Assembly: GCA_973851085.1 (NCBI GenBank)
Contig: OZ316775.1
Location: forward strand, 6,820,001-6,884,000
DNA from: Ptychomitrium polyphyllum
Taxonomy: Eukaryota
Direction: 5' to 3'
DNA length: 64,000 bases
The notes below the pieces were generated by a model. The model was given only the letters and a program-made list of their open reading frames with translations, ran no database searches and was not told the origin of the DNA. The translations under genes were made by a program, and so were the position numbers. Positions 1 to 64,000 of the stretch are shown one piece after another (the first letter of the stretch is position 1; each line of letters starts with the position of its first letter).

Positions 1-3000
1 TGGATGGACGAACTTCAAACTACGATTTGAATGATCGTCGATGAAATAAGTACGAAGTGGTTGTGGACGAGAATGAAGTCCAGGATGAGTATCATCGTTG
101 AAGTGGATGAATAGTATCGATGTTTGTACTGTTGAGCACCGTTTTGCGGTGTTTGGGGCGTCGTAGATCGTACGGTGCCAGTGTTTCGAGATCTCGTGCA
201 TGAGATCATTGTACTGGTTGTGATGATCATAGTAAGAAGAGATTAAGTTGCAGAGGTGGGTGCAGTGGCGAGTTATTCGGACAGAGATGTAGATTTTTAG
301 TTCTTACTTAAGGCATCGTTGCATGCGGTGATCTTTTGAAGTTGCCTTCTTGAGTTTCTGGGGTGTGAGTGTTGGGGGCTGATGCTAGTTTAGTCCTCCA
401 TATCGAATTACTCCAACTTCTGTTTGAGGATATTCATATCCGATGTTGTTCTGGATCCTAGTGGAGGTGTGAAGACGACGGGGTTAGAGAAGATTACGAC
501 AGGTGTGTGGAGCTATGGCCGTATGATTCAGTTTCAGACTAAGTGCTTCATTTCTCTGATAATTCAGTTCTCTAGTGTAGCCAGCGGTGATAAACTTCAC
601 ACTTTGTAAATCGGCATATTTCTCACCCCTAAATTCGAAAGTAGTACCCAATCGCTTGGACGATTGTGTACCATTTCCAGATCTTTGCATCCGTGACCTA
701 ATTGCATTTTATCAACCCTTGACTAATCCACTGAAAGCGACTAATCTTTATACTGGGTCCTGCTAGTCACTACGACAGGAACGTCCTGTTGCGAAGTCCA
801 TAGCTATGAGCTGGTACTTCCATCTAATTCCAACGACTCGGTAATTTTAAAAGCCGTACAGTAAATGAAGATAGGATTGAGCTGGTCACTCTTAGTTAGT
901 GGGTATCATGATTCTTCCTTGGCTTCTGCCTTCAAATCATGAAACTGAGAAAATGGTAGATAATGGTGTTGAGAGCAGCAACTGCATTCTGAAACCTGCA
1001 CAACGAATTAAGTCAATCAAAACAAGTCATTGGTGATGTCTGATGATGAATCATTTGACAAGCTAGTTACAGTAGTACAGACATGTATATACATAGCGAT
1101 GTTAGTACATATGATAGGGCGATATTATTAGAGAAATGAAGATTAGCAATGACTCGCACTGAGCGAGATCTGATAACTTGAATCCGCATGTGCTTAGTCA
1201 AAATGCTAGTGATAACTTATGATGTTTACAACGTTGATCTACTTGGCTGCAACTCCAGAGCCTGATTGCACATGCTGGGGACCAGCAAAGAGCAGGCTCA
1301 GAATTGACAATTTATGAAATAAGTAATAATTTTTCGCTCATGCTGCTCTGACGCTAGTTCAGCTGGACTGGTCAGTATGATAATAAGAGACTGTTTCAGT
1401 TGGAGGATGATATTTGACTTGAGATCATGGTTGCCTATCTTCGATCTTTATGCCAAACTCAAAGAGTACCACTCCGTAAGTAATCTCGTCCAACCGTTTG
1501 GCATTTTCCATTGAATTGTAACACATTGCAGGTTGCATTTGCACTATGAGGAGACTTCTCAAAATTTAGGACAGATTTCCACAATTTTTGCCATTTGCAA
1601 GCTCAAGATTTTCTATGCCACTCTATACAATGGTGTATATAGTAGTATAATTGATTTGCAAATTGGCTATTACAAGGGCTGAACTTAATAGCCTGCATTC
1701 ATGTAGAGCACACACTCACTAGAACATAAACAAGATTCTAGTTATTAGTTGGTCCAAGCTTGCTCATGCTAAGCGACTTAAAATGCGCTTAATTTCTTGC
1801 ACTAGAAGGTTGTGGGATTATAATTTAGGTGGCATGATGATATAGTTAATGATGAGTCATCTCCTTCCAACATTTGAATTATTTGCTCCATCATTGGTCA
1901 AAATGGTTGTTGAGAAATGAAACATAGTTACAATGTGATTAAGTTGGTTGTAAAAAAGTAGTGATTGCTATAAAATTTAGAAATCCGAATTTTTTTTGGT
2001 TGTATAACAACTACATATAAGCTATTGTAATGGTGACATTACTTTCAAATCTTGTAATAAGAGACATTGATATTGGACCTTGATTTTTAATATGAAGATT
2101 TAGACATAACAATTGTAAGAGGCTTTAACAATATGGTGTATGTTATCCATGTGTATGGATTTGTAATTGTGAGCATTGGTGGATGGTAGAATGTAAAGTT
2201 GCCTTAGAGTGTGGCACCAACAACAATTGATGTCCACAACATTTAATTTAATGAATCAAAGAATGATCTTACTTCTTAATAATAGGTTGTAAATTTCAAA
2301 TGTGAAAGATGCCATATGTAAAAAGAATAAATTTTTGTATTAAGGATCTTCATTGATATGTACTCTAATGTTCTTGCTTTGGAAGTGATTTATTGAAGAT
2401 CATTTGCTGAACAATTATCCAATAATTGTTAACATAGACAACAAATTGATCATTGTAGTTTATAATAAAAAGGAGCGTGATTACCTAATAAAGCAATGCA
2501 TTAAGCATCTAATTACATCTTTAAAGTATGAAAAATTGAATTCCAAATATAATAGATATGAATTTTAAAGTTGCAATTTTTTTCTTTCCCTTTCCACAAA
2601 CTTTATGCTGCCAAATTAGTGGTGGATTCTTAATAATAGAGAACATTTTCATGGCAACAAATGAGTTATTTTGGGGCACGGTAGTAAAATTAAAATCTTC
2701 CTTGAGTTAATTAATGCATTTTAAAGCAATTATTTTTCTTCTTAACTGTGTAGAAATTTGTGCATTTTGAGGCAAAAGCAAGTAAATATAGATATGATCA
2801 TTGTACATGGCAACATGAACATGTATTAGCAAAGCACATTTTTTAATGTCATGGCCATTAGCCATGTTTAAACAAAAGATTTAAATTGGCAAAGTGTGAA
2901 GAATCAAAGTTGGTCTTTCTTTCCTATTGCAACATTTTTTCTTATCATAATTCTACCATATAACAAAAATTGCCACACCATGAATGTGGCATTTTTTTCA

Positions 3001-6000
3001 TATATGCAATGGAACATAATGAATACTAAATTACTACATCTTTTTTAATTCATTTTGGTGGCATCATATTAAATCTAAGTAAAATAATTATGAATTAAGT
3101 ATGTTGCATAAGATATTCTTTTAAATACATTGCTTGCTAAAGCAAGGACCTCAAAAAAGCTTCATATACAACTAATAAAGTATGTCAACAAAGCCTTGTC
3201 TAGTAATCATTACAAAATATGAAGTGGATTTTGAAAATAACATTGCTCTTGTTAGTTGAAGTCTACTACAAACCATGGTTGTAACCTTATTTTTCAGTAG
3301 ACATTTGGAGTCTCCACATTTTTGCTCTAAAAAAAGTGACTATTGAAATTTGAAAGTAATTTAGCACAAATGTCATAAATCTATGCATGACCATGAGCCA
3401 TGATGACCACTTCCAAAAATGACAATGCTAAGAAATGTTGACGTTGGATGGGAAAAACAAAATGTGGGTTATGAATTGAAATTGACTTAATTAAGTTGCA
3501 AATCAGCAAGTGGGCCTTATAATTAAGTACATAATTCCTTTTCATATGTATTCATATCTTGTTGATGATCCAAGCAAGTGCACTCTACAAAAGATTTGGG
3601 CCTTTAAGGTCCATTGCTCCCATAACTTATTTATAGTTATTGTAAGCCAAATTATTTTAAAAATTAGTCATTTCCAAGGTCCTTTGAAGCTCAGTTTCAT
3701 ATTCGCACATAGTGGTGTTCATTTTCATGAAACAATTATATTTCCAATAGTGGCAGATTACTTACTTCAATACCAGTGACAATGCAATATAGATATTGAT
3801 ATAACATACTAATACTATATACTCCTTGCACCAATGATATATATACAAGAACAATTTTGGAAATAGGTCGACATTGGTTCTTCTTCTATTCCTAAGTCAA
3901 ACGTTCTTCAACTTTGAACCTTGGCAGCAAGCTGTCACCATACACAATTGGCATTGTTTGAAGCTAGTGGCAGAGTAGTGCCTTCAAACTTTCTTAAGCA
4001 ATTTACTAAAGGTATCAAAAGCTGTCAATATGTCAAAGAGTTCGAAGCCGTGGAGTCTGTGTAGATCATACACACTTGAAACCTGTAATATTAGAAAGGA
4101 CAGTTCAGTGTTGTTCCCTATTTAAGTTCCCTCAGGTTCTTCTGGACAATATTTAGTGGATCAATTTCTGATAGATGAAACCTTTGAGAATATAGCCAAG
4201 TAAGAAACAAGTCTTGTTTTTTTCCAGCGATCTTCCAAGAATATCATTGGAAGCTCTCAACCAACTTGATTGAGATAGCACCTAAACACTACATGTGAAC
4301 AAGCTTTTTATTGGAACAGCAAAGCACTTTCTAGATTATTAAAAATGTCATTTATGAAACATTTACCATGATAGTAAATTTCATATGATATTAAGTGTCA
4401 TTACTGGTATATTGAGGAAATAATGTTTAGTTATCAAGTTGGACTCTATGGTGCAATTAGGTATACATTCACTTTGGTCATGAGAACAATTTAATTATGT
4501 GATTAGTCTGAAGGCAAAAGCCCATTTTGAACATAAAATTATGACTATATTAAGATAAGTTTTAGTATCATATAAAAATTACTAGTTTGATAATTTATCT
4601 TCTAAGTGGCACTAATCAAAAATAGTTTAATGGAACATTGTTATTCTAGTTAAAAGCTTGTTGACATTTAGGATTGATGGCACTAATTTTACAATTTACA
4701 TGTAACACCATAATGAGATATTTAAAATTGGTGACAACAAGAGTTGTTAATAGTGTATCACACCTACAATGACTTGCTAAATATTCAAGAATGAAACTAA
4801 GAAATCAATTTGGCAGCCATGTATAGGGACCTGGGTGGCCATGCTCTTACCATCAGCAACCAACAAGTAACTACATGTTGAATCACAGATGACAGCTGCA
4901 ACAGTACAATGAGTGAGCTGTATCATTTATTAAGCTACTCACAAACCCCATACTGCCTGGTTCAATGATTAATTCTGTAGAGTTCAATGCTTCAAGAAGT
5001 AAGATAAATGTGTATTTGGTTGACTTTGGTAATTTACAGCCATACTAAATGTCACCACAAACCTTGCCTACACATAACCTACACCTTCAGTAGTGGGAAA
5101 CCAATATTTGACATGCATCAACTAGTTTCACTAAATCAAATCATGACTTATATTTGGATTAAGTCACGAATCCAAGTTTAACCTGACATTCTCCATTCTA
5201 CTCAGAACAGAAAGCTGTTCAAAAGAGCCTGGTTATCTGGCATACACTTACCTGCAATAAGCCATTTCTCCTTGATAGAACTGCAGGTGACTAAGTTAAC
5301 TTACAAGAAGTGAGTTGGTGCTAAGAGCAGAGTCCATAATCATTATAAGTTGTCATTACAGGCTGGAAATAAAGTGGTGCATAAAATCTGAGTACCAATG
5401 GTGTAGTGTAGGTGGATGATGATCAGATGCTCTTGAAATATGCCTCAAAGTAGGGATGAATTATAGCCTACAGGACCCCCTGAACTTGATTAAATAGTGT
5501 CCAAATTTGAAATTGTATGTGTTAGCCTTTCCAACTACCTACTACCCACCAACCTGCAGAGTTCCCGAAACTTGACTTGATGCAAAATCCTCCTCTGATA
5601 TTCATGGTTCCATGTAACATTCATGTAACACTACCATGGTTGTTACAGGGGATTTATCCATTGAGGTCCATGGCCTGCATCTTGGAGCAAACAAAATTGG
5701 TATGATTGTGCCCAATTGCTCATCACAAGGCACATGCACATGTTGTGTGACTCAAAGACATGATGTAAGTTGTTATAACATTTCTCCTTCAACATTAAAT
5801 GTCACAGTACCAATAGCATAGTTACCTGGGTTTGCAAATTGCTAAAAATGATTTGCAATTTCCATGTAGGATTGTAGGTGTTTCAACCAGTCCCAGCTTA
5901 CATCATGCATTTGAGAGGTTCTGAGCATAGTTCATCTCACATGGTGTTTGGAAGCCTAAACTGTTCACCAATACAAGAATTCTAGAAACTAGAACCAGAT

Positions 6001-7499
6001 GGTGCATTTAAAAATCTAAGCAAGAATACAGTTCAGACAGCCCCTTCGTAAGAAACAAACAGGCAGCCAAGCATATCAAATTCCAACTGGAAGTCTTCAG
6101 GTTCCTTGTATGTTGATTTTCCTTTAATGGGAACCCATGTCTGTTTGATTTATATAGACCTATAAAAGAGACAATGATGAAAAAGAGTATACTTTAACAA
6201 AACAAGAAAAAACAAAATCTACTACTTTTACGTTAGATGGAGAAGGAATCAAAGAGCTCGACCACTTGATTAAAAAGTGATCAGTTGCCTTGCTAAGGAA
6301 TACTGTGCAGTGAGTATAGCATTGTACTATCTTTGTCATTTTCAGTTCAAAATTGGTATGTTATGAGAATGAACTCTCACCTTTGCAAAGGAGCAAGCCA
6401 CTGCAGTTACTTTCTTAGTTCAAAGATATTTTAAAATTATTGTACCTGGGAGTCTGACCACAAATTTGGACTTCATCTGCCATCATTGAATTTAGCGCCC
6501 TATTCTAATGCTCCGGAATCTGGTGTATAGCAGCAAATATTGGCACTGGCACCCCTATTGGCTTCCAGCTAAATCATATTATTAATTTGATTTCACTTCT
6601 TATTTTCATTCTGCCACAAAAGGAATTTGTTCAATGGCAATGAAGGAACGAATTACAACCTCAACCCAGCTGCTATAAATCATTTCACTTGACTCCACTG
6701 TTGAGGAGCAAAAGCCACTTTATCTACAAATTCTGTCAAATGTTATGAACCTTTTTAGTAAACCGATTACACTCTGAACAATCATAAGCACCTTTAATTC
6801 CATATCATAAGTATCAAAAGATATTGGTATGAAAATACAAAAATTGCACTGGGATAAGTCAATTGGACCAACTCAATTCGTTAGTGCCTATCCAACCTAA
6901 AATGGTCATTTACATACTGTATTAAACAAAATAAAATTTATCTTGAAGGTTCCCACATATTGACCTATATATATTTAGAAAAAATGAAATAGTTCTATGA
7001 CACAAACAATGTATGAGAGTTTGCATAAAGTCTTCTTCCCTGTTGCTTCTCTGTGCTAGGTGTGTTGCAGACTTGCATGTAACCAATTGCAAAGAATTTC
7101 AAATCATTTGGACATTCCTACTCCAAGTGATGGGCGTCTCAAAGTTCATTTTCTAGATTTGGGGAGCATGTTTTCATGATTTCCTGCAACATTTTAGTTA
7201 TCGAATGTTGTAATCTCTACATCACACCATTGGATTTCAATGGAAACATTTGTAAAAGTACGCAATCAAGTCTACTTCAGGTTACACTCTACAGGTCCAC
7301 AATAATCCGTAGGCCGAAGTGGATTTTGGTGTCAAAAGTGAAGATTTCAAGGGGAGAAAGCCGACAGGCAAGGGTCAACTTCCAGAAAGCTGAAGCTCAC
7401 GACAACCCGAGCACTGGACCCTCACCGATGGGTTGCAACCTCGGACGGTTACTAAAATGGATGGCATGTGCCTTCAAACTGAACCTCGTCAGCTGAATA

Positions 7500-8492
7500 G
7501 GGATGGGGCCCACGCGGCAGGCAGGGCAGGGCACGGCAAGGGGGCAGGGGCACCCCGGCGCAGGGGCTGATCATGAGAGGCCCCAGGGCCCAGTTGGTGC
7601 AGTAGGTGCAGGCCACTCCAGACAGCCCCCTTCAAAGGCTGCCTGCCTGCTTGCCTGCGTGCCGGCCTGCCCGCCCAGCGCACTGCAGTGCAGACACCGT
7701 AAGTAAAGTCCACACTGCAGTAAGTAAGTGCAACGCAGCCTGGGGGCCGTGCTACCATGTGAACGCCAGGCACGGAGGCATTGCGTTGCTTCGCAGCTGG
7801 GAGCTGCGAGAGTTTTCCTGTGAGGCACCGGCAGCAGCGCCCACGCTCATGAGCACAGCTACAGGGTCGAGTTTGGAGCGCATGGCCAAGTCTTGCAGCT
7901 GAGCCCATCAGTGGCCATGGTCCTGGAGCAGGCAGCAGGTTGCATGACTTGCTTGCGTCCCCATCCACACTCTTAGCACCAGCAGGAGGCACGAGCAAGC
8001 CCAGGGGTGTGAGAGATCGCATGCTGTGTGTTGGTGTCTTTCGCGGAGCTCACCGCCGAGAGCCACTGAGCCACGTACCGCGGAGCCCACAGAAGCCAGC
8101 GCATTTTTGATTTGGACCCATGGAGTTCTTCGTGTCAGCCTGACGGCGTGTCGGGAGCTTGAATGAGGTGGTGGGATGGTGATGGTGCCGGGCATGCATG
8201 GTGGGACGAGCGGGAGGGCTGGGTGGTGAGCTAGGACCGGGTTAGTCTTGGGGAGCTTGGGGCGTTGGGAGCGAGCATATGAGGAAGCGGAGGCTATGGC
8301 GTGCGGTATGATGTGAGGGGAGTACTTATGCGCATGAGGGCTTGTGGCAGAGGTCGGCATGTGGGGAGGAGGTGAGGTTGGTGTACAGCTGCGGGCGTTG
8401 CAGAGGATGGAATCGAGGAGAGGTGTGTATGGGTCGGAGCTGCTGTAGGCACTGGAGGGCGAGTTGCCTCTCTCTCTGGGACGCGCTTCGCC
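7500..8492 (+). promoter_or_regulatory. GC-rich upstream island, probable promoter/5' leader of SERK
   Basis: Abrupt GC/CpG-rich block directly upstream of the SERK ATG, set in AT-richer DNA. The TSS cannot be located from sequence. Confidence 0.45.
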
Positions 8493-11400
8493 ATGCCTCC
8501 GGAAGTAGCATGGTGGCGTCCTCTCTTCTTAATCGCGCTCATGCCCATCGGGGTGTTAGGCAACCTCGAAGGTCAGTTTCGCATGTCCCTTGCATGATTC
8601 GCATGTTTTGTGTTCATGTCCCTTTGGAGTACCTGCTGTGCTCTTGCAATGAGCTTCATCGGTGGCTGGGAGCATTTCGTAAGGAATCCAGAGAAGCTGG
8701 GGGCGATATGACGATCGAGGGGCTGGGATTTGAGGACGCAGTGTGTGAGAGAGCGACCTGATTAGACTAGGGTTGAATTTTTCTGGAGTTGCAATACCAA
8801 GGGAGCGGCAGCAGAATTGCGTTCCTAGATTCTGGTGGGTCGCGTTGACGTTTTGTAAGACTGGTCTTCTTGCTGGCCTCACCATCGACGCGACTTTGGT
8901 TCCATCGTCCGATGACGTACTGCAGTCGCCTTGCAGCATTGCTAACTTGGGGTTGTTCCATACCAGTGTACCGGGAATGCAGAAAAGCAGAATAAAAAAG
9001 CCTTCTGCAGTCGTAGTGCAACTCAGCCTTATCTCTGGCAGCTAGAGAACGTGGAAATTCCGACCCCCTCATTTTAGGCGTGTGAACAGCCGATATCCGA
9101 ACGTTTAGATTGGTCTGGAATGCTGCGGTGTACTGTAGTTAGCAACAGTGCATTTTCCGTATCGTGATAGTACACGGACGCAAGAGAGGTGGCTGTCGCT
9201 AACCCTTCTGTCTGTGAGCTCTTGAGCACTTTTGATGTGCTGGGTCCACATTCTGTCTCTCAGGGCATTCATGATGGTTTGAATTGTAGTTCGTGTTGCT
9301 TATGTCTCTTAAACTGTCACTGTTCCAATGCTAGGTCGACTGTTGTGTGCAACTAAGCAATGTTCAACCAAAGTCAGTTAGCCTGAGAGGTGTGGATTGT
9401 AACATTGGGAATAGGTCGAGTAGAGTTGGTGGAAGTACTTCTTTAGATAAGTTGAAAGTGTCGTACTGCACAGATTCTTCTTATTCTCTATATGATCGCG
9501 GTTTCTAATGGATATCGGTAGAGTTGCGAAAGGAGATGTATGGAATTTCAGTCTCAAGTGGTGCGGTCGGCTCTTACACGATCTTTGCACGACTGTATTA
9601 GGTTTCAGAGCACAACGTTTGCTTTGTGTGGTGTGCAAGTTGCAATTTAAACTCCTGCTCGCACTAGGATCATCTTTCCAGGGTTAGCTACAACTGTGGA
9701 GATGATGCCCATGATTCATCTCTTTATTTGATGGCGCCCTTCATACCGTTCCTATGCTTTTATAGTTGCTTTGTCCAATGTCTTTGTTATGGGATAGTGC
9801 ATCTAATTCTTTCCGGGTAAGAGACTTTTGATAGTTACTTAAAGTGAAGTGTTTTCCAGTTTATATAAATCAAGCTTCGTTGAGTGAACTTGGTATAGAC
9901 CTTTCGTGTACTTGTTAGTCGTTCAGACATGAAAATCCTTTGTTTCTACGCCAAGCGTGCATATGACACGAGTTGTAAATTTGTGTGTGCAGGCGATGCA
10001 CTTAATGTCTTGCGGCAAAATTTGGTTGATAGTAGCAACGTGCTGCAGAGTTGGGATCCCACACTTGTGAATCCCTGCACGTGGTTCCATGTTACCTGCA
10101 ATAACGAAAATAGCGTCATTCGTGTGTATGTCCATTTCTTATTACATCCCTTAGTTGCAATCACAGCAGTGACTTCATTATATCCATGCTTCATTATCTT
10201 ATTGGCTTTGTTTGTTTCTTTGTTTGTCTGTCTCAACTAGGAAAATAGTAATATATGTAGCGCGAAGCAATCTGGTGATTCCTTGCAACTCTCTCAGTTC
10301 AGCATGTGCTGAAAGTGTTATTTTCTTGAGGCTTTTAGAGCGTATAATATATTTAATGCAAATCAGTGAGGCGCTACCACTGTCATTATTGCCTCCTTCG
10401 TGATGCGTCGTTTTTTCACAGGGATTTAGGGAATGCTGGCCTGTCTGGACAATTAGTGCCACAACTTGGGGTGCTTACAAAGCTACAATACCTGTAAGTA
10501 TGCTAAACGGCTCTTCATTGGGCGACGGAAACATATTACAATGACCCGATTGCTTTGTGAGTTCAAGCCGAAATTCAATGATGTGGGCCAGTGACCTTTA
10601 AAGTTTAGAACAGCTTTCGTGTTTCAGTATTGTCCTTTTGGTTCTGTTTTGTGAAGCTTACGTTGTCAAGTGATGTAGGATATCGTTTTTTGGAAAATGA
10701 TCTGGAAGAGATGTTGGTGGGTCTCGTTTATACCTGGTTTTTCTACTTAAACCAAATACAATAGCGTAGTTTTTGAGTGTCATGCTCCAAGTCATCAGTG
10801 AATAGATGACTGAAAATTCAGATTACTGAGGGGCTGATGGATTTACTAAACATCTGCTCATGATGTTATTTTCAATGTCACCATTGCAGGGAGTTATACA
10901 GTAACAACATTTCGGGACAAATACCTAAAGAGCTGGGAAATATTACTGCACTTGTCAGCCTGGATCTTTATCAGAACAATTTCACTGGCACTATACCAGA
11001 TAGTCTCGGACAGCTGAGTAGTCTACGATTTCTGTATGTCTCACCATCCAGAAGTTGAATCTTCCTTGTTATTTAAGCATAAAATGAGAATTTTCTGCAC
11101 TTATCCTCAATGTTTGTGCTGTAGACTAGATGTGAAAAGTTTATGATGGTGATACATTCTTCCTCTCCTTGCTATTGATTATGTTCAGATTCTACTTATT
11201 CAACCGATTTCTAGCTTTTTAATAAATGTCTGCGCTTAATTTCTATATAAGACCAACGAATTTTATATCTATGCTTATCCATATACTCGTATATATTCTC
11301 TACTTGTAATTATTCAATTTTCTCGGGATTCGTTTTGGGCTGCTTTCGACTTCGTGGATGTAGCAGTTCAGCTGAATGTGTGAATTTGCTCATGTATGGT

Positions 11401-14400
11401 GGGCAGTCGACTGAACAACAACAGCTTGACTGGCCCTATTCCTGTTTCTCTTACAACCATTCAAGGACTACAAGTGCTGTAAGTTCCTGGTGTCGTTCAT
11501 CTATCTAAGCTGTTCACAGTAGTAACGATTTCTGCATTTGAAGAAACCTGTTATGAATCTTGCTACCGTTTCTTGTTGTGTGATTTTCCATCAACAAAAT
11601 TTCAGAATCACTGGAATCGTATTCCGTGATCCTGATTGTAGCTTTTTGCAGAGATCTATCGTACAACAAGCTAGCCGGAGATGTTCCTACCAATGGTTCA
11701 TTTTCACTTTTCACACCGATCAGGTACTACCATGTCCTCATATCATGTATTACGATCTCATGCTGAACTTAGTATTAGCTATTTCTGATATGTTCAAGTC
11801 CAGGGTGATTTTTGAATGCGGTCGAGTTCACACATGCTGGAACACTGTTGTCCATTTACTTGATATGTATTCATTTTCCTCAGTGAATTGCTGGACTTGT
11901 GTCTTAGTGATTTAATTATGGTTTTCCATAATACTAATAGGGGGATGGTGAAGTTGTCCAAGTTGCATTAATTATGTCAATGCGATTTTTGCATCCATAT
12001 GACCTTGAAATTATGATTGTGGAACATGTTTGGAAAGTTGCCATACATGTTGCTTATCAGAAGGGTTTTACTGCTACGTGCAGTTTTTTGGGAAACAACG
12101 ATTTGTGTGGAGCAGTGGTCGGTAAACAGTGTCCTGGACAGCCCCCGTTTCCTCCTCCTCCTCCGTTCACACCACCACCTCCACAAACTTCGAGTGGGCA
12201 GCAAGGTAAAAGCCTAGGAGAAGTCCTTAGCGACATAATGCGAGGTTGATGACAAGATGTAATCATGTTAGAACTTTTTTGGAAGATGTGCCTGTAGTGC
12301 TAACTATTTTATTCGCCCTTACATTTCCACAACCCCACGTTTGCTTTTGTATTAAACGGTTTGGTCATGAAGTCCAATTGGAGATGAGCAGCACACCGCG
12401 GCTCATTGTAACGGACAGTTTGGAGCATCTTTGAATGATACTCTAGTAACGTTTGTCATTGTGTTTGTGCTCCTACTTTTTGTTCGCTTTAGCAACCATC
12501 TACGTCGAGACCCTGCGTTATTGTGCTCAGATATGACTGTACTACCACACCGTAACGCTTTTTGTCATTGGGAAAGATGATATCGTTTACACGTTGTCCT
12601 ATGGTATGCAGGAAAGAATCAACAAACAACAAGTACAGGAGCTATTGCTGGTGGGGTTGCTGCAGGTGCTGCTTTGTTATTTGCTGCCCCAGCCATTGGC
12701 TTTGCTTGGTGGCGTCGCCGGAGGCCCATTGAGGCCTTCTTTGATGTGCCTGGTAAGTACTGGATTATGTAAAATTGCTATAATAAGACTGGTCGTTTGT
12801 TGGATCGGCTGAAGCTTGTGACTAGATTTATATGTCGAATTCTGTCCAGGAAGTCAATGAAATAAAAGTTCGAAAAAAAATTTCACTGTATAGTAAGTTT
12901 TTTTCAAAAATGTTGTAACCTGGACCATCTTAAGTACAGTCCTGGTAGCATGTGTGATTACATCAAAAGGTCCTGGAACTCCCTTGGTAATGTTAAAGTT
13001 CCACACCAAGGATCTCATTGTGACACACTTTCTTTAGGAGATAATTTTCAGGGATATTTCGGTCATACTACTGTAGGTAGGTGTCTGTTTCGTTTCAAAA
13101 ATTACAGATTGTGTGACTTCCCAACCTGTATTCAAGCAGGGCTTTGCAATGAACTATCTCAAACCAGTCTGAGTAAGTAATAACGATCATAGCTATTGAA
13201 ATAATTGAAGTTGCTATCACCGAAGTTTCATTCTGGTTGAAGTCATGAATTTTAGGTCATGAGTCCACATCATGTGGCTGTGCTGCACTTGGTAGTGTTA
13301 GTTTCATTATTCATGATAAAAGAAGATTCTTTTGTGATTACAGCCGAGGAAGATCCGGAGGTGCACTTAGGTCAGCTGAAACGCTTTTCCTTGAGAGAGC
13401 TTCAGGTGGCATCAGATAATTTCAACAACAGGAATATCCTTGGTCGAGGTGGCTTTGGAAAGGTTTATAAAGGCCGGCTAGCTGATGGGACGCTAGTGGC
13501 CATCAAGCGCCTCAAAGAAGAGCGTAGCCCTGGGGGAGAGCTGCAGTTTCAAACAGAGGTATGCGTCCAACCAAATTACTGGTAAGCTCATTAGGCTACA
13601 AGTTTAGGTTAGCGTCTTAAGCTAGGGTGGCAACTCTGAGATTAATGCTGTTTAGAATTATTCTACCTGCACCTCTCTACGTAAATCTAGGAGTTGCCAC
13701 CCTAGGCTCTTAATTGATTTAACTTTGTAAGTGGAAAGAAACATAAACCTGTCGATGTTATTTTTCTTTCTTTAGAATTTTTAATTACGGTAACAATAAA
13801 TTGATGAGCAAATGCACACCAGTAAGCGACAGCTATGGCTTTGTGTAATTGTGAGGTTTGGTTATTAAATTCCCTTATTTTGGCTCGATGTATTAACATG
13901 GAATATGTATGGTGTATCAGGTTGAGATGATTAGTATGGCAGTACACCGTAATTTGTTACGACTTCGTGGATTTTGTATGACTCCAACTGAACGATTGCT
14001 TGTATATCCGTACATGCCAAACGGAAGTGTTGCCTCTCGACTGCGAGGTGTGATTCCAAAGCATCTAGTACCTTTGCATCTGGATTTACTTAGTTTTGAA
14101 AAATACTATTGCGTTTTGATGAGCATTGGTGTGGCTTGGATAGAGCTTTTCCGTCTACAATCAAATTCTCTTGCAAGGATTTAATGTAGCATTTTCATCT
14201 CTTAAAAATTGTATTGGTTTGTGCAGAACGTGTGGATGGAGAGCCTGCTCTAAGTTGGCGAACTAGGAAGCAAATTGCGTTGGGAGCTGCTCGAGGGCTC
14301 TCCTACTTGCATGATCACTGTGACCCAAAAATCATTCATCGTGATGTAAAGGCTGCTAACATTCTCTTGGATGAGGAATTTGAGGCAGTTGTAGGAGATT

Positions 14401-15356
14401 TTGGTCTCGCCAAACTCATGGATTACAAAGATACACATGTTACAACAGCAGTACGGGGGACTATTGGCCACATTGCACCAGAGTATCTTTCCACTGGAAA
14501 GTCATCTGAGAAAACAGATGTTTTTGGGTTTGGAATTATGTTGTTGGAGCTCATCACTGGCCAGCGTGCCTTTGACTTGGCTCGCCTGGCCAATGATGAC
14601 GACGTCATGCTTTTGGATTGGGTGAGTTTTGCCTATCTATCTTCTGCTAGGACCGCCTCATTCCATGTTTTAATGTTGAGAATTTTGTGATGGGATTTGT
14701 GTGGGGAAAGAGATCCATTTTTTTCTTCTGCAATTAAATAATCAGTTGTCTAAGCACTTATTTTGAATGATGTGATTAGGTGAAGGGATTGTTGAGAGAA
14801 CGCAAAGTTGATCTTCTGGTGGATCCCGATCTTAAGCAAAATTATGACCAGAAGGAAGTGGAAGAACTCATTCAGGTAATATTGACGATGTAATTTATTT
14901 TTTATTATATTTATAGCAGGTATCATGCACTATATTTTAATGCAGTTATGAGTACATATCTTGGTTGCAAAATTGACCTTGTGAGGATGATTTGTTGAAG
15001 GTGCCCCCAATTTTCATATCTAGAATAAACTCAATTGTATTACAAATATTCAAAGCTTAACTCATCAAGAAAACGTGTCAGTGTGACTAGTGAGTTCTTC
15101 CTGAAACTTGGGCGGCAATATTATCTTGATGCAGGTTGCATTGCTCTGCACACAAGGCTCTCCTTTGGATCGGCCAAAAATGGGTGATGTTGTGCGTATG
15201 CTGGAAGGAGATGGCCTAGCAGAGCGCTGGGAGGAGTGGCAGAAGGTGGAGGTTGTTCGAAATCAAGATTTGGAAATGCCTGCCCATCGAACATCAGAAT
15301 GGATTGTAGATTCAACAGATAATCTGCACGCTGTTGAGCTTTCAGGCCCAAGATAA
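8493..15356 (+). CDS. SERK: SERK/BAK1-family LRR-II receptor-like kinase, 13 exons, about 629 aa
   Basis: Manually spliced GT-AG exons: 8493-8571, 9993-10125, 10422-10493, 10890-11033, 11407-11478, 11652-11723, 12084-12205, 12612-12752, 13344-13558, 13921-14047, 14227-14621, 14780-14875, 15135-15356 (1890 nt, phases consistent). Signal peptide [23 protein letters not shown], then [24 protein letters not shown], 72/144-nt LRR exons, Pro-rich [16 protein letters not shown] helix [25 protein letters not shown], kinase motifs [22 protein letters not shown] and DFGLAK, and the C-terminal VELSGPR. An in-frame TGA at 8373 with no ATG in between supports the start at 8493. Confidence 0.97.
13622..13705. 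mobile_element. 84-bp MITE-like element with perfect 15-bp terminal inverted repeats, in SERK intron 9
   Basis: CTAGGGTGGCAACTC (13622-13636) and its exact reverse complement GAGTTGCCACCCTAG (13691-13705). It can also be read as a 12-bp TIR flanked by TA. No 8-bp TSD is visible. Confidence 0.5.
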
Positions 15357-17821
15357 TATGCAGAATTGTATAAATACGCAAATGATCTACTGACAAAAGT
15401 CACCACTGCTTTAGGAATTCTGCATGTGCCTTTGGGCAAGGATTTTGGTGTGCAATCTCACAACTTTGATGCCATGGTACGCACATTCCTGCAGGAGGTA
15501 GATCACTTGACTAAGGTCTTAATGAGGTTTGGATCGCTGTGGCATAAGATTTTGAAGACCTGTTTGAAGCAATGTACTATCTAATCTACAGTTTCCTATT
15601 CTTTGAATGAGGGTTGAACTTTGTACTAGTATAGGATGGAATATCTGAGTATCCAAAAGGCTGTGCACAGATTGTAGTTGAATTTGTTTATCTAATTTGT
15701 TAGAAGCTAGCTTTAAATGAAAGTGAGTTTATTGGCAACGGGTTCTCAATGCATCGGTATGCCTTTCAACTCAGAGAAGGCTCATGGATGAAGAGTTTGT
15801 GGAACTTTTTGTAATTACATGCTTTGAAACTGACATGTTGGAGGTGCACAGGTGAACGTCTCTGATCATTCTTCATCTCTGGGTCTTTTTAAGTATTTTT
15901 CTTCGAGCTTGACGAGGACATTTACTCATTCCCATCTCATGGGTTACGTTCCACCTTCAATATACAACTATATTTTTCTGGCAATCTGATAACTCCAAAC
16001 TTTACCTTGGAACTGGTTTAGTCTTCTGTTTTCCAAAAACCAACTTTGATTTGGTTCTGTTTTTTATTTGTGCTGATTTGCTGATTTACATTGCTGACCA
16101 TGTCATTACTTTACCGAGCCAGTTTAAAATCATCTTTGCCCAGCTGCTAATTTTCACATATTAGTAAGATTTTGATTGACATCTCAATACCCTTGTCATC
16201 TGTATTTCTAATGAGATTGAGCTGGTCTTCTTTCAGAGTAGTGACACCTTCAGAAGTGTGACTGGGATGACGCCTTCATGTTATGTGAGAACGCATAAAT
16301 ATGTTGAGGTCAACTTGCTCAAAGAATCACTAGGTAATTACTTCCGGAAAATGTCTTCAGCATTCTGAGAAGCTATGCCTATACAATAACTAGCCAATTA
16401 TGCTTCTGTAAGATCTCAAGACCTTGGTCATCAGTGTCATCATGACCTTCAAATGCCTTGAAGTACTGTACATGACTGAACTTTAGTCATGCTAATCCAC
16501 AAGGATGTTTCTTAGAATTGTGTCATGTTGGCTAGCACAACATATAAACTTTGCCTGAGAATCTGTACAGATGGCAAGCCTATGTGATGACACCTGATTT
16601 TGGATATGACACTTTCTGGGTTCTTTGATATTGTAATCGAGTCAAAGAAATGTCAAAATTCCTTTTAATCATATCATAGAACTCATGGACAAGATGAACT
16701 CAACTGTAGTACAGAAAAAGTTTGGGGATACAGTCTCAAATGCTGGCAGCAGCCATGGATTCAGTAATTAAGCATTGCATGCTACATCATGGATTCATAG
16801 CGTGGCATGCCATGTCATGTCCCAGTATAGACACTATTGAACAATTGAAGTTTTATACACATCACTGTTTTTTCATAATATTACAAACTTCATAAACATC
16901 ATATTTTTCAAAAATTAATTGTGCACTAAAGGAATTTGGCAAAATTAAAACTCCAAAGATAAAAAGTCATTATACTTTAAAGTTTGAAGGTTTCATCTCA
17001 AAAAAAACATAAATATGAATAAATCTTAACATGTAAAAGGAATCCACAACTAACAAAGTAGAAGCTATATTTTAAAGTCTTAGAAATACAAAACGTTTGC
17101 ACATGCAACATTGTAACAACATATATCCACATTGCTACTATCTAGCAAGTTCTTTTATATTAATGGTACAAATTTCTTTTAATTAATAGTGCAAGTTCCA
17201 TTATATCTCACAAATTATGATTTAAAAAACATGCTTGTATTTTATACCATCTTTTGCATAAATTAGGTCTAAAGCAAGAATTAAATATCTAAATTGATAT
17301 ATTCAATAGAGATATTTGCATTTTCTCTTACTTTCTACAATTCTTCAATGTATGCATCTCTTTTGAAGCTACAAATAAGTTGCTAACATATTGAAAAAAA
17401 ATTCCTAAAAATCCAAATCTTAAAAATATTCATGCAACACTTTGGTTGAAAAAATTGCACATTCAAACCTTAACCATTCATTGTCTATTAATTGCAAACC
17501 TCACCTTAATGAAGCTTTTAAATCAAAAAAGATATCTTGCTTTGGCATCTTGTCTAATAAACAAGTATTAGTGAAATGGATATCAATTTAATTATTTTGC
17601 CTTTAACGAATAAGTCAAATTTGTTTAGTTCTCAATGCCTTGTTATTTCAATCAATTCTTAAAACCTTAAAATTATCTAAAATCAAATCTTTATCACCAT
17701 TATAAAAAATATACCTATCTTCATTTTATTATTTGAAGTAAAATATCTACATTTATGGCTTTAATTTCTTGATTGTAATTTTCTATTCTTTTGTAAATAA
17801 TATTATTAATTTTTTCAAATC

Positions 17822-17824
<3 letters not shown>

Positions 17825-17865
<41 letters not shown>
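17825..17865. repeat. (AT)20 microsatellite
   Basis: Uninterrupted alternating AT run of 41 nt. Confidence 0.97.
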
Positions 17866-17867
<2 letters not shown>

Positions 17868-19978
17868 AAACTTTTGGGCTTTTGGGCGTTTAAGCTTTTG
17901 AATTATAATTTTATGTTTGGTTGGATTACAATAAGACAAGCCATTTATCGTCATGATAAGAGCCAAGTAGAAGTGCAATAGTGTATATAATTAAGGCATT
18001 TTAACAAGCAAAGAATTCAACTTTGTTTCTATAGGACCTTGCTGGCACATGACCTTATTTTTATATGACTCAATTGTTTTTAATAAGTAACTATTTATTT
18101 TCATCATTTAATTCTTTAACAAAACTTTCTAATTTGATATTAGAAATAGGTAAAATATCCCTAATTATTACTTATATGAATGCATTTTCCTCCAAAAAAG
18201 ACAATGACATCTTATACTTTTAGCTAATTTAATTTAGAATATAGAGTCGTTAAACATAACAAACTTCTAAATCAATCATATATTTTTTTATTGAAATGCT
18301 CTTTCTTAGTTATTTTTGTTCTTTTACCATTGAATGGTCATTTACAAGCCTTATTTGTGGTCTAGGATCTTTTCTTCTTGGCAATAAAGCTTTTTATAAT
18401 TTATTTTTAAAAAAATTAATAAACATACTATACAATTTTTTATTAACGGATTTAACATTTATATGAAATAATTTGTAAATTTTACATTCTTAATTCTTCA
18501 TTGACAAAAAATTAAAGTGTAATCATTAACAAGAAAATGTAATCAATCTTCTAATATTCATTGATTACAAATTAATTTGGCGGCTGTATTCCTATAGGCT
18601 TTTAAATTTTTTTTAAGATTTTAAAATAAAACAGTGGAACATAACACTTCATTGTGATTGCAGGTAACAACTACTCAAACATCCATCCTTATCTTAATAA
18701 GATTATGGGCTCAAAAGAACCAATAAGCAACATACTATTAATTTTCTATATATATTAAAAATTAGGAGAATAAGCAAAAAAAAAAAATACAAAAAAAAAT
18801 TAGGTGGATATAGATTAAAGGTAAATTATTTGCCTTCCAAGCAAAAGATATGGGTTTATTTCCCTTATTTGCAATAGCTGAAAATATTAATTAAACTATA
18901 TTGTATATTTGTAATTTTATAAAAAAAAAAAAATCTTGCCTTTATTATAAAGAAAAGTATGGTAGTAGACAAGAAAGGTAATAATTTTCAATGCAAATGT
19001 GATGAATTGGAAGGTTGTGTATTTTGTATATTCAATGCAAGTTATATTCTGACAAAAATAAAAGAATATTTGTATGTTGTGGTTGAATAATATTATTGCT
19101 TATAATAGCATGCCTAAAATGAAGTTACTTACTTTTGAATGGAATCATATCTTCTTTATTTTATATAAATTATATGGTAATGGTACTTTGAATGGAAAAT
19201 GTGATCTTCATCATTTGTAGAAGATATTTGATGGTTGTCAAGGCTAATCATATGTACTTTTTTTAGTATTATTTATTTGTTTGTATATACATCTTGATAT
19301 TTAAAAATTGGGGCTTGCAATCTTTTTGTGATTTTTTCACATCTTTATTCCTTACTTTGATATAAATCAAATAACGACGTTGCTAAAACTTTGAATTTTG
19401 GAATAAAAGTTTATGCGAAGGTAATTCAAAAATGTATATTAAAAAAACCCTTGATTTTAATAAATCTTGTTGTATTTATAATTTTAAATATAATTTCCAT
19501 ACTCAAAACGTTTTGTTTTTTGGTAATATAACATTCTTCAATAAAATCAATGTTTCAAAAACTTTCAAATTCCAAATTTAAAATCTAGGCCAATTCAAAT
19601 CAAATAAAAAAAATACAACAATATGCACTATTTTTTAGTAATATACAACTTTCTTTTAATGGTTAATAGCTTGTATAGAATGCTCCAAATGATTAAGATG
19701 GATTATAAGAAATTAAGCTCTTCATGAGTAAAAATTATACGAAAATAAGATTTGTTTTCAAATTAACTCATTAAAACTTTATACAAAGTAGGCTATGACA
19801 ATTTGAATTCGCTCAAAATTAAAATTTTAAAAATACTAAATATTATGGTTCAACTTTTTTTTTATCTTTTTTGAAAATGTATCCATTAATTCTAATTTTA
19901 ATATAATGCAATTCTACATTAAATCTAGTACGTTTAGTCTTTATATTGATGTCTAATATTGTACATTGTCACCTCAAG

Positions 19979-21122
19979 TGTCGCAACCCTTGCAATGCAC
20001 CTTAGCAAGCGTCACGCGCGTCAATCCTGTACACCTTCACATGCACAAGGTTAACCCCCATTCTCACTTTCCAAGTCTTTCTACCATTCCTCTTAGGACA
20101 CCCAATTTATTAATAGCCAATGGTTAGGTGCGGACTTCCATTCATGTCCAAGGCCTCACTTGGTATTACTCCCATTCCACACGGCCTAACCGCACTTAGT
20201 GGTGTCTCCTCACCACCACTCATGATGCCCAAGTGATCGTAAGATCACCCCGGGCCATCATGGTGCCGGCGTGAAGACACCACCCCAATTTAGTGGTAAC
20301 AAGCGTACCCTTTTGAACGTGCTAGTTTCCTTTGTGAAACCGGCCATCCACCGGCTGACAACGGTGTGGGAGTCCCCGCAGTGAAGCTCCAACACTATCT
20401 CCACCAACCGGGACTCACCCTTGGTCTCTACCGGGACACTAGGGGAGTGGGGAGGGGGACCAGCTCTCCCTTATAGTACTCTCTGTGGGATTCGGCAGGC
20501 CCCCTGGCCCTCTGGAGCTAGCTGAACCCCGACACACCTAGAGTTTTGGAAGACCACCCGATCTCCCTTGGGACTTAGCCGCTGGAAGCCTCCGGAACTC
20601 CCAGCGGACCTTCAGGGCGCCATATCTTCCTCATTTGGTGCCCGAATGTATCAAGCGACCACTCTATCGTCATTTACTCTTCGCATAGATGCCGATAGAC
20701 TCCTCAAACATCCGATTTGAGTTAGTATTGTGAGAGATACGCCTCTCCCAAGGTTCGGGACTCCCGGGGAGTCCCTCCCTGGACTATCCCACTCCAGCAC
20801 AGTCACTGTGTAGGGCTGCCACACTCCAGAACAGCCCCTTGGCAACCCCAACTTTGGAGTGCCATAACTTTTAGCTCCCATGTCCGATTTGGGCAATCCT
20901 TAACATTCTAGAATGAGTTCTTCATGATTCCTTTAATGCCCATGATTTATCCCTCGTGGCCCTCGATCTACATGGGCAAGGATGTTTCTCCCCCTAGGGG
21001 TCCTTCCCATATTAGGCCCACTCGGTTCTCCTCACTATCGGCGCCACAAGTCCCGGACGTCACTTCGGGGTCCCCTTGTGCCCTTAGTGTTGCGGGCACT
21101 CCTCAGGGCGAGGTGCGCGACA
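19979..21122 (-). mobile_element. Solo LTR (1144 bp) of an LTR retrotransposon
   Basis: TGTCGC...GCGACA termini (TG...CA, 6-bp inverted ends). Flanks TCAAG/TTAAG form a 5-bp TSD with one mismatch. GC-rich within AT-rich DNA. A near-identical inverted copy starts at 63109. Strand inferred only from a TATAA-like motif on the minus strand near 20475. Confidence 0.9.
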
Positions 21123-24100
21123 TTAAGTCAAGTATATTTAAGGCTTTTGGCCTTATCTCATATTCACGCCCATAATTGTTTATTACCCTATATTGAATCC
21201 AATATGTTCAATGCTCATAGTCTTGTTTCTTTATGCACTCTTAATATTGTGCATTATCATATTGAATTCAATACATTTACTCTCCACGTGCCTATTTGTC
21301 TTTTCATAACAGTATCATTTATTCATTCTTAGTATTTCTAGAACTTCTAGTACTTCTTATCTATACATTATTATAGTGAATTTAATGTATTAAGTATTTT
21401 TTAGTTACCAGATTATGAAGTTATATTATTTTGAAACAAGATCTATTATAATATGGTCTATGTGCAAAAGTAATGATATTCTTTTATATCTATTATAACA
21501 TACCACATACTATATATATGAATTTTTCTTTTTCTTCCTTAATTATCCTTCTAATACTTTTGGCATTTCTTTATAAAGGTTGAAAACCTTAATTAAAGTT
21601 TAAAACTCTAATTATAAATGACTAACTTCAATATACAATAGTAATTGCTATTACAAAAAGATTTAGTATATTATGAAGATTTATACCAATTCTTATATTG
21701 TTTTAATAGGGCTTTGATATATCAATGTAAAAATATAGTAGTAAAATATTACTTTCATAATAATATTATATTGAAATTTTTATAATTGTCTGTTGATTTT
21801 TCAAAGTCATTGTTATAAAATAATTATCTTATTATTTCATTTATTATAATTTGGATACAAAAACATTAGTGCAAGCCACAATGTACCTATAATACCATAT
21901 AAAAATCTGCAATTATTTTAATTTATACTTTGATTTAATTCAAATTACTAAAAGACTTCTAAATCATTGTAGCTTACAACAATGGCAATAAATGTTGCAC
22001 TAGAGACTAAAGACTACAATGTGCATCACTATTAACCACCAAATTCTTATCATTAGTAGATTAAGGTTGATAAGTAGTGACAATGGATTGAAATTGCATT
22101 CAAATGAAACCATGGAATAGTGGTGATGGAAGAGAGGCAAATTTATCCTAGTTTAAAAAAAATTGTGTTAAATATAAACATGGTATGTGGTGGTTATTGA
22201 ATGGAATTTGGATGATTTTGCATTCATTAAGCGGTTGTTGCTAATTGTTATTTGGATGATCAATGGATTGACTAAAATGGTGGTGATTGGCCTTCTACAA
22301 AGAGGCACATTAAAAATTATATCTAATTCTAAAATTTGTATTAAAAGATATGTTATTTGGTTTTAATGGACTTCAAATCTTATTTTTTATTCACATTACC
22401 TTTCCAAGATATTGTCTTTTTACAGAGAGCCCTGTACAAATGGAAGAGATGCAGTGTTCTCATTGCAATTTCATGGTCATTTGTCTGAGTATAGTTGCGA
22501 CATCCGGCAACTATATGCCAGCTGCAGGGTCAGATTACATGCTACGAAGCAGATGCACTAATATGGTAACCTGTACAAATTGAGCAGATTTGCTTGATTC
22601 AAGATTCTCCCGTAAAAAACTCAGTTGCCCACCTACTGTCTTGCCTATTAGATGATTTTGTTTTAAACAGAAATCTGGCAAATGTTACCATATGGTCGGC
22701 CTTGGGAGGGGTCCATGTGGTGAATGACTGGTGACAGTGACTTCGACAGGGAAGTCATGAATATGCTAGTTTGAAAAATTCGAATGGTCATATGAGTAGA
22801 GTAAGTGCAACAAACATTTCCCTACTTTGTCACTAGTTGGACACAAAATTAACAAGGACGAATGGATTAATGAGAATCGTGTAATATTGGAAACCTTCAT
22901 TATCTTGTAGATTGTTGGAGGTCCACCAACTATTTGATGGTTTTAGATAAACATGTACTTTTCAGCTTATTTCTTAATTCCCCAATCACGTTCATTGTAC
23001 TTAATACCTGGATTTTGTGATTCCTTTTACAATGGATGTATATAATTTGCCCCACCTTATATGTGCTCCACTTTCCAAAACAATGTCTTCACCTCCTCTT
23101 AGAAAATTTTGACAGACCTCATACCAATGGACTCATATACATCAACTGTTCCTCAAATAAAAAGAACAATCATATGTATATACCTAACCATTTCTTTATT
23201 TCAAAAAATAAATAACCCATAGAAATAAACTGAGAAGGCAACCCAATGAGGTCCAGTGAGTCTCCATCAACACAGTGAGATTTGCATTTACCAATGTGCA
23301 ACAAACCATCCTGCACCAAACTGTCTCAATCTTCCAAAGATACTCCATGCCTGGGAGGTCAACATTTGAATGGCCTCTCCAGCTTCCACAACTTTGACAA
23401 CCTACAATCATTAGTTAGTGCACGGGATTCCACTTCTGTCAATAAAAGTGAACAACAAAAAATGAATTTCCTTAGATTTGTGTAGAAGAAGACATCCCTC
23501 TTCCAGATGAATTGTTTACAATAAGAAGACCTCAGCACTTTCCTTGCAGATGTCAGCACATTTTATCAGTCAGGGACCAATACAATCTACTTAATACATG
23601 CTGTGAATGAGGAGAAGGCCTAGTGTACAGCATCATGTTGAAAGCAAAAACTTAGTGATCGGGAAATTATATAACCAGATTTGACATAATCTAAGTCACA
23701 ATCAGAGTGAAGCCAGGATCAGGGTTCACAACTTTGAGTGGCCGCAGTAAGGTACATGTGCAGCCTGCCTCTCAGAAGCATCAATACACCATGTCTTAAA
23801 AAGGTCCATGCTGGCTTCCCAAATCCATGCAATAACCAGTGAAAGGAGGATGCACAAATTAAAAAACAAAACCTGACAAAAGAATGATGCATGAAAAGGA
23901 AAAGGTCAGAAAGGTAGAGCTGGATGGAAACATGTCTCTGCTGAGGCAGGGAGCCTGCTCTTGTCACAGTGTATGTCCTCTCCACAATAGTAGCCGCTCA
24001 GGAAGGATTGTAGCACTCAAAAGTTTGGGCTCCAAGTGGCAGCCAAATTCTCAATGGCTTCTTTGCCTCCCAAGTTCCAACCTACAAGCACCCCTGATGG

Positions 24101-26459
24101 GCCAAATGGCCACCTCTCCACTTCATCCACCATAGCCAGCACGGCTCATGGAAAGCACATGATGCACTCCGGGTGTCACACAACACAGATTCATTTCTCA
24201 AAGATTTGAAGCATGATACAAAGGTTTGATGAGAAATGGTTTGCATGAACCACTTCTTATCAAAAACTTCAACCATGCTTTAAATCTTTACATAATCAAC
24301 CTATGAGAAACCATTGTTTATAAATATGTTCATAGTTCAATGCTTACTCCATATGTCACTAAAGTATACGAGCATTTGCAATGTTGGGCAATGGATGCAT
24401 CTCATTATACTTAAAGAGTAGGATCGAAGAGAAGATTGAAGCTTTTTTTCATGTTACATGCTTATCCTGTGTTTACATGACATATGGTAAAAATATAGAG
24501 ATGGATTTTGTCTTTAGTAAGAGGCTGATCTTCCTTTAACATTCAAGAGTATTTCTTGAAATATCAATCCTAAAAAATTTAATACTTATGGAAATGAAAG
24601 AATTCATTTTTTTTTGAAAAGGATAATATTAGATAATTTTTTTCTTTTTCTTTAAAACTTTGAATGCATTTTTAGATGTATTTGAAGCCCTTTGTGTTTA
24701 TCAATTCTATTTTTTTTTAAAATAATAAGATGTGCCAATGTGATGGTTGATATTATCAATAATCAAGTATATTGATACATTGGTTTAATGAAATTAAATA
24801 AATTGATATTATTACTATAATCATTTAACTATTGTTTTCAAATTAGCTACAATAATATACTTTATATGAGTTGGAACATAAATAATATGATTCACTTTCA
24901 AATTAAAATAAATTTTCAAAAAAATATATCAAAATAAGAAAGAATAATAAATTGGATTAAAAATCAATTTTTAGAGCATACATTTATTTTTTTAAAGAAA
25001 AAAAAATCATTGACATTAAATATAACTTCAAAAAAAATTCTAAAAAATTACAAAAAAAAAAAATATTTATGAAAGGAAATAATTTAATGTTTTAATCTTC
25101 CTCATCATTGCACCTTCTTCATCTAGCTACTTCATTGGTTGTATTTCATACAAATTTATATGCCATGTTGTATAATGTAATGCTTGGATTATAACATCTC
25201 CAATGCATACAATAAAATAAAAAAATTACTCTATCAGTGTACATGGAATAAGTACTTGAAATTATCACCAGTGAAGGTACATCAATAAGTTACATATTAT
25301 AGTCACCATAAATTCTAAACTTCATGGATTAAATCCATTCAATTCCAAAATTTTGACTATATCTTTCAAACTTCATACATATGCATGCGTGTAGTGGATG
25401 AAGTTTAATCATCCACTATCCAAATTAAAAAAAATTGTTGCCTTTTTGTGTGGCTTTTTAATGAACCTTCAATGGTAGTATTTTCAAGTACTTAGGGTTG
25501 TCTTACACCATCTATTATCTTTCACAAAAGAAGAGGATTTTGTCAAATTTTAGTTTTTCTTAACAACATGAATATTCAAAACTCTAAGATCTTTTGTAAG
25601 GCTTTACACCTTGTTCCATTGTCCAAATGAAAAGCAATTTGAAAATGAATGGGAAAAAGAATTAGCTCCCAATGTAGCAAAAATTATTGCAAGAATTGGG
25701 TTTCTTATAGATTGTTTGGAACGACAATCTAAGAGCTTGTCTGGTAGAGATGACCTTTTACATCTTAATTATTTTAAAATCTTTCTATCTTCGTTTGTCA
25801 AATATCTTTTGCCTAAAATACCTCTATCTTGGATTGATTTGTTAGGTTCCCAACTCCCATGGGAGGTGTATAGTGGCACTTGTTCCATCTAAGATTATTG
25901 AAGAATTATTTTACACTTTGATGTGTTTTTAGGAGGGCATCCAGGTCCAGTGGAGTCTTAATCCTGCCTCAACCTTCAGTGTAGCTTCAGGCGATGGTTT
26001 TCCAATATCAGCCCCCCAATCTAGTTACCCATCATGCTGTGGGCAGTTCCATTAGCTACTCGGATCAACTCGGTCTTCCAAATTGCATCCCTGGGGGGGT
26101 TTTTGGTATGTTCCAAGTTAGTTGCAGGAGTGTTAGAATCTCAGAAGAAGCGCACCCACAGCATCTGCAACTCACACTACCCTAACACTTGATGCTGCAG
26201 TTCCATTTATCCAAATGATGCTTGATCAAAAGCTCCAAATGACTACTAGGCTCCATCTACTCTAAAATTCTCCTAGTCATCACCAACAAGATCCGTGACT
26301 GATTAGAGCAACCACACCCTAGGGGCCATCTATACTTACATTCCCCTTGTCATCACTACAACATCAGAAAATTAGGTCAAACAGCGTCCTGAGAGGGCGA
26401 CCTCACAAAGCGACCACCTGAAACAACACTCCCGCCTAAGTACGATTATTGCCCTGATT

Positions 26460-28333
26460 AATGCCATGATTAGCGCGGCTGAACAAACGCCCTCCCCTCC
26501 CGAGGCAAGAGGCGCCGATGGCCGCACCGGAAGAGCCTGTCTCGAGAAAGGAAAATATCGGACGGCCCCGATCGGCCGATGGCTTGACAATGGCCGCTCC
26601 CGTCCGCACGGTTCTGTTTCCCTAATACGGGAACAGCACCCTCGCGCCGTCGGATCCGCATCGTACGGCGCACAGAGACGTACCGTAAGGCAGGGGGGAG
26701 AACAGGGGGGGAGACGAGAGAGGGCAGTCGCAGTGGAGCAGGAGTGTAGTGGTAGAGCAGTGAATGCCAAGCCATAGCCAAGGACACGCTGCACGCCACG
26801 CTTGCTCTTGCGCTGCCGGACGGGCCGCAGTCGCAGTGGCCGCAGAGCAGCACCAGCAGCGGCACTTTCACCTTCGTCTCGCCTGTTTTCATTCCCAGGT
26901 TCTTGTTCTGCTCTTCTTTCTGGTTTCTCATTGTGTGGTTGCTGGGAGGATGCAGCTGAGTTCGGAGGTGAGGTGAGGTGAGGTGAGGTGAGGTTTGTTT
27001 GCGATTTTTTTGGAGTGAGGTCGTGTCGGTGGTCGAGGCCGGGGATTGGAGGGAGCGTGGTTACTTGCAGGTCGGTGTTAGGTCTACGGGGAGCTTCGTC
27101 AATTTGGACCGGTTTTCGGGGTTCTTGTGCCCTAAGTTGGTGGCGCTTTGGGGGGATCGTTTATGTTTACTTGTCAGGTGGATTGGAGTGCTTTTTGAGA
27201 GGAGATTGTTCTTCCTGCATTTGCAATGAGGGTGGAGATTAGGGAGCTTTTAATTGACGAGAGTATGGAGTGAGTTGTAGATTCGACGAGTTTGGAGATG
27301 TGAGAGGGGAGCAGCTGGCAATTTGTAGCGGTTTTCCAGAGGTTTCAGAATTTGGAAGTCAACTTGGACGTGTTGTTTTGCGGTTCAGTTGACACGCTGG
27401 TTAGTTGGAAGAATTCACCACATTCTGTGCTTGCTGTGTGAAGTCATCGGAATGCCGTTCTCATCTCGCAGCCATTTGTGCCACCAGTCGCATGTAAATA
27501 GTTTAACTTCGAGGTTTTGAAAATTTCTCAGTCCGAAATGCGCAATATTGTAGCTCCTGCGTTCATTAAAATCTAAGGAATCACAGGTAGAATATATCCA
27601 ATGATTCTGAACTACTCCGCAAAGACACGTAGAAGCTTTCTAACTCAATACTTTCTTCCAAACACGGAGACTCCTAATACTCACACAAGCGAATTCCGTT
27701 ACAGGCCAAATTGCGGTCAGAATTATAGAACCAACACCACACTCCAAGTACAAGCTTAGGACTTTCATTCCTTAATTCCTTCATTCCTTTTGCTTAAAGG
27801 AATTAATTTCTAGGATCAAAAGCAAACTTCGCCAAACACTCTGGTTAAAACTTTCTGCTCGATTGCGCGCAGCAACAACGATTACGTCGTCCTAGTGGTG
27901 CTTCGACGTCACCCGAACTCTTGTCAGATATACCACTTTCTACGTTTGCTCACGTCTGAAAACTATTAGCGACCCCTTGGTCTTCCTGATTACTTTGTAG
28001 CAGTACTCATCTCCTTAGTGTTGCATGTCGGACAAGCATGGGTGTGAGGGAAAGTTCGGCTGAGGGCCTCCGATTCGAAATATGACCTAACAGGCTGAGC
28101 TATTTGCAGAGATTGGAGGCGTGCAGCTTGGACATCAAGTTGACATCGAAGAAATTCGAAGAACAGCAGATTGCTTGTACCAAGACGCCTACCTTCTAGG
28201 ATACAGGCAGGTTTTGATTGCACTTGGCAACATATCGGTGACGACCAAGAGACGCGAGGTGGACGGTCAATGCTTAACATTTGCGATCGCGCTGATGAAA
28301 TGTGAATAGTAGTGAAAGTGAGTGTACAGGGGA
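26460..28333 (+). promoter_or_regulatory. Promoter, noncoding first exon, leader intron and 5' UTR of Pumilio copy A
   Basis: GC-rich block at about 26460-26970, donor-like GAG|GTGAG at 26968, and acceptor CTGATTACTTTGTAG ending at 28000. Short motifs and the leader exon are shared, in diverged form, with the region upstream of copy B. Confidence 0.6.
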
Positions 28334-30037
28334 ATGGCGACAGAGAGCCCTATCAGGGTGATGGCAGGAGGGGTAAGGAGGAACGTGGGAGGGCTTGCAG
28401 ACGGCTTGAGGGCCGAGAACGGAAGCTCGCAGACTCTGGATGGAATGACCGAGTTGGGCCGCCTTCTGAAAGGGCGGACCCGGTTCGACAACATCTTGAA
28501 TTCGGGGCACGTACCGCAGCGGAGCGGCAGCGCCCCCCCCAGCGTGGAGGGGTCACTGGCGGCGATGGGTGGGCTGTTCGACATGCCGACGAGCCCGAAG
28601 GGCGGGCGCGGCTTGAGCGCCCAGTCGGGAGGCGACGACGTTTTGGATGCGGAGGAAGCGCAGCGCGCGGATCCCGAGTATCTGGTGTACTACTACAGCA
28701 ACATCAACCTGAATCCGAGGCTGCCCCCGCCGCTGATATCGTGGGACAATTATCGACTGGCACAGAGGCTGCAATCGGGATTGGGAGCCGGCGGGTACGG
28801 GGACAAGAAGAAGCTGCGGTCGATGGACGACAGCAGCAGCAGGTCGTTGTTTTCGAGCCAGCCGGTGTTGCCGACACACAGGGAGGAGCCGGAGGCTGCA
28901 GAGGAGGAGAGCTCAGCGAACTCGCCGATGGGCGCCCTGGCGAGAACGGCGTCGAGCGACTGGGCAGAGAGGGGGGATGGTTTCATGGGGCTGTCGTCGG
29001 GACTGGGGCCCCGCCCTAAGAGCCTGGTGGATCTGATTCAGGTACATGAGCTAGTGGTGCAGGCGGCTGTAGGGCTGGATGGACGAGTCGGTGTGTTGGT
29101 GCTTGAGTGGTTGGTTAGGGTTGTGGGGAGAGGTTCCGGGTGAGGCGTGGTGATAGTGGTAGTGGCATAGGAGTGGAGGGTGAGTTCTGTGGCGTGAGGC
29201 GGAGCGGAGGGGCGAGGAACGCCTCCCGGAAGGTGGGGATTGGCGACGGCGGTGTACGTAGTGGTATCGAGCAAAATGGTGGATGGAGTGGTATCTGAGA
29301 ATGTGCACATGTGGGACGTTGGCAGGAGGATTTCCCGCGAACGCCGTCTCCCGTGTACCACCTGTCTCGGTCGTCGAGCCGAGCGGCGAACGACGAGAAC
29401 GAGGCCGCGGCGGCGGTGTTGGAGCTGCAACTGGCTCATCTGCGGGAGTCGGCCCCGGGGGAGGCGAGTGGCGCGGGAGGTGGCACGGGATCCCGGTCGA
29501 CGACTCCCATTCCCGGAGGGTCGAATCTGCACCAGTCTTCGGGTCCCGCGGCTCCCGTGCCAAGGATTCCGACACCGGAGATTTCGCTGGGCGGCAATGT
29601 TCGCTCCGCGAGTCCGAGCCTGGCGAGGATGGGCGGGCCACCAGGTACAGCGTGTCTGCCTGTTGCGTGGAATGTGCATGCGCGGAGTGGTGGGTGCAAG
29701 AGGAGGGCGGGGCGGGGTTGTGTGTTTTCGTGCATTGGTGATGTGGGAGTGGAGGCGGAGGTTGAGGAGGGGAAAGTTGGGCTGACGTTGTGAGATGAGG
29801 GGGCGGGGTTGTGACATCAGGGCCTTCGGGAGGAAGCATGGGGTTCCAGGGCTCGGATGGAAGGAGCATGGGGCTGGGTCGGGCCGCGAGTGCAAGCGCC
29901 GCGGATTTCGCCCACGCACTGCAGATGAACAGGTCGGCGAGTGCGAGCAATGCGGATCTGGTAGCAGTGATGCAAGGGTTGAGTATGTCGGACGTGCAGG
30001 GATCGACGAGTGCAATGGACGAGAGGGAGCTGCAACA

Positions 30038-30069
<32 letters not shown>

Positions 30070-33000
30070 TTCAGCAACAACAACAACTGCAGCAGCAGCA
30101 GCAGGAGCAACAGCAGGTGCGGCTTCAGCAGCAGCAGCAGCAGCAGCAGCAACGGCAGCAGCAGCAGCAGCGGGCCCAAATAGCTGCTCAGGCACAGGCA
30201 GCTCAGGTGAGTTGCAGTGACGGTGTTGTTGAGCATTGGAGGGAGAATGGGGCGGGCGGGTGTGGGAGGTGTAGAGAGCGCACATGGGTGGTGTGATGGC
30301 GCGGTGCAGTGTCGTGTTTGAGTGCTGCGTGAGTGTGTTGGGGGTTCACCTGAGACGCATTGCGCGACGTGTTGTTTGGTCCAGGCATTGGCGTACTCTC
30401 AGGCTTTGCAGCAGCAGCAGCAGCAGCAGCAGCTGTATTCGGGCGTGGAGTCTGGATTCCGTGGTCAGGCGAAGTTCGGGGTGCCCGGCATGGCAGGCCA
30501 ACAAGGTCAAGCGGCGGGTCTGCAAGGCAACACAAGCCCGGCGAACATGTACGCTGCGGCAGCGGCTGCAATGTACATGGCGCAGCAGAACCCGTACTAT
30601 GCGAACATGAACTCTGCAGCAGCCGTTTATGGGCCGCAGTATGGGCTGGGTGGTTACCCCGTGAACCCTGCGATGCTGGCCCCGATGATGGCCGGGTACC
30701 CGCCTCCGGTGTTCGATCCGGCAACTGCGGCTGCGCTTGCGAGCATGGGCGTGAGAGGCGGCGTGCCGGGTTCTCCTGGGCAGTCCGGCGTGGATTTGCA
30801 GAATCTGTACAAGTACGGGAGTGGAGCGTCAGCGCAGATGCACGATCCTATTTATTTGCAGTACCTGCGGGCGGCGGAGGAGGCACGCGCGGCCGCTCTG
30901 GACCCGTCTCTGTTGAGGAGCTACATGGGGGGAGGCCATGTGGACATGGCGGAGCTGCAGAAGAACCAGCTGAGCGCGATGCTGGGGTACAGCGCGGAGC
31001 AGAAGGCGCAGTTTGCGAGGACGGGGTCGATGGGAATCCCGATCTCGAGCCAGAAGAGCGGATCGGTGAGCCCAGCTTACTACGGCAGTCCTCCGGGAGT
31101 GGGGATGGTGGCGTTCAACAACTCGCCCCTGACGAGCCCCGTGCTGCCGGGGTCGCCGGTGGGGGCGGGGAGCTTCGGAGTGCGGCGGGACGAGCGCAGC
31201 ATGCGGCTGTCGGCGGGATCGAGGACGAGCTCTGGGAACGCGGGATCCGGTGGCGGCGGGGCGTATGCAGGGTGGCAGGGGCAGAAGTCGAGCGAGTCGA
31301 CAGAGGAGGTGCGGGGGTCGACGCTACTGGAGGAGTTCAAGAACAGCAAGACCCGGCGGTTCGAGCTGTCGGACATTGCGGGGCACGTGGTGGAGTTCAG
31401 GTATGGGTGGGCGGGGCGCGGGAATGGAGCAGTGCAGTGGTGAAGTGGGGTGGGGTTGGGTGAGAATGGTGGAGGATGGAGGATGGGGCTTGATGAGTTT
31501 GCGTGTGGTAGAGACGTTGTGGAGGGGTTGTGGGAGGGAGGCGAGCGTGAGTGATGACAGGGATGTTTGCGTTGGAGTGCAGTGCGGATCAGCACGGGAG
31601 CAGGTTCATTCAGCAGAAGCTGGAGACGGCGACTCCGGAGGACAAGAACATGGTGTTCCAGGAGGTGCTTCCGCGAGGTCTGACGCTGATGACGGACGTG
31701 TTCGGCAACTACGTGATCCAGAAGGTAGGAGGGGTGGGGAGCGGGAGGTGTGTGTGAGCAGTGGGCGTGCAGGCGGACATGTGGCGGGAGGGGGTGGGGC
31801 GGGCGTGGCAGGTGGTTGCGGCGGGGGCGGTGTTTGGTTTGGGAGGTGTGGGAGGCTGACATGTTGTGTGGCTGCGGCAGTTTTTCGAGCACGGCACCCA
31901 GCAGCAGAGGAGGGAGCTGGCGAGCGAGTTGGTGGGGCATGTGCTGGTGCTGAGTTTGCAGATGTACGGGTGCAGGGTGATTCAGAAGGTAGGGCGCGTC
32001 CGGGGTGGAGTGGGATGGGCGGATGGGAGCGTGGTTGACGAGAGCTGAGAGGGCACGGGGAGTGGGGCGGGGAGGGTGGGTGGTTTTGGGTGCGTGATGG
32101 GGGGAGCTGACCCGCGTGTGTGGGACGTGGGCAGGCACTGGAGGTGGTGGACGTGGATCAGCAGACGCAGCTGGTGTCGGAGCTGGACGGGCATGTGATG
32201 CGGTGCGTGCGGGACCAGAACGGGAACCACGTGATCCAGAAGTGCATCGAGTGCGTGCCGCCGGACAAGATCCATTTTATAATCTCGGCGTTCTACAACC
32301 AGGTGGTGACACTGTCGACGCATCCTTATGGATGCCGGGTGATACAGGTAGACGGGCCTGCCCTCTGGCACGGTGCGGCGGGGTTCTGGTTTTATGGATT
32401 GGGATGGGCGGCGTTGTTGGTGTTCCGGGTCGGAGGGGCTAGATGCGGTGTGCGTCGCTGAGCGTGCGATGTGATGTTTGTTGGGGGTGTGGGCGGATTC
32501 AGAGGGTCCTGGAGCACTGCACGGACGAGCAGAAGCAGAAGGGGATCATGGAGGAGATTTTGCGTTCGACATGTGCTCTCGCCCAAGATCAGTATGGCAA
32601 TTACGTTGTGCAGGTCCGTGTGGTGCAGTTTGGGGTGGGCGTTTGTGGGTGGGGGGGTGGGAGTGCAAGGCTGGCGCTGGAGATTGGTCGTGTGGTGGAT
32701 GTTATGTCGGGGCGTAGCGGAGTGAGAGCATGGTTGTGAGAGGGTAGTGGTGATTGTGGTGGGTGGCATTGGAAGTTGCGAATGCCAGAGGGCGTTGCAG
32801 TGCCGCGGGGTATGTGTGTGTGTGTATGTGTGTGTGGGGGGGTGGGGGCGGATGATGCATTTGCTAACGTTTGGACGCACGCGGTGGTTGTTGGACGATG
32901 ATTCAGCATGTGCTGGAGCACGGGCGGGATGACGAACGAAGGGAGATCATAACGAAGCTGGCGGGGCAAATTGTACAAATGAGCCAACACAAGTTTGCGT

Positions 33001-33745
33001 CGAACGTGGTGGAGAAATGCCTGGAGTATGGCGGTCCTGTGGAGCGGCAGATTCTGATCGATGAGATGCTTGGGCTGACCGACGAGAACGAGCCACTGCA
33101 GGTACGAGCTGAGGTTGGGTGGTGGGTGCTGGCTTGCGAGGGCCCGGACGATGGCGGAAAGCCACGCGATTGGGCCGTCGGGGTGGCGGGGCGGAGTTTT
33201 GGGTTGGAGTGGGGAGTAGGGAGGCGGAGGGATGGGTTCGTAGTGTGGAGGTCGAGAGGTGCGTGGGATGAGCAGCGGGTGTGTGGTAGTTGCCGGGGCC
33301 GGGTGGATATCGGGTGTGCAGATGGGTGACCTGGGGGGTACGCGGGGTTTTGCAGGCGATGATGAAGGACCAGTTCGCGAACTACGTGGTCCAGAAGGTC
33401 CTGGAGACGTGCGACGAGTCGCAGCGCGAGCTGCTGCTGGGCCGCATCCGGGTGCACCTGCATGCGCTGAAGAAGTACACGTATGGCAAGCACATTGTTG
33501 CGCGGGTGGAGAAGCTTGTGGCTGCCGGTGGTGAGTGGCGTGTTCCCATTGGCGGCAGAGTGACGCGCAGCGAGGGTTGGTGGAGTGCGAGGCGACGTGA
33601 TGATGTGTCTTGTGCGTGGGTGTGAGTTGGTGAGCAGGAGGGGTGGGCAGTGGGCGAGGTGGGGTCGTTGTCTGACGGGCGTTGCGTGTGTGTGTGTGCA
33701 GAGAGGCGGAGCGCTGCGTACATGGCGCACAACTCGGGCGCGTGA
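28334..33745 (+). CDS. PUM: Pumilio/PUF RNA-binding protein (APUM1-6 type), copy A, 11 coding exons, about 1138 aa
   Basis: Exons 28334-29041, 29326-29644, 29821-30206, 30385-31400, 31583-31724, 31881-31988, 32135-32347, 32503-32613, 32907-33101, 33356-33530, 33702-33745 (3417 nt, all GT-AG, phases consistent). N-terminal motifs [28 protein letters not shown] and [19 protein letters not shown]. Eight PUF repeats run from [15 protein letters not shown] to [15 protein letters not shown], followed by [16 protein letters not shown]. Confidence 0.96.
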
Positions 33746-36700
33746 GCGTGAGGCGGGGGCGTGGGACGATGGTGGGTTTTCTGAGAGGCGGGAGGGTGTC
33801 TCATCGCGGCGCGTCGTGGAGGACGAGAGGCGAGCGCGCTTCCGGTGGCGTTCCGTGGCGACATGGAAGAGGTGGTGGGTCGTCGAGGTGGCGATGGAGG
33901 GCAGGTGGTCCAGCGGGGAGAGGGCAACCGTGAGCAGTAAATAGTGTAATCGTGTAGGATTGTATTCAGCTTGTGTTTGAAGGTCGGGGAGAGGGGCGGG
34001 GCAAGCGGTATCGCAGGTCGCACCGGCATGTAAGTTATTTGGTGCGGATTGGTGTCGGTAGTGGGTTGTACGTACGAGCAGGAGCTCTATATATTGGGGG
34101 TCGGGAGCGGCGGGAGAAGTGCCGGCGCTCCGGGGTCTGGGGACCCAGCCCTGGTCTCTCCCTGGTAGTGTGTGATTTCAGGTGGGACGGTCGGACATGG
34201 GACAGTGTGAATGGGTAGGGGGCAACGTTAGACTCGTGTGAAGAGAAGGAAAGGGTCGAGGCAGGAGTTAGCTGTAACGGGCGTGTATAAAGAGCAAGCG
34301 TCCTTCGTTCCAAAGTGTACAGACTGGCATGTGTAGGTCTCGTGGCAAGACGTTGGTTTTGAAGGATCGGAGGGGGGTTTGTGGGAGGGCCCCTTCCTTT
34401 CTTGCTAGTGCTGCTACGGAAGGTTAGTTCTCTGTGCAGCTATTGCGCCAGGGCCCTCATGATGTAAATAGGGCCCCTTCAATTGCAAGGGCCAGCTGGC
34501 AATGTCTTTATTCTTTTTATCCCGGGCGTGAGGGTGGGGGTGGGGGGCGGTGTGGAGGACGGTCGTGTGTGGGCCCATGTGATTTGTGCGCGGTTCGGTG
34601 GCCCTGAAGGGGGCGCGGAGATCCTGGCGTTCCCAGGCTGTGGTCTGTCCGCGCACGAACGGGAACGCATTGGGCCGTGGAGTGTGCCTGTTGGGAATGG
34701 TGGATTGTGGTGAGTTTTGTACGCGAGGTGCGGAGTTTTGAGTTTGCGTGCAGGCGGCCATATTGGTTGGTGTTTTGTAAGTGGTGCCGATGTTTCCCCA
34801 GAATTCTGTCAGTGGCGACCACGATGCAAGTGTTCCACCCTGCCAGAGCTTCCAAGAAGCATGTTGCAGAGGATGTGAGATGTGGATGTCGGAGATGGTC
34901 GCTGCTAGCTAGAACGAAGTGATGATTTGGAGTAGAGGGGAAGGGCCGCGTGTAGGAGATGTGAGTGCGTGCAAGAGGTGTCTTGTGAGGTGCATTGTTA
35001 GGGACGTGGAAGGAAGCGGAAGGGTTTTGGATTCGGATGGGTTGTGGATTCGGATGGGTTGGCAGGAGGAGGCTAGAGTTTATGCTTGTATGGTGTGTAA
35101 AAGAAGAGCGTTGCAAAAAGGACGTGGGTAGCTGATGAGAGATGGGCCTTGGTGTGTGGATGAGGGTGTATGCTGTCGTGGATGTAGTTGGACATGTGCT
35201 GTGTCATGTGCGTCAGAACGAAATGCTGGACGCTTACAATGGATGCAAGTGGAGGGCGTCGTGGTTGGATGGAGGCGAAGGTGAGCATGGGGCGTCGTTG
35301 GCAGCACGATGGCGTTGAGGTTTTGTTTGGCATGATGTGAGTGATTATGGTTGGGCGTGGGTGAGGAGCGATGGCGGCGTGTTTGTGTTTGTAGAGGGTA
35401 GATGGGTGGGGATGGTTGTGTTCCTATGGGCAAGTATATTGTACGATGCGAATAGGGCTCATTGTGGATGGCGTTGCGTTGGTATTTATGAGCACACAAA
35501 TATACTCCATGGCTTGCATTGCCATATTTGTCCATTTCGTTGGTGCAACGTCTTGGGACAAAGGCGAAGTGGAAGGCCGTGAGTTGGAGTTGGGAGTTTG
35601 TGGATGCCCGATTTTGGGGAGTTTGGGGTGCAAGTTTTGTGGTTGTTCTAGATACACGTGAAAGGAATTGGAACAATAGCATGGAAGTTTGTTTTGAGTT
35701 TGGGAGGCTAGTCACATGTGTGAATGAAAGGAGTCATCAATGTGGAGAGTTTTGTGACCCATTTGTTCTTGGACAGAGGACTGCTGCTCATGCAAGTAGT
35801 GGAGTACAGTGTTGGTAGTACTTTGTTAATAGTGTATAGTTAGTGTTGTTAGTTTTGTTTTAGATTTTGTGGATGCTTCTTTTTGGTGGGTACAATGTGT
35901 TCAACATGTATTGATATGATTGTAGGTACCATGTTCATGGACGTTGCAGACGGATTGGATACGTGTGATGAAAACGAAATGTAATATCAAGAAACTGAGA
36001 AGTTTGAATTCAAAGGTCATTTTGCCATTTGTTTATCAAAGTTTGGATCATTGGTGAAATTTGGACTTGTAGGTTGGTACGTTGACTTTTGTGTTTTGTA
36101 ACATTTGAATGATGTTATTGTTTTTGCAAGAGTTTGTAAGTTGGATTTTGAGATTTGTAGCATTATATCATCAATGCAACTTTTTGATTTTTGAGATCAT
36201 ATAGAGGTTTGTATAGGAAGTGGGAAGCAAGGTTTTATGAGCATATGTGAAGCATTAGAAGTTTGTTCATACTTCATGAGCAATGTGATTGTATGGGTTC
36301 AATGGACGTGTGCTAGAGGTGCATGAGTTGTAAATTCACACGATGTTTAGAGTCCTCAAAGTAAGGTGTGAATAGTGACCATTTCATTTCATACTAAAAG
36401 AACATGCGTATTGATAAAATATTCATTACATTTAGGCGTAATGAACTTTGTGTACAACCTTTGAATGCAAGATTGAATATTGATATGCCTTTTGAAGAAA
36501 AATGAGAGGTTTGAATTTCCAAATAATATCCATGGTCCTCAACTGCAATTAGCTAATTGATTGTAGTAAGAACATTGTCAACTACAATTGTTGTTGTAAT
36601 CTGCATTATGTCAATTTTTGTAGTCTATCCTTTCAGTGAGTGAATAGTCCAAACTTTTCATCAAGAATGTGGGAATGTTTTTCTGTTCAAATTGTAGCCC

Positions 36701-38524
36701 AAAATCTGCCAATGTTTAGAAAGTATGCGAGTTCCACTACTAAGCACCACTGGGACTCGGACGGTAGTGGCTTCCATAGACTTGAAATGAAATTCTACTG
36801 TCAATTTTGACCGCAGCTTTCCCGAAGACTACTATCGGGGTAACTATGTCAAGAATTTGGAGAGTTAACCTCACATCTCGACCAACACAGGACCATGTAA
36901 GGATCAAATTTGCTTAAGTCTATCAGAGAAACGCCCAATTTCCACACAATATCACCAAAACACCAAATGTCGAAAGTATTATAACTCGGTGCAAATGTCA
37001 AGCCTGATCACTGGTACTAGACGTCACAGCTCATCCTAACGTATAATCTACCGAAGAAGATTGAACGGCAGAACCCAAGGGGTTGGAAGCCAGGGCTCTC
37101 GATCGTCATTGAAGCATTGACCCATTGCAAAGATCTCGTACAGTATATACCACTAAACGCAATTAAGACACCGAAAACTGCTCCATACCAACATCCCATC
37201 ACTATAGTTTTACAACTAATCGTAATCATTTCCAGACACTCAAAGTCCAACTATCTTCTAGATCCAATAAGCAAGAAGTAATCCCACTCAACCCTTCCCT
37301 TGAATCACATCGAACGCCAGCCAGCTCTGCTCGTCACCTCATGACTGGAAACCAGCAGAATGAAAAAAGGAGAATGCTGGCTTTCAGCCGCCAAACAACC
37401 AATGGTATCGAGAGCTCTCAGACAATCTCTACACTAGTATTTACTTCTTGCCTCGTAACTTCACGCCAAGAATACGTTCCAACTTTGCAATGATCTGCTG
37501 GTTCGGAATTGCTTTCCCTGACTCGTACTCTTGAACAATCTGTGGCTTCTCGTTGATCAGCTGCATCGCCAAGCGCCACACTCAATACCTCCAACCGACA
37601 CCAGAACGAATCTCCAAAGCTGACCAACTACCTCATGTGGAGTCAAATCACTTCACACTAGGCTTGCTACATCCTCAACAACACCTCTCTGTGTATACTA
37701 GCAATCCCCAAAACCAGATTGCGCCACGTACCAGGCGGCGTGTGCTCTGGACTGCCATTCAAGCCGGCCTGTTACCCGTAGTCCTGGATACGATACAACC
37801 CAAGAGACGCAGACTGTGTGCGCTGAAAAATCACAAATACCCTTATCGCCTACAGGAATAACGAGACACACCTGCGCAAGTTGGGCTTGTGTCAGCTTCT
37901 TGTCCAACCGCGCCTGCATGATGTTCTTCTTCAGTTCTCCTGATACTTTCTCGTCTGTTCCAAAACCGGGTTGCAACGGTTCAGCACTGTTCCCGACCAG
38001 CTTTCCACGACCAAAACAACATGGACTACACCACCACTGCCCACCGCATTCAATGTGACAACAAACAACGGCCGGAGGGTAACATCAATTCCACACCACT
38101 CGCCGCACTATTAGCCTGCTCCAATCGCACTAATATCACAACCAAGCATCCCACCCATGCCCTCAGGTCTCACGATCATCACACATCACCAACGACAGCA
38201 ACAGCAACACAAAGTCAGCTGCGTCAGACGTTTGCACCGCACAGCAACTGACATTTACAAACAGCAGTCACAAGATGCAGTCGGATTGGTTCACTCACGA
38301 GCAAGGACGTCGGTCTCGTCATCCAGCCTTTTCGTGTTCAAACCGGTTGCACTCGTAGCTGCCTTGTTGGATCCGGCGTTGACTGCACACAGAGTCGTAG
38401 AACTAATCAGTGCCATAAAGCGACAACTTCAGGGAAACCCTCTGCCGTATCTTCTTTATCGCTGGTTCGCAGCATCGGCACCCAAAGGAGAAGAACAACA
38501 GTGATAACTGCGACCACTCATAGA
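28425..38524 (+). repeat. Left arm of a ~10.1-kb near-perfect inverted repeat
   Basis: Mirrored ORF translations in 47046-57115 with constant coordinate sums (85540 upstream of the polyQ, 85570 downstream). Spot checks of noncoding DNA (35821-35880, 36361-36420) are exact reverse complements. Confidence 0.97.
30033..30170 (+). repeat. Coding (CAG/CAA)n polyglutamine tracts in Pumilio A exon 3
   Basis: Q12-L-Q5-L-Q5-E-Q3-VRL-Q9-R-Q5 read directly from the sequence. Confidence 0.95.
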
Positions 38525-38760
38525 CGACAAATTTCGAGGAAAGCCCTGGCTCATTCAGGGATAAGTGCACTATGCAAGTTTAGGAGAGACTAAATAAAAG
38601 AGTGACACAGAATTGTACATTTCTTGATGGTCTCCAACTCGGCACCAGCTCGGCGTGCTGCATTGACGGCCTTCTCGTCCGTCTTTGCACCAGAAGTCGG
38701 GGCCTTCTTCCTCACCACCACAGGCTCCCAGTCTTGTCTCAAATCTCCCATACCCGCCAT
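37441..38760 (-). CDS. MBF1: Multiprotein bridging factor 1 (MBF1a/b type), 4 exons, 142 aa
   Basis: Exons 38760-38619, 38382-38299, 37954-37872, 37560-37441 (429 nt). Protein: [142 protein letters not shown]. This has the MBF1 N-terminal domain and the HTH. Confidence 0.96.
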
Positions 38761-40300
38761 GTCGTTGAATGTTACTTAAGGACGTTGAGCGAGCCTTCGG
38801 TCCCAGTGTTAGTGCAAGAAAACCTGTGGATTTACGAGCATCAGTCCATGTATGGAACAATGCGAGAAATGCAACTTTAATCAACAGCTCACACACAAAA
38901 GAGGCACCGTCTTAAACGTAATTATCAGAACTCCCCTATACTCAGTTTCACAAAGGGACCTCACTTATCATATCAATATACCCTAACATAGCGACCATTG
39001 AGGCGAAATAATCGAAGCTCGAATTCACACGATAACGGTCTCTTTCTCGATCATGAATCCACAGACAACGAAAACGCAATGGAAAAAACCCTAATTAAGA
39101 CAATCGGATGCAGTAATGTGAGGAAAACTACAACGAAAGGCAATATCGCATCGTCGCCACAGAGATATAGATTGCCACTAGAGAGGATTACATTTTTTAA
39201 GTGATTCGCATAAAACACCACGAAGGCATCCACAAGAGCAGTGCCAGAGGAATCATTAGCATATGCTATAGCCAGGGTAGCAAATTCACAAGCAATTCCA
39301 ATTACTTGGACGCATCAAGAATCAACAGTAGCTGCGTACAGGCAAGCAGCTCACAATTGGTGAATGCCGTCCTCCTAGGGTAACACGCACTCCAGGGACA
39401 GCAGAGCTAGCACAAGCACAAAACCCTCCAACGCCCTCACTTAGGGGTGACTCCAACCATCACATCCAGACCTCCGTCTCATCGATTCAGAACCATGCAC
39501 CCATTCATTCATACGCGATGTCCCACATACCCTTTACCCCATATTGCACAATCACGTGACATGTTGATATTGGAACCATACCTCACAAAAATCCTCAAAC
39601 CACTGAAAACAAACAAAACAAAACAAAAAGAAGAGAAGAAAAAAGAAAAAAGAAAGAAAAGAAAGAAGAAGCAAGAACTGATATAAGACCGCCCAAAACT
39701 CCAGTGACGAGTAGTATCCCACACCTGGCACAAAGTGGCAACAACTGCACTTGGCAACTGGTGAGGAAGATGAACAGCGGTAAGGCCGTGAGGACAGAAA
39801 AATATTCCACCGAGTCGAAGCTGGAAAAGCAGTGCACAAGAGCAGCAAGCAAGAGGCAACGCAGTATGGCGTAGCAAGCGTGGACGTCGATATAGTGCGC
39901 AACGGAGCTTACTCTGTGCAACCTCCCCTCCCTCATACAACACAGCCCCCACTGCAACGTCCCCCTCCACCCCCCCCTCTACGGATACATACGTATTGTA
40001 TTCTCGCGGTTCGATACGATGGATGGTATGATATGGGACGGTATGGTGAGGTATGGCATGATGTGGTGTGGTGGGGTATAGCAGCGTGCCGAGCTCGTAG
40101 TGGCCCAGCGCCGTGGATGCCAGCAAGGCAGTGCAGGGCGTGGGACAGGACGTCGCTGTGCCCACGGTGGAGGTGAGGTGGGTCCTGCCTTTGGCTTCGT
40201 CGCGTCCAAGGGAGAACAGCCCACGCCAACACCACAACACCACACAACACCCATGGCCACGAGCTTTTACCCTCTGAACCACCATGTGCATTACTACTAA
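38761..40300 (-). promoter_or_regulatory. Probable promoter and intron-containing 5' UTR of MBF1
   Basis: On the minus strand: acceptor CCACAG|G near 38823, donor-like CCAG|GTGTGG near 39724, a pyrimidine tract at about 39610-39670, a TATA-like CTATAT near 39893, and a GC-rich upstream block reaching about 40300. Confidence 0.5.
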
Positions 40301-40597
40301 GCAATGTTTTTAGTTGTACAGTTGTCCCTATCTAATATGACAGATTTGGGGAACAAGAAATTTATTATATAACTAAATGTCACATTTTTCATTATATGAT
40401 ATTTAAGGCATTTGATGTCTTAGTATTGAGATTTTCAAAATTTGACCAAAATAAGAATAAAAACACCTTACAATGGTTATTAATTATTAAAAATATACTT
40501 TCTGTCTACTTAGATTTACAATACTAAGCTTTAATGACAACCAACCATAGTTGCTACACATGCCTTAGCTGCCATCCAAATCTTAAACATCATCTTC

Positions 40598-40646
40598 AAA
40601 TCCTAGTTGCTACACAAATCCTAGTTGCTATACAAATCCTAGTTGC
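40598..40646. repeat. 18-bp tandem repeat, about 2.7 copies
   Basis: AAATCCTAGTTGCTACAC, AAATCCTAGTTGCTATAC, AAATCCTAGTTGC. Confidence 0.8.
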
Positions 40647-41813
40647 CATTTTCTAGCCCTAAATTTTGGAAGTTTTCATAAGGTTTTTAATTATAAAAGA
40701 ATGAAATACCATATTTTTTTTCAACTATTCATTTTTTTTAAATGACATCCATACATATTAAACATTAATTACTTTTATTATGTGACAAATGGAGGATCTT
40801 AATTGTCATATTACAATGTGTCATAATAGTATTATAGGGAAAATTATGAACTAGGTAAATTGGTTGCACAAAAATGAGTCCTACAGTTGAGATTGTTGTA
40901 TATTCAACAATATTAGACTCTATTGGACTTCAAATCTTATTTTCTATCCATCAAAATTCTTGAAAATTCAAAAAATGTTTGAAAAAGGAAACATTTCATA
41001 TAAAACTTCCTACTTTTTCTTCTCACCTTAGATAACTATAATTGTGTCCATTACATTAAATATTGTGCACATTTATAAACTTTATCAAAGTTTCCTTATA
41101 ATATTTTTCTATTAAAATTTTGTAAATGCTAAGGATTAAATTCAAATGAATTCAAATTAAAATGTTCTAAAAAACTAAATTACAAATGAACCTTTTATAA
41201 ATGTCCTTACAAGTGTATAGTGTTATGTAGTTCAAAATCCATTAGTAAAATAAACCAACAATTACCAAATAATAATTAGCAATAAGCACTTAAAGCATAT
41301 ATTAATATCATAAAAAAAAAAAAAATTTAAAAAAACAACCAAAACAAAATAAAATAATAATAATTCTTAACAACACTTTAATTTTCTATACAATTTATTA
41401 CTCAAAGTAAGGCAATACAAGGCAGCATTATCATTAAGGTAGCATTATCATTAATTATGCAATAAACCAGAATCATTTTTACAACACTTGACATAGAAAT
41501 AATTATCTCAAACTTTTCCAATAAAATTATCCAAAATGAAATGTGAAACACCAAATCATTACAACAAGAAAAGGAAAGAAAAGCAAAAATAATACAATAC
41601 AATTATGAGGATTTTCTACCAATATTTTCCACTACCATTCTTTTTATTACACACATAAAAATAACCACCAAATTATACATAATTCTGAACCATCATGTAT
41701 ACTACTTTTGACCAATTCAACATTGTAGAGATCAATTCCTGATACAAATTTTATAATTAAATACGGAAATGGCAATATAATATATAAGCTCTTATAGTTG
41801 ACAATGTCCATAT

Positions 41814-44800
41814 TGTTACGGATATAGATCATGCAATATAGTCTTTAGAACCTTTTAGATCCTTTTAGTATATTATAGTAGCTTCTTAGAATATTTTCAA
41901 TGCTTCCATAGATGTTCCACCTCTTTGGGAAGTTTCTTAAAAAGATTCCACCACTTTGGAGAACTTCCTAGGAAGGATCTAATTCTTTGGAAAGCTTCTT
42001 AGGAAGGTTCTATTACCTTAAAAAACTTCCTAAGAAGGTTCTATCACTTTAGAGAACTTCCTAAGAAGGTTTTGCATCCTTGGGAAACTTCCTAAAAAGG
42101 TTCCACCATAGCACCTTCATGGAAAATTTCTTAGGAAGGTTCCATTGACTTTTAGAACATTCTTAAGCTTTGTAAGAAGCTTCTTTAGAAGTATCCTAGA
42201 AGATTCAAGCGTCATAGTATAGATAGGAGGCAAGATAATATATACCTTAGTGTTGCCAATATAAGTTGTAGATCATATTGTATCCTGTCTTGTTCTAGTC
42301 TTTGTATTAATTCTTGTTAATTATTAACTCTTTGGAAGTTAATTCTTGGGGAACACTTTGTCTTTGCTTCTTATTTCTTGTGACTTTAATAGTTTGGCAA
42401 GGCTACTTTTTATCTTTGTTAGAACTAAGGTTCTTTGAAGAAGATAGTAGATTGTTTAACTTCTTTAAGATCCCATAGCGTCTTAGAGGTTGCAGATTAT
42501 TTTCTTCTAAATTGATACCATATATTGATTTAATTTTTTTAAATAGCAATTACTATTTCTTTTAATAACTTATCAATCAATCAAAGGATGCAGATTACCC
42601 TCTTTTGAAGATATTGATAGTCTATTTGTTTCTCACAGTCTTAAATATGGATGATGTGCAAAAAACATCAGAGAATAGATTTGCAACTACTGCGGACTTT
42701 CAAGAGTTATTAAACATAATTCAAACGGAGCTTGCTTGCTTCAACATGACCAACAATTTAGACTAGTACATTCATCAAGCTGAAAAATCCAATGGCTATA
42801 TTTAAAATCTATATTAAAAAGTGGTTAAAACAAAAATTCAAAGTCTACAATAAGGACAGCGCTCGGTTACTACATATGTTGCAGAGTTTTGACAATTAGC
42901 TTGCGCCTTGATTGGAATGATAAAGCCTTGGTTATACAATTCTGATAGAATTTGAGAAAGAATATGAAAGACTTGCTACTCACAATGCCAAGGGTTGATA
43001 TGTTAAACAAATTCGTCACTTAAACAATAGTATGTATTAATAGACTATTTGAAGGCGCCAAGAATAATACTTGGAATGACAACCATTATATCAAGGTATG
43101 GCAACCACTTCTTCAAAAGTATTAGAAAGCTGACCACAAGGACCAGAATCTATGAAAATTGATGCTACCCAGTTTAGACATTTGACTCTAGAAGAAGAAA
43201 GGTGTCGGAAAGGAAGCCTATGTTTGTATTGTGGCAAATCTGCACATAAAGTGTACAATTGCCAAATTAAGAGATCTGCATTTAAAGCACAAAGCACAAT
43301 AGTGGAGTTAAAAAACAAGGCAATCCAATCATAGTAAGGACCATGCAACTAGATACCATAAAAAAATGACCATCAAATCAAGGTCTCTTCCTACTTCAAA
43401 CTCTTATTTCTTGTTTTACATTTCCTATTAAAATTAAATTTTTAGATGGTGAAATATTTAGTAAAGTTCTTTTGAATACTAGTACAACGACATGTTTCAT
43501 GGACAAAGATTTTGCAATCAAACACTACATGGTACTTGTGAATAAAAAACATCCTGCACTTGTTGAAGTTATCAATAGGCAATCTCTTGCATTTAGTAAT
43601 GTTATTGAAGAAATTCAACTATTACAAGTTGTTTTAGGAGACCAAGCATCTAAAATTATCTTTAATATTATTCCATGCCAAATAAATCCTATTGTCTTGG
43701 GCCTTTTTTGGTTTGAATTACATAATCCAGACATTGATTAGCACTCACCAAGTCTGATTTTGAAAAAAAAATGTCAAAGTATAAGAAATTTTGGACCATC
43801 ATTTATTGGAGCTAAGGCATTCATAAGAGTAGTAAAAAATAAACCAATCTATGCCATTTATACTACGCCAATACCTGGCTCTATATTAGAGACTAATCAA
43901 GGCATATTCCATTAATACCAAGATTATGAAAATGTTTTTATAAAAAAAAATGCGAATATATTATCAAAGCATTAACCTTACGATTGTGCCATCAAGTTGC
44001 AAGAAGGAGCTTAACTAGCTTTTGGACCTATTTTAATCTTATCACAAAACAAGTTAATTGCCTTGAGGAAATATATTAATGAAAATCTTGGAAAGGATTT
44101 CATCCAATACTTTAAATAACTTGCTAAAGTATCCATTCTATTTGTTAAAAAGAAAGATGAATCATGACGTATGTACGTGGACTATCTAAGCCTCAATAAG
44201 GTAACCAAAAAGAATTGCTGTTCATTACCATTAATTTCATGACTTGTACAACAACTTGGTCAAGTAAAGATATTCACCAAGATTGATCTAAGAAGAGTCT
44301 ACAACCTCATACGCATCAAAGAAGGAGACAAATAGGAGGCAACCTTTCAATCTATGTATGGTCATTTTGAATACAATGTCATGTCTTTTGGCCTTATTAA
44401 TGCCCCTAAAATTTTTCAATACATGATGAAATCTTTCATGAATATTTGGACAATTTTATAGTCATTTATTTGGATGAAATTTTAATATATTTGAAGGATA
44501 AACAAGACCACAAAAATCATATTCAATTGGTTTGAGAAAAACTACGCTAGCAAGGATTATATGCCAAATTGGAGAAGTGTTTGTTCTATAAATCCTTGGT
44601 TGAATTTTTAGGCTACATCATCTTCAAAGAAGAAAGATATATGGATGAGAAAAAAATATGCACTATTATGGAGTGGAGTACGCCAAGATCAATTGAAGAT
44701 GACTAATATTTTTTGAGATTTGCAAATTTCTACATAATATTCATCAAGGACTATTTCAAGATTGTAGCACCATTAACATAACTTGTAGGGATGCAAAATT

Positions 44801-46530
44801 CACTTGGAATGAAGAAGGAGAAAAAACATTTTAGGATCTTAAGAAGTCATTCATGTTGGTTTCAATCTTTATTCATCCAAATTCATCAAAGCCTTTCTAT
44901 TTAGAAGTGGATGCCTTAGATTTTGCACTTGGCTTAGTATTTTAACAATATGATGAAGACAGAAGACTCCATCCTATTGCCTTTTATTCAAAGAAGTTCT
45001 TAGCAATAGAGATTTATTATAATATATATATGACAACGAGTTACTTGCAATTGTGGATACATTTGAATAATGGTAATATCTGTTAGTAGGAGCCCAACAT
45101 AACAATACTATATATACAAACCACAAGAACTTGGAGTACTTCATGAGTGCGCATGTTCTGAATTGTCGTCAAGCAAGGTGGAATATGTTACTTTTCAAAT
45201 TTGACTTTGTCATTATCTATCGACATGGTAGCGTACAAAGTAAGCCAGATGCCTTATTTCAGAGATTTTATTTGGCTTCTAAACCTAAAATTGACGTTTT
45301 GAATCAATAAAAGACTATTTTATTGAAGTTACAGAATCTTCAATTGAAAGTTGCAACTATTACAATAACATTCCATCTCAATGAAATTTGGAGGGCTTTG
45401 AAGAATAATGTCTTTGTTTTAAATATAACAAGGCATTTCAAAGACAACAAAGATTCTTCAAATAATGGCAAGGACTTTGAATTCTAAGAAACTTACTTTA
45501 TTATAAATGACTTTTATACCTACCTCTAAATTTTTTGCAATTGAAGATCCTTCAAGCACGTCATTTTTCAGCAGCAAGGCATTTTGGATTCAATAAAACA
45601 AAGGAACTGATTGCTAAAGACTATTAGTGGCCACAAATGTGCAAATATGTGAAGGACTTTGTTTAATCATGCAACACTTGTACAAGGGCCAAAGTACCAA
45701 AATACCAACCTCATAGTCTCCTTCATCCATTTCTAATGCTAAAGGATCTATGGTTGTCATTATTAATGGATTTTATTACGGACCTTCCAAGCTTTGCTTT
45801 TAAAGACTTTATTCTAGTAGTGGTGGATTGGTTTATCAAAATGGCGCATTTCATTCTATGCAACAAAATTGTAACTGGAGAAGAAACTGCTAAGTTGTTC
45901 CTAAATCACATTTATTGCATAGATGGACTACTAAATAATATTGCATCCGATTGAAGGCCGCAGATCATCTCCAAAGTTTGGAAGGCTCTATTCCAGTTGT
46001 TGCATGTAAAAATCAACCTCTCTTCAATACACCATCTATAGACTCATGGTCAAAATAACGTGTAAACCAAATTTTGAAGCAATAGCTTTGTTGCAGTATA
46101 AATTACCAACAAAACAATTGGATGGCCCTTTTACTTTTGGGGGAATTTTCTTACAACCATACAATGCATTCTTCAACAACGCAAAGTCAATTATTTACAA
46201 ATTATAGCCACCATCCTAGAGCAGATCCATTTCAATTAAAGCATGTTGAAAACCGAGCGTTCCACATATCTTTGTTACAAACCTACAATAAGTCATGTAT
46301 AGCAGAGAGAATTGTTCCTTTGCCTCTTTTTGTGGAAATCAATAATAAAATGGAGTATAAATTCAAAGATATTTTATATTCACGCAATAAGAATGGATGT
46401 GTAGAGTACCTTATACATTGGCAAGGATATGGTATTAATGATTAAACATGGAAACCATCCTTGAACATAACAAATGCATTTGACAAGGTACGGAACTTTC
46501 ATCAAAAATATTCTTAGAAACCAAGTCATT
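41814..46530 (+). mobile_element. Degenerate Ty3/gypsy chromovirus: 5' LTR, gag, PR, RT, RNase H, integrase, chromodomain; no 3' LTR seen
   Basis: LTR-like start TGTTACGGATATAGATCATGC at 41814, ending near 42637. Zinc knuckle CLYCGKSAHKVYNC (~43220). Decayed protease motif LLNTSTTTCFMD (~43470). RT remnants [30 protein letters not shown] and VIYLDEILIY (44280-44490). RNase H PFYLEVDALDFALG (~44890). Integrase MDFITDLP (~45770). Chromodomain VEYLIHWQGYG (~46400). Many stops and frameshifts; the 3' boundary is approximate. Confidence 0.93.
41915..42100 (+). repeat. Six tandem 31-bp units inside the chromovirus LTR
   Basis: Units start at 41915, 41946, 41977, 42008, 42039 and 42070, with approximate consensus TTCYAYCWCTTTGGARAACTTCCTARGAAGG. 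A degenerate seventh unit follows. Confidence 0.85.
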
Positions 46531-47045
46531 AATGACGTATTATGATAAATCAATAGCAGTTAGCTTTACGAAAAAGATTTCCAACACACAAGTACAAGGA
46601 AGGGGGAACAATATCCAACCTTCAATTGTATGCGGGATTATTTCCAATATAGATCATCTCTAGATCCTAGCTAGTATGCTAAATCTTCATATATTCTCAA
46701 ATATGCATGAAAAGCAATTCCCCATGCTCTCTTAAACAGCAGCACCAACTCAACCACCTCAACTTTCCCAACTTTCATTGCCAAAGGATCTAAGCCAAAA
46801 TATGAGAGCGGCCTTCCAACATCAAGTGCGACTTTGTGCAAAAATATTGGTCAGTCACATTCCAATCTTAATTCAAATATTCAGGCTCTACTCATCTAAC
46901 TGAAAATAAAACCACTTACTCCTGAAACCAAAGAACCTCTTTGGAGGATATTTTAAAGAACTCCATCAACATCAAATCTTCGGGTGGGACATTTCAACAA
47001 CAAAAGTCATGGGAGGCAGTCATTGTCGCTCCTTGCAAGGACCAC

Positions 47046-50000
47046 TCTATGAGTGGTCGCCGTTGTCACTGTTGTTCTTCTCCTTTGGGTGCCGATGCTG
47101 CGAACCAGCGATAAAGAAGATACGGCAGAGGGTTTCCCTGAAGTTGTCGCTTTATGGCACTGATTAGTTCTACGACTCTGTGTGCAGTCAACGCCGGATC
47201 CAACAAGGCAGCTACGAGTGCAACCGGTTTGAACACGAAAAGGCTGGATGACGAGACCGACGTCCTTGCTCGTGAGTGAACCAATCCGACTGCATCTTGT
47301 GACTGCTGTTTGTAAATGTCAGTTGCTGTGCGGTGCAAACGTCTGACGCAGCTGACTTTGTGTTGCTGTTGCTGTCGTTGGTGATGTGTGATGATCGTGA
47401 GACCTGAGGGCATGGGTGGGATGCTTGGTTGTGATATTAGTGCGATTGGAGCAGGCTAATAGTGCGGCGAGTGGTGTGGAATTGATGTTACCCTCCGGCC
47501 GTTGTTTGTTGTCACATTGAATGCGGTGGGCAGTGGTGGTGTAGTCCATGTTGTTTTGGTCGTGGAAAGCTGGTCGGGAACAGTGCTGAACCGTTGCAAC
47601 CCGGTTTTGGAACAGACGAGAAAGTATCAGGAGAACTGAAGAAGAACATCATGCAGGCGCGGTTGGACAAGAAGCTGACACAAGCCCAACTTGCGCAGGT
47701 GTGTCTCGTTATTCCTGTAGGCGATAAGGGTATTTGTGATTTTTCAGCGCACACAGTCTGCGTCTCTTGGGTTGTATCGTATCCAGGACTACGGGTAACA
47801 GGCCGGCTTGAATGGCAGTCCAGAGCACACGCCGCCTGGTACGTGGCGCAATCTGGTTTTGGGGATTGCTAGTATACACAGAGAGGTGTTGTTGAGGATG
47901 TAGCAAGCCTAGTGTGAAGTGATTTGACTCCACATGAGGTAGTTGGTCAGCTTTGGAGATTCGTTCTGGTGTCGGTTGGAGGTATTGAGTGTGGCGCTTG
48001 GCGATGCAGCTGATCAACGAGAAGCCACAGATTGTTCAAGAGTACGAGTCAGGGAAAGCAATTCCGAACCAGCAGATCATTGCAAAGTTGGAACGTATTC
48101 TTGGCGTGAAGTTACGAGGCAAGAAGTAAATACTAGTGTAGAGATTGTCTGAGAGCTCTCGATACCATTGGTTGTTTGGCGGCTGAAAGCCAGCATTCTC
48201 CTTTTTTCATTCTGCTGGTTTCCAGTCATGAGGTGACGAGCAGAGCTGGCTGGCGTTCGATGTGATTCAAGGGAAGGGTTGAGTGGGATTACTTCTTGCT
48301 TATTGGATCTAGAAGATAGTTGGACTTTGAGTGTCTGGAAATGATTACGATTAGTTGTAAAACTATAGTGATGGGATGTTGGTATGGAGCAGTTTTCGGT
48401 GTCTTAATTGCGTTTAGTGGTATATACTGTACGAGATCTTTGCAATGGGTCAATGCTTCAATGACGATCGAGAGCCCTGGCTTCCAACCCCTTGGGTTCT
48501 GCCGTTCAATCTTCTTCGGTAGATTATACGTTAGGATGAGCTGTGACGTCTAGTACCAGTGATCAGGCTTGACATTTGCACCGAGTTATAATACTTTCGA
48601 CATTTGGTGTTTTGGTGATATTGTGTGGAAATTGGGCGTTTCTCTGATAGACTTAAGCAAATTTGATCCTTACATGGTCCTGTGTTGGTCGAGATGTGAG
48701 GTTAACTCTCCAAATTCTTGACATAGTTACCCCGATAGTAGTCTTCGGGAAAGCTGCGGTCAAAATTGACAGTAGAATTTCATTTCAAGTCTATGGAAGC
48801 CACTACCGTCCGAGTCCCAGTGGTGCTTAGTAGTGGAACTCGCATACTTTCTAAACATTGGCAGATTTTGGGCTACAATTTGAACAGAAAAACATTCCCA
48901 CATTCTTGATGAAAAGTTTGGACTATTCACTCACTGAAAGGATAGACTACAAAAATTGACATAATGCAGATTACAACAACAATTGTAGTTGACAATGTTC
49001 TTACTACAATCAATTAGCTAATTGCAGTTGAGGACCATGGATATTATTTGGAAATTCAAACCTCTCATTTTTCTTCAAAAGGCATATCAATATTCAATCT
49101 TGCATTCAAAGGTTGTACACAAAGTTCATTACGCCTAAATGTAATGAATATTTTATCAATACGCATGTTCTTTTAGTATGAAATGAAATGGTCACTATTC
49201 ACACCTTACTTTGAGGACTCTAAACATCGTGTGAATTTACAACTCATGCACCTCTAGCACACGTCCATTGAACCCATACAATCACATTGCTCATGAAGTA
49301 TGAACAAACTTCTAATGCTTCACATATGCTCATAAAACCTTGCTTCCCACTTCCTATACAAACCTCTATATGATCTCAAAAATCAAAAAGTTGCATTGAT
49401 GATATAATGCTACAAATCTCAAAATCCAACTTACAAACTCTTGCAAAAACAATAACATCATTCAAATGTTACAAAACACAAAAGTCAACGTACCAACCTA
49501 CAAGTCCAAATTTCACCAATGATCCAAACTTTGATAAACAAATGGCAAAATGACCTTTGAATTCAAACTTCTCAGTTTCTTGATATTACATTTCGTTTTC
49601 ATCACACGTATCCAATCCGTCTGCAACGTCCATGAACATGGTACCTACAATCATATCAATACATGTTGAACACATTGTACCCACCAAAAAGAAGCATCCA
49701 CAAAATCTAAAACAAAACTAACAACACTAACTATACACTATTAACAAAGTACTACCAACACTGTACTCCACTACTTGCATGAGCAGCAGTCCTCTGTCCA
49801 AGAACAAATGGGTCACAAAACTCTCCACATTGATGACTCCTTTCATTCACACATGTGACTAGCCTCCCAAACTCAAAACAAACTTCCATGCTATTGTTCC
49901 AATTCCTTTCACGTGTATCTAGAACAACCACAAAACTTGCACCCCAAACTCCCCAAAATCGGGCATCCACAAACTCCCAACTCCAACTCACGGCCTTCCA

Positions 50001-53000
50001 CTTCGCCTTTGTCCCAAGACGTTGCACCAACGAAATGGACAAATATGGCAATGCAAGCCATGGAGTATATTTGTGTGCTCATAAATACCAACGCAACGCC
50101 ATCCACAATGAGCCCTATTCGCATCGTACAATATACTTGCCCATAGGAACACAACCATCCCCACCCATCTACCCTCTACAAACACAAACACGCCGCCATC
50201 GCTCCTCACCCACGCCCAACCATAATCACTCACATCATGCCAAACAAAACCTCAACGCCATCGTGCTGCCAACGACGCCCCATGCTCACCTTCGCCTCCA
50301 TCCAACCACGACGCCCTCCACTTGCATCCATTGTAAGCGTCCAGCATTTCGTTCTGACGCACATGACACAGCACATGTCCAACTACATCCACGACAGCAT
50401 ACACCCTCATCCACACACCAAGGCCCATCTCTCATCAGCTACCCACGTCCTTTTTGCAACGCTCTTCTTTTACACACCATACAAGCATAAACTCTAGCCT
50501 CCTCCTGCCAACCCATCCGAATCCACAACCCATCCGAATCCAAAACCCTTCCGCTTCCTTCCACGTCCCTAACAATGCACCTCACAAGACACCTCTTGCA
50601 CGCACTCACATCTCCTACACGCGGCCCTTCCCCTCTACTCCAAATCATCACTTCGTTCTAGCTAGCAGCGACCATCTCCGACATCCACATCTCACATCCT
50701 CTGCAACATGCTTCTTGGAAGCTCTGGCAGGGTGGAACACTTGCATCGTGGTCGCCACTGACAGAATTCTGGGGAAACATCGGCACCACTTACAAAACAC
50801 CAACCAATATGGCCGCCTGCACGCAAACTCAAAACTCCGCACCTCGCGTACAAAACTCACCACAATCCACCATTCCCAACAGGCACACTCCACGGCCCAA
50901 TGCGTTCCCGTTCGTGCGCGGACAGACCACAGCCTGGGAACGCCAGGATCTCCGCGCCCCCTTCAGGGCCACCGAACCGCGCACAAATCACATGGGCCCA
51001 CACACGACCGTCCTCCACACCGCCCCCCACCCCCACCCTCACGCCCGGGATAAAAAGAATAAAGACATTGCCAGCTGGCCCTTGCAATTGAAGGGGCCCT
51101 ATTTACATCATGAGGGCCCTGGCGCAATAGCTGCACAGAGAACTAACCTTCCGTAGCAGCACTAGCAAGAAAGGAAGGGGCCCTCCCACAAACCCCCCTC
51201 CGATCCTTCAAAACCAACGTCTTGCCACGAGACCTACACATGCCAGTCTGTACACTTTGGAACGAAGGACGCTTGCTCTTTATACACGCCCGTTACAGCT
51301 AACTCCTGCCTCGACCCTTTCCTTCTCTTCACACGAGTCTAACGTTGCCCCCTACCCATTCACACTGTCCCATGTCCGACCGTCCCACCTGAAATCACAC
51401 ACTACCAGGGAGAGACCAGGGCTGGGTCCCCAGACCCCGGAGCGCCGGCACTTCTCCCGCCGCTCCCGACCCCCAATATATAGAGCTCCTGCTCGTACGT
51501 ACAACCCACTACCGACACCAATCCGCACCAAATAACTTACATGCCGGTGCGACCTGCGATACCGCTTGCCCCGCCCCTCTCCCCGACCTTCAAACACAAG
51601 CTGAATACAATCCTACACGATTACACTATTTACTGCTCACGGTTGCCCTCTCCCCGCTGGACCACCTGCCCTCCATCGCCACCTCGACGACCCACCACCT
51701 CTTCCATGTCGCCACGGAACGCCACCGGAAGCGCGCTCGCCTCTCGTCCTCCACGACGCGCCGCGATGAGACACCCTCCCGCCTCTCAGAAAACCCACCA
51801 TCGTCCCACGCCCCCGCCTCACGCTCACGCGCCCGAGTTGTGCGCCATGTACGCAGCGCTCCGCCTCTCTGCACACACACACACGCAACGCCCGTCAGAC
51901 AACGACCCCACCTCGCCCACTGCCCACCCCTCCTGCTCACCAACTCACACCCACGCACAAGACACATCATCACGTCGCCTCGCACTCCACCAACCCTCGC
52001 TGCGCGTCACTCTGCCGCCAATGGGAACACGCCACTCACCACCGGCAGCCACAAGCTTCTCCACCCGCGCAACAATGTGCTTGCCATACGTGTACTTCTT
52101 CAGCGCATGCAGGTGCACCCGGATGCGGCCCAGCAGCAGCTCGCGCTGCGACTCGTCGCACGTCTCCAGGACCTTCTGGACCACGTAGTTCGCGAACTGG
52201 TCCTTCATCATCGCCTGCAAAACCCCGCGTACCCCCCAGGTCACCCATCTGCACACCCGATATCCACCCGGCCCCGGCAACTACCACACACCCGCTGCTC
52301 ATCCCACGCACCTCTCGACCTCCACACTACGAACCCATCCCTCCGCCTCCCTACTCCCCACTCCAACCCAAAACTCCGCCCCGCCACCCCGACGGCCCAA
52401 TCGCGTGGCTTTCCGCCATCGTCCGGGCCCTCGCAAGCCAGCACCCACCACCCAACCTCAGCTCGTACCTGCAGTGGCTCGTTCTCGTCGGTCAGCCCAA
52501 GCATCTCATCGATCAGAATCTGCCGCTCCACAGGACCGCCATACTCCAGGCATTTCTCCACCACGTTCGACGCAAACTTGTGTTGGCTCATTTGTACAAT
52601 TTGCCCCGCCAGCTTCGTTATGATCTCCCTTCGTTCGTCATCCCGCCCGTGCTCCAGCACATGCTGAATCATCGTCCAACAACCACCGCGTGCGTCCAAA
52701 CGTTAGCAAATGCATCATCCGCCCCCACCCCCCCACACACACATACACACACACACATACCCCGCGGCACTGCAACGCCCTCTGGCATTCGCAACTTCCA
52801 ATGCCACCCACCACAATCACCACTACCCTCTCACAACCATGCTCTCACTCCGCTACGCCCCGACATAACATCCACCACACGACCAATCTCCAGCGCCAGC
52901 CTTGCACTCCCACCCCCCCACCCACAAACGCCCACCCCAAACTGCACCACACGGACCTGCACAACGTAATTGCCATACTGATCTTGGGCGAGAGCACATG

Positions 53001-55462
53001 TCGAACGCAAAATCTCCTCCATGATCCCCTTCTGCTTCTGCTCGTCCGTGCAGTGCTCCAGGACCCTCTGAATCCGCCCACACCCCCAACAAACATCACA
53101 TCGCACGCTCAGCGACGCACACCGCATCTAGCCCCTCCGACCCGGAACACCAACAACGCCGCCCATCCCAATCCATAAAACCAGAACCCCGCCGCACCGT
53201 GCCAGAGGGCAGGCCCGTCTACCTGTATCACCCGGCATCCATAAGGATGCGTCGACAGTGTCACCACCTGGTTGTAGAACGCCGAGATTATAAAATGGAT
53301 CTTGTCCGGCGGCACGCACTCGATGCACTTCTGGATCACGTGGTTCCCGTTCTGGTCCCGCACGCACCGCATCACATGCCCGTCCAGCTCCGACACCAGC
53401 TGCGTCTGCTGATCCACGTCCACCACCTCCAGTGCCTGCCCACGTCCCACACACGCGGGTCAGCTCCCCCCATCACGCACCCAAAACCACCCACCCTCCC
53501 CGCCCCACTCCCCGTGCCCTCTCAGCTCTCGTCAACCACGCTCCCATCCGCCCATCCCACTCCACCCCGGACGCGCCCTACCTTCTGAATCACCCTGCAC
53601 CCGTACATCTGCAAACTCAGCACCAGCACATGCCCCACCAACTCGCTCGCCAGCTCCCTCCTCTGCTGCTGGGTGCCGTGCTCGAAAAACTGCCGCAGCC
53701 ACACAACATGTCAGCCTCCCACACCTCCCAAACCAAACACCGCCCCCGCCGCAACCACCTGCCACGCCCGCCCCACCCCCTCCCGCCACATGTCCGCCTG
53801 CACGCCCACTGCTCACACACACCTCCCGCTCCCCACCCCTCCTACCTTCTGGATCACGTAGTTGCCGAACACGTCCGTCATCAGCGTCAGACCTCGCGGA
53901 AGCACCTCCTGGAACACCATGTTCTTGTCCTCCGGAGTCGCCGTCTCCAGCTTCTGCTGAATGAACCTGCTCCCGTGCTGATCCGCACTGCACTCCAACG
54001 CAAACATCCCTGTCATCACTCACGCTCGCCTCCCTCCCACAACCCCTCCACAACGTCTCTACCACACGCAAACTCATCAAGCCCCATCCTCCATCCTCCA
54101 CCATTCTCACCCAACCCCACCCCACTTCACCACTGCACTGCTCCATTCCCGCGCCCCGCCCACCCATACCTGAACTCCACCACGTGCCCCGCAATGTCCG
54201 ACAGCTCGAACCGCCGGGTCTTGCTGTTCTTGAACTCCTCCAGTAGCGTCGACCCCCGCACCTCCTCTGTCGACTCGCTCGACTTCTGCCCCTGCCACCC
54301 TGCATACGCCCCGCCGCCACCGGATCCCGCGTTCCCAGAGCTCGTCCTCGATCCCGCCGACAGCCGCATGCTGCGCTCGTCCCGCCGCACTCCGAAGCTC
54401 CCCGCCCCCACCGGCGACCCCGGCAGCACGGGGCTCGTCAGGGGCGAGTTGTTGAACGCCACCATCCCCACTCCCGGAGGACTGCCGTAGTAAGCTGGGC
54501 TCACCGATCCGCTCTTCTGGCTCGAGATCGGGATTCCCATCGACCCCGTCCTCGCAAACTGCGCCTTCTGCTCCGCGCTGTACCCCAGCATCGCGCTCAG
54601 CTGGTTCTTCTGCAGCTCCGCCATGTCCACATGGCCTCCCCCCATGTAGCTCCTCAACAGAGACGGGTCCAGAGCGGCCGCGCGTGCCTCCTCCGCCGCC
54701 CGCAGGTACTGCAAATAAATAGGATCGTGCATCTGCGCTGACGCTCCACTCCCGTACTTGTACAGATTCTGCAAATCCACGCCGGACTGCCCAGGAGAAC
54801 CCGGCACGCCGCCTCTCACGCCCATGCTCGCAAGCGCAGCCGCAGTTGCCGGATCGAACACCGGAGGCGGGTACCCGGCCATCATCGGGGCCAGCATCGC
54901 AGGGTTCACGGGGTAACCACCCAGCCCATACTGCGGCCCATAAACGGCTGCTGCAGAGTTCATGTTCGCATAGTACGGGTTCTGCTGCGCCATGTACATT
55001 GCAGCCGCTGCCGCAGCGTACATGTTCGCCGGGCTTGTGTTGCCTTGCAGACCCGCCGCTTGACCTTGTTGGCCTGCCATGCCGGGCACCCCGAACTTCG
55101 CCTGACCACGGAATCCAGACTCCACGCCCGAATACAGCTGCTGCTGCTGCTGCTGCTGCTGCAAAGCCTGAGAGTACGCCAATGCCTGGACCAAACAACA
55201 CGTCGCGCAATGCGTCTCAGGTGAACCCCCAACACACTCACGCAGCACTCAAACACGACACTGCACCGCGCCATCACACCACCCATGTGCGCTCTCTACA
55301 CCTCCCACACCCGCCCGCCCCATTCTCCCTCCAATGCTCAACAACACCGTCACTGCAACTCACCTGAGCTGCCTGTGCCTGAGCAGCTATTTGGGCCCGC
55401 TGCTGCTGCTGCTGCCGTTGCTGCTGCTGCTGCTGCTGCTGCTGAAGCCGCACCTGCTGTTG

Positions 55463-55502
<40 letters not shown>

Positions 55503-57115
55503 TGTTGCAGCTCCCTCTCGTCCATTGCACTCGTCGATCCCTGCACGTCCGACATACTCAACCCTTGCATCACTGCTACCAGATCCGCATTGCTCGCACT
55601 CGCCGACCTGTTCATCTGCAGTGCGTGGGCGAAATCCGCGGCGCTTGCACTCGCGGCCCGACCCAGCCCCATGCTCCTTCCATCCGAGCCCTGGAACCCC
55701 ATGCTTCCTCCCGAAGGCCCTGATGTCACAACCCCGCCCCCTCATCTCACAACGTCAGCCCAACTTTCCCCTCCTCAACCTCCGCCTCCACTCCCACATC
55801 ACCAATGCACGAAAACACACAACCCCGCCCCGCCCTCCTCTTGCACCCACCACTCCGCGCATGCACATTCCACGCAACAGGCAGACACGCTGTACCTGGT
55901 GGCCCGCCCATCCTCGCCAGGCTCGGACTCGCGGAGCGAACATTGCCGCCCAGCGAAATCTCCGGTGTCGGAATCCTTGGCACGGGAGCCGCGGGACCCG
56001 AAGACTGGTGCAGATTCGACCCTCCGGGAATGGGAGTCGTCGACCGGGATCCCGTGCCACCTCCCGCGCCACTCGCCTCCCCCGGGGCCGACTCCCGCAG
56101 ATGAGCCAGTTGCAGCTCCAACACCGCCGCCGCGGCCTCGTTCTCGTCGTTCGCCGCTCGGCTCGACGACCGAGACAGGTGGTACACGGGAGACGGCGTT
56201 CGCGGGAAATCCTCCTGCCAACGTCCCACATGTGCACATTCTCAGATACCACTCCATCCACCATTTTGCTCGATACCACTACGTACACCGCCGTCGCCAA
56301 TCCCCACCTTCCGGGAGGCGTTCCTCGCCCCTCCGCTCCGCCTCACGCCACAGAACTCACCCTCCACTCCTATGCCACTACCACTATCACCACGCCTCAC
56401 CCGGAACCTCTCCCCACAACCCTAACCAACCACTCAAGCACCAACACACCGACTCGTCCATCCAGCCCTACAGCCGCCTGCACCACTAGCTCATGTACCT
56501 GAATCAGATCCACCAGGCTCTTAGGGCGGGGCCCCAGTCCCGACGACAGCCCCATGAAACCATCCCCCCTCTCTGCCCAGTCGCTCGACGCCGTTCTCGC
56601 CAGGGCGCCCATCGGCGAGTTCGCTGAGCTCTCCTCCTCTGCAGCCTCCGGCTCCTCCCTGTGTGTCGGCAACACCGGCTGGCTCGAAAACAACGACCTG
56701 CTGCTGCTGTCGTCCATCGACCGCAGCTTCTTCTTGTCCCCGTACCCGCCGGCTCCCAATCCCGATTGCAGCCTCTGTGCCAGTCGATAATTGTCCCACG
56801 ATATCAGCGGCGGGGGCAGCCTCGGATTCAGGTTGATGTTGCTGTAGTAGTACACCAGATACTCGGGATCCGCGCGCTGCGCTTCCTCCGCATCCAAAAC
56901 GTCGTCGCCTCCCGACTGGGCGCTCAAGCCGCGCCCGCCCTTCGGGCTCGTCGGCATGTCGAACAGCCCACCCATCGCCGCCAGTGACCCCTCCACGCTG
57001 GGGGGGGCGCTGCCGCTCCGCTGCGGTACGTGCCCCGAATTCAAGATGTTGTCGAACCGGGTCCGCCCTTTCAGAAGGCGGCCCAACTCGGTCATTCCAT
57101 CCAGAGTCTGCGAGC
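47046..57115 (-). repeat. Right arm of the ~10.1-kb inverted repeat
   Basis: Reverse complement of 28425-38524, 30 bp shorter because of the polyQ indel. Confidence 0.97.
47188..48129 (+). pseudogene. MBF1: 5'-truncated MBF1 duplicate (exons 2-4 only)
   Basis: Exons 47188-47271, 47616-47698 and 48010-48129 mirror the intact gene. Homology stops at 47046 inside intron 1. No exon-1 sequence (ATGGCGGGTATGGGAGAT...) is visible upstream. Confidence 0.9.
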
Positions 57116-57206
57116 CTCCGTTGTCAGCCCTCGGGCCCTCTCGGAGCCCTCCCATGCTCCCTCTCATCCCTCCGGCCATCATCCTCACAGGGCTCTCCGT
57201 CGCCAT
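51825..57206 (-). CDS. PUM: Pumilio/PUF RNA-binding protein, copy B, 11 coding exons, about 1128 aa
   Basis: Exons 57206-56499, 56214-55896, 55719-55364, 55185-54170, 53987-53846, 53689-53582, 53435-53223, 53067-52957, 52663-52469, 52214-52040, 51868-51825, mapped by mirror symmetry. Distinct N-terminus [31 protein letters not shown] and a polyQ region 10 aa shorter than in copy A. Confidence 0.95.
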
Positions 57207-59060
57207 TTCACTATAGACTGGCCGTCACCATTACTCACATACCACCGGCACGGCCGCAATTTGCGAGCATTCTCCGCCCACCTCGCCTGACTTGCTCACG
57301 AACTATATGTCTCCAACAGCCACTAGGCCCTCCCGATACCCTAGAGGGCCAACGTCTCGTTAGAAGCCATCTCCTGTGCTCCGCATTTCTTCCATGTCAG
57401 CGAATGGCCCGGTTGCGTGCTTTCAATCTCTGCACACAGCTCAGCCTGTTAGGTCATATATCGAATCGGAGGCCCTCTTCGGCTGAAGTATCCCCGACAC
57501 ATATACTAGTCCTACATGCAATAACTAACGAGATTAATACTGCTACGAAATAATCAGGAACACCAAGAGGTCGTTCACAAAATATTACGAACAGCTGTTG
57601 GAGTAGCTATGTGAGGATTTTGTGAATCTTGCTATCGCCGCGATTTTGAATTGGAACCACTGCACGTCTCAACTCCTCGTCGAGAAGTTGCCGGATATGA
57701 TTCTTTCTTGGCCTAGAAGGTGAATCTAGAAAAGAGCTGCAAACCTAAAATGATAGACCTAAAGTACGCCTGGAGGATGTTAACTGGAACCATGAACATG
57801 CCTGAGCTTGAGAATTACACAAGTAACTAAAATTCCAGAAACAGAAGGCTTACAAGACTTGCACGAGTCTAAATAGAAATTTTCATGTTGTATGAGGCCG
57901 TTGGTCAGTAAATATTTAACAGCTCTGCGCTCAAACCTAAGCCCGAAAACAAGACTTAAGCTGAGCTGCAACAGATCGTGATGTCAATTATTGATGAATC
58001 GATCCGGAATCCAGCAACTAACGGAATGTGCCAACGAAGATTTCAGCAAGACCAGGAGATTTTTTGTAATACAGTCGTCTTGCAAAACCTCCATAAGTCC
58101 GACGCAGGAAGTCCAGAATTTACAGTCTTTGCCCCAGGTTCCTCAAATCTCATTATCGACGAAATAATCGGCATAATGTAGTTCCAAGCGATAGATCTCG
58201 AAAAACTCAGACGCCAACTATTTTTAAGCAATTCTTCGCACAAAAACCGTAACACGAGAACAGGAACTGGATCATCTTTCCAGGCCAAGTGCTGACGTCG
58301 CAAATTCCTATACCCAGCCGCAGCGATTGCAGAACCGACAATAAATAACTAATCCAGCGGACATTCGAAGTCGATGGCCAGCTCCCATAACTTTCCACCA
58401 CCATTGAAACATCCAAACTCAACTCCACACCCCCGTTGAATAAAGCCTCAGTCGTTTTCACCGTCGTTTAAAATGCCGAAAGAGACCTATCCCCTCGGAG
58501 CGGAGCAATCTCCCCGAAGCGCCGTGATGACCACACCGAACACCACGAGGAAAGCATAAAGATTTAGGGCACAAGAAACAGAAAAACGCAGAAAGCAAAA
58601 TCAGGCAGCTACCATGAACCTCACACCAACCTGGCACGCCACGCTCTGCGATCGCTCCGCTACCGAAGCTCCCGCCAGGGGCTAGGAAGAGAGCGAGGCC
58701 CCGGTGCCCAGCCCGGCAGTGGTCGGCGACGAGGTGCGTGTGCCTCGCGTGGCGATGGCGCGGCACCTCGCAGCACGCCCCTCGCTCCCCGCAGCGCCCC
58801 CCACCTCCCCACCTCGGCCTCCGCCCGCCATCCGATGTCCCATCCCACGGCCCTCGCTGCTCCCCGCTGGCCACCATTTGTGTTCCCGCAACCGTGTAAG
58901 GGAAACGGCACCCGCACCCTCGCTGCCCCTTTCCCCTGCCCTACGCTCGTCGCCGGTGGAGCTCCGCCGTCCGATCCTCTCCGCTCTTGACGCCGTACCG
59001 TCCACAAGGCGGCATCGGCGTCCCTGGGGAGAGGCGCATTAAGCCGCGCGCTAATCAAGA
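57207..59060 (-). promoter_or_regulatory. Promoter, first exon, leader intron and 5' UTR of Pumilio copy B
   Basis: Minus-strand acceptor CTGATTATTTCGTAG near 57543 is homologous to that of copy A. A GC-rich block at 58630-59060 shares short motifs with 26460-26640. Confidence 0.6.
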
Positions 59061-60708
59061 CACACTTACTTGCTAGGTCATACCGTCACAGTTCCAGGCC
59101 GTCGCAACCTGGGTTTAGGAATCAGTTGGAAAAGTGGGAGAGAAACACTATGAACAATGAGTTTGTTATACATGGTGAGTGGCCTGAGCCCCTGGGGCAC
59201 ATTGCATGATTATCGGACCATCAAGTTTACTGTAGTTTGTTGTTTGTGTTAGAAGAGCAATTCCTTGACTATCGAGAATTTTGAAATATTTGATCTTACC
59301 TCCGTTATTAGAATATTTTGGCTGTGATGTTGAAACGTTAGGAATATTTCAAGTTAAGAAGAATGCTTTGGTACCAAAGCCTAACAGTATGAAGTCCTAA
59401 ATTTGTCTTGGTCACAAATGTGGTTTATTTGCATGTGACATACATCCATCAGAACATCTTGCTTCTGGGCTTCTGATTCTCATAACATTTATTGAGTTAT
59501 GCTAATTTGAAACCTATAATTGGAAGCTGAGCATGTGTTCAACAAATGTTCCTTAGAATGGTACAATAGCAATAGAACTCTAAATAAATTGAGATGTAAT
59601 TATTCAAAAGCATATATTCTAACATAATTTTGAAAAGAAATAAAATTAAGACTCTTTATCTTAATTTCTTTGTTTTTAACATGAGATATAAAATGACATA
59701 CATAAGGTTTATGCATTGGAGGAATTATAATAGCAGTTGACACCAATTTTATGCAAAAGTTAAGAAATCACTATTGAATTTTAAAATATTTTTTAATGTT
59801 GAATGCTTCTAATGTTGAACCATCTAAAAGTTAAAAAAAAAGCCATTACTTATGTCATTCATATTTGAAGGTTAAAAGAAAAATAAGACTATAAAATAAG
59901 GATTGACTGTGCTACCATTCTTTTCATTTGTTATGTATAATTTTAAAAATAACTTTACAATATGAATGCACTTCAAAATTTGTAGAAATAAAAATTATGT
60001 AAGTATTGAACAAATATAATACATGTATATTCCATAATATTGTCAAACATATAACTTTCATATCATTTTAACTACTCTTTAATCATACTTTTTTCCAACA
60101 ATACATCTAGGAATATATTATTTGACCATGTACAGTTTCCATGTTTAAATTTTTTATATTTGAAAAAATCAAAGGTTTATATAATGTTCATTTTTCATAA
60201 AAATATTCTTCCAATATATTATATAATTATATAATTTTTTAAATTTTTAGAAATTTATGCCATTGTTGCTAATTTTATGATATAAAATTTATGTAGCTTT
60301 GATAAATAACTAAAAGTTAATTCAGAAGATTATGAAAAGCCATAATCTTTATGCATGTTTTGTGGTTAGAAGAGTATATTTTAATAAAATGACAAATACT
60401 AGCAAAAAAAAGAGGAATGATCTAATAGCTAAAATTGGCCCATTTATTATTATATTTTTTATTATTTGTTATTAAGTGAAAAATGTTTATGCAATTTTCC
60501 ATTCCAATGTCCTATATATGTCTTTTCTTATTATAAAAATACAAATTCTATTATTATTTTTAATTAAACTTTCAAAAATATTTATATCTTTTATTTTTAA
60601 CCAAAAATAAATAAAAAAATTGATAGTAGAAAAATATTTATGCATATGTGGAATGATGATGTCAACATGTTGGTCTTTGTTCATTATTGCATTAATTCAC
60701 ACATTGCC

Positions 60709-62528
60709 TGTCATGGATATATCATGCAATATAGTCTTTAAAATCTTCTAAAACCTTTTGGTATATTGTAATAGCTTCTTAGAATACTTTCAATACTTCC
60801 ATAGCTATTTCACCCTCTTGGAAAACCTCTTAGAAAAGTTTCATAGACTTCTAAAATATTCTTAAGTTTTATAGCAAGCTTTTTTAGAAATAATCTAGGA
60901 AACACAAGCATCGTAGTATAAATAAAAAACAAGACATGGTATACTTTAATTCTGCCAACACAAGTTGTAGATCATATTTGTAGTGTGCTCTTATTTTAGT
61001 CTTTGTATCAATACTTGTTAATCATTAGCTCTTTGGAAGCTAATTCTTGGAAACTATTTTGTGCCTACTTCTTATTTTTTGTATCTCTAACAATTTGGTA
61101 GGAGTATTCTTCATTTTTGTAAAAGCTAAGGTTTTATTAAAGAAAATAGTAGACTTTCCATCTTCTATAGGATTCCAAAGCGTCTTAGAGATTGCACAGC
61201 ACCTTCTTCTAAACTGACACCATAAATTGATTGATTTCTTCTTTTAAAAGCAAATGCCACTTTTTTTGAAAAAAGGTTAATTTTTCAAAAGATGTGGATT
61301 TATTTTCTTTGAAAATATTATTAGTTTTCTTGTTTCTAATAATCTTAAATACTTAGGTTTTCTTCTTGAAAATATAGAAGGTCCTTGAAGGTTATAAATT
61401 ACCCTCTTCCAAATTAATTTTTTATTGTCTTCTTTTCCTTTTTTATTTCATTCACAAAGTTTATTGGCCAAAATATGAATAACGTGCCAAGAACATCAGA
61501 GAACATGTTTGTAATTATTGCAAATTTTTAAAAGATACTAAACACAATTTGGACAAAGCTTGGTTGCTTGAATTCTACCAATAATATAGAACAACACAAT
61601 TGTCATGTTGAAGAACCAATTGGTGATATTCAAAGTCTATGTTAAGAAGTTATTTGATTGCAAGAGGCCAATATTAGAAGTAAAGTCTTATGTAAAAACC
61701 ATGCAGTGCCAAAGATTCGTATGCCAAACAAATTTGATGGATCATGATTAAAATTTGAAAGGTTATATTCAACAAATAATGTTTTTTCTAAATTTTCATT
61801 GATCTTGTTATTCTAACAATACTATTCAAGTAGAATTTGTAATCATTTTTCTATAAAATAATATACTATCATATTTTAGACCATTAATAGAAAAATGTCA
61901 CTATTGTTGAAGAATTTAAATATTTTTTATAGAATTGTTAACATCCACATTTAGAGTTACTAAACACAAGAGGGTGGTTAAAACAAGAATCTAAAATCTA
62001 CAATAAGAACAACTCTCAGCTTCTATACATATTGTAAAATTTTGACAATTAGCTTGCGACCTAGATTGGAATGACAAGTTTCTAGTCATAAAATTCCTAT
62101 GGGGATTTAAGGAAAATGTGAAGGACTTGCTATTCACAATGCCAAAGATTGATACGTTAAATGATTCATTGCTGAAGCAATAGTATTATTTGAAAGGTAC
62201 TAAGAACAACGCTTGGAATAAAGATTGGTATATCAAAATATGACAACCATTTCTTCAAAAGTATTGGAAAGCCAACCTTCTAGTACCAAAACCTATGCAA
62301 ATTGATGTTGTTAAATTTAGATGTTTGATTCTAGAAGAGAATTAAAGACGCCAAAGAAGAAACGTATGTTTGTATTGTAGCAAGTTTTGATATAAAGTAT
62401 GCAATTGCCAAATCGAAGGATTTACCTTCAAGGCTTAAAGCACAATGGTGGAGGTGAAAAATGATGATATTGAATCATAATAGGGACTATATTATTGGAT
62501 ACTACAAAAAAACGACCATCAAATTAAA
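60709..62528 (+). mobile_element. Second, truncated and highly decayed copy of the chromovirus family (LTR + gag)
   Basis: Starts TGTCATGGATATATCATGCAATATAGTC, homologous to 41814. Gag remnants such as CAATTAGCTTGCGACCTAGATTGGAATGAC and TGTTTGTATTGT match 42890-43380. It ends before the protease. Confidence 0.85.
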
Positions 62529-62534
62529 ATATAT

Positions 62535-62699
62535 TACTATTAGCGACACAAGAAACAAGAAGCAGAAACAAAGTGTTTTCCAAGAATTAGCTTCTAAAGA
62601 GCTAATGATTAAGAAGAACTTAATACAAAGACTAGAATAAGGCAGGATACGAGATGATCCACAATTTAAGTTGGCAAGACTTAAAAATACTTTGTCTTG
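62535..62699 (-). mobile_element. Inverted fragment of the chromovirus LTR
   Basis: Its reverse complement matches 42230-42395 (GATCAT..GTATCCTG..TTCTAGTCTTTGTATTAA..AATTCTTGG..AACACTTTG). Confidence 0.8.
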
Positions 62700-63108
62700 T
62701 GTCGCAACCTTTGTAATGTACCTTAACAAACGTCACACACGTCAATCCTATACACCTCTACATGCACATGGTTAATTTCCATTTTTACTCTTCATGTTCC
62801 AGGATTGGTTTTTGATTCTTCCTACCATTTCTCTTAGAACTTCTAATTGATTGGTAGCCAATGATTAGGTGCGGACTTCCATTCATGTCCAAGGCCTCAT
62901 TTGGTATTACTCCCATTCCACACAGCCTAATTGCACTTAATAGTGTCTCCTCACCACTCATAATCTCCATGTAATCCTAAAATCATTCCGAGCCACCATT
63001 GTGCCAGCAAGAAGACACCATTTCAACTTAGTGATAACAAGCGTACCCTTTGGATCTCATTAGTTCTTTTCATAAAACCAATCATCCACCAGCTCACAAT
63101 AGTGTGGG
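62700..63108 (-). mobile_element. Older, diverged partial copy of the TGTCGC-type LTR
   Basis: Starts TGTCGCAACC and is collinear with 19979-20370, with many C>T and G>A changes. It is interrupted at GTGTGGG by a younger copy. Confidence 0.85.
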
Positions 63109-64000
63109 TGTCGCGCACCTCGCCCTGAGGAGTGCCCGCAACACTAAGGGCACAAGGGGGACCCCGAAGTGACGCCCGGGACTTGTGGCGCCGATAGTGA
63201 GGAGAACCGAGTGGGCCTAACATGGGAAGGACCCCTAGGGGGAGAAACATCCTTGCCCATGTAGATCGAGGGCCACGAGGGATAAATCGTGGGCATTAAA
63301 GGAATCATGAAGAGCTCATTCTAGAATGTTAAGGATTGCCCAAATCGGACATGGGAGCTAAAAGTTATGGCACCCCAAAGTTGGGGTTGCCAAGGGGCTG
63401 TTTTGGAGTGTGGCAGCCCTACACAGTGACTGTGCTGGAGTGGGATAGTCCAGGGAGGGACTCCTCGGGAGTCCCGAACCTTGGGAGAGGCGTATCTCTC
63501 ACAATACTAACTCAAATCGGACGTTTGAGGAGTCTATCGGCATCTACGCAAAGAGTAGATGACGATAGAGTGGTCGCCTGATACATTCGGGCACCAAATA
63601 AGGAAGATATGGCGCCCTGAAGGTCCGCTGGGAGTCCCGGAGGCTTCCAGCGGCTAAGTCCCAAGGGAGATCGGGTGGTCTTCCAAAACTCTAGGTGTGT
63701 CGGGGTTCAGCTAGCTCCAGAGGGCCAGGGGGCCTGCCAAATCCCACAGAGAGTACTATAAGGGAGGGCTGGTCCCCCTCCCCACTCCTCTAGTGTCCCG
63801 GTAGGGACCAAGGGTGAGTCCCGGTTGGTGGAGATAGTGTTGGAGCTTCACTGCGGGGACTCCCACACCATTGTCAGCCGGTGGACGGCCGGTTTCACAA
63901 AGGAAACTAGCACGTTCAAAAGGGTACGCTTGTTACCACTAAATTGGGGTGGTGTCTTCACGCCGGCACCATGATGGCCGGGGATGATCTTACGATCACT
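63109..64000 (+). mobile_element. Young TGTCGC-type LTR, continues beyond the window
   Basis: Starts TGTCGCGCACCTCGCCCTGAGG. Reverse complement of about 20232-21122 with scattered substitutions and a 1-bp indel. TATAA at 63757. Confidence 0.92.

What the first reader, a model, noticed from the sequence alone, without database searches (positions are those of the whole stretch)
26460..59060. Gene palindrome apparently under concerted evolution: old inverted Pumilio paralogs with a homogenised 10-kb core
Seen: two inverted arms (28425-38524 and 47046-57115) around an 8.5-kb spacer. They appear identical across exons, introns and AT-rich intergenic DNA, except for a 30-bp polyQ indel and two edge substitutions. 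Directly outside the arms the copies stay homologous but are much more diverged (20/91 nt in the first coding bases, a diverged leader, only short motifs shared in the promoter). Inference: one recent duplication cannot give both patterns. An old inverted duplication whose core was later overwritten by arm-to-arm gene conversion can, as is known for mammalian Y palindromes. The result is a near-identical protein driven by two different promoters, and a possible repair template in a haploid-dominant plant. Identity was judged from mirrored ORFs and spot checks only.
Basis: partly seen in the sequence, partly recalled or inferred. Interest (0 to 1): 0.88.

Follow-up and report, generated by a model that had tools for sequence, protein, structure and literature searches.

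The report
Old moss gene pair recently overwritten
A moss carries two mirror-image copies of an RNA-binding (Pumilio) gene that are identical over 10 kb but keep old, very different front ends, most likely because one copy was recently overwritten from the other, a clear case of a known process (gene conversion) that seems to involve a third copy as well.

Summary
The arms 28425-38524 and 47046-57115 differ at 0 of 10,050 core sites (6,467 non-coding), plus a 30-bp polyQ indel and 2 substitutions at the inner edge. Just outside, identity falls to 67-95%. Contigs from the probable source sample show the arms at two to three times flank depth and both 5' versions at single depth, so a collapse artefact is unlikely. 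A related moss holds one left-type and one right-type 5' region and two diverged gene bodies: 5' parts group by locus across species, the core within the species. That supports an old pair plus recent copying. New here: a third paralog outside the window appears to share about 99%-identical patches (right promoter, first 2.2 kb of the core, MBF1 3' part). The right arm carries only a promoterless MBF1 fragment and ends in a repair-like scar. So this looks like patchy, repeated ectopic conversion ending in one 10-kb event; steady Y-palindrome-type upkeep is not shown. Near-identical tandem genes attributed to conversion are already described in Physcomitrium, and this scan noted a similar peat-moss palindrome (e1-9810761). 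A new member of a known kind; interest 0.42.

The parts
28425..38524 (+). Left arm of the inverted repeat (PUM body, 3' and intergenic DNA, MBF1 exons 2-4)
47046..57115 (-). Right arm; identical to the left except a 30-bp polyQ indel and 2 inner-edge substitutions
28334..33745 (+). PUM-L coding region, 11 exons, 1138 aa; NABP and PUF domains
   Evidence: gene model; Pfam PF07990 and PF00806; 82-86% identical to the four full-length P. patens paralogs
51825..57206 (-). PUM-R coding region, 11 exons, 1128 aa; differs from PUM-L at 11 of the first 31 residues and by 10 polyQ-tract residues
37441..38760 (-). Complete MBF1 gene (4 coding exons, 142 aa), tail to tail with PUM-L; exon 1 (38760-38619) lies outside the arm
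   Evidence: Pfam PF08523 and PF01381
47188..48129 (+). MBF1 fragment (exons 2-4) with no exon 1 anywhere else in the window, yet identical to the intact gene
   Evidence: tblastn finds exon 1 once and exons 2-4 twice
27970..28424 (+). Old, diverged homology outside the left arm (end of the 5' UTR intron, leader, first 30 codons); 74% overall
57116..57573 (-). Right-hand counterpart of the diverged leader and first codons
   Evidence: single-depth contig 57086-58506 with 0 differences
26462..27095 (+). Left promoter / first 5' exon region; a contig of organism B matches 26609-27148 at about 87%
58380..59062 (-). Right promoter / first 5' exon region; 58477-58810 shared at about 99% and 58781-59059 at about 90% with a third locus outside the window (inferred from contigs)
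30059..30088 (+). 30-bp polyQ-tract indel, the only difference inside the core
47023..47058 (.). Inner junction of the right arm: an 8-bp-arm hairpin (47040-47058) abutting a 12-bp palindrome (47030-47041), then a 6-bp match to the left sequence; read as a templated repair scar (inferred)
28432..30615 (+). Tract apparently shared at about 99% with the third paralog (one contig at about three-copy depth over 28432-30019, no separate paralog contig; the third paralog separates at 30616)
   Evidence: inferred from contig depth and branching
37089..38424 (-). MBF1 3' tract apparently shared with a third copy (depth 104-110 against 71.7 in the neighbouring intergenic contig, run X2)
   Evidence: inferred
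38525..47045 (.). 8.5-kb spacer: MBF1 exon 1 and upstream region, AT-rich repeats, and a decayed LTR-retroelement-like stretch at about 41814-46610
   Evidence: sequence; 41814-43381 is 72-81% like 60709-62527; element type read by eye, Pfam gave no hit on its two ORFs

Best explanation
Two old Pumilio paralogs of a moss face each other as an inverted pair, and their 10-kb core is identical most likely because homology-directed repair recently copied it from one locus onto the other, the latest of what appear to be several patchy conversions among three paralogs. Shown: the identity, the sharp step at 28424/28425, intact frames, the orphan MBF1 fragment and the junction palindromes. Inferred: the 5' regions split before this moss parted from organism B. 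A break was then repaired using the neighbouring paralog as template. The outer end resolved in conserved exon-1 sequence where homology was good enough. The inner end on the right was closed by end-joining with short templated insertions inside MBF1 intron 1. Earlier, shorter conversions left patches of about 80-99% identity between the left copy, the right copy and a third locus. The predicted outcome is one protein body under two old promoters and leaders. The direction is not settled: the scar points to left-to-right copying at the inner end, while organism B's contigs suggest the PUM body comes from the right-type lineage.
For: (1) 0 of 10,050 core sites differ, 6,467 non-coding, beside 67-95% identity outside; selection cannot hold introns, intergenic DNA or a promoterless MBF1 fragment identical. 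(2) In run X2, single contigs with 0 differences cover the core at depth 66.3, 71.7 and 93.6, against 36.6 and 38.1 in the unique flanks; both 5' versions appear at single depth (29.6 and 38.1). (3) Organism B has a contig that aligns to the right leader up to 57399 but to the left only from 28300, and another that aligns to the left from about 28217 but skips the right 57241-57384. It also has a left-type promoter contig (68 differences and 39 gaps over 540 bases). Its closer body differs from the core at 78 of about 949 bases. So 5' parts group by locus, the core within the species. (4) A third paralog is separate at 30585-33451 (128 differences in 811 bases; introns not aligned) but has no separate contig over 28432-30019. 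It shares a double-depth contig with the right promoter (3 differences in 334), and its leader is left-like (4 of 30 mismatches to the left, 13 of 30 at the best place on the right side). A nearest neighbour that switches along the gene is the expected mark of repeated conversion. (5) An 8-bp hairpin (6 such in the 64 kb) and a 12-bp palindrome (62 such) sit together at the right junction and none at the left.
Against: No long read spans arm plus flank; no listed contig spans the stretch. The tool warns that contig depth is no copy number, and contigs merge isolated differences (3 such at 58477-58810), so low-level arm differences cannot be excluded from them. X1 and X2 are one sample and probably the assembly's source. 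The third locus is pieced together from depth and branching, and could be more than one locus. Only one other species was compared, through truncated tables (977 and 130 difference rows not shown); its depths vary (133-297) and it may hold three 5' regions. Organism B's two bodies are not homogenised, which argues against constant upkeep. Whether the overwritten body had first diverged, or had been kept alike all along, is unresolved.
Confidence: 0.7

Rival explanations
1. One single recent event: a break in one old paralog was repaired by copying 10 kb from the other, with a homologous outer end and a non-homologous inner end. No repeated or ongoing conversion; the third locus's similarities come from its own chimeric origin or from contig merging.
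For: One sharp outer edge, 0 differences over 10,050 sites, a repair-like scar and an MBF1 fragment cut inside intron 1 all fit one event. Organism B's bodies are not homogenised.
Against: It does not explain patches of several ages: 95% at 28066-28103 between 80% and 67% segments, 99% and 90% promoter patches with the third locus, and two separate shared tracts divided by a 16%-diverged stretch. B's contigs suggest the opposite donor for the PUM body.
Confidence: 0.2
2. Assembly artefact: two diverged paralogs collapsed to one consensus, or one locus falsely duplicated.
For: Long perfect inverted repeats are a known assembly failure (general knowledge); no spanning read could be examined.
Against: Read-derived contigs show the core at two to three times flank depth with 0 differences, both 5' versions at single depth, and no alternative 95-99% core contig in the rows shown. 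The assembly keeps a 30-bp indel and 2 substitutions between the arms.
Confidence: 0.05
3. One young inverted duplication of the whole unit, followed by fast divergence of the 5' ends through relaxed selection or new regulation.
For: 11 of the first 31 residues differ; N-termini are variable among moss paralogs.
Against: Synonymous and intronic sites outside the arm differ at 20-33% while 6,467 non-coding sites inside differ at none; organism B already holds both 5' types.
Confidence: 0.03

Closest known systems
Near-identical tandemly arrayed genes of Physcomitrium patens, proposed to evolve in concert by gene conversion (Lang et al. 2008, not read; seen as cited in passages of PMC3045890, and PMC3729371)
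   Same: Moss, neighbouring paralogs, near-identical sequence, conversion as the proposed cause, paralogs seen as pseudoalleles in a haploid-dominant plant.
   Different: Here the tract edges, the older strata, a passenger MBF1 fragment and a third partner can be seen, and a second species dates the 5' split. The cited passages give no such anatomy.
Primate X and Y palindromes kept alike by arm-to-arm conversion (Jackson et al. 2021, PMC8327919, passages read)
   Same: Arms of at least 8 kb and at least 99% identity around a spacer, genes in the arms, within-species divergence below between-species divergence.
   Different: No sign of a homogenised pair in the related species; promoters and first codons lie outside the arms; a third locus takes part; sex linkage unknown.
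Salix purpurea W-chromosome palindromes (Zhou et al. 2020, PMC7023750, abstract read)
   Same: Plant, gene-bearing inverted arms with evidence of conversion among more than two copies.
   Different: Those span 200 kb with four arms on a non-recombining sex chromosome; this is a 29-kb structure of unknown chromosome type.
Non-allelic gene conversion between duplicates (Harpak et al., 10.1101/135152, passages read; Caenorhabditis review PMC3966223, passages read)
   Same: Local switches of genealogy along paralogs; tracts that include introns; inverted neighbours convert.
   Different: The human estimate is a mean tract of 250 bp, with escape as duplicates diverge; here the last tract is about 10 kb beside flanks 20-33% diverged.

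Membership tests
Conversion-maintained large palindromes (primate X/Y type, criteria of PMC8327919) | Inverted arms of at least 8 kb with at least 99% identity | tested here: met
   10.1-kb arms, 0 of 10,050 core sites differ
Conversion-maintained large palindromes (primate X/Y type, criteria of PMC8327919) | [quoted passage not shown] | tested here: met
   0% between the arms against 78 differences in about 949 bases to the closer body of organism B
Conversion-maintained large palindromes (primate X/Y type, criteria of PMC8327919) | Orthologous palindrome with homogenised arms in other species | tested here: inconclusive
   Organism B shows two diverged bodies at depth 211.7 and 181.2 over 30465-31407 and no double-depth body there; its gene arrangement cannot be seen from contigs
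Conversion-maintained large palindromes (primate X/Y type, criteria of PMC8327919) | Location on a sex chromosome or other region without crossing-over | not testable with these tools
   No whole genome is held for the window
Non-allelic gene conversion between paralogs | Sharp-edged tract of identity, non-coding sites included, inside older homology | tested here: met
   20 of 91 against 0 of 617 in one exon, p = 2e-19; 6,467 identical non-coding sites
Non-allelic gene conversion between paralogs | Genealogy differs between tract and flank (flanks by locus, tract by species) | tested here: met
   Reciprocal left-type and right-type 5' contigs in organism B; core identical only within organism A. 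One species, contig tables only
Non-allelic gene conversion between paralogs | Non-reciprocal transfer with an identified donor | tested here: inconclusive
   One body type occupies both loci, but the scar and B's contigs point to opposite donors
Plant PUM (NABP + PUF repeat) proteins | NABP region and PUF repeats in an intact frame | tested here: met
   PF07990 E 3.5e-40 on exon 4 and PF00806 E 3.8e-15 on exon 9; best hits are P. patens pumilio homolog 1 proteins

The most novel reading that the evidence does not exclude
Moss repair can replace a whole 10-kb gene body between paralogs so old that their introns no longer align, using only short conserved ends, and does so repeatedly among three loci. 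This would swap gene bodies under old promoters and reset the apparent age of duplicates, against the rule that diverged paralogs escape conversion.
Probability: 0.35. Interest if true: 0.65.

Novelty: new member of a known kind. Interest (0 to 1): 0.42.

Why it matters
It gives sequence-level anatomy to a proposal long made for mosses: near-identical neighbouring genes need not be young. Tract edges, older strata and a passenger pseudogene fragment are all visible, so the idea can be tested with assemblies of relatives. If long replacements between diverged paralogs are common, dating moss duplications from coding divergence is biased and promoter-body chimeras arise without new genes. If it was a single event, it is an ordinary though unusually clean conversion.

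Tried and rejected
No whole genome is held, so the third locus could not be read directly. The metagenome scan with exon 1 gave 593 pattern matches and 0 confirmed relatives. No RNA holder was listed for the spacer; this says nothing on expression. Run X4 laid 1 contig of 213 bases and adds nothing. P. patens cannot serve as the orthologous pair: its four paralogs form their own clade on exon 4 (99/96; 16 rows, 15 picked from the hits plus the core). No remnant of a right-hand MBF1 exon 1 or its upstream DNA was found in 40400-47045 (only 16-24-base chance matches). The second inverted match 20232-21122 / 63109-64000 (97.4%) was considered as an outer part of the palindrome and set aside: the coordinate sum differs by 1.3 kb, and it looks like two copies of a young LTR. 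GC-biased conversion was considered: PUM introns are 59-71% GC, but MBF1 introns and the intergenic part of the same arm are 42-52%, so GC does not follow the arm. Literature: searches listed no paper on this locus or on moss gene palindromes of this anatomy; the library lacks most subscription papers. The P. patens genome papers (2008, 2018), the moss MSH2 paper and a moss POLQ paper were not held, so of the MSH2 work only the title was seen, in a reference list. No supplements were read.
Full report
What is in the sequence. The window holds one large inverted repeat, 27970-38524 against 57573-47046. Its core, 28425-38504, matches at every one of 10,050 aligned sites, 6,467 of them non-coding, apart from a 30-bp indel in a polyQ tract; two substitutions follow at 38505 and 38509. 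Outward the copies stay homologous but are old: 78% in the first 91 coding bases, 67% in the leader, 95% and 80% at the end of the 5' UTR intron, and a weak but non-random promoter match (score 83, shuffles at most 45 of 200). The step inside exon 1 is 20 of 91 against 0 of 617 (p = 2e-19). Each side encodes an intact Pumilio protein of 1138 or 1128 residues with NABP and PUF domains. The closest named relatives are P. patens proteins at 82-86%, so the source is a moss other than P. patens. The arms also carry exons 2-4 of an MBF1 gene. Its exon 1 exists once, in the spacer next to the left arm, so the right copy is a promoterless fragment that is nonetheless identical to the intact gene.

Is it real? 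No whole genome or raw reads were available. Contigs built from two runs of one sample (X1, X2; probably the assembly's source, so independent of the assembler only) were laid on 25500-41000 and 56700-59200. In X2 the unique flanks lie on single contigs with 0 differences at depth 36.6 and 38.1. The core lies on single contigs with 0 differences at 66.3, 71.7 and 93.6. Both 5' versions are present at single depth. That is what two identical copies give and a collapsed diverged pair would not.

Is the pair old? Organism B (run X3) holds two leader contigs with reciprocal preferences. One aligns to the right copy up to 57399 but to the left only from 28300. The other aligns to the left from about 28217 but skips the right leader 57241-57384. 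B also has a contig matching the left promoter at about 87% and others matching the right promoter region in patches. Of the 20 differences in the first 91 coding bases, 7 are left-derived and 5 right-derived, both B contigs agreeing with the other copy; 8 are not resolved in the rows shown. B's two gene bodies differ from the core at 78 of about 949 and 110 of about 939 bases and lie at single depth. So the 5' regions split before the two species did, while the core became identical afterwards and only in this species. One recent duplication cannot give that.

A third partner. X1 and X2 contain a further paralog, separate from the core over 30585-33451 (128 differences in 811 bases, introns not aligned). 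Over 28432-30019, two introns included, it has no contig of its own and the shared contig rises to about three-copy depth (93.6 in X2, 955.6 in X1). The same rise is seen over the MBF1 3' part (104-110 against 71.7 in X2). It shares a double-depth contig with the right promoter (3 differences in 334 bases) flanked by about 90% identity, while its leader is left-like. Its nearest neighbour thus changes along the gene. This locus is inferred from depth and contig branching, not read from an assembly, and may be more than one locus.

How it most likely arose. Old duplications left three PUM loci. Repair of breaks by copying from a paralog (inferred) left patches of about 80-99% identity, and the latest event made 10 kb of the inverted pair identical. 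The outer end sits where conserved exon-1 sequence begins. The inner end on the right lies in MBF1 intron 1 and carries an 8-bp hairpin abutting a 12-bp palindrome; the window holds 6 and 62 such elements in 64 kb, none at the left junction. I read this as a templated end-joining scar; that such scars are typical of polymerase theta is recalled, as the moss paper was not held. The scar suggests the right locus received the inner part. My estimate from the difference counts puts B's right-type contig nearer the core (about 7%) than its left-type contig (about 11%), which suggests the PUM body came from the right-type lineage. The direction is therefore open, and so is whether the recipient body had diverged first. 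The predicted result is one protein body under two old promoters and leaders; expression was not tested.

The arms meet the size and identity criteria used for primate palindromes (PMC8327919, passages). Conserved homogenisation in a second species was not seen, and copying is not limited to the two arms. 'Episodic conversion among paralogs' fits better than 'Y-type palindrome', though steady upkeep in this lineage alone is not excluded.

Known context. Near-identical tandem genes and conversion as their cause are already proposed for P. patens (passages of PMC3045890 and PMC3729371; the primary papers were not held or not looked up). Plant palindromes with conversion are known from the willow W chromosome (PMC7023750, abstract). 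Typical non-allelic tracts are a few hundred bases and fade with divergence (10.1101/135152, passages), which makes a 10-kb tract beside 20-33% diverged flanks unusual. Also consulted without bearing on the verdict: PMC2848763 (passages; 11 Puf-like genes in P. patens), PMC2277409 (abstract), PMC7397299 (passages). Searches listed nothing on this locus. The scan's own notes hold a similar peat-moss case (e1-9810761, not checked here) and nothing on this genome or protein.

Verdict. A real feature, well supported as an old pair with recent homogenisation (0.7 for the repeated three-locus version, 0.2 for a single event). A new member of a known kind; interest 0.42.

Noticed in passing
window 19978-21122 and 62699-64000: LTR-like repeats: a left copy of about 1.1 kb, and on the right an older 77% piece (62699-63112) followed by an inverted 97.4% copy (63109-64000, cut by the window end). 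Roughly symmetric about the palindrome but offset by 1.3 kb; probably a young element family.
   Followed up: partly
window 28094-28333 and 57445-57207: The leader exons differ in upstream ATGs: 6 on the right, including an 11-codon uORF near the splice acceptor that the left lacks, against 3 on the left; one 11-codon uORF is positionally shared. Could give the two copies different translational control.
   Followed up: partly
P0124, P0001, P0003, P0125 (P. patens proteins): The four paralogs fall as two pairs on contigs of equal length (25,566,168 and 17,898,148), so probably two per chromosome. P0124 carries accessions from two number ranges and a UniRef count of 2, a hint at a second identical locus.
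   Followed up: no
window about 9899-14690: Exons of a leucine-rich-repeat receptor-like kinase (LRRNT_2 and Pkinase hits).
   Followed up: no
window 29042-33701: PUM introns are 59-71% GC, while MBF1 introns and the intergenic DNA of the same arm are 42-52%.
   Followed up: partly
window 30616-30618: The core has one extra codon in exon 4 that the third paralog and one B body lack; among 15 compared proteins only the unnamed P0136 shares it (14 cover the site), a possible lineage marker.
   Followed up: partly
window 17825-17865: A 40-base perfect self-complementary match in very AT-rich DNA, probably a simple AT repeat.
   Followed up: no
run X3 contigs on window 58062-59003 and 26609-27148: Organism B seems to hold three promoter-type contigs (depths 233.8, 242.4, 203.4) but only two bodies over exon 4; unexplained.
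   Followed up: no
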